Below are positions 1 through 64,000 of a stretch of 64,000 nt of DNA, piece by piece. The position numbers and the translations under genes are program-made. The notes under the pieces were generated by a model. That model made no database searches. It saw only the letters and a list, made by a program, of their open reading frames with translations, and was not told the origin of the DNA. How positions within the stretch are numbered: position 1 is the first letter of the stretch; each line of letters begins with the position of its first letter. Where the stretch lies: the IMG/VR virus record IMGVR_UViG_3300029993_000005, positions 166,111 to 230,110 of that record; one strand, given 5' to 3'.

Positions 1-1
1 T

Positions 2-142
2 AAGAGAGTGGCTATTAGATTTGGACCTAGATTTTATGTGTGGACGGCTGACGCAGATACAGAACAACGAGCGTGCGACAATTCACAAGAATTAGTATTG
101 ATCTTGGACTCGGTGAATCCCACCTCTTTTACCCTTCAGTGA
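2..142 (+). CDS. 3' end of an upstream hypothetical gene (partial)
   Basis: Frame open from the window edge (KRVAIRFG...TLQ) to TGA at 140-142; not in the ORF track. Confidence 0.4.
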   Translation, partial: KRVAIRFGPRFYVWTADADTEQRACDNSQELVLILDSVNPTSFTLQ

Positions 143-173
143 TCACTGACCAGTAACTACTGTTGATAAATTT

Positions 174-1097
174 ATGACCAATATAAAAAGAGAACGTCTG
201 TTTGTAGTGGACGGTAATTGGGCCCTACACAAAGCAGCATCCACACTCCACACAAATCGTCCGATTGAGGATGCGCTCCCCTATCACCTGTTAGGTATCA
301 TAATTAAAGATGCACTGGCATTGCGCGCACCTTACTTGTGTGTTGCATTTGATGGACCCGATGTATTCAGGTACAAGGTCTATCCTGGATACAAGGCGAG
401 CCGCAAATTAGGAAAGGCTAAGCGCAAGGCTGAAACAACCAAAAATAGTTCAGCTAGTGACAGAGCCGTCAACGAACTCTACAGTTATTTGCCATGTATC
501 TATAAATTGTTTGACGAATTAGGCATCGTCTACTATCAACCGCCAACATTCGAAGCTGATGATGTACTGGCGTCTGTAGCTTTTAAATATGGCGGCGTCC
601 ATGAGGTATTGATTGGCACCAAAGACAAAGATGCTAATCAATATTTGATGCCCCATGTACGATTGACCTACACGTACAGGGATAAAGATAAAAATACAAA
701 ACGGGTGTTTATTACGCATGACGATGTTGAAGCTAAATTTGGGTTACGCGCTGACCAAATGGTGGACTATCAAACATTGATTGGGGACAAGGGTGATGAT
801 GTTCCTGCAATCAAAGGCTTTAGTCCAGCTAGGGCAAAGAAAGTGCTGACCGAGTTCGGAACATTGTCCAACTGGTATAAGAAATCTACAGGTGACGAAA
901 AAGCGTTCATCACGTCTCAATTAGAGAATTTGAGACGCAATAGAAAACTCGTTCATCTGGTGACTAATTGTCCACCACCGAACGAATTGAACGAATGGAA
1001 AATCCCGAAGATTAAGCCAACAAATAAATGGTTAAGTCGCACCTATCACGAGTTCCATGCTATGTGCTGGCCTAAGTCTAAGGGACTCTTTGGTTGA
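174..1097 (+). CDS. 5'-3' exonuclease / flap endonuclease (Pol I N-terminal or T4 RNase H-like)
   Basis: VVDGN, VAFDG, YPGYKA, FEADDVLAS, DKDANQ and helix-hairpin-helix LIGDKGDDVPAIKG. Confidence 0.92.
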   Translation: MTNIKRERLFVVDGNWALHKAASTLHTNRPIEDALPYHLLGIIIKDALALRAPYLCVAFDGPDVFRYKVYPGYKASRKLGKAKRKAETTKNSSASDRAVNELYSYLPCIYKLFDELGIVYYQPPTFEADDVLASVAFKYGGVHEVLIGTKDKDANQYLMPHVRLTYTYRDKDKNTKRVFITHDDVEAKFGLRADQMVDYQTLIGDKGDDVPAIKGFSPARAKKVLTEFGTLSNWYKKSTGDEKAFITSQLENLRRNRKLVHLVTNCPPPNELNEWKIPKIKPTNKWLSRTYHEFHAMCWPKSKGLFG

Positions 1098-1976
1098 TTA
1101 CATATTGACACCCGAGCAGCCATCGCTAGCACCGGCACCCGCACGCAAGTTCCCAACCAGCGAACCTCCAACTGTAGTCACCCCGCTGGAGTAGGTGTAA
1201 GTAGATGTTGCTTGTGTGCCGGATGAGATGTTTCCTAAAGCAAATATACCTAATGTCGAATTACCGGCAGCAGCCCCTTCGTTACTTGTTGAACTTAGCG
1301 CTGTTCCCGCACCTACAGTATTGCCTGAGTAGGTGTATTTGTACGTAGTAGTGAGTGAGTCACCTCGCGCAAATATGCCGAACGTAGAATCCCCAACAGC
1401 AGTACCGCTATCAACGAATAAGGTAAGTGCGGTACCTGTCGCCACAGTGTTACCTGAATAGGTGTACACATCGGTAGAGGTGAACGTACCACCCTGAGCA
1501 AACACACCCAAAGTTGCGTTACCCGCTGCACCTCCGTAGTTAGCAGCAAATGTTAGATTTGTGCCAGCCGTCGTCGCGTTAGTACCCCACGTGTACGTAT
1601 TGGTTACATGCCCGGAGCTACCTAAAGAAAACACTCCAACAGTAGAATTTCCTGCAGCGGCACCCCCGTTCACTGTGGCGGTAAGAGATGTTGCTGGACT
1701 GACTATAGAAGCATAGTAGCTGTAGTTATAGCTAACGGTGCTTAAAGCAAATATACCGTTCGTGCTAGTACCTGCCGCCGCACCAGCGGTGCCCCCAGGA
1801 CTTAAGGAACCACCGACAGCAGTTGTAGCTCCTGAGTAGAAATAGACATTGGTAACACTAGGTGCCTCAGTGCCCATTGCAAATACTGCCATGGTTTGTG
1901 GAACACCACGGTCTCCAGGGAGAAGCGAAGCACTAGCACTTGCCAACAAAAGAAGCATTATGTCATTCATGTTCAA
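1098..1976 (-). CDS. Six-repeat, beta-propeller-like protein, probably associated with the tail fibre
   Basis: Six ~43-aa repeats G(I/V)FAxG..TxxYTYS..G..L..GAAAGNST; start overlaps the fibre stop codon. Confidence 0.6.
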   Translation of the reverse strand: MNMNDIMLLLLASASASLLPGDRGVPQTMAVFAMGTEAPSVTNVYFYSGATTAVGGSLSPGGTAGAAAGTSTNGIFALSTVSYNYSYYASIVSPATSLTATVNGGAAAGNSTVGVFSLGSSGHVTNTYTWGTNATTAGTNLTFAANYGGAAGNATLGVFAQGGTFTSTDVYTYSGNTVATGTALTLFVDSGTAVGDSTFGIFARGDSLTTTYKYTYSGNTVGAGTALSSTSNEGAAAGNSTLGIFALGNISSGTQATSTYTYSSGVTTVGGSLVGNLRAGAGASDGCSGVNM

Positions 1977-4645
1977 GCCTCGATGTTCAGACCAATTACA
2001 AATACCATATAGGTCGAACTAGTCGTGTCGTAACGGACGGCCACCAAATCAACACCCGACGCGGTGAAAGTAGGTGCTGTTCCTCCATTTGCGAACTGAG
2101 TACCCGACGGCCAACTGATGGTCGACGAACCCCCGTTAGTTATCCGCAAGCAGATGATCTGTGATAGACCGGCAGCCAGCGTATTAGTGAAGGCAAAAGT
2201 CAAAGCCCCAGTCACAGTCAACGTCCATTCGGTAGCGGATACTAAGTTCAACGTCTGTGTACCCGACACTGAACCTAGAGCAACCACAGTGTAGCTGGAG
2301 GCCACCGTCTCTACACGTCCCGTAAACTGTGGGCTAGCAATTGGCGCACCGCCTACACCAGTCACGTCAGAAAGTTGCAACGTAACGGCACCTGTACGAG
2401 TATTGAAGCTTGTAACAGAAGCTGAACTAAGTTCATTCAGAACAAACGCGCAGGTTGCTAATTGGGTGCTATTGGTTCCATTTGCTGCGGTTGGTGCCTG
2501 TGGAATTCCCGTGAATGTTGGGCTAATTAAGTTAGCAGGCGTATAAGTCAGTGCACCAGTTACGTCCGTAAAACTTAGGTTCACCGCACCTGTTCTGGAA
2601 TTAAAACTAGTTACACCAGCACCACTAACCGCAGCAGTAACAAAAGCCGTCGTTGCTACCTGAGTTGTGTTGGTACCCGACGTAGCTGTTGGCGCTGTTG
2701 GAACTCCGGTTAACGCCGGACTAGCTAGAAGTGCACCGCCAGCGCCTGTGATATCTGAAGCTTCAAAAGTAATGGCCCCGGTTCTTGAGTTAAAACTTGT
2801 TACTCCAGCTGATGCAGCAATAGCGGAAGTAACAAAAGCTGTGGTCGCCAACTGAGTATTGTTGGTGCCCACCGTTGCCGTTGGTGCCGTAGGCGTACCT
2901 GTGAACGCTGGACTAGCAATGTTGGCCGGAGTGTACGTTAGAGCCGTCGTTATATCTGAATTGGTTAGAGTTACTGCCCCTGTTCTCCCATTAAATGAAG
3001 TGACACCGGAACCGGCAATAGCAGAAGCAACAAAAGCAGTGGTTGCTAATTGATTCGTTGACGTGCCAGGCGTAGCCGTTGGAGCCGAAGGAACACCTGT
3101 AAATGTAGGGCTGGCTAGCAGTGCTCCACCTACACCAGAAATATCCGAGGCTAAAAAGGTGATAGCCCCTGTTCTTGAATTAAAAGAAGTAACAACACCT
3201 GAGGCTAATGTGGCCTCGACAAAAGCGGTTGTTGCTATTTGTGTGGTCGAGGTACCCAGGCTTGCTGTCGGAGCTGTCGGTACACCAGTCAACGAAGGAT
3301 TAGCCAACGGAGCATAACTGTTGGAAATAAATGCCGTCGTTGCTAGTTGCGTAGTGGACGTACCTGGACTAGCAGTTGGTGCCGTAGGAATCCCTGTAAA
3401 TGCAGGACTAGCCAACAAGGCTCCACCAACACCCGTTAAATCGGAAACCAAGAAAGTCACTGCACCCGTTCTGGAATTGAAAGATGTGACTGTATTTAAT
3501 CCCAATTCAGCTAGGACAAAGGCTGTGGTTGCGATCTGGGTATTGTTGGTGCCTAGACTTGCTGTAGGGGCCGCAGGAACGCCTGTAAATGTAGGGCTGG
3601 CTAACGGTGCGGGATTAAAACCCAAGGCCGTTGTGACGTCTCCTGACGCTAATACTATGGCCCCCGTTCTTGAATTAAAAGAAGTCACTGGCGAACTGGA
3701 AGCCGCTACATTCAACAGACCGCCAGAAGTAATGGTCAAGGTGTCACCAATCTGGACAACACCTAATTGCGTGGTTGTCGCTATTTGGGGACTAGGTGCC
3801 ACACTAGTTGCGGTTCTTTCAAAGACCGAGAACAGGTCTCCAACAATTGGAGGACTCATTAAAGGGTTGACGAAACCCAGAGTCACGAAATTTCCACTGA
3901 TCACCGTTGTCTGAACATAGCGACAAATACTGTACAAGTTCCCGGTCACAAATTCCAGAATGACCTGACCTAGATACGAAGGGGTCATTGCTTCAACGTA
4001 GTCGGACAGGGCAATAGTCACCGACTGTGTGTCGAACGAAGTGATGGTCGCCGTTGCTTGGTTAGCAAAATTGTAGGCATCGAAATTCCACAGGCCCGTC
4101 TGATTTGTGTAGGCTAGAAATGACGATTGATAATTCGTTATTCCGCTGATCACATAAGCATTAGGAGTTGCCTGGTTGCTCGGCGGTAAATAGTCAGGAC
4201 TACCTAGAACAGCCATGCGGAACGCGTTATCGGACTCAGCGAATTGCAACCACATCGCGTAGTTTTGTCCCACCATCGATAGATAGCAGTCGATCCGGAT
4301 AGAATTACCTGGCGGTGTAATTGCAGCTGCTAATTTGACTACCAATTCGTTACCAGCACCCAAAGCGAATAGTGTGCCGTCCTCAGTGAACAGTCCTACT
4401 TCACCGAAAGAGAAAGGTCCGAGTTCAGCATTCAGGAACAAAGAATAAACAACTATGTTGGCTGTGACCGGTGTTGGCAAACTCGGTGTCATTGAGAATA
4501 CCAAGGATCCATGAATGTTGGTATCTGTTGCTTCAGGCACGTAATTAAAGGCAGATCCTAATTCGGCAGTAGTAATAGTGATAGGACCTGTATCCGCGTT
4601 TAGAAGAGCGGCACCCGCGTCCGTCAGTTGAAATAGAAAGCTCAT
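1973..4645 (-). CDS. Long tail fibre (890 aa)
   Basis: N-terminal baseplate-attachment-type region (ELGS, FGEVGLF..DGTLFALG); seven VTSFNxRTGA and seven APTA..TQ(L/I/V)AT.AF repeats; C-terminal ITNGGS..WP..AP..T.SG.D tip module. Confidence 0.88.
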   Translation of the reverse strand: MSFLFQLTDAGAALLNADTGPITITTAELGSAFNYVPEATDTNIHGSLVFSMTPSLPTPVTANIVVYSLFLNAELGPFSFGEVGLFTEDGTLFALGAGNELVVKLAAAITPPGNSIRIDCYLSMVGQNYAMWLQFAESDNAFRMAVLGSPDYLPPSNQATPNAYVISGITNYQSSFLAYTNQTGLWNFDAYNFANQATATITSFDTQSVTIALSDYVEAMTPSYLGQVILEFVTGNLYSICRYVQTTVISGNFVTLGFVNPLMSPPIVGDLFSVFERTATSVAPSPQIATTTQLGVVQIGDTLTITSGGLLNVAASSSPVTSFNSRTGAIVLASGDVTTALGFNPAPLASPTFTGVPAAPTASLGTNNTQIATTAFVLAELGLNTVTSFNSRTGAVTFLVSDLTGVGGALLASPAFTGIPTAPTASPGTSTTQLATTAFISNSYAPLANPSLTGVPTAPTASLGTSTTQIATTAFVEATLASGVVTSFNSRTGAITFLASDISGVGGALLASPTFTGVPSAPTATPGTSTNQLATTAFVASAIAGSGVTSFNGRTGAVTLTNSDITTALTYTPANIASPAFTGTPTAPTATVGTNNTQLATTAFVTSAIAASAGVTSFNSRTGAITFEASDITGAGGALLASPALTGVPTAPTATSGTNTTQVATTAFVTAAVSGAGVTSFNSRTGAVNLSFTDVTGALTYTPANLISPTFTGIPQAPTAANGTNSTQLATCAFVLNELSSASVTSFNTRTGAVTLQLSDVTGVGGAPIASPQFTGRVETVASSYTVVALGSVSGTQTLNLVSATEWTLTVTGALTFAFTNTLAAGLSQIICLRITNGGSSTISWPSGTQFANGGTAPTFTASGVDLVAVRYDTTSSTYMVFVIGLNIEA

Positions 4646-4666
4646 TGCCTATCCTTTTAATTTATT

Positions 4667-6541
4667 TTAATAGCCGATGACAATCCAGGTGCAGTCTACA
4701 ACGGCGTGTGGCTCTATGGCCCCAGTAGTGCAGCTATATGGCGCTGTATAGACACCGATCTGCACAAGCGGATTACCGGATGTATATGCTGATACCGAAC
4801 AGGAGAAACCAGATACTCCAACGTCGGAGGCGACCCCACCCAAGTAAGCTGTTGTGAACGCTATAGGAAGCGTCTGCACCACGACGTTCACACCAGCCGC
4901 TATAGTTGTCACACCCCACTGAATGATGAATGATTTACTGGAACCGCCTATCGGTATCTCGAAATACCCAGGATTACCAAACGAGCCGGTGAAGTCAGCC
5001 AAGGGCGCAAAGTTGCCGGAGATGGCAGCCAATGCAGCTGCGACAAAAGCAGTACTAGCAAGTTGAGTTGAATTTGTACCTGGATTTGCTGTTGGTGCTG
5101 ACGGAACGCCCGTGAACGTAGGGCTGGCCAGTAGTGCTCCACCAGCACCCGTAATATCAGAACCAGTCAATGTCACAGCACCTGTGCGTGAATTAAAACT
5201 AGTCACAGCTCCACTAACACTCAAAACACCAGCGCCAGTCACAGCTAGTCCTGAACCAACAGAAACAATTCCGGGGACACTAGTTGTAGCAATCGGAGGT
5301 AGCGGAACGACAACATTCCCTGAACCATCAGCGGCCACGCTGTTGACTTTTAATACAGGGCTAAAGCCAATATCTAATGTTCCGTCACCGGCAACCGTAA
5401 TATGTCCATTCGATGAGGCCTTGACTCCACCCAACACAGACGTTGTGGCTATGGGCAAAACATAAGTTCCGGGCGCACCAATCAAACTAGAATATAGACC
5501 CGTGGTTGCTACCGTAGCTAGACCCGGAATATCCGAGGCTACAAGTGCAACATTACCAACCTGACCGTTGACGGATATAACGGGGCACGAACTAGGGTTA
5601 ATGTTTAACAGGCCCTGGCTAGTGACAATCAATGAAGTTCCGATCTGTACGGCCCCCAAGGAACTCGTGGTCGCAATCGGTAAATTAGGAATTGTGGTGG
5701 ATAGTTGTTGACGTCCAAATACTGTAATTTGGTCACCCACTATTGGATAAATCATGAGTGGATTCACGAAACCCAGAGTCACGAAGTTTCCACTAATAAC
5801 AGCCGACGAAACATAACGACAAATACTATAGAGCGCACCTGTCACGAATTCAAGAATGACCTCACCTAAATATTCCGGATTCATGCCCGATACATAGGAG
5901 GCCAAAGGAATTGTTACACTAAAAGCATCGAAAGAAGTGATAGCTGCTGATGCTTGATTAGCGTAGGCATAGGCATCGAAATTCCACAGTCCAGTTTGAT
6001 TTGTGTATGCTAGAAACGAGGACTGTGAACTGGTGACACCACTAATTATGTACGCATTGGGAGTAGCTTTATTGGACGGTGGCAAATAATCAGGACTACC
6101 AAGAACCGCCATCTGAAATTGATTATTTGACTCTCCTAGCTGTAGCCACATTTCGTAGTTCTGACCCACCATCGATAGATAACAATCAATGCGAATTGAA
6201 TTCCCAGGAAATCCTACGGACTGTGCTAATTTATAAATTAGAAGATTGGAAGCACCTAGTGCAAATAAGGTTCCATCACCAGTAAAGAATCCAACCTCAC
6301 CAAAGTCAAATGGACCAACCTCGTAGTCCAAGTAAATAGAATAGCGAACAACGTTTGCTGTTGCAGCTACGGGCAAGCTAGGGGTAGTCTCGAAAATTAG
6401 TGATCCATGAATGTTGGTATCCGAGGGCTGCGGAATGTAGTTAAAGGCCGATCCCAGTTCACAATTGGTAAGTACAATAGGTCCAGTATTAGCATTTAGA
6501 AGCGCGGCACCTGCCGTTGTAAGCTGAAGAACAAAACTCAT
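4667..6541 (-). CDS. Second tail fibre (624 aa), paralogue of 1973-4645
   Basis: First ~275 aa closely match the neighbouring fibre; one VTSFNSRTGA/APTA repeat; different C-terminus (GYFEIP..IIQWG..LPIAF). Confidence 0.88.
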   Translation of the reverse strand: MSFVLQLTTAGAALLNANTGPIVLTNCELGSAFNYIPQPSDTNIHGSLIFETTPSLPVAATANVVRYSIYLDYEVGPFDFGEVGFFTGDGTLFALGASNLLIYKLAQSVGFPGNSIRIDCYLSMVGQNYEMWLQLGESNNQFQMAVLGSPDYLPPSNKATPNAYIISGVTSSQSSFLAYTNQTGLWNFDAYAYANQASAAITSFDAFSVTIPLASYVSGMNPEYLGEVILEFVTGALYSICRYVSSAVISGNFVTLGFVNPLMIYPIVGDQITVFGRQQLSTTIPNLPIATTSSLGAVQIGTSLIVTSQGLLNINPSSCPVISVNGQVGNVALVASDIPGLATVATTGLYSSLIGAPGTYVLPIATTSVLGGVKASSNGHITVAGDGTLDIGFSPVLKVNSVAADGSGNVVVPLPPIATTSVPGIVSVGSGLAVTGAGVLSVSGAVTSFNSRTGAVTLTGSDITGAGGALLASPTFTGVPSAPTANPGTNSTQLASTAFVAAALAAISGNFAPLADFTGSFGNPGYFEIPIGGSSKSFIIQWGVTTIAAGVNVVVQTLPIAFTTAYLGGVASDVGVSGFSCSVSAYTSGNPLVQIGVYTAPYSCTTGAIEPHAVVDCTWIVIGY

Positions 6542-6612
6542 GATTTGGCCTCGGGTTGAAATTTAATATTGCTTATATCCGTAAAATTGCGCATTTTCCT
6601 CAAAGGCTTTTA

Positions 6613-7512
6613 ATGACCCGTATACGCCCCCTATCATCACATTCAATTGGTTCTGACTTCGTTCAGGTCTACCGAGAGGCTATGGCTGAACAACTAGTAA
6701 CCGACAAAAATACACCGCACAGGGTCTTGAACTTGCGTCCCTCACAAATGCCGTTCTGTCCTCTAAATTTCTTTATTCAGCATGCAGTTCGCGGCCTCTA
6801 TAGAGACCTGGACATGAAGGGCACTTTCTATACGTCTGTAGGGACCACTGTTCATGAAGTACTTCAGAATTTTCTGTGCAGAAGCGGAAGACTACTAGCC
6901 GACTACTATTGTCGTGAATGTGATACCTGGCACCGCTTTTCATACGTCCATGAATGCTGTGAGTTTCCAACCGCGTACCATGAAGTCTCAATAAAGTGGG
7001 GAGGTGTGCAGGGGCACATCGATGCTGTCTACCAAGATAGAAAAGGGAAACTTTGGGTATTAGATTTCAAAACAACATCAATTGACGGAGCTGAGGCCAA
7101 GAAAAAAGATCCAGGGGTAGCCTACAGAGAGCAGATCGAGACTTACGCTGTATTGTTCGAACTTCAGTACGGCTTGCAAATCGAAGGAATCATGGATGCC
7201 TTTATTATTCGTGACAATCCAGAAAAAGATCCCGTGATATGGGCACGTCCACTAACCGATGCACTAAGGTCCAAGGTAAAGACCCGGCTGAACAAATACA
7301 AACGTATGCACAGAGATGCGCTGGATGCAGAGACTGGCCCAGAAGTAGTAGCTTTGTTGAATTATGGACGTTGTGTTGATCCTTATTGCAAGGTCTGCAA
7401 GCTTAGCGATGCATCGTTGAGGACTCGTCTTAAGCACGCGTATCGAATGGGTAAAGCCAATGGCAACGTGCCGATCCGGGCAATGGCTAACCGTGCATTG
7501 TCTAGTAAATAA
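6613..7512 (+). CDS. Cas4-like PD-(D/E)xK exonuclease
   Basis: PSQMPFCP, GTTVHE, GHIDAV, LDFKT, QIETYA and C-terminal C..YC..C (1+3 Cys pattern); ATG 6613 preferred over TTG 6556. Confidence 0.8.
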   Translation: MTRIRPLSSHSIGSDFVQVYREAMAEQLVTDKNTPHRVLNLRPSQMPFCPLNFFIQHAVRGLYRDLDMKGTFYTSVGTTVHEVLQNFLCRSGRLLADYYCRECDTWHRFSYVHECCEFPTAYHEVSIKWGGVQGHIDAVYQDRKGKLWVLDFKTTSIDGAEAKKKDPGVAYREQIETYAVLFELQYGLQIEGIMDAFIIRDNPEKDPVIWARPLTDALRSKVKTRLNKYKRMHRDALDAETGPEVVALLNYGRCVDPYCKVCKLSDASLRTRLKHAYRMGKANGNVPIRAMANRALSSK

Positions 7513-7564
7513 AGAGTGAGTTAATGATTGACACGTACACGTAAGATAGACTACGGAGAATGTC

Positions 7565-7753
7565 TTGGAACTACGCGAATTCATATTGCAGGAAAAGGAA
7601 TTGCTAGACGGCTTTGCTTGGACCTACGCACAGCACATAAAGAAAGGAAAGGCCTTGACCAATATAAGGCCTGCAGAAGAATGGACCATATTATTAACCG
7701 AATATTTGGAGACCCGAAAAGATGGCAATCAAAGACAAAGTGAAGCTGCCTGA
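7565..7753 (+). CDS. Hypothetical protein
   Basis: GGAG RBS 6 nt before TTG; lies in the tightly packed + strand operon. Confidence 0.5.
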   Translation: MELREFILQEKELLDGFAWTYAQHIKKGKALTNIRPAEEWTILLTEYLETRKDGNQRQSEAA

Positions 7754-7970
7754 ACGTCAGCCTGAAAGCCTCACTGTAACAGTTTCAAGAACAGCTCAGA
7801 TTCGGCAATTCGAACCTGTTCATGTGTCAGTGACTCAGGTCTATACCGTGGGCGACAGCATAAGTATTAGTTCATTGCGACGGACGGCCCTAGAGGCTAT
7901 CGGCTCAGCAGTTGAGCAGGCAATTGACAAGGAGATTGACCGATACTCAACGCACGTAAGAGACGATTAA
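7722..7970 (+). CDS. Hypothetical protein
   Basis: ORF with RBS; abuts the next gene. Confidence 0.65.
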   Translation: MAIKDKVKLPERQPESLTVTVSRTAQIRQFEPVHVSVTQVYTVGDSISISSLRRTALEAIGSAVEQAIDKEIDRYSTHVRDD

Positions 7971-7971
7971 C

Positions 7972-8211
7972 ATGGGTCGCTACGATACGGTGTACTTTAA
8001 TTGCCCCGCGTGCTCGGACCTCAATTCTGAGCAAACGAAAGTCGGAGCCTGCAAATTCGACGGTTATCCAATAACTGAAGTTCCAGCTGAAATTGCTAAA
8101 TCCATTCTCAATGATTGGACCACCTGTTACTGCCAACACTGTGGAACCCACATCGTGTTCGGTCACATAGACAATCAAATAATCCCATTAGTTTGTAGAG
8201 AGCACGCATGA
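7972..8211 (+). CDS. Small Zn-ribbon-like hypothetical protein
   Basis: CPAC and CQHC pairs; ATGA overlap with the next gene. Confidence 0.7.
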   Translation: MGRYDTVYFNCPACSDLNSEQTKVGACKFDGYPITEVPAEIAKSILNDWTTCYCQHCGTHIVFGHIDNQIIPLVCREHA

Positions 8212-9362
8212 CCACAAAAAAAGTAGAAGACGTAGACTCCACAGATAATTCTAATAGACTGGCCCTCAAGTACAGGCCTCGCACGTTCGCACGAGTCCTA
8301 GGCCATGAGACGGTCGTGACCCGTCTTAGGGGCATGGTTGCCAAAGGCACACTGCCCTCTGTTATTGCATTCTTTGGGCCACCGTCAGCAGGCAAGACAA
8401 CGCTAGCCCGTGTTCTAGCCGCAGAATTCAATGGACGACCAGTCGAACAACAACCGTCGTTCAAAGAGTTAAATGCGGCAACTCAGCGTGGAATTGATGA
8501 TGTACGTGATCTAGAAAAACTCTCCAAGTTTAGACCCATGGACTGCAAGCAACGATTCATCGTTATCGATGAGGCCCAGCAGTTCATGAGCAATGCTGTG
8601 GCAGCGCAGGGATTGCTCAAGCCTATGGAGGAACCGGGGAAAAGCACAACTTGGATTATTTGTTCCATGGAGCCTGATAAGTTTCAGGGTTCTAAAGTCG
8701 GGCGTGCAATCCTTAGTAGAGCTACACAATTTGTGCTTAATCCACCTACAGCCTCGGACATGCTGAAACAGGCATTACGCATAGCCAAGGGTGAGTCCAT
8801 GGACTATGTATTGACTGAAGACCGATCTATTCTGAAGGCTATCGTAAAGGCTAGCAATCAAGAACTGCGAGTAGTCGCCAACTTAATGGCCGACCTTCAG
8901 AATTACTACGATGGACTGGGGGTCAAGCCTAAGTTTCTTTCAGCCGAGAATGTCTCTGACGTCTTGGCCTCAACCGAAAGCTCAGATGACGAAGTAGCGT
9001 TGAAGTTCATGGTTGCTTTGTATTCTCTAAACTATAAGAAACTACAGCGAGCACTTTTAGACGTTACAGATGGTTTTGGTTTCATAAAAAAGATTTGTTG
9101 GTTATCCTCATTTATTCTAAATACTGAAGTCCTGGACGGTGTACGACATTCGAAAGTTTGGTCCTCACCCTTAAATAAGAAACTGCATGTTCAAGTAAAG
9201 GCCATGAACACGAGTTTTGATTTGATAGCCCAAGTGAATGCAAAGCTGATCCAGGTCCAGGGTCTGTCCATGCAATTCCAGGTCCAGGCCACCGAGCTTT
9301 TATCCTCCGAATTGTATGGGTTTATTAAGAGTGTTTGCTATCGTGATCGTGAAGTTAAATAA
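8208..9362 (+). CDS. dnaX: DNA polymerase III gamma/tau-like clamp loader ATPase
   Basis: LALKYRPRTF, GPPSAGKTTLAR, ELNAA..RGIDDVR, IDEAQ, LLKPMEEP, ILSRA. Confidence 0.9.
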   Translation: MTTKKVEDVDSTDNSNRLALKYRPRTFARVLGHETVVTRLRGMVAKGTLPSVIAFFGPPSAGKTTLARVLAAEFNGRPVEQQPSFKELNAATQRGIDDVRDLEKLSKFRPMDCKQRFIVIDEAQQFMSNAVAAQGLLKPMEEPGKSTTWIICSMEPDKFQGSKVGRAILSRATQFVLNPPTASDMLKQALRIAKGESMDYVLTEDRSILKAIVKASNQELRVVANLMADLQNYYDGLGVKPKFLSAENVSDVLASTESSDDEVALKFMVALYSLNYKKLQRALLDVTDGFGFIKKICWLSSFILNTEVLDGVRHSKVWSSPLNKKLHVQVKAMNTSFDLIAQVNAKLIQVQGLSMQFQVQATELLSSELYGFIKSVCYRDREVK

Positions 9363-9378
9363 CAGCAATAGGTAACAT

Positions 9379-11640
9379 ATGAACGTAGTCCACAGTATCA
9401 GACTAAAAGACGTAGGTGTTTTTAAAGACGTCGAGCTTAAGGTAGAGCCTGGCATTACAGTTCTGTACGGACTGAACCGAAGTGGTGGACGAGCCTCAAA
9501 GAACTCGAATGGTGTGGGCAAGTCCCTGATTACCAGTTCTTTGGCTGATCTCTTGTACGAGGAGCCTATTGTTGGTGAAAAGTCTGATCGTATGCGTGTC
9601 GGTAGCCGTTATACGTCGTTCACCGATTATAGGGGACGTAAAGTAGACTTGAGTCGAGTTATGAACGGGCGTTCCGAAAAGATTGGAATTTCTGTTGATG
9701 ATAAAGAATTAAAGCTTAGGACGTCTACCTACAACAGACAGACCCTGAAAAAGCTGTGGCCTATTAGTCAAGAAGAATATCAGACCTACGTTCATATAGA
9801 TGGTCGAATTCCACACCCCTTGGTCATGGGAAAAAGCGTTGAACGCAAAGCATTCTTTACTGCGTTCTTCGGCTTGGACAAAATGGATGCTGAACGCAAA
9901 CTCTACACTGCTGAATTATCCAAATTATCCAAGATAAAATCTGCGTTCCAAGAATTAAGGACTGCTTACACTAAAGCAAAATTAGATTTATTGGACACCG
10001 AGGCAGAGACTCAAGTCACTGAGCTGGTCACCAAGTACAGACAGCAACTAAAGAACGTACAGCAACGGTTCAATAAGGCACAAGACATATTGCGTTTACT
10101 GAACTTTGCGACATCCGCAAAGTCCCATATCTCTACATTGGCCAAGGCCTGTGGGGGGACTATAACGGAGGAAGAGGTTGAACGCTGTGTGTCAGATAAT
10201 AAATGGGAATTGAAGAAAGCTACTTCCGACCTAGAAGACGCTGAGAACTGGACGCTATACCAACGCGAAACTTCGAACTACACAAAGGCTATCGAGAAAT
10301 TAAGTAAGAGCACGAGAGCTAGGATAGAAAAATATGGAGTCAAGAAGGCCTTGACCCTGGCTAAAGCGAAGACCAAAGAGCGACGCGAACTTCTTCATAA
10401 ATCAGAAGAACTAAGAGAAGAAATAGGCACCGCCAAATATGCATTAGACCGATTAAAACTCGAACGCGTGATGAGACCTCAAGGGGAATTAGCTGATCTT
10501 GAAACAGCGCTTAGGTCCTACGTGCATCAGTTGGAACATGCCTTACAGTTCAAGTCGGGTACGTGTGAAACTTGTGGGCAATCTGTGACAGTAAAAGACC
10601 CGAGGACCCTAGAGTCCAAGGTCACTAAATTGAGGTCGCAAATTGAACAGCATAGGACCTACACTGAGTTCAAGAAGGCCCAGGCAGAGAGAACTAAACT
10701 AACAGAGATTTTTACATCGGCTAGTGCTGAACTTGAAGAGGTAAAAGCTAAAAGTTTAGCATTAACTACATGGTCTTCTGTCTACGAAGAACTGATTGAT
10801 CTTCCGTCCAAACCTTCTCCGTTTGAAGGCAAGAAATTGCAGGCTGAGGTCATGCGCAGGGTCATGGCTGAATTAGTTGAGCGCAGATCCTTGTTCGATT
10901 ATTTAGTGCCCCATCTAGAAACTATTCTTGAGTTCCAGGCATTGACCAAAGACGACTTGGAGTTGGCTACCCAAGTTGATGATATGTCAGAACGCATGAA
11001 TCGGGTTCAAGAGCGGTTGGCTAAGGTTCAGGTCAAGCTTGAAGTGCATAAAACGGTGAAGACTCGTATCTCTGAAATGAGAACCCGTCTTGTATCAATG
11101 AAGCACGAATTAAAAGACGAACCGGCACTTAAGTTATTAGTCCAAGGTTTCCAAGATAAGGTCATGAAGAAGATGGCTGTCGAGGCTATTGGTCAACGCT
11201 TAATGGCATTAGTCAACACTTATGCGGCAGCAGCCTTTCCTGAGAACTATAGGTTCGAGATTCAATGGGGTTCACAAGTCGATATCTTGGTTCATCGAAA
11301 ATATGGCAAGCGTGTATTGACGTCAGATGTTCGAAAACTCTCTGGTGCCGAATCTACAATATTTACACTGATATTGGTATGTGCACTTTTTGCTTTCGTT
11401 CCGTCACACAAACGCTGCAATCTTTTGATACTGGATGAACCGAGTGCTCGTCTATCGAAAGAAATGACTGACGTACTGCAACACTTGCTTAAGGTCCTCA
11501 ACAAATTCATACCTTCAATCATTGTTGTGACGCCTAAAAACGATGAAATTTTTGAGGGTGCCCGAGCACTCACAATTGTCAAACAGAATGGTTACGCAAC
11601 AATTAGATCGGGTTTCCCTCATCAACAAACTAGCAATTGA
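9379..11640 (+). CDS. sbcC: SbcC/Rad50-like ABC ATPase
   Basis: NGVGKS Walker A, coiled coils, CETC zinc hook, LSGAE signature, LILDEP Walker B. Confidence 0.88.
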   Translation: MNVVHSIRLKDVGVFKDVELKVEPGITVLYGLNRSGGRASKNSNGVGKSLITSSLADLLYEEPIVGEKSDRMRVGSRYTSFTDYRGRKVDLSRVMNGRSEKIGISVDDKELKLRTSTYNRQTLKKLWPISQEEYQTYVHIDGRIPHPLVMGKSVERKAFFTAFFGLDKMDAERKLYTAELSKLSKIKSAFQELRTAYTKAKLDLLDTEAETQVTELVTKYRQQLKNVQQRFNKAQDILRLLNFATSAKSHISTLAKACGGTITEEEVERCVSDNKWELKKATSDLEDAENWTLYQRETSNYTKAIEKLSKSTRARIEKYGVKKALTLAKAKTKERRELLHKSEELREEIGTAKYALDRLKLERVMRPQGELADLETALRSYVHQLEHALQFKSGTCETCGQSVTVKDPRTLESKVTKLRSQIEQHRTYTEFKKAQAERTKLTEIFTSASAELEEVKAKSLALTTWSSVYEELIDLPSKPSPFEGKKLQAEVMRRVMAELVERRSLFDYLVPHLETILEFQALTKDDLELATQVDDMSERMNRVQERLAKVQVKLEVHKTVKTRISEMRTRLVSMKHELKDEPALKLLVQGFQDKVMKKMAVEAIGQRLMALVNTYAAAAFPENYRFEIQWGSQVDILVHRKYGKRVLTSDVRKLSGAESTIFTLILVCALFAFVPSHKRCNLLILDEPSARLSKEMTDVLQHLLKVLNKFIPSIIVVTPKNDEIFEGARALTIVKQNGYATIRSGFPHQQTSN

Positions 11641-12377
11641 AAACTATGACTATACTTGGAGCATTCGGAGTTGTTCATCTATCACCATTAGAGGTGGTTC
11701 AGGCCCTAACCGAATTAAGAACCTCATATACGTTGGTCAGCCGTGAACGTAATTTGAAGGTCCATACTTCAGATGGACTATGCGAGGCACAACCGGCATG
11801 GCCTATTGTCATTGACTCATTAAAGGCTCTCAATAAAGTCAGAGGTGTTCCTCATGATCGGCATGTCTACCTGATAGTTGATAGCAGGGCTGCACTTTCA
11901 CATACCAACGTTGATAAAACGCTGTGGCCCGAATCAGGGACTCAAGCTGAGTTCAGGACTAATCTTAAAAAAGCGTTGAGATTAGCGGCTAAGTCTACAT
12001 ATGAATGGCGGCTAGTCAACAGTGAACCCTCGATTACGGAGTATGTGAATTCAGCGACGAAGCCCTCATTCTTGAACTTCATTCAGACAGAGCTATACAA
12101 GATCACGAACTATCAATTGCGTAAAGAGGTACAGGGGCTAACCATTGCCTATTTGGCGGGGGCACTGCCTATCTCTGTACTGAGGCGTCGTATCAAGAGC
12201 AGTCATAAATTAACTGCTCTTGGGACCTATGTTCTTTCTGACAAGGCCAAACAGTTGAAGGACGCAATAGCTATGCTGAAGACCACGTCTATGGAACAGG
12301 TAGTCAAATCCACGGGTTTCCAGCAGTTTGAACTAATGTATGTGACAACCAGTCACGCTAAGTCCAGTTTGAAATAG
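11637..12377 (+). CDS. Hypothetical protein in the replication operon
   Basis: 246-aa ORF overlapping the sbcC stop. Confidence 0.7.
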   Translation: MKTMTILGAFGVVHLSPLEVVQALTELRTSYTLVSRERNLKVHTSDGLCEAQPAWPIVIDSLKALNKVRGVPHDRHVYLIVDSRAALSHTNVDKTLWPESGTQAEFRTNLKKALRLAAKSTYEWRLVNSEPSITEYVNSATKPSFLNFIQTELYKITNYQLRKEVQGLTIAYLAGALPISVLRRRIKSSHKLTALGTYVLSDKAKQLKDAIAMLKTTSMEQVVKSTGFQQFELMYVTTSHAKSSLK

Positions 12378-12424
12378 ACAATTTTATAAAGTAAGTCGAC
12401 AATTCAATCTGGAGTTATAAAAGC

Positions 12425-12799
12425 ATGACTTCCTATATCCGGCTGTACTTGGTTCCCACACAACCGACAGCTACTCAGCAAGTGATAGACGTAGATTCAA
12501 CCCTATTGGTCTTGTCCCAAGGTCAGTTTTTACCTGTTCAAAGTGCACCTACTTTGACTCTAGTAGGGACACCTACCAGTTCTAGTTTTGATCCGTTCAC
12601 CAGTGCGCAACTAGCTTTAACAATTAGTACGGAGCAGACTCAAGAAATAAAAGTATGTTGGCGAGAACCTGTAGGCACCGATCAGTTTCCTAATGAAGAT
12701 GTGATCACAGAAGTTGACCCGAGTGGTGGAACCTGTGTTTGCGGCATAACCTGCAACGGCACTGACTTGGCCTATGTTATGGTCCAAAACGTAGCCTAA
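12425..12799 (+). CDS. Hypothetical beta-rich protein, possibly a virion component
   Basis: ORF preceded by an AATTTTAT motif; Thr/Val-rich. Confidence 0.65.
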   Translation: MTSYIRLYLVPTQPTATQQVIDVDSTLLVLSQGQFLPVQSAPTLTLVGTPTSSSFDPFTSAQLALTISTEQTQEIKVCWREPVGTDQFPNEDVITEVDPSGGTCVCGITCNGTDLAYVMVQNVA

Positions 12800-12817
12800 A
12801 TTTAAAAGGATTTTCAA

Positions 12818-13660
12818 ATGTCGAGTAATCAATATGGGCTTCCCTTGGCTAAGCCTATTACCCAGTCAATACTTCCCATCGTTATGCCTGATGGTCGGCT
12901 TTACGGGTTTTATCCAATTAGCGAGCACACATTCACAGGTACTGAAACTTCATTTGCACTAAGTCAAGGCTCGGTTCCTATCACCACTGTAACGTTGGCA
13001 CCAAAAGTTTATACCAATGTTTATGATGAACAGCGTGTTGAACAATACATGGCAGCTCAATGGCCGTCCAATACTGAAGGTGTGTTCCCTTGGCGCGGTT
13101 ACGAAGAACTGGTAACCGTTGACCAGCCACAGAATATTGGGACTTATAGCTGGTGGTCAATGCCTGTCAATCACATCATGAAGCACTTCGGGCGCGGTAT
13201 CCTGTGGAACGCCTTAATGTTCAACATGAATCAAACACCGTTTGTGCCTACACCTCCGGAGCCGCCTGTCGTGACTACACCCCAAGTTCTCCAATGGGCG
13301 ACGTCCCTTAATCAACAGGCTTTTAGTCAAGACTGTGCGTTTATCGACTTTAACTGGGTGAATCTGTTTCAAGCCGTGATTGTGAGCGATCCAAGCCAAG
13401 AAGGTAACGGCGTGGTGCCCATGTCTATCTCGACGGTTAGCAACCCCACTGGCGGCTATTTTAAGGCCTCTGTGGTGACCGGGGCGACCGTAGGTCAAAC
13501 TATTTATCCGGGTGGTGGCGCGGTCTTTAATACCGTGCGTATTTTGCGCCTTCAAGATCCACCGGCTGGCACCTACACGTTCAACTTCAACATCACGTAC
13601 ACGTTGAACGGCAGCAACACAATGAACGTGCCAGCAGTCTTGACCTTAACTGTTGTGTAA
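12818..13660 (+). CDS. Probable virion protein with an Ig-like C-terminus
   Basis: C-terminal P.AGTYTFNFNITYT..V..VLTLTV beta-sandwich pattern. Confidence 0.55.
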   Translation: MSSNQYGLPLAKPITQSILPIVMPDGRLYGFYPISEHTFTGTETSFALSQGSVPITTVTLAPKVYTNVYDEQRVEQYMAAQWPSNTEGVFPWRGYEELVTVDQPQNIGTYSWWSMPVNHIMKHFGRGILWNALMFNMNQTPFVPTPPEPPVVTTPQVLQWATSLNQQAFSQDCAFIDFNWVNLFQAVIVSDPSQEGNGVVPMSISTVSNPTGGYFKASVVTGATVGQTIYPGGGAVFNTVRILRLQDPPAGTYTFNFNITYTLNGSNTMNVPAVLTLTVV

Positions 13661-13702
13661 CTAGTAAATAGACTATAACGAAAACAACAAAGCCCCTTCC
13701 CG

Positions 13703-14773
13703 ATGAACGCAACTATAGATTCAGATCTGATTCAAGAAGCACTGAGGGTAGCTCTACGTTTGAGTCCTCCAAGCTCAGGTAACGTAACCCTAAATTCGGA
13801 TGGCACCAAACTATTTCTAATCTCTAGTGCTGAACTCAGCCGGTGCCGAGTTCTAGTTCCATGCGTCCTTGAGGGTGAAGCCTTATTCGCGATTCCAACA
13901 GCCGCGATTCAAGCTTCGGTCAAGGGCCGCAAGGAACTGTCAATTGTCTACGACAAGACTGTGCTCAATATAAAAAGTGGGCGATACAAAGCACAGTTGG
14001 CAACCGTAGACGCCATTCAAATGGACGAGGGTGACGAGAAAGCAGCCGACATTAAGACGTGGGTCATTACAGCGGAACAGCTTGAATGGTTAAGAACTGC
14101 TGTTGCTGCTGTAGCATTAAAGCCAACGGCTAATGTCACGGCATTCATGCCGGTCTCCATCAAGTTGGGCCCCAAATATGCGTTTGTTGCGTGCTACGAT
14201 GAACAACACATGGCATTTGCTTTTGATCGATCAATGAAAGGTGACTTGGAAGTTACTATTCCATTGGATACGTTGACCGCTGTCTTAGACACATTCAAGA
14301 ACCTAAGTTGTAAACTGCAGGTCACGCCATCGGCCCTCCACGTTCGAAATAAATTGGTTAGCGTCCAACTAGCACTTCCGTCTATGGAAGATCAGAAGAT
14401 CAACGGGTCTGATGTATTAGAGAAGTCAAAAGAAGTACTCAAGGTTGATGGACAGTCCATTATATTCGTCAAGAAAGACGTTTTGATATTCTTGGATAAT
14501 GCCAGAGCCGTTGCAGAAAAAAGTCGAATGGAACTTAAGGTTAGTACCGAAGTTGGAAAACTAGGACTATCCGTTACAACAGGTCAGGGGCGCGCACAGG
14601 CTACGATCAAGGCTAACACAAAGGCAGAAACCAGTTTCAAAGTAGACTTTGAATTCTTCGAGGAAGCGGTCCGCAAGTGCACGGATGATATCCAGATGAA
14701 GGTAGTAGGTTCAGACTTTCTTTCGTTTGTGGGCAAGAACGCTACCATCCTTGTAGCCTTAAACGAGGACTAA
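13703..14773 (+). CDS. dnaN: DNA polymerase III beta-like sliding clamp
   Basis: 356 aa with three-domain alternating pattern and clamp-like C-terminus; in an operon with a DnaX-like gene. Confidence 0.7.
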   Translation: MNATIDSDLIQEALRVALRLSPPSSGNVTLNSDGTKLFLISSAELSRCRVLVPCVLEGEALFAIPTAAIQASVKGRKELSIVYDKTVLNIKSGRYKAQLATVDAIQMDEGDEKAADIKTWVITAEQLEWLRTAVAAVALKPTANVTAFMPVSIKLGPKYAFVACYDEQHMAFAFDRSMKGDLEVTIPLDTLTAVLDTFKNLSCKLQVTPSALHVRNKLVSVQLALPSMEDQKINGSDVLEKSKEVLKVDGQSIIFVKKDVLIFLDNARAVAEKSRMELKVSTEVGKLGLSVTTGQGRAQATIKANTKAETSFKVDFEFFEEAVRKCTDDIQMKVVGSDFLSFVGKNATILVALNED

Positions 14774-14778
14774 TTGAC

Positions 14779-15192
14779 ATGGCGCGAACTAAAGTTAAGG
14801 ACGAAGAACCGACAGTCCCCATCAAGATGTTGCTGGATGTTGAGCCTGGGCTTTTCTACGAAGTTGGGGATGCCCATCTAACGTTCTTCAGAGAAGAGAA
14901 GGCAACTACATTTTGGTTGGGTCCTAAAATTCCATTAGCCTGTATGTTCGAGGCCCATTGGATTGTTCTGGACGGTGAACGAGTGGGTTTGCACTTTGTT
15001 ACCCAGTTCCAGGTAACCAATGGTGGAGGCTATCTTTTAGGATACCTGAATAAAGGACGAGGAAAGGCCTCCAAAGTAGAAGTGCTCTTGAAGTCTAAGA
15101 ACATCGTCATCTACTCGTTTCCCAATAGAGGGGCGCTAATTATTGCCTGCAAGATTGGGCCTGATGTACTTACAATCTTCGAAGAGCAGTAA
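14779..15192 (+). CDS. Hypothetical protein
   Basis: ORF in a packed operon. Confidence 0.7.
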   Translation: MARTKVKDEEPTVPIKMLLDVEPGLFYEVGDAHLTFFREEKATTFWLGPKIPLACMFEAHWIVLDGERVGLHFVTQFQVTNGGGYLLGYLNKGRGKASKVEVLLKSKNIVIYSFPNRGALIIACKIGPDVLTIFEEQ

Positions 15193-15211
15193 TTCTAAAC
15201 TGGAATTAATA

Positions 15212-15760
15212 ATGGCTAAGACCGAAGAATTCGATCTGCAAGACTTACTAGCTGAAATTCGTAACGATCCAAGTTTTACCAAGTTCAAGCGTGTGGTCAG
15301 AATTACAGGCACGCGCCTGAACCTAGAAAAAGATAGAGAAGAAGCACTAGCTAGTCATGCAGCACGGACCAGCAGAACATTACACGGTTCAAAACGATAT
15401 TCCCCAAAAGACTTGATTGATGCAACGCTTACTGATGGACGGACACGTAGTCGATTAGTAGAAATCAGGGTGAAGGCCTCAAATCATATTGAGCTTTTAG
15501 AAGATGCCTGTGATGCAATCAAACATCATTTGTTCACCGAGTACCACGAACAGTTAAAAGCGTTTTCTACTGTTGATCAACGATCAGCTCTAGTCAAAAG
15601 AGTCCAACGAGTAGCCCTAAACATGGTGGCTGAAGGTCGGACCCTGCTCGATCTATTGGACCAGATCATCAAGGACATCGACCAGAACGGACATAGCTTA
15701 CGTAATTCTATGGAGCTTTTAAAGTTGCTCGACGGGGCTAAGAGTGGAGTCGTTATATGA
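15212..15760 (+). CDS. Helical hypothetical protein (UvsY-like role is speculative)
   Basis: ATG 15212 (MAKTEE) follows the previous stop; all-helical; near the UvsW-like gene. Confidence 0.55.
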   Translation: MAKTEEFDLQDLLAEIRNDPSFTKFKRVVRITGTRLNLEKDREEALASHAARTSRTLHGSKRYSPKDLIDATLTDGRTRSRLVEIRVKASNHIELLEDACDAIKHHLFTEYHEQLKAFSTVDQRSALVKRVQRVALNMVAEGRTLLDLLDQIIKDIDQNGHSLRNSMELLKLLDGAKSGVVI

Positions 15761-16233
15761 CAACAGAAACGATAAGAGTTCCTGATCTACGAAACTTCTT
15801 CAATGACATGGGGTATCTAGGAATTAGTCAGGAAGTTTCTAGTTTGTGGACCTATTATGAACGGGCAGTAAACGACGTAACTTATCAAGAATTGCGATTG
15901 GTGGGTAACTCTGTAATTATCCAACAGGCGTCCGATCAATTTGGACTATCCGTTCTAGCCTTACAAACAAATGAGTTACGAGTCTACGAGCATGCAGCAT
16001 TTATGCTGGCTCAGGCCCTACCCTATTTCGTGCGTGGCTCCTCTGTTCTGCACCTTCATTTTCTAGGCACCGGTTACCAAGCATTTATAGGATTGGACCT
16101 GAGTCTATTAGGCCTGCAAGCAGAATTGATAAAGTTGGAAGGATCGTTAGAACTAGTAAATAGACATGGAGTACCCTACGACAAAGAAATATCCAAAGTC
16201 ACAGGTGCTCTAGTTAAGGTAAAAGGAAAATAA
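15757..16233 (+). CDS. Hypothetical protein
   Basis: ATGA overlap with the upstream gene. Confidence 0.7.
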   Translation: MTTETIRVPDLRNFFNDMGYLGISQEVSSLWTYYERAVNDVTYQELRLVGNSVIIQQASDQFGLSVLALQTNELRVYEHAAFMLAQALPYFVRGSSVLHLHFLGTGYQAFIGLDLSLLGLQAELIKLEGSLELVNRHGVPYDKEISKVTGALVKVKGK

Positions 16234-16234
16234 A

Positions 16235-16729
16235 ATGAACAATAATTATTTGGTAGCTACAGCACCTTCATTGTCATCAGCTACGGTTGATGCCTCGGGA
16301 TCTCGCCATTTCGTTTTGATAGACCTGGGTGAGTTAGGTCCCTGGTCCCTTGCTTCTTTAGCTGTCAATCAAAAATTGAATATCCGGACCTTGTCACTAA
16401 ACCCTAAATACGACTATTCAACTGATATTTCCGCAGACGAAGGTTCAGCTATCGTTAAATTTCTCGTGTCTATGGTTGCTCAATTCGGTAAAGCCCCGTT
16501 GATTATTACCGGCAGTCCGGCCGTGACCCTAGCCTTGGCACTAACTGTGCAGTATGCAACAAACAACCCAGACTTGAAGAACCTGAACATCGTATTAACG
16601 GCCGAAGTCGATCCTCAGTCCCAGTCAAATGTGGCGGTCAACCGTGTATCCTTGAGTAATAGTGAAATATCTGGAATATCTGCTTTGGGGTCGCCCACGA
16701 GTTTAAATCTAGCTTTCACCAGCGTTTGA
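16235..16729 (+). CDS. Hypothetical protein
   Basis: ORF in a packed operon. Confidence 0.7.
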   Translation: MNNNYLVATAPSLSSATVDASGSRHFVLIDLGELGPWSLASLAVNQKLNIRTLSLNPKYDYSTDISADEGSAIVKFLVSMVAQFGKAPLIITGSPAVTLALALTVQYATNNPDLKNLNIVLTAEVDPQSQSNVAVNRVSLSNSEISGISALGSPTSLNLAFTSV

Positions 16730-16735
16730 TGTGAT

Positions 16736-18271
16736 ATGACAGGCACTATCACCATCCATGCACGAGAGGCATTCTTCATCAAGAAACAGGATATTAGTCC
16801 TAAAATAAGATCAACGTTGATCGACAAATATCGTCACATGTTTTATGAGGTTAAAGCCTGCAAAAAATGCGAGTTCTATGAAGAAAGATTGGCTGACGAG
16901 AAACAGCATCTTGAGGTCTGTGACAATTGTGCAGCTTTCAAGGGTGGCGCGGAACTGGCAACAGAAGTTAAGGTAGGTAAGAATTCGTATATCCGAACAC
17001 CTCTGGGCAATCCTGGGCCTTTAAAATCGGTGCTGGACCATCAAGAAATTAAGTACAAGTTCAAGTCCCATTTTCCGGATAAAAAGTTTAGTACCCCTAT
17101 TAAGTTCACTGGGACTTTGAGAGACTATCAACCAGAGGCCGTTGAGGCCATGGTTAAAAAGAAGCGAGGCGTAGTAAAATCCAGGGCGCGTACAGGGAAG
17201 ACGGTAATGAGTTGTGCCGCCATTTGTAGAATTGGCAAAAAAACAATTATCATGGCGTCTCAACGTGAATGGCTTTTAGGTTTTCAAGAAACATTCATCG
17301 GGTCAAAAACACAGAAAGCCTTAACTGACTGCAACCCCGATAAGATAGGTTTTGCACGCAAGATCGAGGACTTCAAAAAATACGACGTTTGTTTGGTAAC
17401 GGTTCAGACTTTCTACAGTGAAGGTGGACAGCGCTTGCTAAGAAAGATTCGTGACATGTTTTCAGTTTTAGTCTGTGACGAGGTACACACAGCAGCTGCC
17501 TCCAAATATGCCTCAGTTATTTCCAAACTTAATTGTGGCTGGAAGATAGGTCTTTCTGCGACACCCTCAAGGAAAGATTTTAAATTTTCGTTGGTACGTG
17601 ATTTGATGGGGCCAAATATCGCCGACCTTAAGGTTGCGCGGTTAAGGCCCCATGTTCGTTTGATACGTACCGAATATGTGAAGAAAGGGAAGGGACAACA
17701 ATTGTGGCCTTATATTGTTGGATCCTTAGAAAAAGATCCGAAACGTTTAAAGCTTATTGCCAAATGGGCCTTGCAGGACGTCAAGAACGGGCACATGGTA
17801 CTCATACCTTTTGCCCAAGTAGCGCCCATTAAAGCCCTCGTAGCGGCTATCAACACGATGGCTGGTAAGACCGTGGCCTACCCATTCTATGGGGGCCTTA
17901 AAAAGGCGGATAGGGATAAGTACATTGAAGGTGCGCGTCGGTACACTCACAAAATATTGGTGGGTAACATCAAACTCCTGTCCACCGGTACCAACATTCC
18001 CAGGGCCAGTTGTTTGTATGAGTCTACACTTTCTAGTAATATGGAAAATGCTGAACAGCGGGTGTCTCGTATTCTCACACCTATGGACGGCAAGATCACA
18101 CCTATTCTCCGTATCTTTTTGGATGATGCTCATGTTAGACGTGCGTGCTTAAGGACCGAATGGTTTGGGTGTATCAAGCCCATGTTCAAGCCCGTCATTT
18201 CAGAAAAAGACACAGAAATCCTGAAGGCTTATTTTGCTGACAAAGACCGGGTCCCCAAGGTGGAATGGTAG
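16736..18271 (+). CDS. SF2 DExH helicase, UvsW-like
   Basis: LRDYQPEAV Q-motif, RARTGKT, DEVH, GLSATP, STGTNIP, QRVSRI. Confidence 0.88.
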   Translation: MTGTITIHAREAFFIKKQDISPKIRSTLIDKYRHMFYEVKACKKCEFYEERLADEKQHLEVCDNCAAFKGGAELATEVKVGKNSYIRTPLGNPGPLKSVLDHQEIKYKFKSHFPDKKFSTPIKFTGTLRDYQPEAVEAMVKKKRGVVKSRARTGKTVMSCAAICRIGKKTIIMASQREWLLGFQETFIGSKTQKALTDCNPDKIGFARKIEDFKKYDVCLVTVQTFYSEGGQRLLRKIRDMFSVLVCDEVHTAAASKYASVISKLNCGWKIGLSATPSRKDFKFSLVRDLMGPNIADLKVARLRPHVRLIRTEYVKKGKGQQLWPYIVGSLEKDPKRLKLIAKWALQDVKNGHMVLIPFAQVAPIKALVAAINTMAGKTVAYPFYGGLKKADRDKYIEGARRYTHKILVGNIKLLSTGTNIPRASCLYESTLSSNMENAEQRVSRILTPMDGKITPILRIFLDDAHVRRACLRTEWFGCIKPMFKPVISEKDTEILKAYFADKDRVPKVEW

Positions 18272-18315
18272 CTTACGGCTAGTAAATAAGTATAGAACTA
18301 TCAACGAGACGAACT

Positions 18316-18477
18316 ATGTTTTTTACAACTGTCCAATCGCCTATTACGTACAACCCAACTGAGGCCTCCCTATCTTTGTTAAAAGGCCTTCATCTTCTGT
18401 ACCCACATATGATGAATGAAGATCAAACTATGTTCTACGCACCTAATGGACATAGTTTGGAGGTGAGGCTTCAATGA
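18316..18477 (+). CDS. 53-aa hypothetical protein (not in the ORF track)
   Basis: ATG 27 nt after a TAGTAAATA motif; TGA overlaps the ATG at 18474. Confidence 0.55.
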   Translation: MFFTTVQSPITYNPTEASLSLLKGLHLLYPHMMNEDQTMFYAPNGHSLEVRLQ

Positions 18478-19259
18478 ACGAGATCAATGGTGGTTCGTCC
18501 AGGGCTAAGGTCCCCTATGCTAGGGGCTCTACTTACACTAGGTCCGGGTCTAAGTCAGGGTCTCCCGTCTATGATCCTAAAGACGAGGCCTCGGTAGAAG
18601 ACCTTCAGAGTATCAATAAAAAAATAGTTAAAAAACAAGAATTAGCTAAATCAGAATCCAAATCTAGTAGTACTCGTATTATGGTGAAACAAGGAATAGC
18701 TATCAAACAGGTGGTGCCTTCATCTGTCTGGCGCTGTGCTCCATTTAAATGGGACCCCTTACCTTTTTCTGTAGAGAATGAAAAACTTAATGACAGAATT
18801 ATTGAGGCCGAGGTCCAGAACCAAGGCTTATCCATGTTTCTGGACGATGTAAGAATTCCCATTGTTTATGGTGTGTCAGGCAACCCCGATGACGTACAGG
18901 CCCGTTATTTCGCGGCCTTCCTAGTCGACGCTCATCTACAGGCCCTAGGATCAAAAGCAAATGTAGTGTGGCATACCTTGTACGGTGGATTTGACAATCC
19001 GTTACTCAAGTCCCACACGGATAACGATTTAATAGAAAAACCCTCATTATTGGTTCTCACCAATTTGAGCCCCGCTAGTACAGGGGTGAAACTGGATAAG
19101 GCTAAAGATCTGCTGGAGAAGTTTCAAGACATTCCACGTATAGTGGTCATGGCCGGTGAAGACCCTTTGTCATTCCTGTCCTGCAGACTATACAGTGAAG
19201 TAAATGCTTTAGCCTATTTCTGTCAAAGCTTGGTCAAACGAAAAATGGATATTATATGA
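18474..19259 (+). CDS. Hypothetical protein, possibly a degenerate DnaC-like helicase loader
   Basis: Alpha/beta C-terminal domain (VYGVSG, LLVLTNL, IPRIVV) lacking Walker A Lys; function inferred from context. Confidence 0.4.
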   Translation: MNEINGGSSRAKVPYARGSTYTRSGSKSGSPVYDPKDEASVEDLQSINKKIVKKQELAKSESKSSSTRIMVKQGIAIKQVVPSSVWRCAPFKWDPLPFSVENEKLNDRIIEAEVQNQGLSMFLDDVRIPIVYGVSGNPDDVQARYFAAFLVDAHLQALGSKANVVWHTLYGGFDNPLLKSHTDNDLIEKPSLLVLTNLSPASTGVKLDKAKDLLEKFQDIPRIVVMAGEDPLSFLSCRLYSEVNALAYFCQSLVKRKMDII

Positions 19260-19600
19260 AGGACCCTCAAGTTGTTATTCAGTTATCAACGTTTTCGTTA
19301 GCTAAGACTTGGAGACCAGGAGTCCGTAAGTCAAAACCTATTGCTACTCTGACCGGCGTTATTCATAACGGTGGCGGGTTTAACTGCAAATTCAGTTTCA
19401 ACTTTGGACATAGATCACAATTGGTGTTTGAGGACGCTCGTATATTTGATGGTTCCGAGCCTAAGACACTAGCTTTGTTAGTAAAGAATCGATTACTGGA
19501 TTGGGCAAAGGCAACTGATTCCATACCTGAAGAACTAAGATCCGAGCTGGTTCAAAGCATATTGAAACATGATCAAGGTCAAGGTCACGGCTCGTCATGA
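19256..19600 (+). CDS. Hypothetical protein
   Basis: ATGA-coupled chain of small ORFs. Confidence 0.65.
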   Translation: MKDPQVVIQLSTFSLAKTWRPGVRKSKPIATLTGVIHNGGGFNCKFSFNFGHRSQLVFEDARIFDGSEPKTLALLVKNRLLDWAKATDSIPEELRSELVQSILKHDQGQGHGSS

Positions 19601-19803
19601 AATGGTCAACCAATGAAAAAGTTGATAAAACGTTGCAGGACTATGCTCAAAGAGTTATTGATACTGAGGACGACAAAGAAAGATTTGCTGTAGCCCTAGG
19701 TTATATTGGTGCGGCCTGTACTTTGTACAGAGGAGAGCCATTGTTGAATAATTATATTTGTATATTAGCCCAATTAGCTTTATTTCCATTGGACATTAAA
19801 TGA
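19597..19803 (+). CDS. Hypothetical protein
   Basis: ATGA-coupled. Confidence 0.6.
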   Translation: MKWSTNEKVDKTLQDYAQRVIDTEDDKERFAVALGYIGAACTLYRGEPLLNNYICILAQLALFPLDIK

Positions 19804-20126
19804 ACAGCGATTACACCAAGTTAGTTAAAGATTTGCGGCTCCTGTATTTCACTACGGTAGTGCAAGAGCTAAATGATGAACAAACCCGTCGTTCACTAAG
19901 AATCCTGTTTCTAGAACACTGCTACTCAAGTCCCGGAATAACTAGCGCCCAAATACAATGTGATAAATCCAATAACCCACCGTCCGTTGTTGAGGCTAAG
20001 GACTTGGCGATTCGAGTTAAAGTTCAATGGTCTGCTGGTGATCAGACAATGATTTATATGTCGGTATATAAAGTCAGCGTGTTCCACAATTTAAAAGAAG
20101 TACCAAATGGGTTGAATCCAGAATGA
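19800..20126 (+). CDS. Hypothetical protein
   Basis: ATGA-coupled. Confidence 0.6.
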   Translation: MNSDYTKLVKDLRLLYFTTVVQELNDEQTRRSLRILFLEHCYSSPGITSAQIQCDKSNNPPSVVEAKDLAIRVKVQWSAGDQTMIYMSVYKVSVFHNLKEVPNGLNPE

Positions 20127-20248
20127 GAAGTAAGTTAAGGCGCAAATGCGCTATCTGTTGGTGGCTAGTCCTAGTATTTGTGGTTGTCCCAATATCGACT
20201 TATTTATATGTAGCAGCGGTCTTAACCGAGGGTTCTCAATATGAATAG
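20123..20248 (+). CDS. 41-aa single-pass membrane peptide (not in the track)
   Basis: MRSKLRRKCAICWWLVLVFVVVPISTYLYVAAVLTEGSQYE; ATGA-coupled. Confidence 0.55.
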   Translation: MRSKLRRKCAICWWLVLVFVVVPISTYLYVAAVLTEGSQYE

Positions 20249-20414
20249 TCGACAACGTAGGGTTAACCGCCGAGCTGATCTAAGAAAACCTTATTGCTTT
20301 GTTCTTGAGCCAGAACACGATTTCTATGAAAGACTAGTGGCTGACTATATTGAACCCGACGAACCTATAGCTAAGGACAGACCGCTATTAAAAGGCGAGT
20401 TAGGAACGATCTAG
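20241..20414 (+). CDS. 57-aa hypothetical protein (not in the track)
   Basis: MNSRQRRVNRR...; overlaps the previous stop. Confidence 0.5.
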   Translation: MNSRQRRVNRRADLRKPYCFVLEPEHDFYERLVADYIEPDEPIAKDRPLLKGELGTI

Positions 20415-20458
20415 GTTATCAGGTTATCTATTAAACTAAATAAATATAGGTTTCAGCT

Positions 20459-21328
20459 ATGATTTATATGGGAAGTAAAGCGAGTTTCGGCAAAGAAATA
20501 ATGAGGACTATGCTGTCCAGCAGACCAGATGCTACAGTTTATGTAGAGCCATTTGCCGGTGGTATGAACATGATGAAATATGCTCCACCAACAATGAAAA
20601 GAATCGGGAATGACATTAATGAATTCCTGATTGCCATGTGGAGAGCATTGGATAAGGGCTGGACCCCACCTAAGTTCGTTAGTCGTGCACTCTAAGTAGA
20701 GTGCAAAGCTAATCACTATGCACGGTCAGCGGCCCTAACCAGCTACATTGGGTTTGGTTGTACTTTTGGTAGTGCATGGTTTAGTAGTTATTTAGACAAA
20801 GGTAAATTCAAAGACGGTAGTGTACGTAACTATCAAGCTGAGGCCTTAAAAAGTATACTCAAACAACTTCCGGCCCTAACGGATGTTGAGTTCTTAAACA
20901 AAAGTTACTCGGATTTGGAAATACCTGACGGTGCTTTAGTATATTGTGATCCCCCCTATGAAGGAACTGCAGGTTATAAAGATGCATTTGACAACTCCAA
21001 GTTCTGGACCTGGGTTAGAAAACTTTCATTAAGATGTACTGTCTTTGTCTCTGAATATAAGGCTCCACCAGATTTTAATTGTGTTTGGAGTAAAAATAGA
21101 AAAGTGACTCTGCATAATGCTTCTAACAAAATATCCAAACAAAGAGTAGAAAAACTATTTGTCTGGAGCGGAGCATCAATCAGAAAAGAGGAGAATGCTA
21201 TTTTGATTCTGTGGACTGAACCCTTAGTTGAGACTAAAGCTTTCTTAATTGAGCCTAAGTCCGATAAGCAACGTCAGAAACTTTTATCTTTGAATAATCG
21301 ATTCGTCAATGACTCAAATCTAGATTAA
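20459..21328 (+). pseudogene. Dam-like (D12-class) adenine methyltransferase interrupted by in-frame TAA at 20693-20695
   Basis: YMGSK, YVEPFAGG and GNDIN precede the stop; the same frame continues with no other stop (..IGFGCTFGSAWF..RNYQ..) into YCDPPY and VFVSEY. Confidence 0.85.
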
Positions 21329-21495
21329 AAGCATCTGGTCTACCAGTTGAATGAAAGAGTTCAAGATCAAGATCCAACACTGAATAAATACAGGGTTGAT
21401 TATCCCTTGGCTTTAAACCAACCATTAACTGTTGTCCATTGTGGAATTATTGACTAGCAGTAAATAAGAGTAGAGCAACATAAAAGGATTAAGGT

Positions 21496-22854
21496 ATGGC
21501 CCGATTAGTTAGCCTGAAAGCAGAGTTAGCAGTGCTTAGAGGTATGTGTAGCAAGAATAAAAAGATAGCGGGGGCCCTACTCTCAAATACAGACGAATCA
21601 TATTTTTACTCAGAAGAAAGTGTAGAACTCTACCAGGCAATCAAGCGGCATATGCATGAATCGGGGACAGCCCCCAGCTACAGACTGCTTATTGAAGACC
21701 CGGAAATCAGTGAAGACGCAAGATCCCACATGCGGGATAGCCAGGCATCAGTGCTAACTGTTGAAGACGCTGATAAAGCTGCACGCATCCTCAACCGTTA
21801 TCGTCAGACACGTGGACTCTTCAACTTAGCCTCCCACATCAATGATGCGATGAAGGGTTCCCGTCTCAATATTGATAACCTGTTAGAGGACTCGGCAACG
21901 GCCATCAATATTGTACGGAGCAAGAAGTCTAATAACGATGCTTTCACCCATTTCGGGCGCAACAACAACTCGAAAGAACTGGTTCATGATATTCTGTACG
22001 GCGATAACTCAGAGGACTTAATACCGTCTGGCATTGAAGCCTTTGACGAAGTGAACGGAGGATTTGCCAGAGGCTCTTTAGTTACTGCTGGTGCCAACTC
22101 AGGTGGGGGTAAATCAGTTTTAGCCGGTGCCATGGGTCTGAAGATGGCGGCTTTAGGCTACAAGGTATTGTTCGTTCCCTTGGAAATGTCTGAGAAAGAA
22201 ATGACTCAGCGTATCTTGGCAAACGTAACAAAGACCAATCTAACAAAGATCATTAGACAGCAGTTAGCAACAGGTGAACGAGATTTAGTATTCAAGCGTC
22301 AACGACGTTGGGAACGTAGAGTCAAAGAAGCTGGTGGTCGATTCACTATATTTAAGCCTCGTGAGGACATGAATATTGAGGAGATCATGGCTGCAACCGC
22401 TGCCTACCAGTGTGATGTGATGATCATTGATTATATTTCACTTTTGAAAGGTGTAGACGGTGACGATCAGTGGCGGGCCTTAGGGTCAGTTGCTCGTTAT
22501 GCTAAGATCAATGCCGAAATAGAAGGTCGCGTAAATATTTTATTGTGTCAAGTTAGCGATGATGGCAAGATCCGTTATGCGCGAGCCATAAGCGAGCACA
22601 GCAGCAATTCTTTAATTTGGATTAATTCAAAAGAACAAAAAGAATCGGGCATTACCCGTATTGAACAACCTAAGTCCCGTAATTCTATGGCCTTTCCTTT
22701 CTCTGTCAAGTTCGTATGGGACCAGATGAGAATTGAAAGGGCACCTACAGACGAAAGTTTGGGTGCAGTTGAGCATCCGCCAGGATCAGATGCCGAGGAC
22801 CCCAAAAAGGCCCCAAAAAGGCGGAAAATGCCCAACCTTGCCACTGATACATGA
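21496..22854 (+). CDS. dnaB: DnaB-like replicative helicase
   Basis: IPSGIEAFDEVNGG, GANSGGGKS, LEMS, IIDYISL, LLCQ, KSRN. Confidence 0.9.
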   Translation: MARLVSLKAELAVLRGMCSKNKKIAGALLSNTDESYFYSEESVELYQAIKRHMHESGTAPSYRLLIEDPEISEDARSHMRDSQASVLTVEDADKAARILNRYRQTRGLFNLASHINDAMKGSRLNIDNLLEDSATAINIVRSKKSNNDAFTHFGRNNNSKELVHDILYGDNSEDLIPSGIEAFDEVNGGFARGSLVTAGANSGGGKSVLAGAMGLKMAALGYKVLFVPLEMSEKEMTQRILANVTKTNLTKIIRQQLATGERDLVFKRQRRWERRVKEAGGRFTIFKPREDMNIEEIMAATAAYQCDVMIIDYISLLKGVDGDDQWRALGSVARYAKINAEIEGRVNILLCQVSDDGKIRYARAISEHSSNSLIWINSKEQKESGITRIEQPKSRNSMAFPFSVKFVWDQMRIERAPTDESLGAVEHPPGSDAEDPKKAPKRRKMPNLATDT

Positions 22855-22953
22855 TCCTCAATTTAGGGTCGCCACGGGCCTCAAAAGGGCCTTAAAACAG
22901 CACGTGGCGTGGCAAGGCACTGCATGTTTCATGCTCCAATTTAGAGAAAAACA

Positions 22954-23196
22954 ATGACAAACGTTATTAATTTTTGTAGGCCAGTCATTAGTCCCAAACC
23001 TAAGGTAGAATTCAGCAAGTGGAACGGTGGGCCCGGGCCCTGCCCTGTTTCCAAAGACCAAGTTGTGCGGGTAGTCCTACGCAACGGAAAAATTATGACT
23101 ATCAGCGCATGTGCTTTAACTTGGGAACATCGGGGCTTACCTTCCGATATAGTAGGATGGTCCGTAAGTCTAGAGCTGGATGCGTCTAAATACTAA
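22954..23196 (+). CDS. Small phage hypothetical protein
   Basis: WNGG..CPV..V.LRNG..WEH..SDIVGW pattern typical of small phage proteins. Confidence 0.7.
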   Translation: MTNVINFCRPVISPKPKVEFSKWNGGPGPCPVSKDQVVRVVLRNGKIMTISACALTWEHRGLPSDIVGWSVSLELDASKY

Positions 23197-23213
23197 GTTT
23201 AAAAATCAGGAAT

Positions 23214-23561
23214 TTGGTTATGCCAAAAATTAAGACTTATGTTCAAACTAAAGTTCATGTCGAAATAGACGTTGAATTTCCGTTTTACCGCAAAATTCGT
23301 GATGTCCACCATTCGGATTACTACAACGAAGATACCTATGTAAAGATCGAGGAGACTAGAACAATAACCTTGGTTTTCCGAACGGGTTGCGGCTATCCTG
23401 GAGACTATGAAAAGACTTCAATTCTAGTTGGGGCTACTAGTCTTGAGAACTATGGGATAGCTTATCTGAAAGGTACTGCGGATAACATGCTTACTGCGTC
23501 CGAGTTTAAGGCTAAATTAGCTGAAGCTTTGTCAGACATATCCCTAGCCGACCTAGACTGA
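23214..23561 (+). CDS. Hypothetical protein
   Basis: ORF in operon; ATG alternative at 23220. Confidence 0.6.
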   Translation: MVMPKIKTYVQTKVHVEIDVEFPFYRKIRDVHHSDYYNEDTYVKIEETRTITLVFRTGCGYPGDYEKTSILVGATSLENYGIAYLKGTADNMLTASEFKAKLAEALSDISLADLD

Positions 23562-23656
23562 ACAGATTAAGATTAGAAATGACCAACGTTATCAATTTTT
23601 GTATGTCAAGGCCCCCGACCATATACAAACATTAAAAGCGTGCGTGCTCTAAATAA

Positions 23657-23692
23657 AAAAGGGACTACACAATCAAATGTGTAGTCCCTTTT
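23657..23692. terminator. Bidirectional intrinsic terminator between the convergent + and - blocks
   Basis: AAAAGGGACTACACA-ATCAAA-TGTGTAGTCCCTTTT. Confidence 0.85.
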
Positions 23693-23708
23693 CTTTTAGT
23701 CTCTCAGT

Positions 23709-24470
23709 TTATGTGCTACGCTCTACGGTCCAAAAACTATCTGATAACGTTGGGTCTAGTACAAAGGCAAAGGGAAGCCAGAAATAGCCGTCTAGTCCCC
23801 ATTTAATGCCCCAACTATTGCGGACCAGAAACATACGGGTATTTAAATCGTAGCCCACCATTAATACAGCGTGACCGCCTAAGCATTTTTCTTTTGTATT
23901 ATCGGGCATAGGTACTATCCCCGTCTTTGCTACAACTTCGTTCTCAAACGATTCGTAGACAACGATACCGAACACAATAGGACGACCTTCACTTAAGAAA
24001 TGAAGAATCGTATTTTCGTGCTGGCTAATCTTTGTACATTTTAGGGCTCTACGTTTTAATCCATCAATATAGGCATCAGCTGAGGGTTTAGCCTTAAAAT
24101 GATGAACGTTATAGGGCCAGACGGCCTCTTCACATACGCCGTAAGTCTTGAGTGCTTGTATGCCATCAGCGATCTGGGCCCCAGCGTCTTGTCTGGTTGT
24201 CCCCTCAATTAATCGTTCGTTGTAATAAACAAAGTTGCGACTTAACCGGGTGAACTTCTGATGCTGAACCAGTTCTAAGTGCTCCATTGCACCAATGAAT
24301 GCGTGACCCGTACACGAGCCCTCCGATTCTTGATTCTCTACCGGACTACACTTAGGACGTAGATCAACTGTTCGCGGAACATCCACAGGATTAGCAACAG
24401 CGAATACTGGAGTCCTTGAGTCATAACTATCTCTCACTCTGCTATATTCTCTACTCATCGTTAGCCCCAT
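23709..24470 (-). CDS. Papain-family (C1A) cysteine peptidase
   Basis: VDLR, NQ..GSCTG, GGHAVLMVGYD, RNSWG..WG..GYF; catalytic Q/C/H/N all present. Confidence 0.92.
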   Translation of the reverse strand: MGLTMSREYSRVRDSYDSRTPVFAVANPVDVPRTVDLRPKCSPVENQESEGSCTGHAFIGAMEHLELVQHQKFTRLSRNFVYYNERLIEGTTRQDAGAQIADGIQALKTYGVCEEAVWPYNVHHFKAKPSADAYIDGLKRRALKCTKISQHENTILHFLSEGRPIVFGIVVYESFENEVVAKTGIVPMPDNTKEKCLGGHAVLMVGYDLNTRMFLVRNSWGIKWGLDGYFWLPFAFVLDPTLSDSFWTVERST

Positions 24471-24484
24471 AAATAATAATGAAC

Positions 24485-24522
24485 AAAAGAAAAGGGCTAC
24501 ACCTAGTGAAAGATGCAGCCCT
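24485..24522 (-). terminator. Intrinsic terminator
   Basis: 12-bp stem with G.U pairs (AGGGCUGCAUCU/AGGUGUAGCCCU) followed by UUUCUUUU. Confidence 0.75.
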
Positions 24523-24550
24523 ATAGTTAAGCTTTTGGTCTAAAACTGGT

Positions 24551-25309
24551 TCAAGCAGTAGTGCCTTCATTTACCTGAGAAATTACGTCGCTCAAATAAG
24601 CAGGATCGTAAGAATACAACTGCTTCCAATATTCTATAGCCTTTGCCTTGTCAGCACGACTAATACCAGCCTTCACCATCTTTTCGTTAAACGACTTCAT
24701 GACCGGAACCTGAGCAATCGAGGTCACCAGATCATAGCTAACTGTAGTCGCCAGATTAGTAGTTGAGGATACAACCTGTACCTTTTCACTATTGGCCTGG
24801 ACAGCAAACCCATAGTCCATGTCCCCGCTTTTAGCCACAAACGAAACGAATTCACCCGGTGCTGCTGAGGCCATAGACAACTGAGCTAGGCGTGGTACAT
24901 CGGGGCGACGGCTGACCGTGGCTTCAACCAGTTCCGACAGATCTTCATGACCGTGACGTGCCAGATATTTGCCACTCTTACCTTCACGTACTTCCCACAG
25001 TGACTTGTCTTTATTATCCATCATGATATTCGAGCTCATGACACGATAACTAGCCCGTACTTCTTTTTCATTCAAGACTCGCACTTCTTTGTGAGCACGA
25101 ATAAAACCAACAGCTACACCAGCCTTAATAATACGGAAACTGTCTTCAACGATAGCTGCTAAATGACTAAACTTGGATCCAACTGATGCACGAATGCTGT
25201 CTTTAGTTTGCTGACCCGTAAACGAGACAATAACCTTGGCTAGGGTTGGAGTTTTCATCTCGAAATCGGTAACAGCTACGGTAGACGTTTGAATATAATC
25301 GTTGTTCAT
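24551..25309 (-). CDS. Probable virion structural protein
   Basis: In the morphogenesis block, with upstream AATTTAAT motif and its own terminator. Confidence 0.6.
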   Translation of the reverse strand: MNNDYIQTSTVAVTDFEMKTPTLAKVIVSFTGQQTKDSIRASVGSKFSHLAAIVEDSFRIIKAGVAVGFIRAHKEVRVLNEKEVRASYRVMSSNIMMDNKDKSLWEVREGKSGKYLARHGHEDLSELVEATVSRRPDVPRLAQLSMASAAPGEFVSFVAKSGDMDYGFAVQANSEKVQVVSSTTNLATTVSYDLVTSIAQVPVMKSFNEKMVKAGISRADKAKAIEYWKQLYSYDPAYLSDVISQVNEGTTA

Positions 25310-25388
25310 TTTTAATCCTTATTGCGAAAGGGAGAGTACAGATTGTGAACCTCTAAGGGTTATCATTAAATTGTGGAACGTAGAACTA

Positions 25389-25745
25389 CTATTTAGCGTT
25401 GATAATGCCAACCAATTTGTAGTAGCCATTGGTGTTACAGATAAACTGCAGATTTTTAATTTTTGACAGGTCCTTCATCAAATTATGGATTTCTAAGATT
25501 CCGCTAGGGTCCCAAGACGTACCTCTGAGGCCCGGAATACTGCTTTTACTAGCCTTCAAATAGATCGATATGACATTATCCGCTTCTTCACCATAACTAA
25601 CTCCATCAATAATATGGTGCTTGGAGAATTCATGTTTCAAAAGTTCAGCAATTTCTGGATTTGAGGCCTCAAGTTGTGCAAAACCTGGATCGCGACTAAT
25701 ATCTGTTGCCACTAATCTTTGTGCTGCATTAACTTTGATGTTCAT
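25389..25745 (-). CDS. Hypothetical protein with AAxRL leader
   Basis: MNIKVNAAQRLVA. Confidence 0.7.
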   Translation of the reverse strand: MNIKVNAAQRLVATDISRDPGFAQLEASNPEIAELLKHEFSKHHIIDGVSYGEEADNVISIYLKASKSSIPGLRGTSWDPSGILEIHNLMKDLSKIKNLQFICNTNGYYKLVGIINAK

Positions 25746-27067
25746 TTGCTATCCTTTGATTGTTGATCAAGTTCCTCTTGTGCTTTGGTCCACGCAGCGT
25801 CAGGTATATCACCTGACTCAACGTAGTCAGCAATTGCATCAATCACTTTACCTACAAGTTCGTCGTCCAGTTTATCGCTAGTTTCGGCTGTAATCAGTCT
25901 TGAAGCAATGCTTAAGGTTAGTGAACTATGGACACCATGTCGACTATTTTTGGTGCCTGGTCCACCTTGACGTTGACGGCGGTCTATTTCTTCGTCGCTT
26001 AATGTATCATATTCGTGTTTGGATAGCGGTACCCAATCGCCGTTTTTCCAATATCCATATTTATTTGCTTCAGCTTCTTCATCTGACCACCCTTTCTTTC
26101 TAGGCTTATCGTTTCCTAGTTTCTTAATGCTCGATCCAGCACCGACCACACCTTTCTTTACCAGACTATATATTGCCGGTGCACCCAAGTGCTTAACAGC
26201 CATGAAAGCTACTAGTCCAACACCACCTGAGGCACCCAGTACACCAGCCATAGCTGCACTGCCTAGGATATTACCGACCATTGATGCAATCTTCTTTACA
26301 TCGCCTTCCTGCGTCTTACCATTCAATAGTCTGTGAGTTGCACCAATACCCGATAGTAGGCCTCCACCGTCCCTTATAATGCCTCTAATCAACCCTTTCT
26401 TCTTAGCCTCAGCTTTAACCTTGGAAGCTGCGGTTTTGCGTTGTGGACTACTTGGTTTCTTATCCTCTGGTGTTATTTTGGGTTTACTGCTTTTAGTAGG
26501 TGCTTTAACCGGCACCTTAGACTGGGGTTTTGGTTCAGGACTATCCACTCCTGACTTGTCCTTAGCTTCAGGTTTCCCTTTAGCTTTAGGTTCAGGAGCA
26601 GAATTGGGTTCAGGTTTCAACAAATCTTTCTTATTCTGCTCAAATTTCTCTTGTTCGGTTTTGGGTGCGGGTGTGGCTGCGGGTTTCTGCTTCTGAGTTT
26701 CGCTTATTGATTTAGGCAACGTCTTCTGATCCCTGGTCACGGTCACCGGCTGATTACGATCAGTGGGTCTAGATTTGGGTTTATTGTCCTCAGATTTTAT
26801 GTCATCCGCGTACTTGGAACCCGGATGTTCCTCAACGTAGTCTTCTTGTTCTGGTTTTGAGAGCTTATCAAACCATTCTTCATTGAGTTTGTATTCTTTG
26901 TCGGGTTGAGGGTTATTGACCTTATAGAATTTATTAGGCTGATTCTTTTTGACTGGCTTTTTAGTCTCTAACGGCTGAGGTCTAGTGCTCTGCATTTGAG
27001 CCTGCCCCGTAGGTGCTGCACTAATAGTTTGGGTGCTCAATAATCGAAAAGCAGCGTTGAGTTTCAT
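25742..27067 (-). CDS. Lys/Pro-rich probable internal virion protein with a Gly-rich hydrophobic segment
   Basis: MKLNAAFRL leader; WFDKLSKPEQEDYVEEHPGSKYA; GNILGSAAMAGVLGASGGVGLVAFMAV. Confidence 0.65.
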   Translation of the reverse strand: MKLNAAFRLLSTQTISAAPTGQAQMQSTRPQPLETKKPVKKNQPNKFYKVNNPQPDKEYKLNEEWFDKLSKPEQEDYVEEHPGSKYADDIKSEDNKPKSRPTDRNQPVTVTRDQKTLPKSISETQKQKPAATPAPKTEQEKFEQNKKDLLKPEPNSAPEPKAKGKPEAKDKSGVDSPEPKPQSKVPVKAPTKSSKPKITPEDKKPSSPQRKTAASKVKAEAKKKGLIRGIIRDGGGLLSGIGATHRLLNGKTQEGDVKKIASMVGNILGSAAMAGVLGASGGVGLVAFMAVKHLGAPAIYSLVKKGVVGAGSSIKKLGNDKPRKKGWSDEEAEANKYGYWKNGDWVPLSKHEYDTLSDEEIDRRQRQGGPGTKNSRHGVHSSLTLSIASRLITAETSDKLDDELVGKVIDAIADYVESGDIPDAAWTKAQEELDQQSKDSK

Positions 27068-27112
27068 TGTTGTTCCTGATCATAATTTGGTCCATAACTA
27101 TTCGGCGCATAA

Positions 27113-27985
27113 TCAAATTTGTAGATAGCTAAGAGACTTCGAAAAGTACATTAATTCTTTACCTTTTCTTAAGCTTGCATGCGCACTATACGCAAGGTCA
27201 ATTTCATGCCCCGCCCCCGCACTGGCCTTATAGCATTCTTTTATCAAGGGGTGACTGTCATAGGACATAATCCAAGGAAGCTTTAATTTCTTCTGTACCC
27301 ACGTAGCGAGTCTTCTATGGTCAGCCTCTTTATACGCATCTGTGTATAGACCCGGACCTTTCTCAACGTAAGGAGGGTCTAGATATACTAATGAATTCTT
27401 TGGTACTTGTGACTGTATACCAGACATAAAGTCCAAGGCATCTAAATTATAGATACCTATACGGGACTTGAGTTTCCCAATAGTCTGAATTCGTTTTATG
27501 AGTCCATCTTTGTTGTAACGAGCATCTAATTTATATGTTCCAGCCTGTTGTTTTCCGCCGATAACACCAGCCTTTAGGATCCCAGATCTGTTCACCCTAT
27601 TAAGAAAGAATGTAGCAAAACCTAGGTTTAGAAGAGGGGCTTTATTTCTGTTCAACCAAGTCTCACGTTGAAGATACCAAGTGTCCATGGTGCAAGGCAC
27701 TGTTTCGATAAGAGAGCACAAAGCATCTGGTTTACGAATACAGCTATACCAAAATGCATAAATCGCTCTATCGTAGTCGTTGAGATGAATCGCGCTAACT
27801 GAATCAGTCAGCAATAAGCCTAGTGCTAATCCGGCTCCGCCACAGAAAGGTTCTATGTAGTGCCCGCTCTTTAACTTATTGTTGGCTATTAGTTTTTGAA
27901 AATACGGGAGTAGTTGAGACTTCCCACCGGGGTATCTTAAAGGTGTGTAATTAGTAATTTTCTTTCCTAGATTAGTCCACAACAT
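27113..27985 (-). CDS. Intact Dam-like (D12-class) DNA adenine methyltransferase
   Basis: TPLRYPGGKS, YIEPFCGGAG, LNDYD, YLDPPY; ATG 27985 preferred over GTG 28015. Confidence 0.92.
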   Translation of the reverse strand: MLWTNLGKKITNYTPLRYPGGKSQLLPYFQKLIANNKLKSGHYIEPFCGGAGLALGLLLTDSVSAIHLNDYDRAIYAFWYSCIRKPDALCSLIETVPCTMDTWYLQRETWLNRNKAPLLNLGFATFFLNRVNRSGILKAGVIGGKQQAGTYKLDARYNKDGLIKRIQTIGKLKSRIGIYNLDALDFMSGIQSQVPKNSLVYLDPPYVEKGPGLYTDAYKEADHRRLATWVQKKLKLPWIMSYDSHPLIKECYKASAGAGHEIDLAYSAHASLRKGKELMYFSKSLSYLQI

Positions 27986-28066
27986 AGTTGGTTTACTGCA
28001 TTCAAGTCGAAGCACTGAGCACTAAACTATATTTACTATGTTGTGGAATAAGTCTAACAAAACATT

Positions 28067-28573
28067 TTACACATCTTGAACGTAATCGAAGCTCCAACCG
28101 ATCTGTAGTGTAATCAGATTAGAGGCTCCACCGTCAAGCTCCACCTCGTTCACGGTCTCCGGCCACATACCGTAAACGTTAATAGTTCTACTAACTTGGG
28201 GTAAATCGTTATATACGACTATCTGACCATTTACGCCATATGAAGACTTAAAAGTACCGCTATTATTAAGCCATGAACGGGCGCTTTCAGACCAAGCATA
28301 AAACTGAGCACGTGTACTCCAGTCAGAGGCTTCCATGAAAGTTGAATTAAAACTTCCCGTGTAAGTCTTCATGCCCGCATAGTTAAGTTTTGTTCCGTGC
28401 AAAGGAACTACAACTTTATCCATTGCAAAGCCAGGAAGGCCAGTGGTCATACATTTCCAGGTTAAGGCCTGTGTAGAACTAGAGCCTGGAATAGCTGGTA
28501 AAAAAAGATCAAAATTCCAAGACTGAGCTGGGTCGGCAACCGCTTGTACATCTGCTAAACTCGAACGTCCCAT
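28067..28573 (-). CDS. Tail tube protein (T4 gp19-like)
   Basis: 168 aa; W.F.L..P, C....LPG, NYAG..TY.G.F..TF.E, GMWP.TV; near the sheath gene. Confidence 0.8.
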   Translation of the reverse strand: MGRSSLADVQAVADPAQSWNFDLFLPAIPGSSSTQALTWKCMTTGLPGFAMDKVVVPLHGTKLNYAGMKTYTGSFNSTFMEASDWSTRAQFYAWSESARSWLNNSGTFKSSYGVNGQIVVYNDLPQVSRTINVYGMWPETVNEVELDGGASNLITLQIGWSFDYVQDV

Positions 28574-28599
28574 AATACACCTCTAGGTTTAATGATTAA

Positions 28600-28637
28600 T
28601 GACTAGTGACTAGTGACTAGTGACTAGTGACTAGTGA
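28600..28637. repeat. Tandem heptamer (TGACTAG)x5 plus TGA
   Basis: Read directly; intergenic, 27 nt upstream of the tail tube ATG. Confidence 0.95.
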
Positions 28638-28673
28638 TTGATGATTAAAATAACAATAGGTTGATCAATCAAA

Positions 28674-29078
28674 TCAACCCAAAATTTGAATAACTGGATC
28701 CCAACCCTCTCTTAATTCTCGGACTCTGATCAAGCAGTCTTTACCTTTAAATAGATAAGAATTAGGTGGCTCCCCATGGGGTATAGGCTGGGCCTTGAAA
28801 TCAAGCATTTGAACGGCCTTTAAAAGCTTCGCGAAATCGCAGTGACAACCTAAGCTAAAGTCCGCTTGGTTCAGGTGCACTCTTAGACCATGCATTTTCA
28901 ATAACTGATTTAAGGCTATTGCTTTAACTCCACGGGTGCCTATGTCCGCTACATGCTGTGGATTCTGGCCCTTGAGCTGGTACTTAGGTTCTTCATGATA
29001 AGTAGCTAGTAATCGATGCCAGGCCTTAGACTTGATAACGACGCCTAGTCGTGGATTAACTGGAATTAAATTTTCCAT
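28674..29078 (-). CDS. Hypothetical protein
   Basis: ATG 29078 (MENLIPV) follows the upstream stop. Confidence 0.6.
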   Translation of the reverse strand: MENLIPVNPRLGVVIKSKAWHRLLATYHEEPKYQLKGQNPQHVADIGTRGVKAIALNQLLKMHGLRVHLNQADFSLGCHCDFAKLLKAVQMLDFKAQPIPHGEPPNSYLFKGKDCLIRVRELREGWDPVIQILG

Positions 29079-29085
29079 AAGTGTC

Positions 29086-29859
29086 TCAGCCCAATGGTTG
29101 TTGACCCATGTTAAAGAGTCGAGGATCAGCATCACTTAAGACCTCGTGTTCTAAGACCTGCTCTCTAGTCATATTGGCTTCTTGATCCTCGTTCAAAACA
29201 CCGGGCAACGATTCGTACATAAAGCCATCTGATTTAGAAGTCGATGGCGGACCGGCCTCTAATTGTTTTTGACCTTTCTTTTGCTTAGCATAGCTTTGGT
29301 TATCACCTTCTTCGCCAATCATTTGATAGCCGTCAAATAAGCCTGGCATCCCATCTGTATCCACAGTCGAATTAGCAATCCTAGGTTTAACTTTAGATTT
29401 AACTTTAGATTTAAGTTTAAGTTCGGCCCTAGCTACTGGACGCTGCTTAGTATTAGGTCTACGCGTGGACTCTTCTAGTGCAGCGTTCTCCATGTCCATT
29501 GTTAGGGGGTCGTCCTCAGCACCGGATTCAATACGAAACAAACGTAATGCAGCCTTAATCTTAAGATAGGCCTGGGCGTGGGCGTACTGAGCATCAGTTT
29601 GTTGGGTCGTCGGATTCTTGCTCACTGGTGTAGAACTAGCTGTAGTGTCCGTGCCCGTGTCTTTAACTGCTGTTTTATCCATAGCTGATTTAGGGCTAGT
29701 GCTAGTGCTTTCTTTGTTCTCAGTCGTTTCCCTGGTATCTTGCTGATGCTCTAACTGCTTTTCGTTCTGGGACTTGAAATCTGTAGCTGGTGCTATTACG
29801 TCTGAATTCGACTCAGCAACTAGTCTGAATGCTGCCCTTACCTCGGTTTTAATTTGCAT
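29086..29859 (-). CDS. Low-complexity protein with two AAxRL motifs
   Basis: EVRAAFRLVA near the N-terminus; KIKAALRLF internally. Confidence 0.7.
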   Translation of the reverse strand: MQIKTEVRAAFRLVAESNSDVIAPATDFKSQNEKQLEHQQDTRETTENKESTSTSPKSAMDKTAVKDTGTDTTASSTPVSKNPTTQQTDAQYAHAQAYLKIKAALRLFRIESGAEDDPLTMDMENAALEESTRRPNTKQRPVARAELKLKSKVKSKVKPRIANSTVDTDGMPGLFDGYQMIGEEGDNQSYAKQKKGQKQLEAGPPSTSKSDGFMYESLPGVLNEDQEANMTREQVLEHEVLSDADPRLFNMGQQPLG

Positions 29860-29945
29860 CTTAACCGCCTGTATGTTTACGTGCTTAGTGTTTGTACTGT
29901 GGTGTGTTATAGTAAATAGAGGGTATAACGAACGTCAGGGCCATC

Positions 29946-30731
29946 ATGTACAATCCAAATTACAATAATATAAAACCGGGGCACCTGAAATGGTGGGTAA
30001 CCGTTGATCAAGTGCCTGAGAAAGTTTTCAAGGACGTAGAGAAATTAACTGGAAAATTCAAGATCGAGGACTGGACGGCTAAAGATGATGACGCGTTAAA
30101 GACCCAAATTTTGAAGTTCAAGTCTAGCAAGCAAATTACGCATTGGTTGCCTGCAGCCTTCTATGAACTAAAATTGACCAATCCTCGTCTTTGGAATAAA
30201 TTCTGGTATTTAAATAGAGGCTATCTTCTCATCTTGGAACTAATGCTAAATGACCAAGCCAAGACCGTAAATGCTAGCGAATGCTTGGTAAAGAAGTCGA
30301 AGATGACACCTGAGTTAAAAACATTCTTTGCCCGAACCTGCATTCAAGGAAGTCCAGAAACGCAAACAGTGATATCTCTTGTTCAGGGCTCTGCTGTTGT
30401 AGCCGCATTAGCCTTTAAAAAATTAACTGAAAACGGTGGCTACGAATTACTAGCCTATGGATCATCACTACGTATTCAAGGACTGGTACCGAAACTTAAA
30501 GAGGCCCTGTTGAAACTGACGGACGCCAAGTACATAATTTCGTTTAGCGTCAACTCAACTTCAACAGGGAGTCTGCAAAAAGCATTAGGTTTTACCAAAC
30601 TAAAAGACGTGGGTCCCGAAACAAAAGTTTGGTACGGTCCTAATCTAGTAGGTTCTAAAACTGGAGACTATGAAGTAGGACTACCCTCATTTGTTGACGC
30701 AGGTAAAACCAAGTGGAAGCTAGAGTTTTAA
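29946..30731 (+). CDS. Hef-like homing-endonuclease-related protein, probably degenerate, antisense in the tail module
   Basis: C-terminal IISFS..G..KALGF..W..VDAGKTKW resembles the Hef-like C-terminus; own TAGTAAATA motif at 29910. Confidence 0.45.
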   Translation: MYNPNYNNIKPGHLKWWVTVDQVPEKVFKDVEKLTGKFKIEDWTAKDDDALKTQILKFKSSKQITHWLPAAFYELKLTNPRLWNKFWYLNRGYLLILELMLNDQAKTVNASECLVKKSKMTPELKTFFARTCIQGSPETQTVISLVQGSAVVAALAFKKLTENGGYELLAYGSSLRIQGLVPKLKEALLKLTDAKYIISFSVNSTSTGSLQKALGFTKLKDVGPETKVWYGPNLVGSKTGDYEVGLPSFVDAGKTKWKLEF

Positions 30732-30768
30732 AAGTAGGGTGGGTAGGGTACCCTACCCACCCTACTTT
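30731..30768. repeat. Perfect 38-bp palindrome between convergent genes
   Basis: AAAGTAGGGTGGGTAGGG-TA-CCCTACCCACCCTACTTT. Confidence 0.95.
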
Positions 30769-30779
30769 GGCACCAACAA

Positions 30780-32732
30780 TCATTGAGGAGTAACTTGCGA
30801 GAGCGCTTCTGTAAAGGATACACCCTGTTGACTAATAACTACTTGGAGGTTAATAATATGCGTTGGCACCAGCGGAATTACGATCACCGTCACATTTCTA
30901 ATTCCAGAATTAAAATCCTGAGCCGTATTATTCGAGTTGTCACTAACAACAGTGAAACTAGAAATACCCCGAGCATTCTGAATAGATTGCAAGTAATCAG
31001 TACACGAGGCTACGATCTGACGGCCTAGAAAATCATCATTAGGTTCCTGCAGGGCGTATAGCAAGAAGTTATACAACGCTGTCTTCATCACGTTGACGAT
31101 TCGCCGTACACTAACCCATGACAGGGCACTAAATTGAGCAGCTAATGTTTGTTGTTCCCACAGAGCCGTACCTTGACCGATGAATGTTTGCGTGTAATTA
31201 ATCTGCGCATCAAACAGGTCATCCATCTGTCCAGCATCATAGGTGTAACGGGTACCCAATACATTGACGATACCTCGGTTTAAGCCCGCGATACTGAAAG
31301 ATGGATTGGCCACGCGGTCTGTACGTGCACACAGGGCTGCAGCCCAACCAGAGAACGGCACATACTGTTGCTTGCCATTAATCGTATCTGCTTCCAACAT
31401 ATCGGGGCTAAAGATCGCGCTGTACGTTGAATTAAGATTAAGCTGCAGATTCCTATAGTTCAAGGCATTCTGGAACTGCTGGCTAGCACTTGGCATATCA
31501 ATTAAAGATACACAATCACCACGAGATTGAGCCAGTGTATCCATTGCTAGTTGAACGGTGGGCGTCGAGTTACCCGAGTTCAGCAATATATTGATCGAAT
31601 ACAATTGTTTATTCTGGAACGTCGACCACGCAGCTGCTACGTCATACGGTGTAGGAGCTGTTCCCGAGTCACCGCCAGCCATTGCAGTGGAAGCCACGCT
31701 ATCAATAGGCGGCAAGTCAACAGGATAGCCAGGAAGCGCCGGTACATTGGATGTCACTTGAATATACTGAGAGAACGGGTTAATCCGCTGCTCCAATTCG
31801 GTCTCCATACCCGTGCTATCCGTGTAATCAATTAAAGAGCAGTTGAACTGTTCCACAGGGTAATTCAGACTCTGGCTCAAACTATAAACGTTTAGGCCGA
31901 AAGTGGGGCTGGGTGCTGCAACATTGGCCGGACTGGTAATAGGCAGAATCGCAGGATTGGGGATCAGTGCCCCTGTATCGATGAAGCTCGATGTACCCTG
32001 CCCAATCGTTGCCATAAGCCCGTAGGTGCCCCCAGTAACCCGCCCATACAGGTTATAACCGATGGCATTGGGGTCAATCACCCAGGTTACGGTCACCGTA
32101 TTCGTCACACCCATACCACTAATAATGATCTGGGCAGGAGCTGAGGCCAGGGTCTCACCTGCGGGACCCAAGCTAGAGACCTGGTACTGGTAGGTACCGG
32201 CTACTAGGGTGCCGCCTGTCAGGGCTGAGGCTAAGGTAGGTTCGGCTGGTTGCTGAAGATTAGAGCTAACAATCGAGATTGCTAGGTTATCCCCGTAGCT
32301 TCCGGGTCCCAAATTCGGGTAGAACAGAGCCAGTGCTTCGTTAGTAGAACCTACAGGCAGAATAGCTGCCCAATCGGGTTGGGTAGGATCGACAATACCT
32401 GCTGCAATTGGCGTCAAATAGGTTAAGACGCCATCGCTCCACATGAGAACTGATGAGTAAAGTGCACCTTCACCAACAACTCTAAGGCCCCAGAGTTGAT
32501 TACCTTCACTGAAATAATCTAAGGCGCAGTAGACGTCGAAACTGATCTGCGCATTTGGATTACCATACTGGCTCAAATAGTTCTGACCATTGGTGAATAG
32601 TTTAGGACTAGTCGATCCTTGGTTGGATACTATAACTTGGGCTACTACGGATGTTGAGGCCGAGGTAATAACTTGAGAGAGATTAATTTCCTGGATTATT
32701 ACCTTACTCGACTGCTGTGCTGAGATGGTCAT
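30780..32732 (-). CDS. Tail sheath protein
   Basis: PGSYGDNL, RGDCVSLIDMP, YSAIFSP, PFSGWAAA, PSFSIAGLNRG, GTALWEQQTL, VSVRR; fibronectin/Ig-like insertion. Confidence 0.93.
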   Translation of the reverse strand: MTISAQQSSKVIIQEINLSQVITSASTSVVAQVIVSNQGSTSPKLFTNGQNYLSQYGNPNAQISFDVYCALDYFSEGNQLWGLRVVGEGALYSSVLMWSDGVLTYLTPIAAGIVDPTQPDWAAILPVGSTNEALALFYPNLGPGSYGDNLAISIVSSNLQQPAEPTLASALTGGTLVAGTYQYQVSSLGPAGETLASAPAQIIISGMGVTNTVTVTWVIDPNAIGYNLYGRVTGGTYGLMATIGQGTSSFIDTGALIPNPAILPITSPANVAAPSPTFGLNVYSLSQSLNYPVEQFNCSLIDYTDSTGMETELEQRINPFSQYIQVTSNVPALPGYPVDLPPIDSVASTAMAGGDSGTAPTPYDVAAAWSTFQNKQLYSINILLNSGNSTPTVQLAMDTLAQSRGDCVSLIDMPSASQQFQNALNYRNLQLNLNSTYSAIFSPDMLEADTINGKQQYVPFSGWAAALCARTDRVANPSFSIAGLNRGIVNVLGTRYTYDAGQMDDLFDAQINYTQTFIGQGTALWEQQTLAAQFSALSWVSVRRIVNVMKTALYNFLLYALQEPNDDFLGRQIVASCTDYLQSIQNARGISSFTVVSDNSNNTAQDFNSGIRNVTVIVIPLVPTHIINLQVVISQQGVSFTEALSQVTPQ

Positions 32733-33097
32733 TATGCGTTCTCCGTTTTCGTGGGCGTTGCACTAGCGGAGGACTGAGCTGCACTAGAGGCCGTAGTTGC
32801 TACAACAGTCGCGGGAATTGGAACTGGAACTGGAGCTGTCACCGTCTTTGATTGAGCCATAGTCCGGGGCTTTGAAGAATTGGTCTTGACCGGAGGCTTA
32901 CTATTAGAAGTGCTAACCGTTGTTGGCGTGAACGATTTCACCGTATTCGGATGCAGGGCTTCCCAGTTAGGATCAACAACAAATCCTGCAGGTAGATCAA
33001 CACGTCCCTTAGGACTAATACGGGCACCGCCTTTGATTCCTGACGAATTAATCGTGTCCGGAAACTGACTTACTTTAGTTAAGTTAACGACTCTCAT
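32732..33097 (-). CDS. Probable virion protein with a Ser/Thr/Ala-rich tail
   Basis: TAATG coupling on both sides. Confidence 0.65.
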   Translation of the reverse strand: MRVVNLTKVSQFPDTINSSGIKGGARISPKGRVDLPAGFVVDPNWEALHPNTVKSFTPTTVSTSNSKPPVKTNSSKPRTMAQSKTVTAPVPVPIPATVVATTASSAAQSSASATPTKTENA

Positions 33098-33777
33098 TAC
33101 TGCTCCTCTGTAGGGAAGGCGAAGAACTGCGAGCTAACAATTTGGCTGTTCACGCCTCCGATTTGTGCATTCACATTGATTTGATTCGTCTTGCCCATTT
33201 TTGCAGTGTAGGGTTCACTGATATAGCCGTGGATAGTGGCTAGTACAGTAATTTCGTATTTCGTTTCTTGCTCTACGATATTTTCACGCTGAGGAATATT
33301 GATTGACTCAGCTAGCGTCAGGCCTATGCCGAATTGTTTCAAGCCATAGTCCACACTGAACTTTAAATAGCCTGCTCTTCTGGCTAGGAGCCATCGTCGG
33401 ACAAATGCCCTAACCGATCCTTGCTCTATAGAATCAAATTTGTTGGTTACGTAGGTCACTTCGATGTCGAAATTAGTGGGTTGAATCCGCGCCATTTGAA
33501 TTGTGTCGTCAGATCTCACACCAATCCTAATTCCCCTACGTACCCATTGATGAGGGTTATAACTTTCGTTGTTGACGCTAGTCGTCTGGATCACAAAATA
33601 AGCATAGGGATAAGTCAGCGTCTTTCCCTGACCGAATAGCGCATCTAGGACCTTCGTCTTATCGTTCTGGTTAATGAACGCACATTTAGCACAACCGAAT
33701 ACTTGCTGGAATCGTTGAGCAAATCCCTCCATCACAAACATGTCCAGGGGTTGTACTGAAGGATCACTCATAAGCAA
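33097..33777 (-). CDS. Probable tail completion / terminator-type protein
   Basis: 226 aa directly upstream of the sheath operon; YPY..F, F..EV.YVT beta pattern. Confidence 0.45.
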   Translation of the reverse strand: MLMSDPSVQPLDMFVMEGFAQRFQQVFGCAKCAFINQNDKTKVLDALFGQGKTLTYPYAYFVIQTTSVNNESYNPHQWVRRGIRIGVRSDDTIQMARIQPTNFDIEVTYVTNKFDSIEQGSVRAFVRRWLLARRAGYLKFSVDYGLKQFGIGLTLAESINIPQRENIVEQETKYEITVLATIHGYISEPYTAKMGKTNQINVNAQIGGVNSQIVSSQFFAFPTEEQ

Positions 33778-33810
33778 CTCCTTTGTGTAGTACTAAAACT
33801 AAAACTAAAA

Positions 33811-33849
33811 GAAAAAGGGCACGGCGGTTCGAATCACCGGCGTGCCCTT
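33811..33849 (-). terminator. Intrinsic terminator
   Basis: 14-bp stem AAGGGCACGCCGGU/ACCGCCGUGCCCUU with one mismatch, followed by a U-tract. Confidence 0.85.
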
Positions 33850-33877
33850 CTTTGTTGAAACTTTTGACTATGGATTA

Positions 33878-34297
33878 TTACTTTTTCTTGGTAGGAATCA
33901 ATTCAGCCAAGGCTTTAGCAAACAGAGCTTTAGCCAATGCCTCTTTATCATCCGTCTTATCCTCGTCCTCAACAGCCTCGTCTTCTACTTCTTCAGGCTC
34001 GCCTTCGGGTTCGGCTTCAGCCTCAACCTCTTTACCCTCTTCGTCTTGGTCACCAACCAGATGATCCAGAGCTTTTTCTTCAGCCGCTTTTACCTTAACT
34101 TTCTTGGCATTAGCCGTAGCCTCTACCTTGGCTGTGTAGGCCTGAGCATTATTATGCTCAAGAATAGCGATAGCCGACTGCACGTCCGGTTGGCTAAGAG
34201 CTTTAGCAAAAAGAGCTGCTGCCGTTTTAGGCTTGCCCTTTGATGCTTGCTCCATGGCCAATACCACGTAGTCCAAGGACTTGTTGTAAGTCTTCAT
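33878..34297 (-). CDS. Acidic head-module protein
   Basis: Glu/Asp-rich; internal repeat ALFAKAL x2; last gene of the capsid transcript. Confidence 0.7.
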   Translation of the reverse strand: MKTYNKSLDYVVLAMEQASKGKPKTAAALFAKALSQPDVQSAIAILEHNNAQAYTAKVEATANAKKVKVKAAEEKALDHLVGDQDEEGKEVEAEAEPEGEPEEVEDEAVEDEDKTDDKEALAKALFAKALAELIPTKKK

Positions 34298-34348
34298 GAT
34301 TCATTCCTTTTGAATTCGGTAATTGTAAGGTTCGACGTATTTTGAGCA

Positions 34349-35377
34349 CTAAATCAACAACTTTAAATTGAGCAAGCGTGTAATCTCATTTTTAGTCCAG
34401 AACTTTTCAGTGGGGTAAAACATCCCATCGATATGAACATAAGTCTTGTACTCGGCAAAATGCAGACTTGCAGCTTCCGCTTTAGCACGGTTCTCTATCA
34501 GAGCTTCTTCTTTGGGCATCCAGTGATAATCTCTTAACCCTAGAGACGACAAATCTTTAATCTCTATATAAGTATCTCCAACCTTAAAATCTGGAGAATA
34601 CTTAGCCATTCTATTTAGTCTTGGATTAAAATAATCTACTGATTCCTTGGGTTCATATACTATGTCGTCAACGGGAGTAGCCCTGTGTTTAACTAAATGC
34701 TCAACAAAGGCTTTCTCGATCAACGACCTAGTATTGAAATCCTTACCATTAATTCTGAACTTAAACCATATGTGATTTGGGTGGCAGATAGGACATATTC
34801 CAATAGTTTTTAGCTTGAAGAGAGTTTCAGGTTGATGACTTACCTTATGCCCACATTTAATATATTGATGCAAGATCGGAGTCTTCGTACCTTTATACTT
34901 CTCTATGACACGTATGTTATTACTACGTTCTGTCACTTCAGCTACATAAACATCATTCGGTTTCTTAACCCAAGGTCTACACTTGGAGCACGGATCTATG
35001 CACATATTGAAACAAGACAATCGCATGTCGAACACAAAACCGCAGTTATGCTTGTAGGTGAAAACAGTGCTATCTTTACTGCCTTCACCTTCTGTAATTT
35101 TTATGCATTTGTAGTCACCTTTACCTGCACTTTTTAGATGTTCGGTATAAGTTTTAGGCGTTCTCTTAACTTTGTAGAACTGCCGTTTATGAGTACATCT
35201 ACATGCGTGTCCCATCTTACTGTGCTTGCATTCAACAATCCGCAACTCATTACAAGCATTACATTTAACCTCAAACTTGCGGTCACCCAAGACCCTGAGC
35301 AACTTATAGTTAAACGTTACTGAATACTTGTGAGCATAGTCCTCAGGACTAAGTGGTTTAGGTCCAGTCTTTGCCAT
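34349..35377 (-). mobile_element. Putative free-standing homing endonuclease (Zn-ribbon repeats plus PD-(D/E)xK domain)
   Basis: Several CxxC and H.CG..F units; YSPDFKVGDTYIEIK; inserted after the capsid gene; ATG 35377 preferred over TTG 35389. Confidence 0.7.
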
Positions 35378-35535
35378 TATTCTGTCCAATAATATTTAAT
35401 TTGATGAGGTAGATTAGTCCGGACAGGAACCAATCAGGGCCGCTAAACCTTTTCCCTCAAACTCGTTCAAGCTTCTGATAGAGAACCGCGCTAAACACGG
35501 AGTCTTAAGGCTTATTGTTGATTAAACGTTGGTGC

Positions 35536-36627
35536 CTACACACGTAAACCTTTCGCGACGGATCTGCTGTTGGCGATAGACACGGCCAAACTTTCATACA
35601 TCACCCATCCGCGACCCGGAATACGCTCAATAGAAATGTCGATAGGTTGCGATTGCAGGCCACCACGATCCGAGTAAGCACCGTGATTCAATGCATCGGC
35701 AATGACGAAGAACTCACCTTGGTTCAACACCTTATGTTCCGGATGACGATAAGCGTCCGAAGTAATCGTGCAACCATACATCACACCCAGTTCACCGGTC
35801 AGCAACAACTCGTGACGTGCAACCGGATCAATGGCGGCAAAGAAATCCGAATTACCGATGATGTCCTGATAGATATCGGTAGCGATCAGGACATGCGGTG
35901 CTTTCAGGCCCCAGCGCGTAACGTTCGTCATTACTTGAGCGAACGTGTAGGGCGTAAGCTGACCTGAGATAATCGACAGCGGATTATCAATACCTACGAT
36001 CTGATTCACCTGGTTGTACCACAAGCGATCTTCACCCACCATGATTGCTTCGGTTGCTTCAACATACTTCTCTTGCAGAACGTCGCCAGCTGATTGGTTC
36101 AACTCGTTCATCGGAATAAACGGACGAGTAACGACTTGCATTTCCGGCGGTGTAAACCATTTATCGCGAGTGATCTGCGACTGAATCTTGGTGGGGCTAG
36201 TCGAGTACACAGCCGTTACGTTTTTAGTACGCAAGGGGAACCGTGGGATAGCGCCTTGCTCGACGGTAATCTTCGTCAAGTACTTGCGCATAAAACCCTG
36301 ACGATTTGCCGTGATATACAAAGAATCGCTAATCTTTTCACCCAAGACACGATGGGCTTCTTTGTCGTTGAACGCTGCTTGCACTAGTTCGCGACTAAGC
36401 TTGACTTGTTGCTCTGCGCTAGCAAATACACCATCAGCAGCCAAGGAACCATTCGAGGATGCAGCCAAGAACTTTTGTTGGCGGTTAATAAGGTCACGTT
36501 TATCCGATGCATTAATTTCACCGTTACGACCAATTGCACGCTCACCTTCTTGCATGCCGTCGAAACGATACTCGGATGCTGCCACCATTGGCGTCTTCGA
36601 CGCCCGAACCTGAACTTTTGTACGCAT
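35536..36627 (-). CDS. Major capsid protein
   Basis: 363 aa in protease-scaffold-decoration-MCP order; GGAG RBS; AIMVGEDRL, GELGVMYG patterns. Confidence 0.85.
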   Translation of the reverse strand: MRTKVQVRASKTPMVAASEYRFDGMQEGERAIGRNGEINASDKRDLINRQQKFLAASSNGSLAADGVFASAEQQVKLSRELVQAAFNDKEAHRVLGEKISDSLYITANRQGFMRKYLTKITVEQGAIPRFPLRTKNVTAVYSTSPTKIQSQITRDKWFTPPEMQVVTRPFIPMNELNQSAGDVLQEKYVEATEAIMVGEDRLWYNQVNQIVGIDNPLSIISGQLTPYTFAQVMTNVTRWGLKAPHVLIATDIYQDIIGNSDFFAAIDPVARHELLLTGELGVMYGCTITSDAYRHPEHKVLNQGEFFVIADALNHGAYSDRGGLQSQPIDISIERIPGRGWVMYESLAVSIANSRSVAKGLRV

Positions 36628-36653
36628 CTTAATACTCCGTTATTTTGTTTAAG

Positions 36654-36693
36654 TTAGGACCACTAATTAAATGATTAACCTTAGTGATCCTAA
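36654..36693. promoter_or_regulatory. Inverted repeat overlapping a promoter-like motif upstream of MCP
   Basis: TTAGGA-C-CACTAA [TTAAATGATTAACC] TTAGTG-A-TCCTAA. Confidence 0.5.
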
Positions 36694-36712
36694 ATTTGTT
36701 CTTAACTAGTTA

Positions 36713-37414
36713 TCAATTCGAGGCCGAGAACTCAATACCCAACCACGGATAGTCTTGACCCGGAACAGCAATAACCGAACCAGGAATACCCACATTCGGG
36801 CCAGCAGTAGTGTTAGCCAAAGTAACTTGACCACTCGCACCCAAGGCCAATTGCGTAGCAGTAGTCGAACCCGCAGCAGCCCAGTTTTGCGAAGCATCGA
36901 ATTCCGAGGTGAAGATGACACCGCGAGTAGCAACGCCGATTTGACCCACGTAGGCACCGCTGTAACCACCCGGTTGAACATCACCAAACAAGGCCCGTTC
37001 TTGAACAATGGTCAGGCTGTACTTGTAGGTAACGTTCACCGTGTCACCAGCGGTCAGGCCCGTGACCTGATTACCAACAACCGTCGGGCTAGTAACCGGA
37101 GCATTAGCCGTAACGTCGAATACGAAAACCTGACCAGAAACCGGCGTCAGGCTCAACGTAATTGCCCCCGTCGACGGAACCAGGAATTGTTCTACTTTGT
37201 TGTAATACGATTCAGGGAAAGGCAAGGCCGAGGTACCGGCAACAACGAACCCTTGGAAAATATCAGATGCGGTACCCGTCGATACCAAAACACCGGCCGA
37301 AGTATTACCTTGAGTACGAACCAAGGCCTGGCCTTCAGCCAAAAAGATTGCGCCGGGTGCAGTCAGCATCTCGGTCGAATCGGAGAGTCGAGTTCCTGGA
37401 AAATACAAGCTCAT
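36713..37414 (-). CDS. Head decoration / minor capsid protein
   Basis: Gly/Thr/Val-rich, directly upstream of MCP. Confidence 0.65.
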   Translation of the reverse strand: MSLYFPGTRLSDSTEMLTAPGAIFLAEGQALVRTQGNTSAGVLVSTGTASDIFQGFVVAGTSALPFPESYYNKVEQFLVPSTGAITLSLTPVSGQVFVFDVTANAPVTSPTVVGNQVTGLTAGDTVNVTYKYSLTIVQERALFGDVQPGGYSGAYVGQIGVATRGVIFTSEFDASQNWAAAGSTTATQLALGASGQVTLANTTAGPNVGIPGSVIAVPGQDYPWLGIEFSASN

Positions 37415-37533
37415 GATGTGAAACTCCTGTTTGGAATTTGTAAATAATTAGGCAGCGGGAACTATAAAACTTGAAGTGTTAATTAAGTTCCCGTCACCAT
37501 TAAATTAAGGATTGTGTGAACTTAGACTTAGGA

Positions 37534-39177
37534 TTAAGCAAAAGGCAAAGGAGCTTTACCCGAAAGCACGGCCGCAGCATTTACCGAATAACCGGTTGAG
37601 CTTGCCTTTACTTCGTTGATACGGCGATGAATCGGTCCACGCAACAGCGCTGCTTGAACCGTGTTGGGGGCCTGTTCTTCTGCAAATTCATCGTTGAACT
37701 CGTCATCAGAATCACCAGCAGCGAATTCCGATTGAAAATCCGGGCTAGCCGAGTCACCGAACAAGTCTTCTTCGTCATCAGTGCTGGTGCCTGCTTCATC
37801 GCTAGTCATGTCCAAGGCAGATGCAAATGCATTACGTTGAACTTCAGGCAAGCCCGAAAGTTTGTTAGCAACAGTGAGAATCGATTTAGCGTAATCCACA
37901 CCGTAGCTAGCAAATACCCGACGAACTAACGACACGCCACCGCGAACACCTGCAGCCTGCAATTCTTCTTCTAGGGCTGCACGCAGTTCATTGCGCGTAT
38001 CCTTGAAGTACTGTTTGTTGATGCCAACAGCAGCAATTGCCAAGCATTGATTCAGGGCATCGTTAGAAACTTGATTAGAACGACGAACGGCAGCTGTCAA
38101 TTTAGCGGCTTTAGCCTCAACACGTTTGTTCAGTACTTCTTGAGAACCTACGTTGACGGTGGCCAGTACAAATCCCATCTTTTTCAAGCCCGCACGCAAG
38201 CCATGTTTTTGCATCTCAACTTCAGTTACTTCCTGGAATTGATCCGACAAATACATGTCGCCATGACCCGCTTTTACAGCTACTTTTTTGCCCAGAGATG
38301 CAACAATACGATTAGCTTTAATTGCGTGAACTCGGGTCCCCACAGTAGCGAATACAACGTCGTCGCCTTCATCATCCGTACCATCTACGTCCAACAAGGC
38401 TACGTTGTCTGCTTTATCAGCAACGGGTGCAACTTCAAGCTCATCCGAATCTTCAGTGTCCGTGTCCGTGTCGTCTTCGTCGTCAAACTCCGAATTAACT
38501 TCTTCGGCGTCACCGGCGTCCCAGTTATCATCAACTTCCAACAGCGATTGAGGATTGTCACCGTCTTTCAATTCGACTTCCTCGTTATCGAAATCGGCAT
38601 CGACTTCATCTGCTTCCTCCGTATCATCCGAATCTTCAGTGTCAGTGTCTGCATCTGAGCCAACCGTCAAATAACCGGCAGCAGGATCAACTGCATTCGG
38701 AAGATTAGTGGTTGCTTGCTGGCCCGGTACATTCGGATCGTTGTCAGCCTTAACTTTATTGGCTTTCAAGGTTCCAGAATCAGGACCACCGGCTTTAAAA
38801 TTAGCATCAGCATCGGGACCTTTAACCGTATCTAGATCAACTTCATCAGCTGCATCATCAGCGTCCAATCTGGCTTGCGCAGGATGTTTCTTGGGCGAAA
38901 CCTTCGACAGAGGAACTGGTTTAGTTTTACCCGGCTTAGCCGCTGCCGTGGTTCGACCCCCGTTGTTCATCTTCGATTTCTTGTTGTATTCTTCGTTGTT
39001 ATTGAAGTGTGTAGAACCGCCTTCGTCGTCCTCCGGATCAGTCAGAGTTTCCGGCACTTGATGGTTCAAAGCCTGTTGACCATTATCGTCAGCGGGCTTC
39101 GTCGTGTTATTTGGAAAATGCGTGCTGGTGCTAGACTGGGCTTCAGCTTCGACTTTCCGCTTGGTACCGATGGTCAT
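37534..39177 (-). CDS. Head scaffolding protein
   Basis: Very acidic low-complexity tracts plus a helical C-terminus, between protease and MCP. Confidence 0.65.
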   Translation of the reverse strand: MTIGTKRKVEAEAQSSTSTHFPNNTTKPADDNGQQALNHQVPETLTDPEDDEGGSTHFNNNEEYNKKSKMNNGGRTTAAAKPGKTKPVPLSKVSPKKHPAQARLDADDAADEVDLDTVKGPDADANFKAGGPDSGTLKANKVKADNDPNVPGQQATTNLPNAVDPAAGYLTVGSDADTDTEDSDDTEEADEVDADFDNEEVELKDGDNPQSLLEVDDNWDAGDAEEVNSEFDDEDDTDTDTEDSDELEVAPVADKADNVALLDVDGTDDEGDDVVFATVGTRVHAIKANRIVASLGKKVAVKAGHGDMYLSDQFQEVTEVEMQKHGLRAGLKKMGFVLATVNVGSQEVLNKRVEAKAAKLTAAVRRSNQVSNDALNQCLAIAAVGINKQYFKDTRNELRAALEEELQAAGVRGGVSLVRRVFASYGVDYAKSILTVANKLSGLPEVQRNAFASALDMTSDEAGTSTDDEEDLFGDSASPDFQSEFAAGDSDDEFNDEFAEEQAPNTVQAALLRGPIHRRINEVKASSTGYSVNAAAVLSGKAPLPFA

Positions 39178-39451
39178 AGTGTTCCTCGCTCAAAAGTTAA
39201 TATGTAGGGATTACAATGACGCGCGTCCTAATAATCTCACATACAGTAAAATTAACGTATGTGCGGAATTAAGAATCGGAATTTGAATTACAAATGCTGG
39301 GGATTGATAACTGGATTTTAAATTTAATTAATAACTACGAATAATTATTAATTAAGCTGTAGGACGAATGTGGGTGCCGAGTATTTATAATTAAATACTG
39401 GAAATTGAAGAGTGAGGAGTGAAGAGTTAATAACGCATTGAGGACAAAAAG

Positions 39452-39487
39452 AAAGCCACCGATTTCATTTAAGAAAAGGGTGGCTTT
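39452..39487 (-). terminator. Terminator after the protease gene
   Basis: AAAGCCACC/GGTGGCTTT stem followed by CUUUUU on the - strand. Confidence 0.7.
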
Positions 39488-39504
39488 TATACTGCTAATT
39501 AAAA

Positions 39505-40410
39505 CTATAAAAACTGCTGAGGTTTTGAACTTCCAGGGACATCTAAATCTGCTTTTACTTCTGACGTCCAAGGATACTCAACCCAATCTGAAAGGGCTGA
39601 CGCCCAAGCTGGATCCCGAACAATGGAACACTCTATCGGACTTATTCCGTGAGCATTCAAAAATGCTAAATGCGATGAGCCATCATAATCTTGATAGCGT
39701 TTCCAATTGACGTTGTCCGTACCTGAAGTATGTGAGCAACGTCTGTCCTTAGAGCAAACGGTTCCGCAATAACCGCAGGTAAAACTATCGACTAGAGCAC
39801 CCATAGAATAAGTATTAATTGTTCCATCTAAAACCTGTTGAGCAATGTCCGGATACTTATTTTTATCAATGCCTAAAAGACCCATCACTTTCCACAGTTT
39901 TCCATTCCCATAACCCTGGACTTTATTGAAAGATGCGTCAAAGATAACTCCATGTGCCGTGGAGCAGTCCTCATTGGAATGTTCCTCATGGATCGGGCAA
40001 CCTACCCAGGCCTTATAAGACAATCTGTTTATTGGTGGTGGTTGAAATCTTACTAATTCGGAACGCGGAAATGCAATGCCGTTTCGATTAGGAAGATCGG
40101 ATGGACATATAATAGTCCGGACCAATATGTAGTCTTCAATACGGGGCGAAATTTTGTAGACCGGAGCACAGAAGGGTAGCCATGTTGCGTAATCCAGTTC
40201 ACTAATTCGCGCCATTTCTTTTTCAGCTTCAAACGTTTCGATTGATCGCTGAAGGTTATCTACTGAGTTGGTTTCTAACGTGCGTTCTAGAGGCACAGTA
40301 TCGGCTGTAACTTGATGCTGGTATTTAGCAACACTAAGCTTTTGGTGGGCACTGACACTGACACTGGCACGGGCACTCAGAAATGATTTTGGTACCTGAA
40401 GGTTAGCCAT
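39505..40410 (-). CDS. Prohead protease (HK97/assemblin-fold type) with a Zn-ribbon insertion
   Basis: D.PNRNG..F, P.HEEH, YSMG, CGYCG..CSH, ECSIVRDPA. Confidence 0.75.
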   Translation of the reverse strand: MANLQVPKSFLSARASVSVSAHQKLSVAKYQHQVTADTVPLERTLETNSVDNLQRSIETFEAEKEMARISELDYATWLPFCAPVYKISPRIEDYILVRTIICPSDLPNRNGIAFPRSELVRFQPPPINRLSYKAWVGCPIHEEHSNEDCSTAHGVIFDASFNKVQGYGNGKLWKVMGLLGIDKNKYPDIAQQVLDGTINTYSMGALVDSFTCGYCGTVCSKDRRCSHTSGTDNVNWKRYQDYDGSSHLAFLNAHGISPIECSIVRDPAWASALSDWVEYPWTSEVKADLDVPGSSKPQQFL

Positions 40411-40417
40411 ATAGACC

Positions 40418-40810
40418 TCAATGAGATACTACGTAGAACTCACCAGCTTCAGTCCACGTAACCCGAATACACGAGAATAAATTAATTGTTGGTTGAACAA
40501 TCGTATCTGCAGGAACCGTCAGCGTGTTAGCCCATTTAACGGAGGCCTGGACCGCTGGATCAGGATTGGCAGCTAATCCCGCGTTCTGCAAGGTGAAGTC
40601 CACGGTACAGCCACCAGTCGATTGAAAAGCGTAACCCTGAAACAATTTATTATTTGAAGTACAGGACGCGGCCGTGAAATAAGCTACGTCTCCGGCCTTG
40701 CCAACAGCGCCAACCCAACTAATAATTCCGTCAGGTTGGTTGCTGATGCCAATACCATCGGCTCCACCTTTGAAATAGGCTGACCGATTGCTAATTACTT
40801 TGGCAACCAT
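40418..40810 (-). CDS. Probable virion protein
   Basis: Beta-rich ORF in the head module. Confidence 0.6.
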   Translation of the reverse strand: MVAKVISNRSAYFKGGADGIGISNQPDGIISWVGAVGKAGDVAYFTAASCTSNNKLFQGYAFQSTGGCTVDFTLQNAGLAANPDPAVQASVKWANTLTVPADTIVQPTINLFSCIRVTWTEAGEFYVVSH

Positions 40811-40825
40811 GATTCATCCTTTGAC

Positions 40826-41323
40826 TTAGGGTTGTGGCGTAACTTCGGGTTCGATTGTTTGTGTTGATTGTTCTACAACCGGAATACTTTCTGTAGCTGG
40901 TGCTGCAACTTCAGTTACTGCCTCTGGCGTAGGTTCAGCAACAGTCTCAATCACTGGCGTCTGCTCTACAGCCGGTGCAACAACTTCGGTAACTACAGGT
41001 TCAGCAACGGGTGCTGAATCCGTAATAGTTGATGCCTCAACAGCAGGGACTGGAGTTACCGGCGCTGCCGCAGGAGCCTCAACTTTAGGACCAGCAACTT
41101 GTGCACCAGCAGTAGTTTCTGCCTGCGGGTGGCCTGGAAAATCCTTGGTGATTGTCGAGGGATAAGCCAGACCATATTGAACCTGTTTCTTGGAAAGCCC
41201 AAGATGCAAATAAGCCCAGTCATAGAGTTCAAGCATATCTTTGTGCGCCAATTCCGCGCCCTCGGTAACCACGTGACCAGCCTCAGTCAATGCTGCTTTA
41301 ATTTTTGAGATATTGAAACTCAT
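40826..41323 (-). CDS. Hypothetical protein with a Pro/Ala/Thr/Glu-rich tail
   Basis: GGAG RBS; AATTTAAT motif upstream. Confidence 0.65.
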   Translation of the reverse strand: MSFNISKIKAALTEAGHVVTEGAELAHKDMLELYDWAYLHLGLSKKQVQYGLAYPSTITKDFPGHPQAETTAGAQVAGPKVEAPAAAPVTPVPAVEASTITDSAPVAEPVVTEVVAPAVEQTPVIETVAEPTPEAVTEVAAPATESIPVVEQSTQTIEPEVTPQP

Positions 41324-41367
41324 GTATAGCTCCTAGGTGAAGAATGGATTCATGAACAGCGCTACAA

Positions 41368-44300
41368 TTAAATTGTGTTGTTTTCAGTTTGGCGAAATTT
41401 CAATTTTCGTAACTTATTGAATTCTCTGGACAGCGATTTAGCATTAGTTATGGTCATACCTAGGGCCACTATTTTACGCACGACGTCCCGCACTTCTTTT
41501 ACTGAGCCGTAAAATGACATGGTGGACTCGCTCTTGTGCCATTCATAGGTTGGTCGTTTAAATCGCATAGCAGCCTTCGTACCTGCTTGGCCTACTGCCG
41601 GTAATACCAAGTAAGGTACGCCGTTCTGGATCATCGGATAAGGCTTGTAAACGTGTTTATCGTTATTCGGTTTGTGCTGCAATTGATAGAAATTCACCGT
41701 CTTTGATTTAGATAAAGCTTTGACCACGGATTCATGGTCAGAAACTTCTTCCTCGACTAAAAGATGCAACATAGCTTGGAGGGATTCCCGCACACCGTTT
41801 TTGTAGACCGACGGATCAGGAGTCAGCCCCTTCTGACGCCAGAGTTTGAATTGATTTCTTAGGGCCGCAGCATTCTTGACCTCAGAATAATAAAAGTCAG
41901 ACATGGGTCGCAAGCCACACTTAGTCAACAATTGAATTGCAGCCTGACTACTATTGGTCATCACGTAGTCAATGCCCAAGAAGCCATTGGCAACCACGAA
42001 TTCTAGGCGAATAGTGGTGTCGGCTTTACGCTGGCGCTCACGGACTTTGTACTCGCGAACTTTGATCTTGGTCTCTTGCTTCTTAATTTTTGCTGCTAAT
42101 CCTTTGGAAGGCTTCCAAGATGTAGCCAAGGTGTTAATCGAACGAGTGACAGGAAAATCGCCAACTAAAGTCAATAATTGTTCTCTAGTGTCGTGGGCCA
42201 CTGAATCAGGAGCAAGCAAGAACACTTGAGACTTGTGGGTCTGCACGGAATAGCTGTTGAGCAGATCAATCGTAATCAGCGCATTGTTAGGAGCACATTT
42301 CGAAATATAGCCGTTGCCATATTCCGTGTGGACTAGTCTGTGTTTGAGTTCCTGTGCTTTCTGTTTGCGTTCAATCGAGACCTGATCGCTACCCGAGTCA
42401 TCAGAGAATTCATTCTCGTCATCGTCATCGGAGTCTGAGTCAATATTGGTATTCAGATTGAGGAATTCGTCAATACGAATAAGACCTAGAGCTTCGGCCC
42501 CAAACAAATTCATCCCCGGAGTATAGACCGTGCTAGTCAGTAACTTGGTATCTGCGGGTGCCTCAGCAACAGGAATTAATTCTAGAGCTGGGGCCTTGCC
42601 ATACTTAGCGATGTAGTCCTCTTTGTACTGACGGTAGTCCTCATCACGTACCTTCACATAAACAGCTTGTGCCTTTGCATAGTCCAATAGTCCTGGATTA
42701 TCTGGGCCTAGGGCCACCCAACTATTGAACTCGATAATTGAGTCAATAGTCATGCTGATAGTTGGTACATCAGGAATAGTGGAATACTCAGCGTTGTCCG
42801 CGTTCTCAAACTTAGCAGCTGCAATTACCTTCGAAATTAAGCGTGCGCTTTTCGTGATGTCAATCGTGCGATCAGCAACCACAGTGTCAAAGAAGATTTC
42901 TTTGCGGAATTCTTCTTTCTTGAGTTCCGGTCTATCGATACGAGAATTACCTTGTTCCAATGTACCTGGGTTCCACGGACTTTCACATCTGATCAATCGG
43001 TCTGAATGCTGAAAATTGAGACCTTCATTCATGGACGCCTCTACACCCGCCATCCATCGAATGGTCTTAATCTTTTCGTACTTAGCGCCATCCTCGATCT
43101 TACGATGAGCCTTATATAGTATTCCGCACTCTTTTAATTCTGGGCCTGCCAGTTCATAGATTTCTTCAGCAGAAATAATGTTGTTGGTGAAGATCAGGAC
43201 CTTGCCGGGAAAAGGTCCGTATTGGACTTTCTCGCCAGTATCAGGGTCCGTAATTAAGCCACCGAAAATATGCAAGCGTACACGTTCAAGAATAGCTAGA
43301 ACCTTAGGGCTAATTGCATCTTCACCCTGTAGTTGATCAGGTGCGATCTTTCCCGGCGCAATGATGAATTGTTCTAGAGTTGCTAGATAAGGCATGATCG
43401 CAGTCTCTGTCAACTCACCTGAGTCTTCGTCTACTGGATTATCGTAGTCAAAGTCCTCAGGTGCCTCGCCCTCGACGTCTTGGGCAAAGAATTTACGCAA
43501 GGCCAGCGCCTTTTTCCTTGAACCCTTGATCGAGTCCTCTTGCATTTTCTTTAGTGCGCCAGCCAGCAAATCGTTGTATACGCTCTGCTGATTAGGTGTC
43601 AGAGTCACACCACCAATCCATTCGCGCTTGGACGGCAATAATGCAGCCCACTCCTTGCGCATAGCCCTGGCCTCTACAATCCGGGATCTGATTTTAAGCA
43701 TGATCTGGACCTGGGCACCAGGCTTCCATTCAACTACACGGTCACTTTTGACGATCAAGCCATAAGTATTATTGAAGTTCTCACGTGATCCAAAAAGCGT
43801 TGGGTCCAGAGCCATAATTTGGAGGGCTAAATCCGATGGCGAATCGTGAACCATGGTTCCGGACGCCAGTCGTTTCTTTGGAATGTCTGTGATCAACATC
43901 ATGGCTGCACGTGTACGCGCCGTATTATTCTTGACGCGATGGGCCTCGTCTAAGGCTGAATAACCGAAGTCGAATTGACGCAAGAAATCAATGACAGGAA
44001 ATACCTGGATCGGGGTCGTTCCGTAATTAATTATTCGATTGAAACCCTTGGGCACGTAGCTCAGGGTGTCATAGGCAACAAACACCACGGTGTTACGTGG
44101 TGCCTGCTCAAACAGGGTCTGCAGACGTGCGAATCCCAACTGGCGTATGGCAGAATTGGTGATAGCCAATACGTTCAGTTGTCCGTTAGTAAAGTACGCA
44201 ACTTCTTTTACGTAGTTCGATACCAAATGACCTGGGCACAAAACAATGTAAGGATCATTTGAATTTTCTTTAATTTCGTACAATATGTCGGTGATAAGAA

Positions 44301-46026
44301 GTAAACTTTTTCCACCCCCTGCTTGTACGGGTAGAATTGCTAGGTCAGGACTGTCCTTCAGTAAATTGCGTACTTTCTTTTGATGCGGCAAGAACCCAAT
44401 ATTCGGAGCCAGCAACGGAATAGCTGGAATTTCCCAATCAGGATCAACACCCTGATTAATTGCTGCATACCGATTGGCCTCATCATTGGTGCGTACCCAT
44501 TCCATCCGTGATGCATATTTAGCAATCAGGGTTAGCCAGGGCAGCATTTCAGTAACAGAGGCTACACTCCATTTCGTGTACACGGCCTCCAGGTTTTCAT
44601 TGATAGCTGTTTCAAGGATAGCGAAATACCGGGCCAATGATCTGAATGGCCCGAAACCTGTTTCGCTTATTTCGGAAAACTTAATTGATGATCGATCTTC
44701 ATATCTTTGATGAAGTACCACAGATGCTTTAAACCAGTCTTGTGGACCGGCCGCACTATCAAATGTATGTTGAAGCTGCGGCTCTAGGGCTAGGCCCTCA
44801 AAATCCGAATCTTGAATGCATGAACGAAAGAAATTGGGATCAATGCCTGCGCTCTTGCCCATGCGAGCAAACCAGTCTACTTTTTCTGACGTAATAAACC
44901 GGTTGTCCAACAGTTCACGGATGTGCGAAATATCTGCCTTGCGATGACGTGTTAGGTCCTCAACATGCAAGTTTCCCTGAGTGTTGGTGTACGAAAATTT
45001 GTTGTTCACCCAGTCAAGGGCCACCACCATGTTATGTGGGAGTTGCGTCCTAGCGTCAGTTTGTGAGCCTAATTCTAGGTTAGCTGAGGCTAGAGTAGAT
45101 AAAGCAAAACAATCGTTGTGAGTCCCGGCCTGTGCATAGCGATCTTCATAAACAATTGCGTTATTTCGATCTACTGTTAGAGGAATAAATTCGGGTTCGC
45201 CAACAGGTGAAATAGAAATATTGTACTTATTTGTACGAGCGGATTCAACGTGATCTGGAGGCAAGCCAAACACGATTTTCGAAATCGGAAACGAAGCAGT
45301 GCTAGGCAGTCCTCGTTCGCCAAAGCCTGAACCTACCCAGTGCAGAATCAATGGATAGATATCGATGTCACGAATCTGAGACCACTCGGTGGTCGTTAGT
45401 TGTTCGGCCTCGTCCTTAGCTATTTTGAAGTCCGCAAAAATGATGTACAGATGTCCTCTAACTTGGACTTTTAATTCTAAGAAGCAATTGAGCAACGCCT
45501 GTTTAGTTGTGGCCTTGATGTCTTTCAGGTTAGCGATAACAGTAGCTGCCGGGACACTTCTTGTGGACACAAAAGAAAGGGATTCGTCACCCAAAAGTTC
45601 AGCAAATTCTTTGTACTCTTGAACCTGCTGCATGTTGGCTTCTGGACCATGCGTTTTCTCACCCAGAAACCAGTCTTTCAAGAAGGCTAATGGCGCACCC
45701 CACGTGTCCTTGCTAAAAGATGCCAGCGGCAATGACACCTCGTAATGAGGAATATGTGCATCGTCTACTTTGTTGATTGATAAATAGGTCTTCGGATTTA
45801 TTTTTCTTAATTTTTCGGCCAACAATCGACTGGAGCCACGGCGTGGGTCTGCAACAATCGAAGGAAAGAAGGTTGACGCCCACAAAGTAGTCAGAAAGAA
45901 AGACGGACTCCCACTGTATTTTTCTGTGTAGAAATGCATGAAGCGCTCACCCATAAGACGTCGGTTGAGCTTCAGGTGCTGAGGTACCACCAAATTCGAT
46001 TTGGGCCTTAGCTTGTCTTTTAGCAT
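41368..46026 (-). CDS. Large SNF2-family helicase/ATPase (1552 aa)
   Basis: LPHQKK, AGGGKS, LDEAHRVKN, ASGT, EGLNFQ..RLIRCESPWNPGTLEQGNSRIDR. Confidence 0.85.
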   Translation of the reverse strand: MLKDKLRPKSNLVVPQHLKLNRRLMGERFMHFYTEKYSGSPSFFLTTLWASTFFPSIVADPRRGSSRLLAEKLRKINPKTYLSINKVDDAHIPHYEVSLPLASFSKDTWGAPLAFLKDWFLGEKTHGPEANMQQVQEYKEFAELLGDESLSFVSTRSVPAATVIANLKDIKATTKQALLNCFLELKVQVRGHLYIIFADFKIAKDEAEQLTTTEWSQIRDIDIYPLILHWVGSGFGERGLPSTASFPISKIVFGLPPDHVESARTNKYNISISPVGEPEFIPLTVDRNNAIVYEDRYAQAGTHNDCFALSTLASANLELGSQTDARTQLPHNMVVALDWVNNKFSYTNTQGNLHVEDLTRHRKADISHIRELLDNRFITSEKVDWFARMGKSAGIDPNFFRSCIQDSDFEGLALEPQLQHTFDSAAGPQDWFKASVVLHQRYEDRSSIKFSEISETGFGPFRSLARYFAILETAINENLEAVYTKWSVASVTEMLPWLTLIAKYASRMEWVRTNDEANRYAAINQGVDPDWEIPAIPLLAPNIGFLPHQKKVRNLLKDSPDLAILPVQAGGGKSLLLITDILYEIKENSNDPYIVLCPGHLVSNYVKEVAYFTNGQLNVLAITNSAIRQLGFARLQTLFEQAPRNTVVFVAYDTLSYVPKGFNRIINYGTTPIQVFPVIDFLRQFDFGYSALDEAHRVKNNTARTRAAMMLITDIPKKRLASGTMVHDSPSDLALQIMALDPTLFGSRENFNNTYGLIVKSDRVVEWKPGAQVQIMLKIRSRIVEARAMRKEWAALLPSKREWIGGVTLTPNQQSVYNDLLAGALKKMQEDSIKGSRKKALALRKFFAQDVEGEAPEDFDYDNPVDEDSGELTETAIMPYLATLEQFIIAPGKIAPDQLQGEDAISPKVLAILERVRLHIFGGLITDPDTGEKVQYGPFPGKVLIFTNNIISAEEIYELAGPELKECGILYKAHRKIEDGAKYEKIKTIRWMAGVEASMNEGLNFQHSDRLIRCESPWNPGTLEQGNSRIDRPELKKEEFRKEIFFDTVVADRTIDITKSARLISKVIAAAKFENADNAEYSTIPDVPTISMTIDSIIEFNSWVALGPDNPGLLDYAKAQAVYVKVRDEDYRQYKEDYIAKYGKAPALELIPVAEAPADTKLLTSTVYTPGMNLFGAEALGLIRIDEFLNLNTNIDSDSDDDDENEFSDDSGSDQVSIERKQKAQELKHRLVHTEYGNGYISKCAPNNALITIDLLNSYSVQTHKSQVFLLAPDSVAHDTREQLLTLVGDFPVTRSINTLATSWKPSKGLAAKIKKQETKIKVREYKVRERQRKADTTIRLEFVVANGFLGIDYVMTNSSQAAIQLLTKCGLRPMSDFYYSEVKNAAALRNQFKLWRQKGLTPDPSVYKNGVRESLQAMLHLLVEEEVSDHESVVKALSKSKTVNFYQLQHKPNNDKHVYKPYPMIQNGVPYLVLPAVGQAGTKAAMRFKRPTYEWHKSESTMSFYGSVKEVRDVVRKIVALGMTITNAKSLSREFNKLRKLKFRQTENNTI

Positions 46027-46119
46027 AAGTTTCCGTAAAAATTAGGGTAAGACATGGACTTAATATTGTACATCAATTCTCAAAGCTATCAATCCTGATT
46101 GCAAAATCTGATCAGCAAA

Positions 46120-46153
46120 TAGAAAAGAGCCCACCTTATTAGGGATGGGCTCT
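46120..46153 (-). terminator. Intrinsic terminator
   Basis: AGAGCCCA/TGGGCTCT stem followed by UUUCUAUUU. Confidence 0.75.
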
Positions 46154-46179
46154 GGACTGACAAATGAAAGGGCCTACTC

Positions 46180-46554
46180 TTATTTACTAACGCTCGTAGT
46201 ATCCGGCGAACTTGAAACGATAGTTGTTTCAGACACGGCGCTAGGCACCGTAACTACAGTTGAGGAAACAATAGAGCCGGAACTTGTGGAACCGGAACCA
46301 GAAGCTGACGCACTCGCAGCACTGGTCTCAGTCTTAGCTGCTTCTTTCTTGACCGCCGATGCAACGTCTAAAGCTACTTTCTGCACGTCCGTGTCGATGG
46401 TGGTCAGGAAGTGACCTAGCAGGGTTGGATTGGTACGCAACAAATAGCGGTAGACCAAGACACCTAGGACTAAACCAATCAAAAGAAAGGGCACGTCAAC
46501 AGCCAGGCGTACAGCGGTTTCAACCGCACTCACAATAGTGGTGACATCATTCAT
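46180..46554 (-). CDS. Single-pass membrane protein
   Basis: PFLLIGLVLGVLVY segment; Ser/Thr-rich tail. Confidence 0.65.
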   Translation of the reverse strand: MNDVTTIVSAVETAVRLAVDVPFLLIGLVLGVLVYRYLLRTNPTLLGHFLTTIDTDVQKVALDVASAVKKEAAKTETSAASASASGSGSTSSGSIVSSTVVTVPSAVSETTIVSSSPDTTSVSK

Positions 46555-46567
46555 TTCTTTTTTCCTT

Positions 46568-47299
46568 TTAAATAAGACGGCGTAGGGTCTTCAACGGTCG
46601 TGCTGACATCATGACTGGACGCCATAAAATATCCAACACGAATTTCTCAATTTCTGCCTTTGACGGCAATTGATTGGTAGGCAAATCAGGGAAAATAGGA
46701 CACACAATTTCGTAACCTAGATGCCAACGTTGATCCATTGATCTGGAATAGTCGTTGTACGCAAATAGTGTAAGTCCGTCCATCAATTGACGCCTGTAAT
46801 GTCCGTTAAGCGTGTCTAACTGGAATTTAGGGTAGGGTGTGCGCTTCAACCATTCAACAAACGTTGGATCCTTTACGTTGACATCAGCATTAACTGTTAG
46901 CACGAATCCTTTGTCAGTTACTTTGACCTCTCTGGTAGTCGACTTGATAAATAGGTTACCAAACAAATCGGTTAGATTCACGAACTTGACGAAGGCCCGA
47001 CGACGCTCAGTCAAATACGTTGAAATCTGATCATTGCGTGACTGGCTAACGTTCTGGAACGGAAACAAATCATGAACCATACACAGATCAACGTATCTGC
47101 GAATAGCTACAGACCAGTCAAGAATCGAATTGTTTGTGACCTCCGATTCAGTAACTGCCTGAGCCCAGGCCAATCGATTGTTCTGATTAAAAGCCAACGG
47201 AAATCCTTCAATCGTTGGCTTCCGTGCTTGCTGCAGAACGGGAATTCCCAAGTTACTGAGAAATGGATGCTGCGTCTGTTCCTCACGTTCACGACTCAT
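46568..47299 (-). CDS. Hypothetical, probably structural, protein
   Basis: 243-aa ORF in a packed operon. Confidence 0.7.
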   Translation of the reverse strand: MSREREEQTQHPFLSNLGIPVLQQARKPTIEGFPLAFNQNNRLAWAQAVTESEVTNNSILDWSVAIRRYVDLCMVHDLFPFQNVSQSRNDQISTYLTERRRAFVKFVNLTDLFGNLFIKSTTREVKVTDKGFVLTVNADVNVKDPTFVEWLKRTPYPKFQLDTLNGHYRRQLMDGLTLFAYNDYSRSMDQRWHLGYEIVCPIFPDLPTNQLPSKAEIEKFVLDILWRPVMMSARPLKTLRRLI

Positions 47300-47301
47300 G
47301 A

Positions 47302-47751
47302 TTAACCCGCACTTTCAGTCAGACGTAAAGCGGCTTTGAGTTGCATGGGTGCAACGCCGTCACTAATCATTGCATCTTTGTCACCGTCAATTCCGGTCCC
47401 CACATCGTTGATGCCAACACCGTCATTTAATGTTGAATCCTGCAATGCTTGCTGGCTAGTAGTTCCCGCTGGTGCCCCGTCATTTAACACCAAGTCTTCA
47501 ACGCTAGTTGTGTTCGGATCGTACTCGCCGTCCAGCACTTCTTCGCTCTCTGTCTGGGGTGGTTGAACTATTTCAGCCACTACTTCTTGTTCAATTTCGT
47601 TGGTGTCGGCCAACATGGCATAAGCAATTGATTCTAAACTTTCATGATCAACACCAACGGACTCAGCCAGCGCGTGGAACTGAGCATCAGACGGTTCAGG
47701 ATTGATCTGAAGAAACAAAGCAATTAGGCTTACAAGTTTTTGATTATCCAT
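47302..47751 (-). CDS. Acidic protein with C-terminal AALRL
   Basis: ATG 47751 (MDNQK); PSDAQFHALA..LESIAYAML; ends QLKAALRLTESAG. Confidence 0.7.
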   Translation of the reverse strand: MDNQKLVSLIALFLQINPEPSDAQFHALAESVGVDHESLESIAYAMLADTNEIEQEVVAEIVQPPQTESEEVLDGEYDPNTTSVEDLVLNDGAPAGTTSQQALQDSTLNDGVGINDVGTGIDGDKDAMISDGVAPMQLKAALRLTESAG

Positions 47752-47764
47752 GACAGGTTTCTCT

Positions 47765-48145
47765 CTATAGGGCACGCAATTGGGACAGGACTTCGTCTAG
47801 TCCAGGTACCTTTTTATTTACTTCCGTTGCTGCTTTTCCGATTGAAGCCAGTAAGCTTTGATCATCCGAGCCTTCGGCCTTTAATTCGTACTTGTATTTA
47901 GAGGCCTTGAAATAAAAGTTTAAGTCCTCATCAACCGTACTGAAGTTCAAGACCGCTTGATACTCGGAAGTGCGCCAGATCAAAGACTGGTTGGTAGACG
48001 ATCTATCATCCAGCAGAAAATGAATGCCTAGAATTCTTTTTAGAATGGTCAGCACGTTTTCCACGTCCTCGGGACCTGCCTCTATGTTGGTGCCTTTCTC
48101 ATCGGCGTCTGCCAATAGGCGTAGGGCTGCTGTGATCATGGTCAT
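47765..48145 (-). CDS. Hypothetical protein with AAxRL leader
   Basis: MTMITAALRLLA. Confidence 0.7.
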   Translation of the reverse strand: MTMITAALRLLADADEKGTNIEAGPEDVENVLTILKRILGIHFLLDDRSSTNQSLIWRTSEYQAVLNFSTVDEDLNFYFKASKYKYELKAEGSDDQSLLASIGKAATEVNKKVPGLDEVLSQLRAL

Positions 48146-48173
48146 AATTACCTTTTCAGAAGCTAATGTTGGT

Positions 48174-48500
48174 TCATCTTTTCTTTAATTGTGCTGCTCT
48201 AACTAAATGTGGGTGCCTACGGTCGTGACAGGCCTGGCACAAAAGAATTAAGTTAGATAAATTATTGGTGCCACCAGCGTTTAACGGCTGTATGTGGTGA
48301 ACCTCAGATCCAGGCTTTAAACAACGGGTGCCCCTAATTAAGGCCTGGCACACACCTTTATCCCTAGCATAGGCCTTGGCTCTGAGTTCCCACCAAGAAT
48401 TGTTCTGGGTGAACCCATTGACCGTCGAATAACTGTCTCTTTTTATGCTGGCTACGCCATGCACATTTCGGGCTCTTGGTCGTGATCTGCGCGCCAGCAT
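48174..48500 (-). CDS. HNH endonuclease
   Basis: RDKGVCQ, EVHHIQPL..GGTN..SNLILLCQACH. Confidence 0.9.
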   Translation of the reverse strand: MLARRSRPRARNVHGVASIKRDSYSTVNGFTQNNSWWELRAKAYARDKGVCQALIRGTRCLKPGSEVHHIQPLNAGGTNNLSNLILLCQACHDRRHPHLVRAAQLKKR

Positions 48501-48513
48501 AATTAATTCCTAT

Positions 48514-49002
48514 TTACGATAGAATAGCCGGAGCCGTAGCGGAAATTGCGGGCACCTGGTTACCGCCAACAGTCGGGACCACCGAAGCTGTAAACGTACC
48601 GGCCGCACTATAGGTATAAGTCAGGTGAGGTACTGTGGTAACCTGCGGGGATGAACCGTCACCCAGGTGCCAAGAATACGAAGTACCTGTAGCTCCGGTC
48701 TCGGTCAGGGTCCATGTAACAGGTGTAGATGCATGGGCACCAGTCAATGGAGTACCGGCCAACGTTGCATGATAGTCATCGATCTCTACAGCGTCCAACA
48801 CGGATACAGGCATGATCGATGGATAAGCAAACCCGTAATTAGTTTGATACTTGCTGTATGCAACACCACCTTTGTAGGTAGCAGCTGCAGCGAACTTATC
48901 GTAGGATGCTTGGTCAATTCCTTCCCAATTGGAGCCAGCGCTGGTTGGTAGTCCAGCAGCAACCAAGGCCGCTTTAGCATTCGTGTAATTTACAGTAGTC
49001 AT
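48514..49002 (-). CDS. PKD/Ig-domain virion surface protein
   Basis: YSWHLGDGS..HLTYTYSAAGTFTASV; ATG 49002. Confidence 0.8.
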   Translation of the reverse strand: MTTVNYTNAKAALVAAGLPTSAGSNWEGIDQASYDKFAAAATYKGGVAYSKYQTNYGFAYPSIMPVSVLDAVEIDDYHATLAGTPLTGAHASTPVTWTLTETGATGTSYSWHLGDGSSPQVTTVPHLTYTYSAAGTFTASVVPTVGGNQVPAISATAPAILS

Positions 49003-49010
49003 TGTTAGCC

Positions 49011-49358
49011 TCAAATGGAAAAGAAAATTCTTAACGCTACCTGCACGCGCTGCAAGCATACGCCGTCGTTACCCTTAACCGCGAACGAAACCCTTTTGAA
49101 TATTCCAGGGCTTGCATTCATGGCGTACTTTAAACGGTTCAAAACTTCAACAGAGGCTTCGGCCTCACGTCCAACATCCTCTGGATTGCTCTTGTGGAAC
49201 ATCAAATGTGGGTGTACGAATTTATAAATTAAGCCGTGCTTGCGCAACTCGGCCTGTATTTTACGAAGCTCATCACCTTTACCTTCGTGAATTTGAGCCT
49301 CTACTTTTTGTTCTTCATCTTCTATAGCTTTCAGTCTCTGAGCTGCATGCACGTACAT
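49011..49358 (-). CDS. Hypothetical protein with AAxRL leader
   Basis: MYVHAAQRLKA. Confidence 0.7.
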   Translation of the reverse strand: MYVHAAQRLKAIEDEEQKVEAQIHEGKGDELRKIQAELRKHGLIYKFVHPHLMFHKSNPEDVGREAEASVEVLNRLKYAMNASPGIFKRVSFAVKGNDGVCLQRVQVALRIFFSI

Positions 49359-49394
49359 TAATTATCCTTATAGTTCAAAACTGACTCATAAATT

Positions 49395-49829
49395 CTATTG
49401 CGGTGGATTTCCAGCTGGTGTAACTGAATTATCCTGGGGTCCACCCATTCCCACTCCACCCACATTAGAATTAGCCGGGATTTGGTTGCTACCGTAGCTG
49501 AAGTCCGTGCGTCCTCGACTAGTCGTCCATTGATTGATGGCCTGGGCGGCTGTCCATATCCCCATGTACGTAGTGAAGTACACACTGTCCATTCGATTTT
49601 GTAGCGCTAAATACACCAAGAGCCAAGTACTCATGACTAGAGCCGTGAGTTGCCCTAGTTTATGAATAGAAGGTTGCTTGGTTTGCTCATCAACGATTAA
49701 TGACCGTAGGTCTAAATTATCTTTAGTTCGTTGTACTACCCATAAAAGTATTAGGGCAATGACCACTATTGCCAACAGGACAAAGGCCATGGGATTTTGA
49801 ACAATGAACGAAAGTACGGTATTAAACAT
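49395..49829 (-). CDS. Holin-like membrane protein
   Basis: Two or three hydrophobic helices; S..KLGQL.A..STW. Confidence 0.55.
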   Translation of the reverse strand: MFNTVLSFIVQNPMAFVLLAIVVIALILLWVVQRTKDNLDLRSLIVDEQTKQPSIHKLGQLTALVMSTWLLVYLALQNRMDSVYFTTYMGIWTAAQAINQWTTSRGRTDFSYGSNQIPANSNVGGVGMGGPQDNSVTPAGNPPQ

Positions 49830-49918
49830 GAGTGAGCTCCGTGAGCCTAGACCTACATCTACTATGGGTTTATTTTTTGAATGCTTGTGACTGTGATTGT
49901 GAGACTATTACTATTAAA

Positions 49919-50215
49919 TTAGTGCCAGTAACTTAAGTTCAGGTTTCCACCGTGGACCCCAATAGAGATTTCATGATTGGCTTTGGTGTACGTGTCCAGG
50001 CCGTCAACTTCGGATGCCTTCTTTGCGTAGCTAAAACCTGCGATCTCTAAGTTATGAATAAAACGTGCGGCCTTTTCATAAGCATCTTTAGGTGAACTGC
50101 ATCTGAAAATATTGGTGCCCAGTTTAAGTTTGAACCCACCTTCTTTTTCTAGGTCCTCACCGGCATAAACCGTAGTAGTTGAGGCCAGTATTCGCTGACG
50201 TGCATTTGTTTTCAT
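49919..50215 (-). CDS. Hypothetical protein with a variant leader
   Basis: MKTNARQRILA. Confidence 0.65.
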   Translation of the reverse strand: MKTNARQRILASTTTVYAGEDLEKEGGFKLKLGTNIFRCSSPKDAYEKAARFIHNLEIAGFSYAKKASEVDGLDTYTKANHEISIGVHGGNLNLSYWH

Positions 50216-50218
50216 AGT

Positions 50219-51751
50219 TTAAATTCCACGATTTCCAAAGTATCCTGGAGCATAAGCTCCCCACATTGAGGCCTGCGTAATCGTAATTCCTACGGCACCG
50301 ATTGCTCCGTGTTGAAGTTGACCAGCGTTGACCGATCCATCACCTGAAGTATTTCCCTTGATAATAAGATTGGTTTTGATCAGCTTCAATTCGTTATCTA
50401 ATCGGGTTTGAATAGCAGTTGCAGCAGCCTCTAAATATTGAGTTCTATCTACGTCTAAACTAATTGCTGCACCTTGAAAATTAAAGGATTTCTCAGCCTC
50501 CGAAAGATAAGCACTGGCTAAGGCGGCAGCTTCACTGCATAGTAACCAAAATTCACGAATACCACCCAGTGCATTTGTGAACGTGAAATTAGTAAACTGT
50601 CCATAAGCGATATTGAATGCGTCACCACCACGGCGTAGCCAGGTTAAAATAGTTGAAGCAGGGAACAACATATCAGGTGTTCCATAAAGCGTAGTCCGTG
50701 CCTTATTAATCTTGGCTTTAACGTCATTGACCGCACTCATGATCGACGGATTAACAACAAAGAAATCAGCATTTTCCTGATTGATGATTCCCGTATTAGT
50801 TGATGCCCAGTATTTCCAAATTATTTGGTAGGGAACTAGGGATACGCCTAATCCCGAGGTATCTAATACACCAGCAAAGTACCAACCATTAGCAGTTCTT
50901 TCATAGGCTTGAATCTGGGTCGGGGCCACTACTTGAGTGGGTCCAGCCCATAATTCGACTGTCACATTATCATATAGCGTGTCCAACACAATTGAAACAG
51001 TAGCTGGTACACCCTGGAGCTCGACTGATGGTTGGGTACCCAATGGAACTGTGTTCAACCCCACCACCCGAACGTTCTCGAATTGAAAAAATACGTTCTG
51101 GCCTAGGTTCCCTGCTGTGGGATCAGGTGGTGTTCCATACTCTTGACTTAGACTTAGCGTATATCTTAATTGATAGGCTTGTCCATCTAATGATGGTGGG
51201 ACTGTAACGGGCACCGTAATAATAGATTTGGCAACTACAGTATTGGCCAACCCATTTGATTGCACAGTGTAGTCGAAAGCATTACCTGCGGCATAAACAG
51301 TACCGTCTGAGGCTAGAAATTCCCAGGTAACAAAACCACCGGAAGGGTCTATTTGCGGGGGAAACGCAAATACGGATGTTCCGACGGCTGCTTTACCGGC
51401 TTCTATTTCGTCTACTAAGTCTTGGAACGCATCTGGATTTTCAGTGGTGTAAGGAATAAATTCTGCTTGTGAAACTGATGTGGCGACAGTGACGATGAAT
51501 ACACGAGCATTAGTAGTAATTGTTAACTGAAAGCCATAACTAAGTCCGTCATTGCCGCCCGTAATCGTTAATCCAATTACCGAGCTAGTGCCTGTCGTGA
51601 CTGTTGCTGACAAAGGAGTGCTAGTGACGGGACTGGCTGTACCTACAACGATGCTGGTGATTGTCTCAGCCCCAATCAACATTGAGGTTACATCAGCAAT
51701 AACGGCTATATCTGTTGTTGGTGTCTTAAAATAAACATAAGGTACGGCCAT
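50219..51751 (-). CDS. Neck / head-tail adaptor with N-terminal Ig-like domains
   Basis: Beta-rich N-terminus; helical C-terminal domain L.WLRRG.D.FN..FNFQG. Confidence 0.55.
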   Translation of the reverse strand: MAVPYVYFKTPTTDIAVIADVTSMLIGAETITSIVVGTASPVTSTPLSATVTTGTSSVIGLTITGGNDGLSYGFQLTITTNARVFIVTVATSVSQAEFIPYTTENPDAFQDLVDEIEAGKAAVGTSVFAFPPQIDPSGGFVTWEFLASDGTVYAAGNAFDYTVQSNGLANTVVAKSIITVPVTVPPSLDGQAYQLRYTLSLSQEYGTPPDPTAGNLGQNVFFQFENVRVVGLNTVPLGTQPSVELQGVPATVSIVLDTLYDNVTVELWAGPTQVVAPTQIQAYERTANGWYFAGVLDTSGLGVSLVPYQIIWKYWASTNTGIINQENADFFVVNPSIMSAVNDVKAKINKARTTLYGTPDMLFPASTILTWLRRGGDAFNIAYGQFTNFTFTNALGGIREFWLLCSEAAALASAYLSEAEKSFNFQGAAISLDVDRTQYLEAAATAIQTRLDNELKLIKTNLIIKGNTSGDGSVNAGQLQHGAIGAVGITITQASMWGAYAPGYFGNRGI

Positions 51752-51754
51752 GAT

Positions 51755-52525
51755 TTATCCTTGAACGGGTGTACTTGGGAGCATTATATTATTGACGCCC
51801 ATACCTGTTCGTGTAGGGTGGTCCCCAAACAAATCAGGCTCTGAATTTAAATCCTCTGTCGTGGTACCGAACCCAGGTTCGTCAACTAGTTTGGCACTAA
51901 CTGAAGAACCGAGGTCCTTTAAGTCTTCAAAACTAAAAGAGGTTCCCAGCATCAAAAGTCGTATCAAATGTGACTTAGCTATTCTTTCTCTAGTCTTTGG
52001 TGACAATATTTCGAGACCCATCAGGTCAATAAGATATGTAGGGAACACTGAAGCTAGGTTCCTCCACAACAGGTTGGCGGCTCTAGAATGTGAGTCACCG
52101 GTCATCAGACAATTACCGGCTTCAAGAAACCATGAATAGATACTTGATACTATTTTCTGCTTCTGATGATCGGGATTAATCTCAGCATGAGGCGTGTATA
52201 GCTTGTTGCCCAGGGCACTTTTCAACTCCATGGTTTTACCATTGAACTGTGTGGCACCAATGCTATTAAAAGTCACCAACCCCACTAAAGAATCTTGAGG
52301 ATAAGCATCAAGTAAATCGTCATGGATAAAAATATAGAAACTATAATTAAAGCTAGCTACGGTCAGCCAAATATTAGGTCTATCTGTTTCGACTATCCGT
52401 AATTCACCTTTCGCCTGAACCCTTAGCCATTCTTTGATAACAGCATCATGATCGTAATTAGGGCCTTCAAATGTACGGAGGGCCAGCAGTCTTGATGCTG
52501 CATAAACTTTAGTTAAGCCTTCCAT
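51755..52525 (-). CDS. Hypothetical protein, possibly GNAT-like fold, with AAxRL leader
   Basis: VYAASRLLA; INPDHQKQKIVSSIY..LMTGDSHSRAANLLW. Confidence 0.45.
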   Translation of the reverse strand: MEGLTKVYAASRLLALRTFEGPNYDHDAVIKEWLRVQAKGELRIVETDRPNIWLTVASFNYSFYIFIHDDLLDAYPQDSLVGLVTFNSIGATQFNGKTMELKSALGNKLYTPHAEINPDHQKQKIVSSIYSWFLEAGNCLMTGDSHSRAANLLWRNLASVFPTYLIDLMGLEILSPKTRERIAKSHLIRLLMLGTSFSFEDLKDLGSSVSAKLVDEPGFGTTTEDLNSEPDLFGDHPTRTGMGVNNIMLPSTPVQG

Positions 52526-52545
52526 AGCTCGCCTTATTAGATTAA

Positions 52546-53829
52546 TTAGAACTGCAATAGTTTAGCTATCTGGAGGCCCGTGAATCCAAATTTGGAACCC
52601 AAAACCTCAGCGTCATGAGGAATGACCGCCGATTTAATACCCGAGGTTAGAGGTTCAAACGATATGAATTTCGCACCAATCTTCACTCTAAGTTTTACGA
52701 CCGGACTATTGGCAAACAAACGTTTGACCTCAAGATAAAGCGGATACTTAATTTCGTCTATCTGTTCGACAGTAGTATTCGCTTTGAGTCTAAAAGATAT
52801 ACATTTAGCATCAACGTCAACTTTCTTTATATAATCACAGTAGTTAAACATAGAAGCACTGAACTTGGAAGGATCATTCTTCATTCTGGTAGACAGTGGA
52901 ATAGCAGCTAGGCTAGTACTGAAGTTCTCTTGTTCCAAAAGTTTGTCTATCACCACTAAGGCTTCGTTCAATGAACTAACCTCGGAACCGCCATCAACTA
53001 GTAACAGATTGGGTAAGTCAAATTCATGATTAACCTGAATTTGAATTCCTTGGTTCACAGTCCATTGAAGGCTGATGTAGAGATGGGGCGTTACCTGTAG
53101 GTCATCATTCTTTACGTTCTTTAGCAAGATGTAATCCGTAAAGATTAGGGCTCCGTCTTTGACACTGACGTACAAAAACTGTTCCTTGTGCTCGAATATA
53201 ACGTGCTCTTGAAGCTCTTGGACTAATGTCGATACGTAGCTCTGAAACACTTTAGGTACGTAGTGTGAGGCCACGCTGCTCAAGAATTCTAAAACGTTTT
53301 TTAACTGAAAGCCAATCTTGTCCTTCAGTGCTTTTAACAGTCCGTAGGCCTTCGTGTAAGGCTCGCCCCGCTTATCCGTGAACTGTATAGCCAACTGCGT
53401 TTCTAGGGCCTCTAAAGCCCTGTATTTCTCGTACAAGTCTTCTGACAATACATATTGCGTATTCAGCTGTTCAATTTTGGGAACCAAGGTCTTCAAGGAC
53501 TCATGATCAGGATCAGTTTGAGTCTCGCCGTCTAGACTCAAGCCGCTGGCCTTAACTAGGCAGGGATGAGTGTGGATTTGTGCCTGATTTAATTTTGCTA
53601 GTTGTTGCTGCTGGACTCCACTTAGCTGACTTAATTCTTTAACCGTGCTTCCCGTCTGGTCAAGAAATCGAGCAACATCGTCAATATATCGGAACTTAGG
53701 TAGCTCCAAGGCACAAATACGAGCAGCTGCCTTGACTTGAGTTCTTGGTTTATTTTTTGACGTTTTAACGTTACCTGTTTTATCTTTAGTCGTGCTTGCT
53801 TTCAATCTCTGGGCTGCATTGGTAGCCAT
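52546..53829 (-). CDS. Probable virion protein with AAxRL leader
   Basis: MATNAAQRLKA. Confidence 0.7.
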   Translation of the reverse strand: MATNAAQRLKASTTKDKTGNVKTSKNKPRTQVKAAARICALELPKFRYIDDVARFLDQTGSTVKELSQLSGVQQQQLAKLNQAQIHTHPCLVKASGLSLDGETQTDPDHESLKTLVPKIEQLNTQYVLSEDLYEKYRALEALETQLAIQFTDKRGEPYTKAYGLLKALKDKIGFQLKNVLEFLSSVASHYVPKVFQSYVSTLVQELQEHVIFEHKEQFLYVSVKDGALIFTDYILLKNVKNDDLQVTPHLYISLQWTVNQGIQIQVNHEFDLPNLLLVDGGSEVSSLNEALVVIDKLLEQENFSTSLAAIPLSTRMKNDPSKFSASMFNYCDYIKKVDVDAKCISFRLKANTTVEQIDEIKYPLYLEVKRLFANSPVVKLRVKIGAKFISFEPLTSGIKSAVIPHDAEVLGSKFGFTGLQIAKLLQF

Positions 53830-53876
53830 GATCATCCTTAAGCTAATGTGCTGGGCTGTGCTTGTCTGATGTTAAA

Positions 53877-55112
53877 TTACGTGCGACGGGGGCCTGTCAC
53901 GTTATCTCTGGTCATTGACGTAGTTCGGTCCTTGGTCGCAACTCTTCCTCTGTGGGGCAAGATACGAAATAATTCTTGAGGCTGAATTACACGGACTTGA
54001 ACCTCCCAACCCAAAACATTCTGCAATCTGGAACGCCAAGGATTGACGTTTTGGACCACTAGAACTTTACCTAGCTGTGATTCAACGATCACGTCCATGC
54101 TCGATATATTGGGTAGGTTAGGACTCAGTATAATTTGGAACGGTTCCATCTGTTCCAGCAGTGCAGTATTAGAGCTAGTCGGACGTTTTGGGAACTCGAA
54201 ATACACGCTCTCTGTCGTCAAGTTGAATTGAAGTTCTAGATGGGTGAACCGTCCGTTAAACGTAGCAGTAACTAGATGTGGCTTTCCATCGCAATAAGAC
54301 AGTAAGGTCGTGATGCCAGTCAGCGGATTTCCGTCAATAGAGAATTTAGCGGGGACCGGAATTGCTGAGTCCCAGACTCGGAACACGTCAACCCCAATAG
54401 CCCCTCTGGGCAGCGTAACTAAGACATTGAAACCGGTCTCTGTTGAGGCCGTCCACGGTTTATCCTCCAGATTAATTTCACCAGTTAATGGGAGCTGGAC
54501 ATCAGGCACAGTAAACACCTGACGATGCGCGTGGTAGGGTGCAAATCCGCCAATGAAGCCGGATCCAAAACAGATGGGGCACGCTACATCGGAAAAGCCC
54601 ATAGTTGAGGCATCAAAGTCGCCTACCATGTCGTCAAGCGATAAGGGAGAAACTGGACCGTTGTCCCCAAATGAATCTTCGTCTGTGATATCAGCTAGGG
54701 GGAAATCCTCGCCCAGGGTCACAACATCGAACACACCCTGATTTTTGTTCTGCGGAGCATTAGGACTGGATTCTCCGTTATAACCTGTTACCCTTTGCTG
54801 ATTGAAGTTATAGGGCGTCACATTGAACGATAACGGAGTTTGGCCCGTGATCAGACTATTGATTGTGCCGGTGCTGGCCTTACCCTGTTCATCTAGGATT
54901 CCACCTAATTGTTTAGCACTAGCTTGGCAATTGCATTTACGACCGGACGTCAATCTGTTGAAGTGCACACAAGTTATGCCCTGCGGACGAAAAGCATCGT
55001 AGTATCTGCGCTGTTGCATAGGTATGATGTGTTCAACCATACGTTCAGCAACATCAGCAGCCCTAGCGTTGGCCGGAAGTAGCCTGTTGTTATTTGATTC
55101 ACGAATTGGCAA
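53877..55112 (-). CDS. Probable neck / head-closure protein
   Basis: GRKCNC and CPICFGSGFIGG; TTG start with GAGG RBS. Confidence 0.5.
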   Translation of the reverse strand: MPIRESNNNRLLPANARAADVAERMVEHIIPMQQRRYYDAFRPQGITCVHFNRLTSGRKCNCQASAKQLGGILDEQGKASTGTINSLITGQTPLSFNVTPYNFNQQRVTGYNGESSPNAPQNKNQGVFDVVTLGEDFPLADITDEDSFGDNGPVSPLSLDDMVGDFDASTMGFSDVACPICFGSGFIGGFAPYHAHRQVFTVPDVQLPLTGEINLEDKPWTASTETGFNVLVTLPRGAIGVDVFRVWDSAIPVPAKFSIDGNPLTGITTLLSYCDGKPHLVTATFNGRFTHLELQFNLTTESVYFEFPKRPTSSNTALLEQMEPFQIILSPNLPNISSMDVIVESQLGKVLVVQNVNPWRSRLQNVLGWEVQVRVIQPQELFRILPHRGRVATKDRTTSMTRDNVTGPRRT

Positions 55113-55193
55113 TTTATCACCTCACTCAAACTTTAGTTGGTGTGGGATTTGGCTCTCACTCCCAGTTACTATTAAATTTGAGGGTTTAATAAT

Positions 55194-55230
55194 AAAGGCG
55201 CAAACCCGATGAAGAATTTGCGCCTTTTAT
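55194..55230. terminator. Intrinsic terminator separating the accessory and structural blocks
   Basis: AAAGGCGCAAA/TTTGCGCCTTT stem. Confidence 0.75.
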
Positions 55231-55256
55231 GCTAAAACTTTAATTGAAAACTGAGC

Positions 55257-55517
55257 TTAGTATGATGCACGACTGGCAATTGTTTTACCTTGCGCATTCA
55301 ATACGTAGGCATTTCCTTGCAGCCAGTATTCCTTACCTGTGTCATCACCATACTTTTTGATAACAGCAAAGACAGGGCTTGAATTATTATCGTCACCTAT
55401 ACGCGGACGTCTCTCGAAAGAAAGCTCCTCATCGTCATTAATTTGAATCAACATAAAATCGTGTGCGGCATCTGAGTCAGCCATAGCCGCACCTGTCATA
55501 AGTTTCAATGTAAGCAT
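55257..55517 (-). CDS. Small phage hypothetical protein
   Basis: AYVLNAQGKTIA C-terminal pattern. Confidence 0.65.
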   Translation of the reverse strand: MLTLKLMTGAAMADSDAAHDFMLIQINDDEELSFERRPRIGDDNNSSPVFAVIKKYGDDTGKEYWLQGNAYVLNAQGKTIASRASY

Positions 55518-55626
55518 TATTGTCTATTCCTAGTAATTAGGCATCTCTGCCAAGGTTAAAGACTGGTCCCTAGCTCAGAATCGACCTAAGGGTCCAGGTT
55601 TTTGTGTCAACCTAGACACAAAATGG

Positions 55627-55977
55627 TTACTGCAAATTCTGAACTTTCGGAACAGCCATATCCAGTATTTGGACTGCTAGGTCAGTCAGTTCTTTATTCG
55701 ACTTGCATAGATGGTGCTCGCTATGGAACACACCATTTATTTTCCGGTCAACATACAGCTCTTGGTTGACCGTTACCTTGAAAATGAAGGATCGTTTGGG
55801 ATTAACAATAGTTAGGCTACGTCCAGCGTAAATACGTTCCCAACCTTTAGGTAGCTCGTAGACCCCAACACTTTCTTTGATAGCTAGCCATGCGTCATTG
55901 GTTGTGAACACACGATTCTTGTGGAACACATGATCGGTATTGCCCTGGGGATTTGGATTGGAATTCATGTTTTTCAT
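55627..55977 (-). CDS. Hypothetical protein
   Basis: Abuts the dCMP deaminase stop. Confidence 0.65.
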   Translation of the reverse strand: MKNMNSNPNPQGNTDHVFHKNRVFTTNDAWLAIKESVGVYELPKGWERIYAGRSLTIVNPKRSFIFKVTVNQELYVDRKINGVFHSEHHLCKSNKELTDLAVQILDMAVPKVQNLQ

Positions 55978-56439
55978 TTAGTACATCAAAAGGCTAGTTC
56001 TAATACCACGTTTGTTGAGCAACGCCAAACCTTTGTTGTCTCTATAGTAATCGGCAAAGACAACCTCGGCAATACCTGTTCTTTGAATTAGTTTCGCGCA
56101 CTCAATACAGGGTGCGTGCGTACAATAAAGCGTGGCACCAACAGCGCTTACCGTAGATGCTGCTAACTTTGCACAAGCATTCATTTCAGCGTGACTGACC
56201 TCATCGTTGGTCTTCAAACCGAAATGCATTACATAGCTGTTACCTACATCGGATCCTGACAGTACCGAATGTTCACATGTATTGTCGTAACCCTGGGGCA
56301 TGCCGTTCCAACCATAGGACACCACAGAGTCATCCTTCACAATTACGCAGCCTACTTGAAGTCGTTGAGCATGACTTCGTTCGGCTGCACGTTTAGCAAA
56401 GTCCATGTACATTTTGTCATCGTCTAGAGGCTGAGTCAT
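55978..56439 (-). CDS. dCMP deaminase
   Basis: VGCVIV, GWNG.P, HAEMNA, THAPCIECAK. Confidence 0.93.
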   Translation of the reverse strand: MTQPLDDDKMYMDFAKRAAERSHAQRLQVGCVIVKDDSVVSYGWNGMPQGYDNTCEHSVLSGSDVGNSYVMHFGLKTNDEVSHAEMNACAKLAASTVSAVGATLYCTHAPCIECAKLIQRTGIAEVVFADYYRDNKGLALLNKRGIRTSLLMY

Positions 56440-56472
56440 TATTGTATTTAGTTGTTGTATGAACCCTATTTA

Positions 56473-57048
56473 CTAGCGGATCGAAAGTTCGGAGTTAACC
56501 AATCTGGATGCTGCATTGACTTTGACACCCGTGCTTAAATTCTGTGCTCTACGTTTCAAGGCTTGCTCCAACACGAATTGCACATGTGGATCATCCAGTA
56601 CCGCTTTAAGTCCTGGATGCATTGGCTGAGGCCATTGATTGAAAGCTGTCCAAATAGCAGCCGTCGATTCTGACCTGAATTCTGATTCTGGGTTGACTAC
56701 GAACTGCTTGGGGACAGTAACAAAATAAGTGTGGTACTCAAAGCCTTTTCCATTTCTGGATACCTTGAGCGGCATTACAGACCACTCACCGTTATAGCCG
56801 GTCTCTTCTCTGAGTTCCCGGCGTAGGGCATTGACCAAGTCTTCTGCGCCGTCAACGGAGCCACCCCACGTTCCGTAGCAATTCGGTGTATCAGAATGAG
56901 GACCACGTAGCTGGAAACTAAAGTTACCGGTGTCTAGGGCCAGTACTAAGGCTCCGACTGCTTGGTGATATCCTCTGATGCCGGGTCCCCAATTCTCTTT
57001 ATCCTTAGACGCCTCTATAGCAATAAGTCGTGACGCTGCTTTTATCAT
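56473..57048 (-). CDS. NUDIX hydrolase with AASRL at both termini
   Basis: Nudix box GGSVDGAEDLVNALRRELREETG; ATG 57048 (MIKAASRL); ends VNAASRLVNSELSIR. Confidence 0.9.
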   Translation of the reverse strand: MIKAASRLIAIEASKDKENWGPGIRGYHQAVGALVLALDTGNFSFQLRGPHSDTPNCYGTWGGSVDGAEDLVNALRRELREETGYNGEWSVMPLKVSRNGKGFEYHTYFVTVPKQFVVNPESEFRSESTAAIWTAFNQWPQPMHPGLKAVLDDPHVQFVLEQALKRRAQNLSTGVKVNAASRLVNSELSIR

Positions 57049-57049
57049 T

Positions 57050-58498
57050 TTATAGTCCACTGTCAGTTCGAAAATTAGAAAAGGCCCACACATCTGAGTC
57101 GTCGTGCTCGTCGTCATACAGTTCACGATTTGCATGGGCTAGGGGCGTCCAATCGCTGTAGACCGCAGCAATAGGCCCAAGGAAGGGCGAAGCGATGTTT
57201 AACACGAATTCAAATGGTAGGTCCTCTGGTTCGCAATAACCTTGATTAGGATTGTCCAGCATCCAAACAATAGCACCTAACATTGAACCCACTACCTGCA
57301 ATGTTGTTGCGTTTTGCCCTTCTACCAGTTCCCGTGATTCTTCGATAGAAAGTTGCGATCCGTACCACAGGGCATTCCGTTCATGACCTAGAAGCAAGAC
57401 CCCTAGTTCATCGATTCCGCTCTGAATACTATTTTTAGCAATTCGGGTCTTTCTGTGCATCCACAATTCTTGTCCCTTCATTTCATGGACAGACGCAATT
57501 GCAGCATCACACGGTTGATACGCATAGTAACAGGTCGGTCGATAATTCTCTGTACTAAAGTATTCGCTGATAGTGATGGCTTCCGAGTGCTGAATCAAAT
57601 AGCCGTTGAATGTACCGCCCAAAGGTACCCACGACTTAACCGTGGTCTCCACACCCGGTTGCTCTAGATAGAGCACAGAGCCACCAGCGAGTTCTTTACC
57701 GTCAGCAGGAATCTCTTTTTCGTGCGTGCCCCACCCCATTTCTGCTGGTGCTCGACCCTCAGCCCAGAACCCTTCACAGCTCCAGGTGTTGACGAATTCA
57801 TTAACACGCTTGGGTTCTTTCAGAATTTGTGTATCGCGCTCAGCCGTTTGAATTATTTTCACATTCAGGGCTTCAGCTAGCATTCCCCATTGCTCTTGGG
57901 ACTCAGGGGTCCCTGTTTTCAGACCTGTATCTTTTGCGAGTTTGAGCAACGCCGCTTTAACAAAATGCGAAACTAGACCTGGATTAGCTCCATGCGTCAC
58001 CACACAGGTAGAGGCCCCAGGATAGGCCGAGGCCATTCTTCGCATTTCTTGATGCGTTGTGTAGAGCGTGCGTTCACCCAGTTCCGGAATGATTTCGTCG
58101 GGTTCAGTAGCCCAACGTTCGATAGACGTGTCAATGTAGAGCACATTATTTTGTAGGCACCACTCAACGATTTCTAGTCCGTCTATGTTCAAGCTTACGT
58201 TAATCAGTAAGTCACCGGGACTCAATAATTCATTTAGTGTTGGCACCAAATTAGATTTGACGATTTCACGATGAACGTAAGTTACACCCAAATCTTCGTA
58301 TTTAGCAAATTCAGGGCGTACCTCTTTATCCAGAACGACTACCGCGCTAGGACTTACATCGAGGTGACGTAGAATTACGGGGAGAATCGATTGACCAACA
58401 CCACCGAAGCCTAGGACCAGGATATGTCCTCTGTGAGTTGCTAGTTTTTCGTGTTGATCCTCCAGCAGTCGTTGTGCAGCGTGTATTTGAACCTTCAT
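57050..58498 (-). CDS. hss: Homospermidine synthase
   Basis: GFGGVG Rossmann motif, YIDTSIERW, THGANPGLVSHF, NTWSCEGF..EG..PAEMGWGTHE, HSEAITI, NATTLQV; ATG 58498 with AAGGA RBS. Confidence 0.93.
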   Translation of the reverse strand: MKVQIHAAQRLLEDQHEKLATHRGHILVLGFGGVGQSILPVILRHLDVSPSAVVVLDKEVRPEFAKYEDLGVTYVHREIVKSNLVPTLNELLSPGDLLINVSLNIDGLEIVEWCLQNNVLYIDTSIERWATEPDEIIPELGERTLYTTHQEMRRMASAYPGASTCVVTHGANPGLVSHFVKAALLKLAKDTGLKTGTPESQEQWGMLAEALNVKIIQTAERDTQILKEPKRVNEFVNTWSCEGFWAEGRAPAEMGWGTHEKEIPADGKELAGGSVLYLEQPGVETTVKSWVPLGGTFNGYLIQHSEAITISEYFSTENYRPTCYYAYQPCDAAIASVHEMKGQELWMHRKTRIAKNSIQSGIDELGVLLLGHERNALWYGSQLSIEESRELVEGQNATTLQVVGSMLGAIVWMLDNPNQGYCEPEDLPFEFVLNIASPFLGPIAAVYSDWTPLAHANRELYDDEHDDSDVWAFSNFRTDSGL

Positions 58499-58529
58499 AT
58501 CAATCCTTTTAAGCACTTTCACTTTCAGC

Positions 58530-58967
58530 TCACGCAACGCTGATAATTTTTGTTTTATTTCCTATGTCCTCTAATTCTACTTCGTGCTCACCTTTACTGA
58601 AATGATTGACCTCGGCGGACCTAGCCTTTGCCCAGTCGTTTGCATAAAGCTTGGCCTCAACGTCTTTTAACGGCGCGTCAACGATCACGAAGTCCTCGTT
58701 GTCCGGACGTTCATACGCATACTGCAGTGTATTTACCCAACCCTCGAAAGCATCTGCTTCCATCTTGGAGACCGCGACTAGGCGTAAGGCTGCTTCAACT
58801 TTAGTGCTACCTGTCATTTTGTGATAAATATAATTAGTCAAAGCATAGGGCTCTTTCTTGCCGCTGCTTTTCTTGGCCTTATCCTCAGCGTCCTTCCATT
58901 TATGTTCAAGACTTTTCTTGCTACCTTTGCCTTGTTTTACGTCATGTTTAATTATGTTATTGGGCAT
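58530..58967 (-). CDS. Two-domain basic protein with an AALRL linker
   Basis: MPNN..KGSKKSLEHKWKDA..; KVEAALRLVA between the domains. Confidence 0.7.
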   Translation of the reverse strand: MPNNIIKHDVKQGKGSKKSLEHKWKDAEDKAKKSSGKKEPYALTNYIYHKMTGSTKVEAALRLVAVSKMEADAFEGWVNTLQYAYERPDNEDFVIVDAPLKDVEAKLYANDWAKARSAEVNHFSKGEHEVELEDIGNKTKIISVA

Positions 58968-59002
58968 TGTTGAGACTCCAATCAACTTAGTAAAATCGCT
59001 GA

Positions 59003-59257
59003 TTAATCTTTATACGCACAATATAGAAAACGAACGTTGCGATTTTTCGGCGTACCATCTTTATTTTCTAGACGCTCAGCTAACAAGGTGTAATCTGAAT
59101 TATCGATATCAAAAGGAACATCAATGTAGATGCAACCCATGTAGTCAACATAACCACTATTCTCCGCAGGTCCGCACTCGATCCAGCTCAGGTTCCTGAG
59201 TTCTAACCAGGAAATTAGGTCAAGCCTAGGCTTATACTTGTTGTATTTAGCTTCCAA
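59003..59257 (-). CDS. Hypothetical protein
   Basis: IYIDVPFD..LENKDGT. Confidence 0.55.
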   Translation of the reverse strand: MEAKYNKYKPRLDLISWLELRNLSWIECGPAENSGYVDYMGCIYIDVPFDIDNSDYTLLAERLENKDGTPKNRNVRFLYCAYKD

Positions 59258-59311
59258 AATACAGGGGAGCGCGCAACCAAACTAGTTATTCTAAAATTGC
59301 GAACCCGAGAT

Positions 59312-59347
59312 AAAAAAGAAAAAGGGTGGAATTTTTAGTTCCACCCT
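59312..59347 (-). terminator. Intrinsic terminator
   Basis: AGGGTGGAA/TTCCACCCT stem followed by UUUUCUUUUUU. Confidence 0.85.
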
Positions 59348-59371
59348 CCTTTACCACACAATAATTAAGAG

Positions 59372-60268
59372 TTATTCATTTATCAACGTTTTCGACCAAA
59401 CCTTAAGTTCCTCTTCTTCGTCATAGTCTTCATCCGCAGCTTCGTCATCTTCATCTTCGTCAGTATCTAGTCCTTCGGCATGAAGAATGTCGGTCATCGG
59501 GTTACACAGCAATTCTTCACCGATAACAGAGAAATCATTAACCAACTGTGACACACCTTCGTATTCAGTAATCAGTTCTTGGGTACCGAACAAGGTGGCA
59601 TAAATATGCTGTTCGGGTGGCATGAAATTCGGACCTTTCTCGACTTTGCCTGTTGCCTCGTTCTTGATAGGCAACCCGTTCTCGTCGAGCTTGGTAAAGT
59701 TCGAACCCATAATACAGGCCAGCATAGACTCCAAAGGAATACCATACTTCAGACTTTCGCTGCGGATGTAGACTACCATGTCACCGAGCCAATCGCCCAA
59801 GGCTACAAGTATCTGGCGCTCGACTTCTGTGGTGCCATCGTCATTGAATTGGAAGCCTGTGCTCTTGTCATGCAGGTAGGCTTTCATGAATGTCTCTGCC
59901 GTGGCCTTAGCACGTTTCGCCGACACGCCGTTGCTGGTCGCCAAATTAGTTACGTCTTGCTCGGTGATGTCCACATTTTCATGTGATGCACGACGGGCCT
60001 GCATCAGGGCTAGAATTTCATGACCCTCGCTGATCTCATCGCTAAGTACACCAAGAAACTTTTGAAGTCTGGCTTCCGGGGGCTCGTTCAGGTATTCGTC
60101 CTTGATCGTCGGGCTTTCGTTGATTGGCAGCGTGTACATTGTGTTCATGCGGACAATGCACCAGGGGAAATACTGGCCGAAAGACAGACCGGTGGCCTGG
60201 AATTCATTGGCCGACGAGCCAACGACGTGGTGATAGGTTTTCAGATCCATGCTATTAATGTTTGTCAT
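59372..60268 (-). CDS. MazG-like / PRA-PH family NTP pyrophosphohydrolase with an acidic tail
   Basis: DEISE..D.LGD.VVY..SNFTKLDENG.P..GKV.KGP.F.PP. Confidence 0.8.
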   Translation of the reverse strand: MTNINSMDLKTYHHVVGSSANEFQATGLSFGQYFPWCIVRMNTMYTLPINESPTIKDEYLNEPPEARLQKFLGVLSDEISEGHEILALMQARRASHENVDITEQDVTNLATSNGVSAKRAKATAETFMKAYLHDKSTGFQFNDDGTTEVERQILVALGDWLGDMVVYIRSESLKYGIPLESMLACIMGSNFTKLDENGLPIKNEATGKVEKGPNFMPPEQHIYATLFGTQELITEYEGVSQLVNDFSVIGEELLCNPMTDILHAEGLDTDEDEDDEAADEDYDEEEELKVWSKTLINE

Positions 60269-60330
60269 CTTTGTTTCTCTTGTTGGGAAGGGTGATTGGT
60301 ACTCTAACTTTCTTGCTGCTGGTTATAAGA

Positions 60331-60573
60331 CTAAGATTGAATATTCGCAGTTACGTAGTCGATAACCTCTTGAACATTACTGAACTTTTCTGCCTCCTCG
60401 TTATTGACCTCTAGTTCGAATTCATCCTCAATAGCTATCAAAAGTTCGAGCTCGTCTAGGCTGTCGATACCCAAGTCATTGACGAAGTTTGAGGTTGGAA
60501 GAACTTCATAGATAGCTAGTCCTAGCTGTTCAGCTACGATGTTGATGACCCGATCCTGAATACTAGTTTCCAT
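60331..60573 (-). CDS. acpP: Acyl carrier protein (canonical DSL)
   Basis: RV..IVAEQLG..F.NDLGIDSLD.LELLIAIEDEF. Confidence 0.93.
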   Translation of the reverse strand: METSIQDRVINIVAEQLGLAIYEVLPTSNFVNDLGIDSLDELELLIAIEDEFELEVNNEEAEKFSNVQEVIDYVTANIQS

Positions 60574-60633
60574 TTGTTTATCCTTTAGTTGACTTTATTT
60601 ACTAGGTGTCCTATGCATCAATCAGTTTCGCAC

Positions 60634-60951
60634 TTAGGCTGTCGATACCCAGGTTGCTGCAGTCTTCATATCGGCTAGGTCCTGGCCGGTGAAACCTCCT
60701 ATCTGGATTGGAATCGTCCCTGTAAGTCCACTGAATGTTATGGTCTGTAGTTGTTGAATTTTCAAATGCTTAACTTCGGCTACAGATTTCCCGTCTTTCA
60801 AAAATACAAGGTTAACAACCGGCTCGTCATTAACTTCAGACTGACGATACTGGACGCTCAAGCTATCGAACGATATTTGCATTTTGGATTTCAACTCAGA
60901 TTCGGCTGAAAGTTGAGCTAGTCCTGCTCCGGTTATAGTCGGGGATATCAT
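60634..60951 (-). CDS. Hypothetical protein
   Basis: ORF in a packed operon. Confidence 0.6.
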   Translation of the reverse strand: MISPTITGAGLAQLSAESELKSKMQISFDSLSVQYRQSEVNDEPVVNLVFLKDGKSVAEVKHLKIQQLQTITFSGLTGTIPIQIGGFTGQDLADMKTAATWVSTA

Positions 60952-61391
60952 AGTATTTGTCCATGTCTGGCAAAGAAATGCTCTACGCGGTTGAGCCAGA
61001 CTTGACGATCTGACAAATGATTTGGTTGGTCGTTGTCGGCAATCTTAATCGCGGTTCGTTCCCCCGCAATCCCGCGAATACCAAACAAAATAGTAGTCTC
61101 TACTAGACTTATTTTGAAAACGCAGGCTAGTGCTTCAAAACCGGATAAATACTCACCATTAACTATGCAATAAGGTTTCCCCCGAACATGTCGTTTAAGT
61201 CCACGATCATTAAACAAGGGATTAACTGCAAGTGTACCAGCGGCACAGGCCAAGGTGCGACACGGGTCAACCATGTGGGGCTGACACCATTTCTCTAGGT
61301 CGATATCCTCGTCAGATGTAGTCTTGATTAGGGCATAAGCATCTCGAAACAAATCCCAGTCAATGTCCTCAGTATCGCGATAATCTTTCAT
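60948..61391 (-). CDS. Hypothetical protein
   Basis: C.T.ACAAG pattern seen in small phage proteins. Confidence 0.65.
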   Translation of the reverse strand: MKDYRDTEDIDWDLFRDAYALIKTTSDEDIDLEKWCQPHMVDPCRTLACAAGTLAVNPLFNDRGLKRHVRGKPYCIVNGEYLSGFEALACVFKISLVETTILFGIRGIAGERTAIKIADNDQPNHLSDRQVWLNRVEHFFARHGQIL

Positions 61392-61403
61392 GTCAAATAT
61401 CCT

Positions 61404-61682
61404 TTAAACAATATTTAGATTCAAATCTCTGATACGTAAGTTTACCAGTTGCTTGTTCACCTCGGATACTAAATCTTTGACCCTTGATTCCGGAGTAAAC
61501 AATTTTTCGTCAATCGGGACTTGAAGTTCGCGCTCTACGGTAAGAGCTAGGTCCAGAATATGGAGAGCATCCAAACCCAAACTCTTGAATGTAGAATCCA
61601 GTGTGGCTGCGGAAACACCGAATGCTATGCCAGCCACGGTGTCAAACACGTAGGCTGCAAGTTCTTGATTGGTCATGACCAT
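61404..61682 (-). CDS. ACP-fold protein lacking the phosphopantetheine Ser (LGLDAL)
   Basis: F.SLGLDALHILDLAL.VE.ELQV.I..V.DLV; the codon at the Ser position is GCT. Confidence 0.75.
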   Translation of the reverse strand: MVMTNQELAAYVFDTVAGIAFGVSAATLDSTFKSLGLDALHILDLALTVERELQVPIDEKLFTPESRVKDLVSEVNKQLVNLRIRDLNLNIV

Positions 61683-62014
61683 TCCTTAGTCATTATTACG
61701 CTGGGGTTTCTTCCCCACCCGTTATAACAGTCTTCAATAATTGCTGTTTTTACGTCGATCCACGCTTTCGACCAGTCCCAAGCAATACCATAAGCTTTAA
61801 CTGTGTCTCCGGTGTAGAAGCCGGAAGTCACCACACCAGTTATGTCCAAAGAGTAGTCATAATTCTCGGGACACAAATTAGAAAAACGCAGGACCTCGAT
61901 TTCTGAATAGTTGGTCTCTGACGGATTAGAGTACACATAAACTAAAGAAAACGAGTTGACTCCATTTTCAGTAGTCTTTATGAGATGAACATCGGTGTAC
62001 TGAATTGATAACAT
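61673..62014 (-). CDS. Hypothetical protein
   Basis: ORF in a packed operon. Confidence 0.6.
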   Translation of the reverse strand: MLSIQYTDVHLIKTTENGVNSFSLVYVYSNPSETNYSEIEVLRFSNLCPENYDYSLDITGVVTSGFYTGDTVKAYGIAWDWSKAWIDVKTAIIEDCYNGWGRNPSVIMTKEWS

Positions 62015-62016
62015 GA

Positions 62017-62268
62017 TCAGTCTTTGTCCTTACCTTCAATCAGTTTGAAATTCAGATCCGGATCGTCAACTAAATTCTTGATTGCTGCAGATACCCGTCC
62101 AGCTTTCTCAAAAGGAATGGTAATACCGTTACGACCTATTTTCCAGTCATCCGGTTCTTTCTTAGTCTTGTAGATTTGGCGGATTGAAATACGCTTGGAT
62201 CCATCTTCGAATTTGATGGCCTCGATTCTGAGTCCCGAACTCGGCGTTATTGCAAGTATTTTTGCCAT
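62017..62268 (-). CDS. PC4/p15-like ssDNA-binding protein
   Basis: ISIRQIY..DWKIGRNGITIP. Confidence 0.75.
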   Translation of the reverse strand: MAKILAITPSSGLRIEAIKFEDGSKRISIRQIYKTKKEPDDWKIGRNGITIPFEKAGRVSAAIKNLVDDPDLNFKLIEGKDKD

Positions 62269-62328
62269 GGTTGTTTTCTCTATTTCTAATTTTGAACTAA
62301 ACCCGATAGAACTCAGCTAAAGGTTTAC

Positions 62329-62520
62329 CTACGAGTTAGGAGGTCTTTGCTCCTTAACTTTTAAGGCTCCCGGTCCCGCGTACTCGGCGCGGCCGGGTAG
62401 AGACTCCCAAGAGTTACCGTTCCTGATGGGCTCATACTCGCTCCAGTACCAGCTATCCTGGTCGTACTGGAATAGCCATTCAGCCCAATTCGGGGCATTA
62501 GTCCAACTTGGTTTGTCCAT
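62329..62520 (-). CDS. Small Trp-rich phage hypothetical protein
   Basis: W..APNWAEWL..D..WYW..EP. Confidence 0.7.
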   Translation of the reverse strand: MDKPSWTNAPNWAEWLFQYDQDSWYWSEYEPIRNGNSWESLPGRAEYAGPGALKVKEQRPPNS

Positions 62521-62548
62521 AAAATTCTCCGTAACGTTGAGGCTATGC

Positions 62549-62998
62549 TCAGACCAGGATATGGTTGTTATATCTATGTCGCAAGTAGGCTTCGCGACCG
62601 AAGGTCTCCATAGGTGCCCGCTGTTTTACTAAAGATTCATCAATCAGCACATAACAGGAGTCAATGACAGCCGTGCTTGGAATGGAAAATCCGTTAGAAG
62701 CCTTCAACCCGATGTTCCATACTAAGGCTTGATCGCCATAAGTGTCAAATCCTAATTTGGTGTGAGCATAAATAGGCTGGGCCTCGGGTGCGGATGAGGG
62801 AAACCTAAAATCTTGTTGGTGCTTAGGCACCTTCAACACACGTTCTGTTTCTACTACCTTGATGTAGTTAAGGTGCTTGATTACCGGATACGGCAGACTA
62901 TAGTGATGGACAATAGCCGGAACTCCGGATCCATCTAGTATCATCACGTGCTGTTCGTTACTCAATAGTTGCACGACTTCGGAAGTGTGTGAAATCAT
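62549..62998 (-). CDS. Hypothetical protein
   Basis: ORF in a packed operon. Confidence 0.6.
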   Translation of the reverse strand: MISHTSEVVQLLSNEQHVMILDGSGVPAIVHHYSLPYPVIKHLNYIKVVETERVLKVPKHQQDFRFPSSAPEAQPIYAHTKLGFDTYGDQALVWNIGLKASNGFSIPSTAVIDSCYVLIDESLVKQRAPMETFGREAYLRHRYNNHILV

Positions 62999-63004
62999 AG
63001 CTGT

Positions 63005-63403
63005 CTAGTTATTGATGAACTTCATTGCTCGCATACGGGCATGCATAGCTTGGCGGAAAACATTTGGGCTTACATCATCCCCGTAAGTTGGCCATTGACA
63101 ACCGAGAAAGAAATGAGCAAAAGCATCTAGTAAGCAATCTACAGTCTCTGTATCTTCTCCGTAATAAGCTAGTTTGATTCGTGCATGAGGATATAAGCTT
63201 ATAATACCTCGCATCTGGACTTCCGTCAGATTAAGTCCTACATTTTCCTGGAAAGTCTCGGATGCAAAAACAATATCAGCAGTACTTAATTCTACATTAC
63301 GATTGTCGAATAAGAAACTATTGATATTCCGGGTTATGTTGAGGAGAACACTAATCTCTTCCTCAGCCTCGTATAAAACTTGGTCAACCGGAATATCAAA
63401 CAT
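63005..63403 (-). CDS. Hypothetical protein
   Basis: GGAAC RBS; F.GCQWPTYGD. Confidence 0.65.
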   Translation of the reverse strand: MFDIPVDQVLYEAEEEISVLLNITRNINSFLFDNRNVELSTADIVFASETFQENVGLNLTEVQMRGIISLYPHARIKLAYYGEDTETVDCLLDAFAHFFLGCQWPTYGDDVSPNVFRQAMHARMRAMKFINN

Positions 63404-63473
63404 GATCTTGTTCCTTATTTACGTTGTGTATTAACTAAGCAGACAGCTAAAACTAATGATGACTAGTTTGATT

Positions 63474-64000
63474 TCAAGCCTCAATCAACAGCTTCAGTAA
63501 GGTATCGCGCTCCCAGAGCCAATGAGATTCAGCTGAATTGGCTGACAGTGCTAACTCTGCTGATGACCATACTGCTGACCAGTAGGCTGAAAGTGCTGAT
63601 GACCATACTGCTGAACCTGTTACTGACCAGTAGGCTGCTGACAGTGCTGAATCTGCTGCTGACCGGACGATATCGAAAGAACCTGCTGCCCGTGCTGAAT
63701 GTGCTGCTTCTTTACGCTGGTCCTCCGTAGCTGTTCCCTCAATCTTTGCCCTGCAATAGTTGATAATCAACTGGAGGGCATCTAGACACTGGACAGCGTA
63801 GTCCTCTTTGTTATCTTTTAAGGCCTCCAGCTGCCGTTCGTGACGGGCAACTGCTAATTTCCATTGGACAGGCTCCAAATCCTTCCCTATGGGGATTGCC
63901 TCCAATAAGTCAGTACCAAATTGAGGAGCCTCTATAGCTGGCAAGCCTTCAAAAATAGAGTCAGCCAAATGTGCTAGCCATTGAGGCCTGATTTGTTTGG
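63474..64000 (-). CDS. Hypothetical protein with Ser/Ala-rich repeats; 5' end lies outside the window
   Basis: Frame stays open past 63968 to the edge (KQIRPQWLAHLADSIFEGLP). Confidence 0.75.
   Translation of the reverse strand, partial: KQIRPQWLAHLADSIFEGLPAIEAPQFGTDLLEAIPIGKDLEPVQWKLAVARHERQLEALKDNKEDYAVQCLDALQLIINYCRAKIEGTATEDQRKEAAHSARAAGSFDIVRSAADSALSAAYWSVTGSAVWSSALSAYWSAVWSSAELALSANSAESHWLWERDTLLKLLIEA

Follow-up and report, generated by a model that had tools for sequence, protein, structure and literature searches.

What does a short peptide do when it recurs on proteins that otherwise have nothing in common? The DNA analysed here, henceforth referred to as the window, is the 64,000 nt end of IMG/VR contig UViG_3300029993_000005, from an uncultured RSL1-like jumbo phage related to phiRSL1, BcepSauron and Motura. 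About fifteen unrelated proteins encoded in the window carry an h-N-A-A-x-R-L-x-A peptide at a terminus or at a domain joint. An earlier sequence-only reading had proposed a modular address tag that routes cargo into the prohead and/or marks it for cleavage. The evidence presented below favors a clade-specific, transferable tag for virion incorporation, most likely into the prohead interior and probably clipped by a protease (probability of about 0.55).

Tags were scored with a position matrix trained on other phages only, with the window sequences excluded from training. Every site given by the sequence-only reading was present, in frame and on the minus strand, and the matrix added a degenerate copy that this reading had missed (SKAWHRLLA). 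The tag that the reading placed between the domains of a gene at 58530 was also found, although this gene starts at an ATG at 58967 and the tag sits at a fusion joint. The tags are listed below, the first residue of each 9-mer being at the higher coordinate.

25707 to 25733, minus strand: N-terminal VNAAQRLVA, residues 5-13 of the 118-aa orphan gene 25389-25745 (29.1 bits)
27035 to 27061, minus strand: N-terminal LNAAFRLLS, residues 3-11 of the 441-aa gene 25742-27067 (31.0 bits)
29004 to 29030, minus strand: degenerate SKAWHRLLA, residues 17-25 of gene 28674-29078 (14.3 bits)
29815 to 29841, minus strand: N-terminal VRAAFRLVA, residues 7-15 of the 257-aa gene 29086-29859 (matrix match)
29533 to 29559, minus strand: internal IKAALRLFR, residue 101 of gene 29086-29859, its second tag (11.0 bits)
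47314 to 47340, minus strand: C-terminal LKAALRLTE, 3 residues before the stop of the conserved gene 47302-47775 (20.9 bits)
48110 to 48136, minus strand: N-terminal ITAALRLLA, 126-aa gene 47765-48145 (matrix match)
49326 to 49352, minus strand: N-terminal VHAAQRLKA, 115-aa gene 49011-49358 (matrix match)
50183 to 50209, minus strand: variant N-terminal TNARQRILA, 98-aa gene 49919-50215 (16.4 bits)
52481 to 52507, minus strand: N-terminal VYAASRLLA, 256-aa gene 51755-52525 (matrix match)
53797 to 53823, minus strand: N-terminal TNAAQRLKA, conserved 429-aa gene 52546-53835 (28.9 bits)
57019 to 57045, minus strand: N-terminal IKAASRLIA, NUDIX hydrolase gene 56473-57048 (ATG 57048; Pfam NUDIX)
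56494 to 56520, minus strand: C-terminal VNAASRLVN, 6 residues before the stop of the same NUDIX gene 56473-57048 (24.8 bits)
58460 to 58486, minus strand: N-terminal IHAAQRLLE, homospermidine synthase (HSS) gene 57050-58498 (ATG 58498; Pfam saccharopine dehydrogenase domains)
58773 to 58799, minus strand: joint tag VEAALRLVA, fused gene 58530-58967, which comprises a conserved 56-aa N-terminal module, the tag and an 80-aa domain

The motif was more frequent than in shuffled proteins and was enriched at termini, as the first reading had supposed. AAxRL was matched 13 times in the 14,394 residues of the minus-strand genes of the window, compared to 0.52 on average, and never more than 4, in 2000 per-protein shuffles, and the start Met was no more than 8 residues away for nine of the 13 copies (binomial P = 2e-11). 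The 32 plus-strand genes of the window (6,160 residues) contained no AAxRL, in agreement with the remark that it was not seen at the termini of the plus-strand replication proteins. The relatives-only matrix returned 14 window matches at 11 bits or above, with 0.11 expected at 12 bits or above. With the motif masked, no mutual similarity was detected among the tagged window proteins (best E = 0.07). In the relatives, 46 of 50 h-N-[AS]-A anchors lying no more than 8 residues from the ATG are followed directly by x-R-L, and the first half of the motif is thus coupled to the second. The clade consensus is M-K-x-K-[LIV]-[NQ]-A-A-x-R-L-x-A-[STA], with a core of about 11-13 residues, [MVIF]-K-[LIV]-[NQ]-A-A-x-R-L-x-A-[STA].

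A pattern search of related phages, which had been suggested as a check, recovered about 115 N-terminal and about 13 C-terminal tags, and several at fusion joints, across 15 loci of the RSL1/Sauron/Motura-like clade; all relatives of the window phage carry the tag. Sub-clades have their own variants (LNAAxRLxA; IQAxxRLxA in Motura; AAxxRL in RSL1), a pattern that suggests co-evolution with a phage-encoded rather than a host partner. Tags were observed solely on genes co-oriented with the structural genes, that is, in the structural, late-oriented block. In Motura, whose genome is nearly complete, 14-15 of 18 pattern matches are convincing; these roughly 15 tagged genes are confined to 113-145 kb, surrounding the capsid, protease and connector genes, and the remaining ~185 kb contained no convincing tagged gene.

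Comparison of orthologues showed that the tag moves between positions. Orthologues of gene 47302-47775 have it at the C-terminus in three related loci (L020, L008 and L026); those of L011/L019 and L027 as well as RSL1 ORF125 have it internally, and those of L012 and L014 lack it. The halves of gene 58530-58967 are separate genes in L026, where the first has a C-terminal and the second an N-terminal tag; they are also separate in L027, while BcepSauron and L022 possess the first half only, with a C-terminal tag. In one protein family that exists in both fused and split versions, joined at the tag where fused, each half retains a full tag. BcepSauron gp077, at the same genome position as gene 29086-29859, likewise has an N-terminal and an internal tag, and the C-terminal part of gene 25742-27067 is similar to that of BcepSauron gp075. 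An N-terminal tag or variant was present in eight of the ten NUDIX family members compared, including a tag at both ends in the L026 orthologue; of the other two, one was called from an internal GTG and one is a fusion aligned far from its tagged start. RSL1 ORF109, of the same family, is tagged. Gene 52546-53835, laid out as tag, basic Lys/Thr-rich linker and conserved domain, has a tag or variant in 8/9 orthologues; five of the six genes found to be related to 47765-48145 carry the tag, and the orthologues of 49919-50215 in L020 and L027 have canonical tags. Small tagged orphans turn over rapidly between relatives. The proposal of a modular address tag thus gained partial and indirect support, in that the tag is portable, occurs at either terminus, is kept by split halves, is confined to the structural block and marks enzymes of kinds delivered from the head in other phages.

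The tagged proteins include NUDIX, HSS, ADP-ribosyltransferase (PF03496, E = 2e-28) and SprT-like proteins as well as many orphans, with nothing else in common. Homospermidine synthase is an odd cargo; it is tagged in L026 and the window and untagged in RSL1 ORF110 and Motura, and the untagged orthologues show that the enzyme works without a tag. The ADP-ribosyltransferase, SprT-like and NUDIX cargo represent the classes of T4 Alt and of injected polyvalent proteins (PMC7824862). No tag was found on the capsid, sheath, tube, connector or protease proteins. Three untagged products of the structural block are relevant to how the tag might work.

39505 to 40410, minus strand: prohead (head maturation) protease, HK97/COG3740 type (phrog_18299, E = 8e-83; untagged)
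35536 to 36627, minus strand: major capsid protein (phrog_2522, E = 1e-97; no matrix match to the motif)
33878 to 34297, minus strand: scaffold-like protein, acidic and helical, just downstream of the capsid gene

The scaffold-like protein ends in a conserved F-A-K-(L/A)-L-A, similar to the (K/R)-L-x-A core of the tag, and from this likeness it may be a partner or a model for the tag. The major capsid protein is another possible receptor surface.

The protease had been introduced in the sequence-only reading by way of assemblin-fold enzymes, an argument that structure prediction speaks against. The AlphaFold2 model of 39505-40410 (pLDDT 82) matched 'COG3740 phage head maturation protease', 'prohead serine protease' and XkdF entries in BFVD with a Foldseek probability of 1.00, and the protein is, by predicted fold, an HK97/COG3740-type prohead protease. 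Neither assemblin nor T4 gp21 was among the best 50 of 107 Foldseek matches in the PDB, none of which reached E <= 0.001. No Pfam match was obtained, and hhalign comparisons with HK97 gp4 (probability 0.6%) and T4 gp21 (probability 1%) were not significant, although the latter aligned N-R-N-x-x-x-[FY]-P and the conserved His/Ser regions. The predicted catalytic residues, His144, Ser202 and Glu260, do not vary among 87 homologues. An assemblin Ser-His-His triad was not found, the third invariant residue being Glu and not His. Virion proteins are processed in PaBG, a distant relative with a homologous protease (PMC7412058), and the 39505-40410 protease is a plausible enzyme for clipping the tags.

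We infer the following course for the tagged proteins. They would be made late in infection along with the structural proteins, and the tag would dock on a phage-encoded partner in the prohead, which could be the 33878-34297 protein, the inner face of the capsid or the protease. N-terminal tags would probably then be clipped by the 39505-40410 protease at L-x-A↓S/T (the arrow marking the cut), at the C-terminal edge of the tag, or alternatively at h-N-A↓A. Once clipped, the cargo would be free within the head and would be delivered alongside the DNA when the phage next infects a cell. Ala is found at motif position 8 in 84 of 115 N-terminal tags compared to 4 of 13 C-terminal tags (P = 0.0035), and the small residue at position 9 is kept in N-terminal and relaxed in C-terminal tags. 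This pattern would fit an L-x-A↓S/T site and would be expected if a scissile bond is needed only when residues follow the tag.

The same constraint is one of several observations that would also suit a motif acting purely as a processing site, at which the prohead protease or a SprT-like peptidase cuts off propeptides or separates fused domains, with no targeting involved. At least three families have tags at fusion joints, hydrophobic and polar residues alternate in the first half of the motif as they do in an extended substrate strand, and h-N-A↓A and L-x-A↓S/T have the shape of herpesvirus h-x-A↓small sites, such as YLQA-T and VQA-S of PrV (PMC4498786). However, the capsid, scaffold-like and protease proteins, which are the usual processed head proteins, lack the motif, so the tag does not simply represent the site at which the protease generally cuts. 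Stand-alone proteins hold the full 9-11-residue motif at their extreme terminus, where a cut would remove few residues; C-terminal tags, with only 1-10 residues beyond them, make little sense as pure cleavage sites; and eleven conserved positions exceed what protease subsites usually need. Processing alone is rather unlikely. A destination other than the capsid or scaffold, such as the tail lumen, baseplate, neck or an internal body of co-assembled tagged proteins, is conceivable because some tagged genes lie among tail genes (25-30 kb): four (25389-29859) occupy the interval between the sheath and tube genes and the region downstream, and in all relatives tagged genes are dispersed across the head and tail parts of the block. 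Most tagged genes nevertheless flank the protease, connector and capsid genes, and the size of HSS (482 aa) and the number of tagged proteins are more easily reconciled with a T=27-size head than with a tail lumen, which leaves this destination unlikely. It differs from the prohead interior in destination only.

Two further explanations were considered. ClpX recognizes short signals at either terminus, and its N-motif-1 (lambda O, Dps), of the form polar-T/hydrophobic-hydrophobic-basic-hydrophobic, loosely resembles N-A-A-x-R-L. The motif could accordingly be a terminal degron, recognized by an AAA+ unfoldase or protease of host or phage origin, that limits the lifetime of the proteins or hands them to a translocase; ClpX or ClpA is encoded by some jumbo phages and has been proposed as a translocase for head proteins (PMC7824862). 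Such a degron is improbable, since C-terminal copies stop short of the very end, the motif also occurs internally, restriction to the structural block is unexpected for a general degron, and no AAA+ protease gene was identified within the window. The motif also varies between sub-clades whose Burkholderiales hosts are closely related, which points to a phage-encoded partner. Finally, most copies lie within 40 nt of the start codon, as would a translated nucleic-acid signal near gene starts, be it a promoter, translation signal or recombination site. This reading is already refuted by the codons: the invariant Arg is encoded by AGA (6), CGA (3), CGT (2) and CGC (2) and the invariant Leu by CTG (4), CTA (3), TTG (3), TTA (2) and CTT (1). 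Synonymous codons are thus free even at these six-fold degenerate residues, and the peptide, not the DNA, is under conservation. Copies also occur at C-termini and inside genes, and the motif is retained in genomes differing greatly in G+C content.

A more speculative extension, which we regard as possible but doubtful, is that a single portable tag usable at either terminus serves as a general loading signal for T=27-class heads, acting as a mimic of the C-terminal helix by which the scaffold binds the capsid and being clipped by the HK97-type protease. In that case, an interchangeable arsenal of ADP-ribosyltransferase, NUDIX, SprT-like peptidase, HSS and dozens of orphans would be packed and injected with the DNA, and the packaged proteome of any clade member would be readable from genome sequence alone.

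No description of the AAxRL motif was found in the literature, and among known systems the capsid targeting sequence (CTS) of the phage T4 internal proteins IPI-III and Alt is one of the closest. Leu/Ile-x-Glu, the site cut by gp21, closes the T4 CTS; the motif shows no conserved Glu in its logo, lacks such a site and has no sequence likeness to the T4 CTS. In T4, this short N-terminal peptide directs proteins to the prohead core and is then removed by the prohead protease; the internal proteins turn over rapidly, with the CTS as their sole common part (PMC3012670). As with IPI-III and Alt, a short N-terminal peptide is common to unrelated, fast-evolving proteins, an ADP-ribosyltransferase is among the cargo, and the genes lie in variable islands. 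In contrast to T4, the tag sequence is unrelated, tags also occur at C-termini and fusion joints, the protease appears to be of HK97/COG3740 rather than gp21 type, metabolic enzymes (HSS, NUDIX) are tagged, and the function of the tag is read from sequence.

Encapsulin cargo-loading peptides, which are short and terminal and are carried by diverse enzymes, dock on the inside of a shell of HK97 fold; they can be transferred to foreign proteins and can be located at either terminus. The C-terminal targeting tail of the HK97 protease, said to have been described by Duda et al. 2013, is reportedly a comparable shell-docking peptide. The tags reported here are likewise terminal peptides on diverse enzymes, encoded near an HK97-fold shell gene, but their consensus differs, and encapsulin cargo is neither cleaved nor injected, unlike what is proposed for the tagged proteins. 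The cleavage motifs of phiKZ-like phages and SPN3US are of three residues (S/A/G-x-E), lie at a variable distance from the N-terminus and occur in the capsid protein too. In those phages, the prohead protease is reported to cut many head-internal and ejection proteins at a short shared motif (PMC10052503, PMC5694885). The tag differs from such sites in being a fixed 11-residue terminal peptide.

Two sub-sites of the motif, h-N-A↓A and L-x-A↓S/T, agree in sequence with the (V/L)-x-A↓S assemblin consensus and share the h-x-A↓S/T/A shape of herpesvirus maturation (M) and release (R) sites. V-N-A-A-x-R-L-x-A is nearly the same as the cytomegalovirus M-site, reportedly V-N-A↓S-C-R-L-A, and the herpesvirus M-site adjoins the capsid-binding tail of the scaffold. 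This resemblance may serve as a lead; the herpesvirus site is in the scaffold, whereas the motif described here is carried by cargo.

The window is the final 64 kb of the 230,110-bp IMG/VR contig UViG_3300029993_000005, whose source virus is uncultured. Its head genes share ~65% DNA identity with those of the Burkholderia phages BcepSauron and BcepSaruman, and also with BCSR5 and the Ralstonia phage phiRSL1, and are more distant from those of the Achromobacter phage Motura. The order of the window genes agrees with that of the related phages.

Main genes and gene blocks of the window (coordinates, strand, assignment)
6.5-23.5 kb, plus: block of replication genes
minus-strand block: structural genes, with enzymes and many orphans interspersed
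27113-28015: D12-class N6-adenine DNA methyltransferase, untagged, directly adjoining the tail tube gene
28067-28573, minus: tail tube, assigned by its place in the gene order and by an N-terminus similar to that of the annotated RSL1 tube, ORF142
30780-32732, minus: tail sheath
35536-36627, minus: major capsid protein
39505-40410, minus: prohead protease
41368-46026, minus: 1552-aa SNF2 protein with an SNF2-related domain
50219-51751, minus: head-tail connector
48174-48500 and 34349-35389: HNH endonuclease genes (Pfam HNH; phrog_559) inserted among the structural genes, probably homing endonucleases

Two adjacent large minus-strand genes (1973-4645 and 4667-6541; 890 and 624 aa) have near-identical N-termini, MSF(L/V)(F/L)QLT..AGAALLNA.TGPI, and probably represent tail fibre paralogues that have exchanged their distal parts.

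The peptide tag, h-N-A-A-x-R-L-x-A with an AAxRL core, lies at protein ends or domain joints. All of the sites listed in the sequence-only reading, which had proposed a capsid-loading or processing signal, were present and in frame, and the start codons of the tagged genes were preceded by plausible ribosome-binding sites. AAxRL was found 13 times in the 14,394 residues of minus-strand genes, compared to a mean of 0.52 and a maximum of 4 in 2000 shuffling trials, and 9 of the 13 copies began at most 8 residues from the start Met (P = 2e-11). The core was found 0 times in the 6,160 residues of plus-strand genes. A position matrix trained only on other phages identified 14 window sites at >=11 bits (chance expectation in the window, 0.11 at >=12 bits), including the variant at 50209 given in the sequence-only reading and a site that this reading had missed, SKAWHRLLA, at 29004-29030.

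The same peptide was found throughout a comparison set of BcepSauron, RSL1, Motura and eleven loci from nine further IMG/VR contigs. The initial observation thus holds in the window and extends to the clade. The 15 non-redundant loci contained ~115 N-terminal, ~13 genuine C-terminal and several internal copies, with the consensus [M/V/I/F]-K-[L/I/V]-[N/Q]-A-A-x-R-L-x-A-[T/S/A/D] beginning 2-5 residues past the Met. When sites were anchored on the first half of the motif only, x-R-L was correctly placed at 46 of 50. The sub-clade of Motura and L014, one of the related loci, has the version I-Q-A-x-x-R-L-x-A, and several RSL1 genes have one residue more, A-A-x-x-R-L. In some regions, tagged genes make up as much as one third of the total (~20 tagged genes within 21 kb of locus L020). 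No shared N-terminal motif was seen in the regions compared of the more distant phages Dickeya JA29 and Xanthomonas PhiXhv-15, which have a homologous protease, and a tblastn search of all phage records with a 22-residue tagged N-terminus, too short a query, returned no match. In the papers covered by a literature search, the motif did not appear as AAxRL or its variants, and no signal for targeting or cleavage was described in RSL1-like phages.

Selection acts on the peptide and not on DNA or RNA, since the invariant Arg is encoded by four codons and the invariant Leu by five across the window sites; a nucleic-acid signal is thus refuted. Common ancestry of the tagged proteins was rejected because they have no mutual similarity once the tag is masked and their folds differ. 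A secretion or lipoprotein signal was also rejected, as the peptide has no hydrophobic core, twin Arg or lipobox Cys and its helical hydrophobic moment is low (0.25-0.37).

All tagged genes share the orientation of the structural genes. In Motura, ~15 convincing tagged genes (14-15 of 18 pattern matches) lie at 113-145 kb and surround the genes for capsid, protease and connector, and none was found outside this interval (217.6 of 221.4 kb covered). The major capsid protein, sheath, tube, connector, protease and SNF2 protein are untagged, as are the Dam-like methylase, dCMP deaminase and HNH endonuclease. The SNF2 gene adjoins the protease gene in every relative, inside the head module, and its product is possibly packaged and injected. 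The tagged proteins whose fold could be recognised are a NUDIX hydrolase (56473-57048) and homospermidine synthase (HSS, 57050-58498) in the window and, from the relatives, an ADP-ribosyltransferase (PF03496, E = 2e-28), a NUDIX fusion and three SprT-like proteins. The others are orphans, of 155 aa at the median, mostly basic and with fast turnover between relatives. Pfam, PHROGs and NCBIfam gave almost no matches to the tagged orphans and head-module proteins, a PDB sequence search with the 547-aa and 510-aa head proteins gave none, and an ESM Atlas search with the 429-aa tagged protein (52546-53835) gave no usable lead. In locus L027, the tagged ADP-ribosyltransferase (6536-7282; PF03496/PF01129) adjoins a tagged NUDIX hydrolase (5358-6533) that has an additional 150-aa N-terminal domain with an R-L-Y-H-Q-T motif, and the two resemble an NAD/ADP-ribose effector pair. 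In the window, 327 AT-rich nucleotides with no ORF (39178-39504) separate the protease gene from the gene of the 547-aa protein. Exactly at this place, L008, L011 and RSL1 (ORF133) have a tagged gene of 165-213 aa, which is missing from BcepSauron as well.

The tag behaves as a module. HSS is tagged in the window and in locus L026 and untagged in RSL1 and Motura. In Motura (NC_049849), HSS (74267-75577) and NUDIX (54803-55228) lie in a non-structural region and are untagged, whereas their window counterparts are tagged and belong to the structural block. Of the 10 NUDIX family members listed, 8 have the tag or a variant of it at the N-terminus, and the members from the window and L026 have a second, C-terminal tag. 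The clearest case of modularity is the family of gene 58530-58967, in which the window and L020 proteins have the tag between a conserved N-terminal module of 56 aa and a domain of 80 aa. L026 encodes the halves in two genes separated by 6 kb, with a full tag at the end of the first half and another at the start of the second; in L027 the second half is a tagged stand-alone gene, and in BcepSauron and L022 the first half occurs alone and bears its tag at the C-terminus. This fused and split pattern recurs in the 47302-47775 family and in the pair formed by L019 7563 and L026 13498.

N-terminal tags have Ala at position 8 in 84 of 115 cases and Thr, Ser, Ala or Asp at position 9 in 77%. Genuine C-terminal tags have Ala at position 8 in only 4 of 13 (P = 0.0035 vs N-terminal), and positions 0 to 6 are conserved in both. 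Cleavage of N-terminal tags at a candidate bond L-x-A|S/T would explain this pattern, because the bond would be needed only if protein follows the tag. The bond h-N-A|A is an alternative candidate; hydrophobic and polar residues alternate in the first half of the tag as they do in an extended substrate strand. Both candidate bonds have the h-x-A|small shape of the pseudorabies virus (PrV) herpesvirus protease sites YLQA-T and VQA-S (PMC4498786). In PaBG, a distant relative, virion proteins are processed (PMC7412058). The PaBG protease is a structural match of the window protease model. As a lead, the M-site of cytomegalovirus, V-N-A|S-C-R-L-A, differs little from the tag peptide.

Similar shapes occur in two further places. 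Residues 30-45 of the 52546-53835 protein contain a second conserved peptide, (K/R)-V-x-A-(V/I)-E-L-P-K-F-R-Y, after a basic Lys/Thr-rich linker and just before the conserved domain, a candidate h-x-A|h processing site. Within residues 10-20, the capsid proteins of the window, RSL1 and L014 have a conserved peptide of h-x-A|A/S shape, P-(V/M)-(V/Q)-A-A-(S/T)-E-(Y/F) (P-V-V-A-Q-D-Y in L012); the PHROG capsid profile begins only at residue 28.

The protease matched phrog_18299 'head maturation protease' (E = 8e-83) and had 1075 homologues in the representative library, with His144, Ser202 and Glu260 invariant in 87. An AlphaFold2 model from the 87-sequence alignment reached pLDDT 82 and was used in place of an unusable model from 5 sequences (pLDDT 48). 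With probability 1.00, it matched BFVD models that carry the annotations COG3740 head maturation protease, prohead serine protease and XkdF. Among the best 50 of 107 Foldseek matches in the PDB there was no assemblin, no T4 gp21 and none at E <= 0.001, and hhalign against T4 gp21 and HK97 gp4 was not significant. The gene product is thus an HK97-type prohead protease, and the argument from assemblin specificity made in the sequence-only reading is not directly transferable. Many homologues (P0003, P0005, P0021, P0036 and others) have lengths of 610-870 aa and a match interrupted near residue 145, probably by inteins or inserts; in some predicted viral proteins in BFVD, ferritin/Dps domains or an HK97 capsid protein are fused to the protease fold.

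Directly after the capsid gene, 33878-34297 encodes a small acidic protein with a helical N-terminal part and Lys/Ala-rich and long Asp/Glu-rich stretches. It looks like a scaffold, and no family names it. Its C-terminal F-A-K-(L/A)-L-A is conserved in all relatives and resembles the (K/R)-L-x-A core of the tag, so the tag may, as a speculation, dock at the same site as the scaffold tail. Immediately preceding the acidic stretch, the orthologues in L012, L014 and Motura have an internal h-K-A-x-x-R-L-K-A.

At a probability of roughly 55%, the tag is a capsid-targeting or cargo-loading signal that would bring cargo into the head and then probably be clipped by the prohead protease. A site serving processing purely is unlikely: stand-alone proteins retain the whole motif at their extreme terminus, where cleavage would have next to no effect. 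This speaks for recognition of the peptide as a unit, with a role beyond the separation of domains. Targeting to another late assembly is a slightly weaker contender, and a degron or unfoldase signal is improbable.

If the tag is a head-loading signal, it provides a sequence rule listing the packaged, and probably injected, proteins of a whole jumbo-phage clade whose hosts are Burkholderia, Ralstonia, Achromobacter and uncultured bacteria and most of whose genes are orphans. Dozens of small proteins would become candidate early-acting host take-over or anti-defence factors, metabolic enzymes (NUDIX hydrolases, HSS) could be virion cargo, and a 12-residue handle would be available to load foreign proteins into large capsids.

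In T4, Alt (an ADP-ribosyltransferase) and diverse internal proteins share only the capsid targeting sequence (CTS), through which they enter the scaffolding core (PMC3012670); the tagged set likewise combines an ADP-ribosyltransferase and diverse, fast-changing orphans with one common peptide. The T4 CTS is cut at its own C-terminal edge, parallel to the candidate L-x-A|S/T. The tagged carriers also mirror the injected polyvalent proteins described in other phages (PMC7824862). A head-loading tag would give the T4 CTS principle a second, independent example, with an HK97-type protease and a tag at both termini and fusion joints, and would point to cargo tagging as a solution used generally by large phages. 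The principle is known from the T4 CTS, encapsulin cargo peptides and the HK97 protease tail, of which the tag would be a variant; unusual are its presence at both termini and fusion joints, the HK97-type protease and the metabolic enzymes among the cargo.

What the first reader, a model, noticed from the sequence alone, without database searches (positions are those of the whole stretch)
34345..35535. Endonuclease gene behind the major capsid gene is enclosed by nested long-range mRNA helices
Seen: non-coding 35469-35501 is an inverted copy of coding 34476-34506. The core TTTAGC(G/A)CGGTTCTCTATCAGA matches at 21 of 22 positions. The one difference gives a G.U wobble on the sense (-) strand but an A.C mismatch on the other strand, which points to RNA pairing. 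A second, outer helix pairs 35515-35523 (AAUCAACAA, just after the MCP stop) with 34352-34360 (UUGUUGAUU, the last codons before the nuclease stop), extending a few pairs past one mismatch. The two helices nest correctly and would loop out ~1 kb, bringing the MCP stop next to the 33878-34297 gene. A weak CUGUCC/GGACAG hairpin (35421-35426 with 35382-35387) may also cover the nuclease RBS, with an AAUUAAAUA motif in its loop, as in T4 homing endonuclease control. Inference: an RNA strategy that hides a toxic nuclease inside the highly expressed capsid transcript, by fold-back translational silencing, RNase III-type excision or an unrecognised splicing-like event.
Basis: partly seen in the sequence, partly recalled or inferred. 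Interest (0 to 1): 0.7.

Follow-up and report, generated by a model that had tools for sequence, protein, structure and literature searches.

The report
Self-antisense RNA clamp on phage nuclease gene
A mobile nuclease gene wedged behind the capsid gene of an uncultured jumbo phage carries, just upstream of a conserved structured leader, a 22-base antisense copy of its own coding sequence, and this kilobase-spanning RNA pairing co-varies in all 14 related cassettes found, so it is a real and apparently undescribed way of keeping a selfish gene quiet inside a highly expressed operon.

Summary
The main observation is real. Window 35474-35495 is the reverse complement of coding 34481-34502, matching 21 of 22 positions, with 0 such matches in shuffles.

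The gene is a 342-aa PD-(D/E)XK-fold nuclease. It lies in a low-GC 1.2 kb insertion between the major capsid gene and the next late gene of a phiRSL1/BcepSauron-like jumbo phage from peat.

I found 13 further homologous cassettes (35-50% protein identity) at the same site. All 14 have the same pairing of 21-38 contiguous bp. The 5' arm lies 76-96 nt before the AUG. The 3' arm is the codons of (A)LIENRAK. The 5' arm tracks codon changes, including non-synonymous ones. The cassette is scattered on the capsid tree, so it is mobile.

It is a loop-loop pairing in a conserved leader with three helices and a start-codon hairpin. This leader occurs in 21 of 21 cases examined, including in front of Endonuclease VII/HNH-type genes in unrelated phages, and has no Rfam match.

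The outer helix is not conserved and is within chance.

Best reading: an RNA lock that silences the nuclease ORF in read-through capsid transcripts, probably by making an RNase III-size duplex. No RNA data exist, so cleavage, splicing and promoter position remain untested.

The parts
35536..36627 (-). Major capsid protein gene (363 aa), the upstream gene of the operon
   Evidence: phrog_2522 major head protein, E 1e-97. 82% identical to the BcepSauron major head protein.
35486..35500 (-). Local alternative hairpin. Upstream letters CCGUGU pair with GCGCGG, the first part of the 5' arm.
   Evidence: RNAfold of the segment. Called terminator-like. The equivalent hairpin in other cassettes co-varies with the arm (L020 GGGAAU/AUUCCC, L029 CUGCUUC/GGAGCAG). 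dG is -4 to -19 kcal/mol, against -37 to -56 for the long-range duplex.
35474..35495 (-). 5' arm of the long-range helix (UUUAGCGCGGUUCUCUAUCAGA), non-coding, 96 nt before the nuclease AUG
   Evidence: Present at the homologous place in 14 of 14 cassettes.
35404..35459 (-). Conserved leader core. P1: 35455-35458 with 35406-35409. P1a: 35446-35449 with 35438-35441. P2: 35427-35435 with 35412-35420. P2 hexaloop CUGUCC: 35421-35426.
   Evidence: RNAalifold on 21 leaders: 15 pairs, 12 with compensatory changes. Covariance model R1 scores 74.9 bits here. No Rfam match.
35375..35394 (-). Start-codon hairpin UAUUAUU[GGACAG]AAUAAUG. Its loop (35382-35387) is complementary to the P2 loop. The AUG (35375-35377) lies in the 3' strand.
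   Evidence: a 6-8 bp stem enclosing the AUG in 12 of the 14 cassettes of this family, co-varying (L020 and L030 form a similar hairpin that ends a few nt before the AUG); loop-loop complementarity in 21 of 21, 0 of 100000 permutations as good.
34349..35377 (-). Nuclease gene, 342 aa. N-terminal Cys-rich modules plus a C-terminal PD-(D/E)XK domain (D263, E272, K274 invariant).
   Evidence: Homologues P0002-P0010 and alignment A1. AlphaFold model, mean pLDDT 82. Residues ~200-340 match TnsA at Z 7.5, Vsr at 6.2, Hjc, and I-Bth0305I at 5.3. The top PDB profile hit is T7 endonuclease I, E 0.05. GC is 0.36-0.40 against ~0.49 in the flanks.
34481..34502 (-). 3' arm of the long-range helix (UCUGAUAGAGAACCGUGCUAAA), codons 292-299 (ALIENRAK), 129 nt before the stop codon
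   Evidence: This is the most conserved peptide of the family. It has the second-highest synonymous-codon identity in the gene, 0.65 against a mean of 0.43.
35515..35523 (-). 5' side of the claimed outer helix (AAUCAACAA). Not supported as a conserved element.
34352..34360 (-). 3' side of the claimed outer helix (UUGUUGAUU, the last codons of the nuclease). Not supported as a conserved element.
33878..34297 (-). Downstream late gene (139 aa, acidic). In cassette-free relatives it follows the MCP gene after 23-97 nt.
33812..33852 (-). Strong terminator-like hairpin that ends the MCP-cassette-139 aa unit
   Evidence: (I4: 17-nt arms, 88% complementary).

Best explanation
The 1.2 kb segment is a mobile, free-standing homing-type nuclease cassette. 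It sits in the middle of the late capsid operon, between the MCP gene and a small acidic protein gene.

Its RNA carries two locks.

Lock 1 is a leader that it shares with endonuclease genes of other families in other phages. The leader is a three-helix core (P1, P1a, P2). The P2 hexaloop pairs with the loop of a hairpin that contains the start codon, which buries the ribosome-binding region and the AUG.

Lock 2 is specific to this capsid-site family. The 21-38 nt immediately upstream of the leader are an exact antisense copy of codons ~291-299 of the cassette's own ORF. Any transcript that enters from the capsid gene can therefore fold back over ~1 kb into a -37 to -56 kcal/mol duplex that closes the ORF into a loop.

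I infer that this duplex forms in the abundant read-through capsid mRNA once lock 1 keeps ribosomes off the ORF. I also infer that it silences the nuclease there. The most likely route is that it acts as a substrate of two or more helical turns for host RNase III. Cleavage would cut the ORF about 45 codons before its stop, and would separate the capsid mRNA from the downstream gene's mRNA. Transcripts started from the cassette's own promoter, just before the leader, would lack the 5' arm and escape lock 2.

Shown here:
- the pairings, their conservation and their co-variation;
- the mobility of the cassette;
- the nuclease fold.

Inferred, not shown:
- that the pairing acts as RNA in cis;
- that it represses expression;
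- that RNase III is involved;
- where the promoter lies.
For: Chance is excluded for the repeat in this window.

The pairing is conserved and co-varies:
- In all 14 cassettes the top-scoring UTR-by-CDS complementarity is the same pair of sites, 21-38 contiguous bp.
- The 5' arm follows codon changes, including amino-acid changes: L009 LIVNRAKC, L020 LAGNRD, L029 FIENCSK.
- Each cassette's own CDS arm is the best or tied-best partner of its own UTR arm in 13 of 14. No permutation out of 100000 does as well.
- Sliding the register by 1-3 nt drops pairing from 0.93 to about 0.4.
- Many columns carry two or three Watson-Crick pair types.

Other support for an RNA-level helix:
- Synonymous sites are unusually conserved at the 3' arm.
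- The helix is in the minimum-energy and centroid folds of the 1281-nt RNA.
- The helix ends differ between lineages while its length never falls below 21 bp.
- A local hairpin that competes for the first half of the 5' arm co-varies with it.
- The adjacent leader is clearly a sense-strand RNA structure. It has compensatory changes in P1, P1a and P2, invariant U.G pairs in P1a, and loop-loop pairing in 21 of 21.

Context:
- The cassette is an insertion. All four named relatives and most of the metagenomic relatives examined go from the MCP stop, through a short hairpin, straight to the next gene.
- Nine cassette-bearing rows need nine gains or losses on the MCP tree.
- The same leader in front of Endonuclease_7/HNH-type genes elsewhere sits behind terminators and -10-like boxes, and has no long-range arm. 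This fits the idea that the arm replaces a terminator where transcription must continue to a downstream gene.

Precedents from the literature:
- RBS-sequestering structures that silence read-through transcripts of T4 I-TevI and Aeh1 mobE (PMC3014915, read).
- 5'-3' pairing of icaR mRNA that blocks initiation and creates an RNase III site (PMC3868564).
- Isoform-specific long-range repression in B. subtilis (PMC8208050).
Against: - No transcript data: no RNA run was listed, and the DNA contigs were uninformative.
- The strand-specific signature is weak in the helix core, 6 G.U against 4 A.C. The arms alone therefore do not prove a sense-strand RNA.
- The duplex does not touch the RBS, unlike the known fold-back systems.
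- Translating ribosomes would melt the duplex.
- No sigma-70-like promoter was found between the 5' arm and the AUG, and this phage's TAGTAAATA motif is absent there. The 'own promoter downstream of the arm' step rests only on analogy with the other contexts.
- RNase III involvement is pure inference from the length of the duplex.
Confidence: 0.6

Rival explanations
1. Translation-sensing switch. The duplex is not a dead-end lock but a sensor. Ribosomes passing codons 291-299 free the 5' arm, which refolds into the local hairpin just after the MCP stop. This would change the leader or the fate of the capsid mRNA 3' region, giving feedback between nuclease translation and its own initiation or the stability of neighbouring mRNA.
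For: The 3' arm lies inside the ORF in 14 of 14 cassettes rather than in the free 3' UTR. There is a co-varying alternative hairpin for the 5' arm. Long-range coupling of this kind is established for RNA phages (MS2 and Qbeta; my own knowledge, and PMC2978339 as listed).
Against: No complementarity links the free 5' arm to the leader, the RBS or P1. A structural route from 'arm free' to 'initiation changed' is therefore not visible. The local hairpin is much weaker than the duplex.
Confidence: 0.15
2. Antisense action in trans. Most capsid transcripts end or are processed soon after the 5' arm, so the very abundant MCP mRNA 3' tail acts as an antisense RNA. It would pair with nuclease mRNAs from any promoter and shut the nuclease off late in infection.
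For: This uses the same complementarity and co-variation as the cis model. The local hairpin with a U-rich tail right after the MCP stop is called terminator-like. Cassette-free relatives all have a hairpin at this place.
Against: The downstream 139-aa gene has no recognisable promoter of its own and is followed by the only strong terminator, so read-through seems to be needed. Cis pairing is kinetically favoured. Nothing distinguishes cis from trans in the sequence data.
Confidence: 0.12
3. DNA-level element. The two arms would be inverted binding sites for the nuclease or another protein (transposon-like ends, or an operator), or would be kept alike by gene conversion.
For: Co-variation of two copies is also what paired protein sites or concerted evolution would give. 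The core G.U/A.C count is nearly balanced. The catalytic domain's best structural match is TnsA, a transposase subunit.
Against: - The 3' arm is 129 nt inside the ORF, not at the edge of the insertion.
- Arm length and ends vary from 21 to 38 bp by lineage.
- The conserved end columns are stable G.U pairs rather than identities.
- The arm changes together with amino-acid replacements in an otherwise invariant peptide (L029, L020). A binding-site model would need simultaneous changes in recognition.
- Recombination between 22-bp inverted copies would invert the gene.
- The neighbouring elements are unambiguously RNA structures.
Confidence: 0.05
4. RNA excision or splicing-like removal. The helix would bring together the ends of an intron-like or ribozyme-processed segment, and the flanks would be rejoined.
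For: The helix encloses about 1 kb, as in rRNA processing stalks. The leader core has about 20 almost invariant nucleotides, as catalytic or ligand-binding RNAs do.
Against: No Rfam group I, group II or ribozyme model matches. The segment lies between genes, so no ligation is needed. The 3' arm lies inside the ORF, so excision at the helix would leave 129 nt of nuclease coding sequence behind. No RNA data are available.
Confidence: 0.04

Closest known systems
RBS-sequestering hairpins of phage homing endonuclease genes (T4 I-TevI, I-TevII/III, segB; Aeromonas phage Aeh1 mobE)
   Same: A phage homing-type nuclease gene embedded among highly transcribed genes. Its Shine-Dalgarno region and/or AUG sits in an RNA helix, so read-through transcripts are not translated (PMC3014915). 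Here the start-codon hairpin and the P2-loop pairing do that job.
   Different: The known cases are single local hairpins. Here the leader is a three-helix core with a loop-loop contact, shared by at least three or four nuclease families. There is also a 21-38 bp pairing with the gene's own codons about 1 kb away. A promoter inside the structure, the T4 hallmark, was not found.
icaR mRNA of Staphylococcus aureus (5'UTR-3'UTR pairing)
   Same: Intramolecular long-distance pairing within one bacterial mRNA that represses its own gene and creates a double-stranded RNase III substrate (PMC3868564).
   Different: The icaR pairing is short, covers the SD and uses the 3' UTR. Here the pairing is 21-38 bp, leaves the SD alone and uses coding sequence. 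RNase III cleavage is not shown here.
Fold-back inhibition of IS10/IS50 transposase in read-through transcripts (my own knowledge: Davis, Simons and Kleckner 1985)
   Same: A mobile element protects itself and its host from activation by outside promoters. Sequence that only read-through transcripts contain pairs with the element's own mRNA.
   Different: In IS10 the pairing covers the start region over a short distance. Here it targets codons 291-299 at a distance of 1 kb. That the 5' arm is absent from the element's own transcript is inferred, not shown.
rRNA processing stalks and phage T7 / lambda sib RNase III sites (my own knowledge)
   Same: Long perfect helices, including ones formed by sequences more than 1 kb apart (16S and 23S stalks), which are cut on both strands by RNase III and define or destabilise RNA segments.
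   Different: Those helices flank the functional RNA. Here one strand lies inside an ORF, so cleavage would destroy the message.
Isoform-specific long-range repression (sigma-A versus sigma-B transcripts in B. subtilis)
   Same: A longer transcript isoform contains an upstream segment that folds onto downstream RNA and represses translation. A shorter isoform from an internal promoter escapes (PMC8208050).
   Different: Those structures occlude the initiation region. The internal promoter is demonstrated there and only hypothesised here.

Membership tests
Free-standing homing endonuclease cassette | Nuclease gene present or absent at one fixed site among otherwise collinear relatives, with patchy distribution | tested here: met
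   The cassette occupies the same MCP-downstream site in 14 cassettes. It is absent in four named relatives and most of the metagenomic relatives examined. On the MCP tree, 9 cassette-bearing rows need 9 changes. The insertion has low GC.
Free-standing homing endonuclease cassette | The enzyme cleaves the cassette-free allele near the insertion site and is copied in by repair | not testable with these tools
   Needs enzyme assays or co-infection. A search for target-site immunity changes in the downstream gene was negative.
PD-(D/E)XK nuclease superfamily | Restriction-endonuclease-like fold with a D...(D/E)xK catalytic motif | tested here: met
   D263, E272 and K274 are invariant. Residues ~200-340 match TnsA, Vsr, Hjc, I-Bth0305I and I-Ssp6803I at Z 3.9-7.5. 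T7 endonuclease I is the top PDB profile hit, E 0.05. The Z values are moderate, and Pfam gave no hit.
T4-type translational hairpin of homing endonuclease genes | SD and/or AUG base-paired in a conserved structure | tested here: met
   The AUG is in the 3' strand of a co-varying hairpin in 12 of the 14 cassettes; in L020 and L030 the hairpin ends a few nt upstream of it. The loop is paired to the P2 loop in all 14 cassettes and 21 of 21 leaders.
T4-type translational hairpin of homing endonuclease genes | A promoter inside the structure gives a shorter, translatable transcript | tested here: inconclusive
   There is no sigma-70-like site and no TAGTAAATA motif in the leader. AAUUAAAUA matches that motif at 7 of 9 positions but is not conserved.
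Fold-back inhibition (IS10 type) / icaR-type 5'-3' pairing | The long-distance pairing covers the ribosome-binding site | tested here: not met
   The long-range helix pairs with codons 291-299, not the RBS. The RBS is covered by a separate local structure.
Fold-back inhibition (IS10 type) | The upstream partner is present only in read-through transcripts | not testable with these tools
   Needs transcription-start mapping. There is analogy only: in other contexts the leader starts right after a -10-like box.
RNase III substrate | About 20 bp or more of near-perfect duplex RNA | tested here: met
   21-38 contiguous pairs in 14 of 14 cassettes, dG -37 to -56 kcal/mol.
RNase III substrate | Cleavage by RNase III in vivo or in vitro | not testable with these tools
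   No RNA run was listed.
Any described RNA family (Rfam 15), including group I/II introns and small ribozymes | Covariance-model match | tested here: not met
   Nothing overlaps the leader or the arms at E up to 10 in the window. Nothing near gathering score overlaps the leader in L087, where all hits cover the upstream terminator.
Transposon with terminal inverted repeats | Inverted repeats at the two ends of the inserted DNA | tested here: not met
   The 3' arm lies 129 nt inside the ORF and about 180 nt from the downstream edge. The 5' arm lies about 40 nt from the MCP stop.

The most novel reading that the evidence does not exclude
The 55-nt leader core has an almost invariant stretch, GGAAAAGGYUUAGCGGCYCU, between co-varying helices. 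Its P2 loop is always complementary to the region just before the AUG. The most novel reading is that this is a new class of factor- or ligand-responsive riboregulator, or a small ribozyme, that phage homing endonuclease genes of several unrelated enzyme families have captured. In the capsid-site family it would be combined with an RNase III-dependent 'RNA excision without ligation' that functionally removes the selfish gene from the capsid operon mRNA, an intron substitute for an intergenic insertion.
Probability: 0.2. Interest if true: 0.9.

Novelty: new variant of a known kind. Interest (0 to 1): 0.72.

Why it matters
Homing endonuclease genes are the commonest selfish elements of large phages. 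How they avoid harming the operons they land in is understood for only a few T4-type cases, all of them local hairpins.

This finding gives two new things, both resting on co-variation rather than on a single fold prediction:
- A kilobase-range self-antisense clamp between a 5' UTR and the gene's own codons, kept through divergence down to 35% protein identity.
- A compact leader shared by nuclease genes of different folds in unrelated phages, which no RNA family database lists.

Both can be tested directly with reporters and compensatory mutations. If the clamp works through RNase III, it would show a way for a mobile gene to sit inside an operon without a terminator and without an intron. 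It would also be a useful natural design for isoform-specific silencing in synthetic operons. The overlap of an RNA helix with the most conserved peptide is a clear example of dual coding constraint.

Tried and rejected
- Outer helix as a conserved feature: rejected. Duplex-fold z-scores are insignificant in 12 of 14 cassettes. In targeted helix scoring only L016 exceeds its null windows.
- G.U versus A.C as proof of sense-strand RNA: weak once two conserved end columns are set aside.
- Named phage databases: no DNA match and no protein match to the nuclease.
- RNA-seq: no run listed. DNA contigs of four peat runs showed no empty-site junction and no variation in the cassette.
- Near-isogenic pair with and without the cassette (L049 against L047): only 89% DNA identity in the MCP gene, so the exact insertion boundaries could not be read.
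- Target-site immunity in the downstream gene (YNRALD codons): the variants also occur in cassette-free phages.
- P1a loop UUAGCGG as a second partner of the 3' arm: it stays constant where the arm changes, so it does not pair with it.
- GGCACCAAC at the MCP stop as a regulatory motif: coincidence. Elsewhere it is the spacer of early promoters, or coding repeats.
- Similarity of the 5' arm to the BcepSauron post-MCP hairpin (CGGGTTCT against GCGGTTCT): other relatives have unrelated hairpins.
- Leader in bacterial genomes: 3 exact 20-mer hits that lack the structure.
- Leader in five related complete phage records: none found.
- Whole-model Foldseek search of the PDB: no significant match. The fold was found only by the wide structural search.
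- I did not run the count of structure pairs on the 1812-column cassette alignment, to avoid sending a very long typed string. The same counts and controls were computed by script.
Full report
**What is there**

On the - strand the window reads as follows:
- the major capsid gene (35536-36627);
- 158 nt of non-coding sequence;
- a 342-aa ORF (34349-35377);
- 51 nt of spacer;
- a 139-aa acidic protein gene (33878-34297);
- a strong terminator-like hairpin (33812-33852).

The capsid assignment rests on phrog_2522 (E 1e-97) and on 82% identity to the major head protein of Burkholderia phage BcepSauron. The window belongs to a 230-kb viral record from peat metagenomes, of the phiRSL1/BcepSauron jumbo-phage group.

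**The observation**

The inverted repeat is exactly as described. Arms 34481-34502 and 35474-35495 match at 21 of 22 positions and lie 971 nt apart. No other copy exists in 64 kb even allowing three mismatches, and none appears in 100 shuffles.

The outer 9-bp helix and the CUGUCC/GGACAG pair are also in the sequence. RNAfold of the 1281-nt RNA puts both the main and the outer helix in the minimum-energy and centroid structures.

**The gene is a mobile nuclease**

- BcepSauron, phiRSL1, BCSR5 and Motura go from the capsid stop, through a short GC hairpin, to the small downstream gene within about 60 nt.
- The segment here is low in GC, 0.36-0.40 against about 0.49 in the flanks.
- The protein has full-length homologues of 35-50% identity, all metagenomic. 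D263, E272 and K274 are invariant in a PDF...ExK motif.
- An AlphaFold model (mean pLDDT 82) matches restriction-endonuclease-fold proteins over residues ~200-340: TnsA at Z 7.5, Vsr at 6.2, Hjc, and the homing endonucleases I-Bth0305I and I-Ssp6803I.
- The top PDB profile hit is T7 endonuclease I.
- Every homologue whose contig could be read lies at the same place, behind a capsid gene and in front of the small gene.
- Among 49 capsid loci from viral contigs the cassette is present in a minority. It is absent from the closest relatives of this phage, which have 91-93% capsid identity.
- On a capsid tree, nine cassette-bearing rows each have a cassette-free neighbour and need nine gains or losses.

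This is the distribution expected of a homing element.

**The long-range helix is conserved and co-varies**

For each of 14 cassettes I scored all ungapped complementarities between the upstream region and the ORF.
- In 14 of 14 the top hit is the same pair of sites. One is a stretch 76-96 nt before the AUG. The other is the codons of (E)(A)L(I)(E)NRAK, about 118-136 nt before the stop. The hit has 21-38 contiguous pairs.
- The next-best hits in each locus are at background level.
- The upstream arm follows the codons, including amino-acid replacements. Examples are LIVNRAKC in L009 (30 bp), LAGNRD in L020, and FIENCSK in L029, where GGAGCAG faces CUGCUCC.
- In a fixed 24-nt frame each UTR arm pairs best, or equal best, with its own ORF in 13 of 14. 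No permutation out of 100000 reaches the observed sum. Sliding the register by 1-3 nt lowers pairing from 0.93 to about 0.4.
- The 3' arm window has the second-highest synonymous-codon identity in the gene, 0.65 against a mean of 0.43.
- Duplex energies are -37 to -56 kcal/mol.

Over all cassettes it does not hold strongly. There are 27 G.U against 8 A.C in a 27-nt frame, but in the core the count is 6 against 4, and the excess comes from two conserved end columns.

**A competing local hairpin**

In most cassettes the letters just upstream pair with the first half of the 5' arm. Examples are AGAACCG/CGGUUCU, GGGAAU/AUUCCC in L020 and CUGCUUC/GGAGCAG in L029. This leaves the second half of the arm free. 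In this window the hairpin is 35486-35500, which the scanner calls terminator-like. It sits where cassette-free phages have their post-capsid hairpin, and it is far weaker than the long-range duplex.

**The outer helix is not supported**

Against 27 same-size windows of the same ORF, the score of the window's outer helix only equals the best null value. Only L016 has a helix clearly above its null, and L011 is marginal. Duplex-fold z-scores are insignificant in 12 of 14.

**The leader**

Between the 5' arm and the AUG all cassettes share four elements:
- a closing helix P1 (GAGG/CCUC, co-varying to GAAG/CUUC, GGCAG/CUGCC and GAGC/GCUC);
- a small hairpin P1a (GGYU[UAGC]GGCY);
- a hairpin P2 with many compensatory changes;
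- a hairpin whose 3' strand holds the AUG in 12 of the 14, and ends a few nt upstream of it in L020 and L030.

The P2 hexaloop is complementary to the loop of the start hairpin in every case. There are seven different sequence pairs among the 14. In L015 the two loops have swapped sides (UGACAG and CUGUCA), so the pairing matters rather than a Shine-Dalgarno sequence.

**The leader is widespread**

An exact search for its 20-nt core in viral contigs found 23 stretches, 13 of them in quite different phages. There the same P1-P1a-P2 core, with a P2 loop complementary to the stretch just before the AUG, precedes small endonuclease genes:
- Endonuclease_7 (PF02945) in L083, L095 and L101;
- phrog_1035/26577 endonuclease VII/HNH-like in L086, L087 and L104;
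- phrog_314 homing endonuclease in L098;
- a divergent second copy before another endonuclease in L102.

On 21 leaders, 12 of 15 core pairs show compensatory changes. The loop pairing is 5-7 Watson-Crick pairs in 21 of 21, with 17 distinct loops and 0 of 100000 permutations as good.

Rfam 15 has nothing matching the leader. The model R1 finds one copy in this window and none in five related complete phage records. Three exact hits in bacterial genomes lack the structure.

In these other contexts the leader follows a terminator and a -10-like box, and there is no long-range arm.

**How it most likely works**

The comparative data show two RNA structures under selection. The leader buries the start region. 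The arm pairs with the ORF.

The arm occurs only in the family that sits inside an operon, where a terminator would cut off the downstream late gene. The other families, behind terminators, lack it. I therefore read the arm as a substitute for a terminator. Transcription from the capsid promoter may pass through, but the read-through RNA, which alone should contain the arm, folds back on the ORF.

The never-broken minimum of 21 contiguous pairs suggests recognition by length, as by RNase III. Placing the 3' arm inside the ORF rather than in the free 3' UTR means that cleavage, or a stable clamp, would inactivate the message.

None of this is shown. There are no RNA data, no promoter was identified, and cis action, trans action and ribosome-sensing variants cannot be separated from sequence alone.

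A DNA-level role is unlikely for four reasons: the arm lies inside the ORF, its ends vary by lineage, the end columns are stable wobble pairs, and the neighbouring elements are RNA structures.

**Comparison with what is known**

The logic resembles several known systems:
- T4 I-TevI and Aeh1 mobE, where RBS hairpins silence read-through transcripts (PMC3014915);
- IS10 fold-back inhibition (my own knowledge);
- icaR 5'-3' pairing with RNase III (PMC3868564);
- isoform-specific long-range repression in B. subtilis (PMC8208050).

It differs in three ways. The pairing targets the gene's own conserved codons about 1 kb away and not the RBS. The pairing is two to three helical turns long. It is combined with a multi-helix leader shared across nuclease families. 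I file it as a new variant of a known kind, with the leader as a candidate new RNA motif.

**Verdict**

The main observation is confirmed and greatly strengthened. The outer helix is not.

Noticed in passing
L083:4815-4896, L086:643-728(-), L087:4482-4564(-), L095:8311-8392, L098:7042-7127, L101:3598-3677(-), L104:11598-11681, L102:5407-5459(-): The same about 55-nt leader core, plus a P2-loop complement just before the AUG, precedes Endonuclease_7, HNH-like and 'homing endonuclease' genes in unrelated viral contigs. It usually sits behind a terminator and a -10-like TTATTTAAT box. It looks like an uncatalogued RNA motif associated with endonuclease genes.
   Followed up: partly
whole genome G000; e.g. 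window 7503, 13662, 16154, 18280, 29910 (+) and 28031, 46182, 56468, 60597 (-): The motif TAGTAAAT, mostly in its full form TAGTAAATA, occurs 36 times, mostly 20-120 nt upstream of genes on the gene's strand. Its 8-mers occur in 18-21 upstream regions where about 1 is expected. It is probably this phage's middle or late promoter element, reminiscent of the T4 late TATAAATA. There is none in front of the capsid gene or the cassette.
   Followed up: partly
genome G000 positions 12738, 54310, 57545 (- strand; outside the window): Three near-identical sigma-70-like promoters, TTGACGTTGGCACCAACCTAAACTATACT. They explain the intergenic enrichment of GGCACCAAC. The copy of GGCACCAAC at the capsid stop (window 35528-35536) seems coincidental.
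   Followed up: partly
L031:1117-2514: One homologue has its N-terminal Cys-rich module in three tandem copies (466 aa), which lengthens the enclosed loop to 1335 nt. The long-range helix is still kept at 26 bp.
   Followed up: partly
L013:2522-2875 and L015:2549-2897: Two cassettes have an extra roughly 320 nt between the capsid stop and the 5' arm. This stretch has no convincing ORF and no sense-strand terminator. Its origin is unknown.
   Followed up: partly
L037, L039, L043, L044, L047, L050, L051, L079, L080 (30-70 nt after each capsid stop): Every cassette-free relative has a strong 8-14 bp hairpin of unrelated sequence right after the capsid stop codon, without a U tract. It may be a conserved mRNA-stabilising or processing hairpin of the capsid message.
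   Followed up: no
window 36640-36690 (- strand, upstream of the capsid AUG): A hairpin, GGAUCACUAA...UUAGUGGUCC, lies in the capsid gene's own leader.
   Followed up: no

What the first reader, a model, noticed from the sequence alone, without database searches (positions are those of the whole stretch)
60331..61682. Two ACP-fold genes: one canonical (DSL) and one with Ser replaced by Ala (DAL)
Seen: 60331-60573 is AcpP-like with LGIDSLD and has its own TAGTAAATA motif. 61404-61682 keeps the ACP helix pattern but reads LGLDALH, so it cannot carry phosphopantetheine. No fatty-acid synthesis or PPTase gene is in the window. Known: host AcpP also binds non-FAS partners (SpoT, MukB, IscS, Tn7 TnsD). 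Inference: the pair could be an acyl donor plus a permanent apo-mimic that titrates ACP-binding host proteins involved in stringent response, SMC function or defence. GCT differs from TCT by one base, so drift or a sequencing error is possible.
Basis: partly seen in the sequence, partly recalled or inferred. Interest (0 to 1): 0.6.

Follow-up and report, generated by a model that had tools for sequence, protein, structure and literature searches.

The report
Phage carrier-protein pair, one serine-less
A 230-kb peat jumbo phage related to Ralstonia phage RSL1 carries one normal acyl carrier protein gene and a second, very diverged carrier-fold gene. In the second, the cofactor-bearing serine is genuinely alanine, so it must work without the cofactor; its partner is unknown.

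Summary
ACP1 (60331-60573, minus strand) is an AcpP-type acyl carrier protein with the DSL serine. ACP2 (best start 61676, 90 aa) is an ACP-fold protein with Ala at the serine position (codon 61566-61568).

The alanine is not an error. The same protein is encoded on at least 19 contigs from independent peat assemblies, and four further runs show no difference across the locus.

ACP2 is not a recent copy of ACP1 (21% identity). It is an orphan: among 1.84 billion representative proteins its only true relatives are three Ser-bearing ACPs.

The phage is an RSL1/BcepSauron-like jumbo myovirus. Eight FAS, PKS and PPTase families were searched in the whole 230-kb genome and none was found. The five-gene cassette sits in a hypervariable slot between two conserved genes, and no relative carries it. 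Most relatives have a single Ser-bearing ACP elsewhere. The Sarumanviruses instead have degenerate ACP-like ORFs with Asp or Glu for Ser.

Best reading: ACP1 is a host-activated carrier and ACP2 is a cofactor-less binding protein or decoy. This is a new variant of a known kind, of moderate interest.

The parts
60331..60573 (-). ACP1: 80-aa AcpP-type acyl carrier protein with the DSL serine
   Evidence: PF00550 47.7 bits. TIGR00517 80.5 against cut-off 70.45 and NF002148 84.1 against 71. phrog_5934 'acyl carrier protein' E 2.8e-17. 44% identical to the ACP of relative G004.
60596..60604 (-). TAGTAAATA promoter-like motif 22 nt upstream of the ACP1 start
   Evidence: 9 copies in the window against 0.7 expected and 32 in the genome. 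The consensus is cTAGTAAATAaa with no -35 box. Other copies precede replication and nucleotide-metabolism genes.
60634..60951 (-). p105: hypothetical protein of the cassette; its start overlaps the p147 stop by 4 nt
   Evidence: ORF list. No Pfam, PHROG or NCBIfam match. No homologue in relatives.
60948..61391 (-). p147: hypothetical phage protein of the cassette
   Evidence: Only itself in the word search. The ESM Atlas finds only viral 'hypothetical protein' clusters, best TM 0.79. The single-sequence AF2 model was unusable, pLDDT 38.7.
61404..61676 (-). ACP2: 90-aa ACP-fold protein with Ala in place of the phosphopantetheine serine (the ORF could start at 61682, giving 92 aa)
   Evidence: PF00550 23.7 bits against cut-off 20.8. 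AF2 model pLDDT 81 with helices 3-17, 37-51, 57-59 and 66-88. Foldseek TM 0.70-0.79 to ACPs and PCPs. VIA-align Z 10.6-12.3 with all 50 rows carrier proteins. RBS and ATGA overlap.
61566..61568 (-). GCT codon for Ala37 (90-aa numbering) at the position of the carrier serine
   Evidence: Sequence. Aligned to the Ser of 1vku and other ACPs. Unchanged in at least 19 contigs and in four further runs.
61673..62014 (-). p113: hypothetical protein, first gene of the cassette; its stop overlaps the ACP2 start (ATGA)
   Evidence: No family match. No homologue in relatives.
62017..62268 (-). p83: conserved upstream flank of the variable slot (weak PC4-like match)
   Evidence: PF02229 E 0.0034, below the cut-off. 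Homologues at 34-48% identity in all relatives examined.
59372..60268 (-). p298: conserved downstream flank, MazG-like NTP pyrophosphohydrolase, probably co-transcribed with ACP1
   Evidence: phrog_671 E 9e-13. The family profile hits PDB 3nl9, a putative NTP pyrophosphohydrolase, at E 4.6e-4. 41-49% identical in relatives.
59319..59351 (-). Terminator-like hairpin (13 pairs plus a T run) after p298

Best explanation
The window is the end of a 230-kb RSL1/BcepSauron-like jumbo myophage from peat. A 1.75-kb, five-gene cassette (p113-ACP2-p147-p105-ACP1) sits in a fast-turnover accessory slot between two conserved genes. It holds two ACP-fold genes that are not recent copies of each other.

ACP1 belongs to the AcpP-like carrier lineage that most phages of this group carry. 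It keeps the serine. Because the phage encodes no PPTase and no FAS enzymes, ACP1 must be activated by the host AcpS and used by host acyl-ACP enzymes. It appears to be expressed with the replication and nucleotide-metabolism gene class, from its own TAGTAAATA site and together with a MazG-like gene.

ACP2 is a long-diverged orphan carrier-fold protein whose serine is fixed as alanine, so it cannot carry phosphopantetheine or an acyl chain. The most likely role is a cofactor-independent binding module. In this reading it is a decoy that occupies the docking site of some protein that normally receives a carrier protein. First candidates are a host PPTase or a host acyl-ACP or apo-ACP client.

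Shown: gene structures, family, fold, the Ala, its fixation in the population, absence of partner enzymes in the phage, uniqueness of the cassette, and recurrence of Ser-less ACP-like ORFs in related phages.

Inferred: that ACP2 is functional, that it acts by binding, and every candidate target.
For: - Family and fold of both proteins.
- The Ala is real and fixed.
- ACP2 looks like an expressed gene. It has an intact ORF, AAGGA at the ideal spacing, and an ATGA overlap with p113. The fold prediction is confident. The cassette GC of 43.1% is within about 1 sd of the genome's 45.4 +/- 2.1%.
- No PPTase, KS, FabH, FabD, SDR, AMP-ligase, PlsC or class I/II aminotransferase family was found anywhere in the genome.
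- A Ser-bearing ACP is shared by relatives G001, G004 and G005, and by RSL1, Motura and BCSR5.
- Ser-less ACP-like ORFs arose independently in the related Sarumanviruses. Examples are gp118 with DDL, and gp350 with GLDEND in BcepSauron and GLDEHD in BcepSaruman.
- Engineered Ser-to-Ala carrier proteins still dock on PPTases (PDB 2cg5, matched).
- Apo-ACP is a potent growth inhibitor in E. coli (Keating, Carey and Cronan 1995, as cited in PMC8557913).
- A natural Ser-less ACP works purely by binding in Plasmodium (PMC8547962).
Against: - There is no conservation evidence. ACP2 has no orthologue in any relative.
- The population is clonal, 99.7-100% identical over the stretches that overlap the window, so selection cannot be measured.
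- The slot turns over quickly, so ACP2 could be a passenger on its way out.
- Helix II has lost two of the acidic positions used by AcpP partners, and the protein is only mildly acidic.
- No RNA run holds the locus.
- The only interaction test run, with neighbours p113 and p147, gave no verdict.
- The host is unknown.
Confidence: 0.4

Rival explanations
1. ACP2 is a neutral or decaying relic. It was once a carrier gene, lost its serine, and is being carried along in a rapidly turning-over accessory slot without any function.
For: - It is an orphan. Only three true homologues reach E<=1e-3 among 1.84 billion representatives, and all keep the Ser.
- It is absent from every relative. The slot differs in each phage, from 0.27 to 2.95 kb with unrelated content.
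- It is a weak family match at 23.7 bits.
- The partner-facing acidic residues are partly lost.
- There are no data on selection.
Against: - The ORF is intact with a good RBS and is translationally coupled to its neighbour.
- The four-helix fold is predicted with confidence from only six aligned sequences.
- Composition is ameliorated to the genome.
- The allele is fixed in every sample examined.
- Phage genomes usually purge useless DNA quickly.
- Related phages keep other Ser-less ACP-like ORFs. The Glu variant is shared by two Sarumanvirus species.
Confidence: 0.25
2. ACP2 is an adaptor or subunit for phage-encoded proteins of its own cassette (p113, p147, p105, or ACP1 itself), not a host-directed decoy. 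ACPs serve as structural subunits in several large complexes.
For: - The ATGA overlap with p113 and the 12-nt gap to p147 suggest stoichiometric co-production.
- The five genes occur only together.
- Top structural matches include ACPs that are built-in subunits of the Ycf2-FtsHi motor, ATP synthase and complex I.
Against: - No positive evidence of binding exists. The one complex job gave no verdict and counts neither way.
- The neighbours have no recognisable family.
- No LYR-type ACP-binding protein is found in the genome.
Confidence: 0.15
3. One reading: ACP2 is a permanent apo-AcpP mimic that titrates AcpP-binding host regulators (SpoT, MukB, IscS, Tn7-like TnsD, defence proteins), while ACP1 acts as an acyl donor.
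For: - ACP2 has the same fold as AcpP with the Ser replaced, so it would be permanently 'apo'.
- ACP1 and ACP2 share one cassette next to a MazG-like gene.
- The cassette lies in an accessory slot of the kind that often holds host-takeover genes.
Against: - ACP2 is a poor copy of AcpP. It scores 13 bits on TIGR00517 against 80.5 for ACP1.
- Its protein-language-model neighbours are PKS-type and secondary ACPs.
- Helix II has His and Arg at the AcpP Asp38 and Glu48 positions, and net charge is -5 against -17.
- ACP1 would be the better AcpP mimic.
- From memory, not checked here: several AcpP partner interactions, SpoT included, were reported to need the holo form. PMC3340395 lists S36T among the ACP mutants studied for SpoT binding.
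Confidence: 0.08
4. The Ala is an assembly or sequencing error, or a rare variant, and the real gene encodes Ser. Alternatively ACP2 is modified at another residue such as the Ser of LDST eight residues upstream.
For: GCT and TCT differ by one base. A DS dipeptide lies in the loop before helix II.
Against: - The identical protein is encoded on at least 19 contigs from independent JGI, ENA and Logan assemblies.
- There are no differing letters in contigs of four further runs that cover the codon.
- PPTases modify the Ser at the N-terminus of helix II, which the model and alignments assign to Ala37.
Confidence: 0.02

Closest known systems
Bacterial AcpP (type II FAS acyl carrier protein; TIGR00517, PF00550)
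   Same: ACP1 passes the AcpP equivalog cut-off. It has the DSL serine and a very acidic helix II (pI 4.05) and is 80 aa long. ACP2 shares the four-helix fold (Z 10.6-12.3).
   Different: ACP1 is phage-encoded with no partner enzymes in the phage genome. ACP2 has Ala for Ser, scores only 13 bits on the AcpP model, has His and Arg in helix II, and has a helix IV about 12 residues longer.
Apicomplexan mitochondrial ACP without the serine (Plasmodium mACP Ser->Phe; Toxoplasma Cys or Gly; PMC8547962; PDB 3ce7)
   Same: It is a natural ACP-fold protein that lost the phosphopantetheine site in a setting without FAS II or a PPTase, and it works purely through protein binding. 3ce7 is among the structural matches of the ACP2 model.
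   Different: The partner there is the LYR protein Isd11 with Nfs1, and the Phe is part of that interface. The phage has no LYR-family protein and carries Ala rather than a bulky residue. The two are unrelated in sequence beyond the family, and the setting is eukaryotic rather than viral.
Engineered Ser->Ala carrier proteins and apo-ACP toxicity (human FAS ACP S->A with its PPTase, PDB 2cg5; DltC S36A, 4bpf; Keating, Carey and Cronan 1995)
   Same: The substitution is the same and at the same position. 2cg5_B even shares the LGLDAL string with ACP2. These cases show that Ser-less ACPs still dock on PPTases and that unmodified ACP can poison a cell.
   Different: Those are laboratory mutants or overproduced host ACP. 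ACP2 is a natural, strongly diverged protein whose binding to any PPTase or acyltransferase is untested.
Phage-encoded ACPs (PHROG 5934; RSL1, Motura, BCSR5; tandem ACPs of Pseudomonas phage HRDY3; duplicated ACPs in Flavobacterium jumbophages, PMC13573597; ACP in Eneladusvirus virions, PMC7760394)
   Same: ACP1 belongs to this widespread class, whose function is unexplained. 379 GenBank phage records match the clade ACP. Two ACP genes in one jumbo phage have been seen before.
   Different: In HRDY3 both copies keep DSL. I found no report of a phage ACP paralogue lacking the serine. Here the clade's ACP sits in a different locus from that of its relatives.
Sarumanvirus ACP-like ORFs (BcepSauron gp118, gp350, gp366 and a 617-aa repeat protein; annotated as hypothetical proteins)
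   Same: They come from the same phage group (MCP 82% identical). They are ACP-like by PF00550 or by PDB matches, with the serine replaced by Asp in gp118 and Glu in gp350.
   Different: They are not orthologues of ACP2 and lie at other loci. The matches are weaker (13.8 to 30.4 bits) and some are multi-domain. Those phages have no canonical ACP beside them.

Membership tests
PF00550 PP-binding / acyl carrier protein superfamily | Sequence match above the curated gathering score | tested here: met
   ACP1 scores 47.7 bits and ACP2 23.7 bits against a cut-off of 20.8. In the six-frame scan of the genome they score 47 and 23.3 bits.
PF00550 PP-binding / acyl carrier protein superfamily | Four-helix ACP fold with helix II starting at the modified residue | tested here: met
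   ACP2 model: pLDDT 81, helix II begins at residue 37. TM is 0.70-0.79, and VIA-align gives Z 10.6-12.3 at rmsd 1.3-2.0 A over 70-80 residues, carrier proteins only. ACP1 was not folded and is judged by sequence only.
PF00550 PP-binding / acyl carrier protein superfamily | Conserved serine (D-S-L) that receives 4'-phosphopantetheine | tested here: not met
   ACP2 reads D-A-L at the aligned column. ACP1 reads D-S-L, so it meets the feature. ACP2 is therefore filed as ACP-fold, not as a carrier.
PF00550 PP-binding / acyl carrier protein superfamily | Actual phosphopantetheinylation by a PPTase and acyl loading | not testable with these tools
   This needs in vitro AcpS or Sfp plus CoA and mass spectrometry. 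The phage genome has no PF01648 PPTase.
AcpP equivalog (TIGR00517 / NF002148) | Score above the equivalog cut-off | tested here: met
   ACP1 meets it: 80.5 against 70.45 and 84.1 against 71. ACP2 does not: 13.0 and 17.2 bits.
   By alignment ACP2 has D, H, D, E, R at these positions, with net charge -5 and pI 4.6. ACP1 has D, D, E, E, D, with net charge -17 and pI 4.05. The surface is partly kept and partly reversed. Binding was not tested.
Ppant-independent ACPs of the apicomplexan mACP type | Ser replaced, no cognate FAS or PPTase in the compartment, and an LYR-motif partner | tested here: inconclusive
   Ser is replaced and no FAS or PPTase genes are found in the phage. No LYR-family protein is found in the phage. 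The host was not examined.
Clade ACP of RSL1-like jumbo phages | Detectable orthology to the single ACP of relatives, at the conserved locus | tested here: inconclusive
   ACP1 scores 54.8 bits (44% identity) to the G004 ACP and 26.8 bits to the G001 ACP. It lies in the p83-p298 slot, whereas relatives have it 0.8-3 kb from the homologue of G000:21023-21916. ACP2 has no specific similarity, at most 6.9 bits.

The most novel reading that the evidence does not exclude
Serine-less ACP-fold proteins are a recurrent, so far unrecognised class of phage host-takeover proteins in RSL1-like jumbo phages (Ala here; Asp and Glu in the Sarumanviruses). They would act as dead carrier proteins that trap host enzymes which dock ACP, such as AcpS-type PPTases or the acyltransferases and synthases of lipid metabolism. 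A phage-encoded Ser-bearing ACP, ACP1 here, would meanwhile supply or redirect the acyl-carrier pool.
Probability: 0.12. Interest if true: 0.7.

Novelty: new variant of a known kind. Interest (0 to 1): 0.45.

Why it matters
Phage-encoded ACPs are common in large phages. 379 GenBank phage records match this clade's ACP, yet no function has been shown for any of them.

A natural, fixed Ser-to-Ala ACP-fold gene next to a canonical one separates the two possible modes of action, acyl carrying and pure protein binding, within one phage. Further Ser-less ACP-like ORFs occur in the cultured relatives BcepSauron and BcepSaruman, so the question can be tested in the laboratory.

If the Ser-less forms are decoys for ACP-docking enzymes, they would be a new way for phages to control host lipid metabolism. 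They would also be a second, independent example, after apicomplexan mACP, of the ACP fold being reused without its cofactor.

If ACP2 is a relic, the finding is only an annotation detail.

Tried and rejected
- Word-based protein searches with ACP2, ACP1 and p147 returned only the proteins themselves.
- Megablast and tblastn of the region, ACP2, ACP1 and p147 against GenBank phages gave nothing or chance-level hits at E>=2. ACP1 is probably masked as low complexity. The G004 ACP worked as a query instead.
- The search for related loci with ACP2 found only identical contigs. With p298 alone it found only identical contigs, while the p298 profile worked.
- The exhaustive search gave six hits. 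Two of them (P0004, P0006) are spurious repeat proteins.
- P0007, the nearest standalone relative, lies in an unrelated high-GC element with no synteny.
- Complex prediction with p113, p147 and ACP2 gave no verdict (score 0.02). This is not evidence either way.
- AF2 on p147 from a single sequence gave pLDDT 38.7, so no fold search was made.
- PADLOC found nothing for the cassette.
- dN/dS or any other test of selection was impossible because the population is clonal.
- No RNA run holds the locus, so expression is unknown.
- One-mismatch variants of TAGTAAATA are not above chance, 22 against 18 expected. I therefore make no claim about a promoter for the ACP2 unit.
- Recent foreign origin of the cassette was considered and rejected. 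Its GC lies within about 1 sd of the genome's.
- The 'acetyltransferase' annotation of the p298 homologue in BcepSauron would have made an ACP plus acyltransferase operon. It is not supported, because the profile and PHROG point to an NTP pyrophosphohydrolase.
- Read laying was given 1,801 letters.
Full report
WHAT IS THERE. Both ORFs lie on the minus strand.

ACP1 (60331-60573, 80 aa, LGIDSLD) matches PF00550 at 47.7 bits. It passes NCBI's AcpP equivalog TIGR00517 (80.5 against 70.45) and NF002148 (84.1 against 71).

ACP2 is the ORF 61404-61682 (LGLDALH). It matches PF00550 at 23.7 bits, above the cut-off of 20.8. Its likelier start is the ATG at 61674-61676, which gives 90 aa. That start has AAGGA 7 nt upstream and overlaps the stop of the upstream gene p113 as ATGA. 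Public gene calls use the same start. The Ala codon is at 61566-61568 (GCT on the coding strand).

THE ALANINE IS REAL.
- The exact protein is encoded on at least 19 contigs from JGI, ENA and Logan assemblies of different peat samples.
- Contigs of four other peat runs cover the codon and show no differing letter over 60300-62100.
- The sibling loci are 99.7-100% identical to the window over the 3-8.6 kb they share with it. That rules out an error, but it also means no test of selection is possible.

FAMILY AND FOLD.
- An AF2 model of ACP2 (six-row alignment, pLDDT 81) has helices 3-17, 37-51, 57-59 and 66-88. Ala37 is the first residue of helix II.
- Foldseek returns only carrier proteins among its top rows, with TM 0.70-0.79.
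- VIA-align gives Z 10.6-12.3 at rmsd 1.3-2.0 A over 70-80 residues, and all 50 rows are ACPs or PCPs.
- phmmer against the PDB aligns the Ala with the Ser of Thermotoga ACP 1vku (E 1.5e-5). It also finds the engineered Ser-to-Ala human FAS ACP that was crystallised on its PPTase (2cg5), which shares the LGLDAL string.
- Protein-language-model neighbours are PF00550 clusters in 28 of 30 hits, mostly PKS-type or secondary ACPs.

ACP2 IS AN OLD ORPHAN, NOT A FRESH DUPLICATE.
- ACP1 and ACP2 are each other's only relatives in the genome, but they are only 21% identical.
- An exhaustive HMMER scan of 1.84 billion representatives gave six hits at E<=1e-3. One is ACP2 itself. Two are spurious repeat proteins. 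Three are true carrier proteins, and all three have Ser: a 90-aa peat protein (41% identity over 49 residues), a tandem-ACP protein, and a PKS.
- The nearest of these lies in an unrelated element.

THE GENOME.
- The window is the last 64 kb of a 230,110-bp IMG/VR record that CheckV rates 97% complete.
- It encodes a major head protein, portal, tail sheath, tail tube and tail fibres.
- The head protein is 82% identical to those of Burkholderia phages BcepSauron and BcepSaruman, 77% to Ralstonia phage RSL1, 73% to BCSR5 and 61% to Achromobacter phage Motura. This is therefore an RSL1-like jumbo myophage, probably of a betaproteobacterial host, which is an inference.
- The whole genome has no match at E<=1 to PPTase, AMP-ligase, ketosynthase, FabH, FabD, SDR, PlsC or class I/II aminotransferase families. 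It also has no match to LYR proteins.

THE CASSETTE.
- The gene order in the direction of transcription is p83, p113, ACP2, p147, p105, ACP1, p298.
- p113/ACP2 and p147/p105 overlap by ATGA.
- TAGTAAATA lies 22 nt before the ACP1 start. The motif is strongly over-represented (9 against 0.7 expected in the window, 32 in the genome) and has no -35 box. It also precedes genes for a DNA methyltransferase, a homing endonuclease, a DNA polymerase piece, dCMP deaminase and a large helicase.
- A 13-pair terminator-like hairpin follows p298.
- p298 is a MazG-like NTP pyrophosphohydrolase by PHROG 671 and by a profile match to PDB 3nl9.
- I infer that ACP1 and p298 form one transcription unit of the replication and nucleotide-metabolism class, and that ACP2 belongs to the unit upstream.

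COMPARATIVE GENOMICS.
- The head protein found 49 related viral loci. I fetched four near-complete relatives, G001, G002, G004 and G005, and reached nine distinct relatives through a p298 profile.
- All keep p149...p83-[slot]-p298...NUDIX, and several also keep the dCMP deaminase. The slot between p83 and p298 ranges from 0.27 to 2.95 kb and holds unrelated ORFs in each phage.
- None of our five cassette genes has a homologue in any relative, and no relative's slot holds an ACP-like ORF.
- The cassette GC (43.1%) lies within about 1 sd of the genome's.
- G001, G004 and G005 have one Ser-bearing ACP at another locus, 0.8-3 kb from the homologue of G000:21023-21916. Our genome has no ACP at that locus.
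- RSL1, Motura and BCSR5 also have one Ser-bearing ACP each; their loci were not compared.
- ACP1 is 44% identical to the G004 ACP (54.8 bits), which is as close as the relatives' ACPs are to one another. ACP1 is therefore probably the clade's ACP in a new place.
- G002 has none, and 16 fragments have none, which is not decisive.
- G022 is BcepSauron, with identical length and coordinates. It and BcepSaruman lack a canonical ACP but have degenerate ACP-like ORFs annotated as hypothetical:
  - gp118 (83 aa) reads DDL at the aligned column. All 60 listed PDB matches are ACPs or ACP subunits.
  - gp350 is a two-domain protein scoring 30.4 bits, with GLDEND in BcepSauron and GLDEHD in BcepSaruman.
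  - There are also gp366 and a 617-aa repeat protein.
- Loss of the serine in ACP-fold proteins has therefore happened more than once in this phage group.

HOW IT MOST LIKELY WORKS.

Shown:
- ACP1 has every sequence feature of a carrier, and the phage has no enzyme to load or use it.
- ACP2 has the fold without the attachment site.

Inferred:
- ACP1 is made holo by the host AcpS and feeds host acyl-ACP enzymes.
- ACP2 acts by binding alone. The precedents are:
  - Ser-to-Ala carrier proteins that still dock on PPTases (2cg5; DltC S36A, 4bpf).
  - The toxicity of apo-ACP in E. coli (Keating et al. 1995, cited in PMC8557913).
  - The Ppant-less mitochondrial ACP of Plasmodium, which works by binding Isd11-Nfs1 (PMC8547962).
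- I favour a decoy for a carrier-protein-docking enzyme (confidence 0.4).
- ACP2 is a poor copy of AcpP. It scores 13 bits on TIGR00517, has His and Arg at the Asp38 and Glu48 positions, and has net charge -5 against -17.
- A relic (0.25) and an adaptor for cassette proteins (0.15) remain open.

KNOWN OR NEW. Phage ACPs are well known as annotations. Duplicated ACPs have been reported in Flavobacterium jumbophages (PMC13573597), an ACP has been found in Eneladusvirus virions (PMC7760394), and Pseudomonas phage HRDY3 has two adjacent ACPs that both keep DSL. In the literature searches made here I found no report of a phage ACP paralogue without the serine. I rate this a new variant of a known kind, with interest 0.45.

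LIMITS. The host is unknown. There is no expression data and no selection data. The one complex prediction gave no verdict, and the neighbours have no assignable function.

Noticed in passing
window 7503, 13662, 16154, 18280, 29910 (+); 28038, 46189, 56475, 60604 (-); 32 sites in the genome: TAGTAAATA (extended consensus cTAGTAAATAaa, no -35 element) is about 13-fold over-represented and follows gene orientation. In most window cases it sits 15-80 nt upstream of a start codon, though two sites lie 155-186 nt away. Genes it precedes include a DNA methyltransferase, a homing endonuclease, a DNA polymerase piece, dCMP deaminase, a large helicase and ACP1. It looks like a phage-specific promoter for the replication and nucleotide-metabolism class.
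   Followed up: partly
window 60269-62016, between p83 (62017-62268) and p298 (59372-60268); L116-L126; G001, G002, G004, G005, G022: The interval between two conserved genes is a hypervariable cargo slot in RSL1-like jumbo phages. It ranges from 0.27 to 2.95 kb and holds unrelated small ORFs in every relative examined. In BcepSauron it holds gp101, annotated 'RNA polymerase'.
   Followed up: yes
NC_049851.1 (BcepSauron = G022) 69670-69921, 221520-222341, 226849-227253, about 250.6-252.5 kb; BcepSaruman NC_049850.1 223467-223649, 251766-252131: Cultured Sarumanviruses have no canonical ACP. They have several degenerate ACP-like ORFs annotated as hypothetical, with Asp (gp118) or Glu (gp350) at the serine position, plus a 617-aa protein made of ACP-like repeats.
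   Followed up: partly
G000:21023-21916 region (outside the window); G004:96243-96692, G001:35939-36493, G005:87284-87559: In the metagenomic relatives the single clade ACP lies 0.8-3 kb from a conserved 267-298-aa gene. In G001 (184 aa) and G004 (149 aa) it carries a C-terminal extension. Our phage has no ACP at that locus, so its ACP1 appears to have moved into the p83-p298 slot.
   Followed up: partly
window 59372-60268 (-); BcepSauron gp100 (57657-58655): p298 is a conserved, very acidic MazG-like NTP pyrophosphohydrolase (PHROG 671; profile match to PDB 3nl9). Its BcepSauron homologue is annotated 'acetyltransferase', which the evidence here does not support.
   Followed up: partly
window 57050-58498 (-): A 482-aa saccharopine-dehydrogenase-fold enzyme (PF03435 plus PF16653; faint carboxynorspermidine-synthase match) is 69% identical in G004 and 63% in L126. 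It may be a polyamine-synthesis auxiliary gene. It sits beside NUDIX, dCMP deaminase and MazG-like genes.
   Followed up: no
window end 64000; L003 1-3676, L004, L006: Sibling contigs continue past the end of the record into NAMPT and NMNAT/NUDIX (NAD-salvage) genes. The record's end is therefore an assembly end, not a genome terminus. BcepSauron has the same NAD-salvage genes in the same neighbourhood.
   Followed up: partly
window 62017-62268 (-): p83, conserved across the clade, has a weak match to the PC4/p15 ssDNA-binding transcriptional coactivator family (PF02229, E 0.0034, below the cut-off).
   Followed up: no
window 63474-63968 (-): A 164-aa ORF has a low-complexity C-terminal stretch of repeated Ser/Ala/Trp motifs (SAxWS-like).
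   Followed up: no
L137 (Pseudomonas phage HRDY3, PQ015379.1 300916-301885): Two adjacent, overlapping ACP genes (236 aa and 90 aa) lie in a 314-kb jumbo phage, and both keep the DSL serine. This is a comparison case for ACP duplication without loss of the site.
   Followed up: partly
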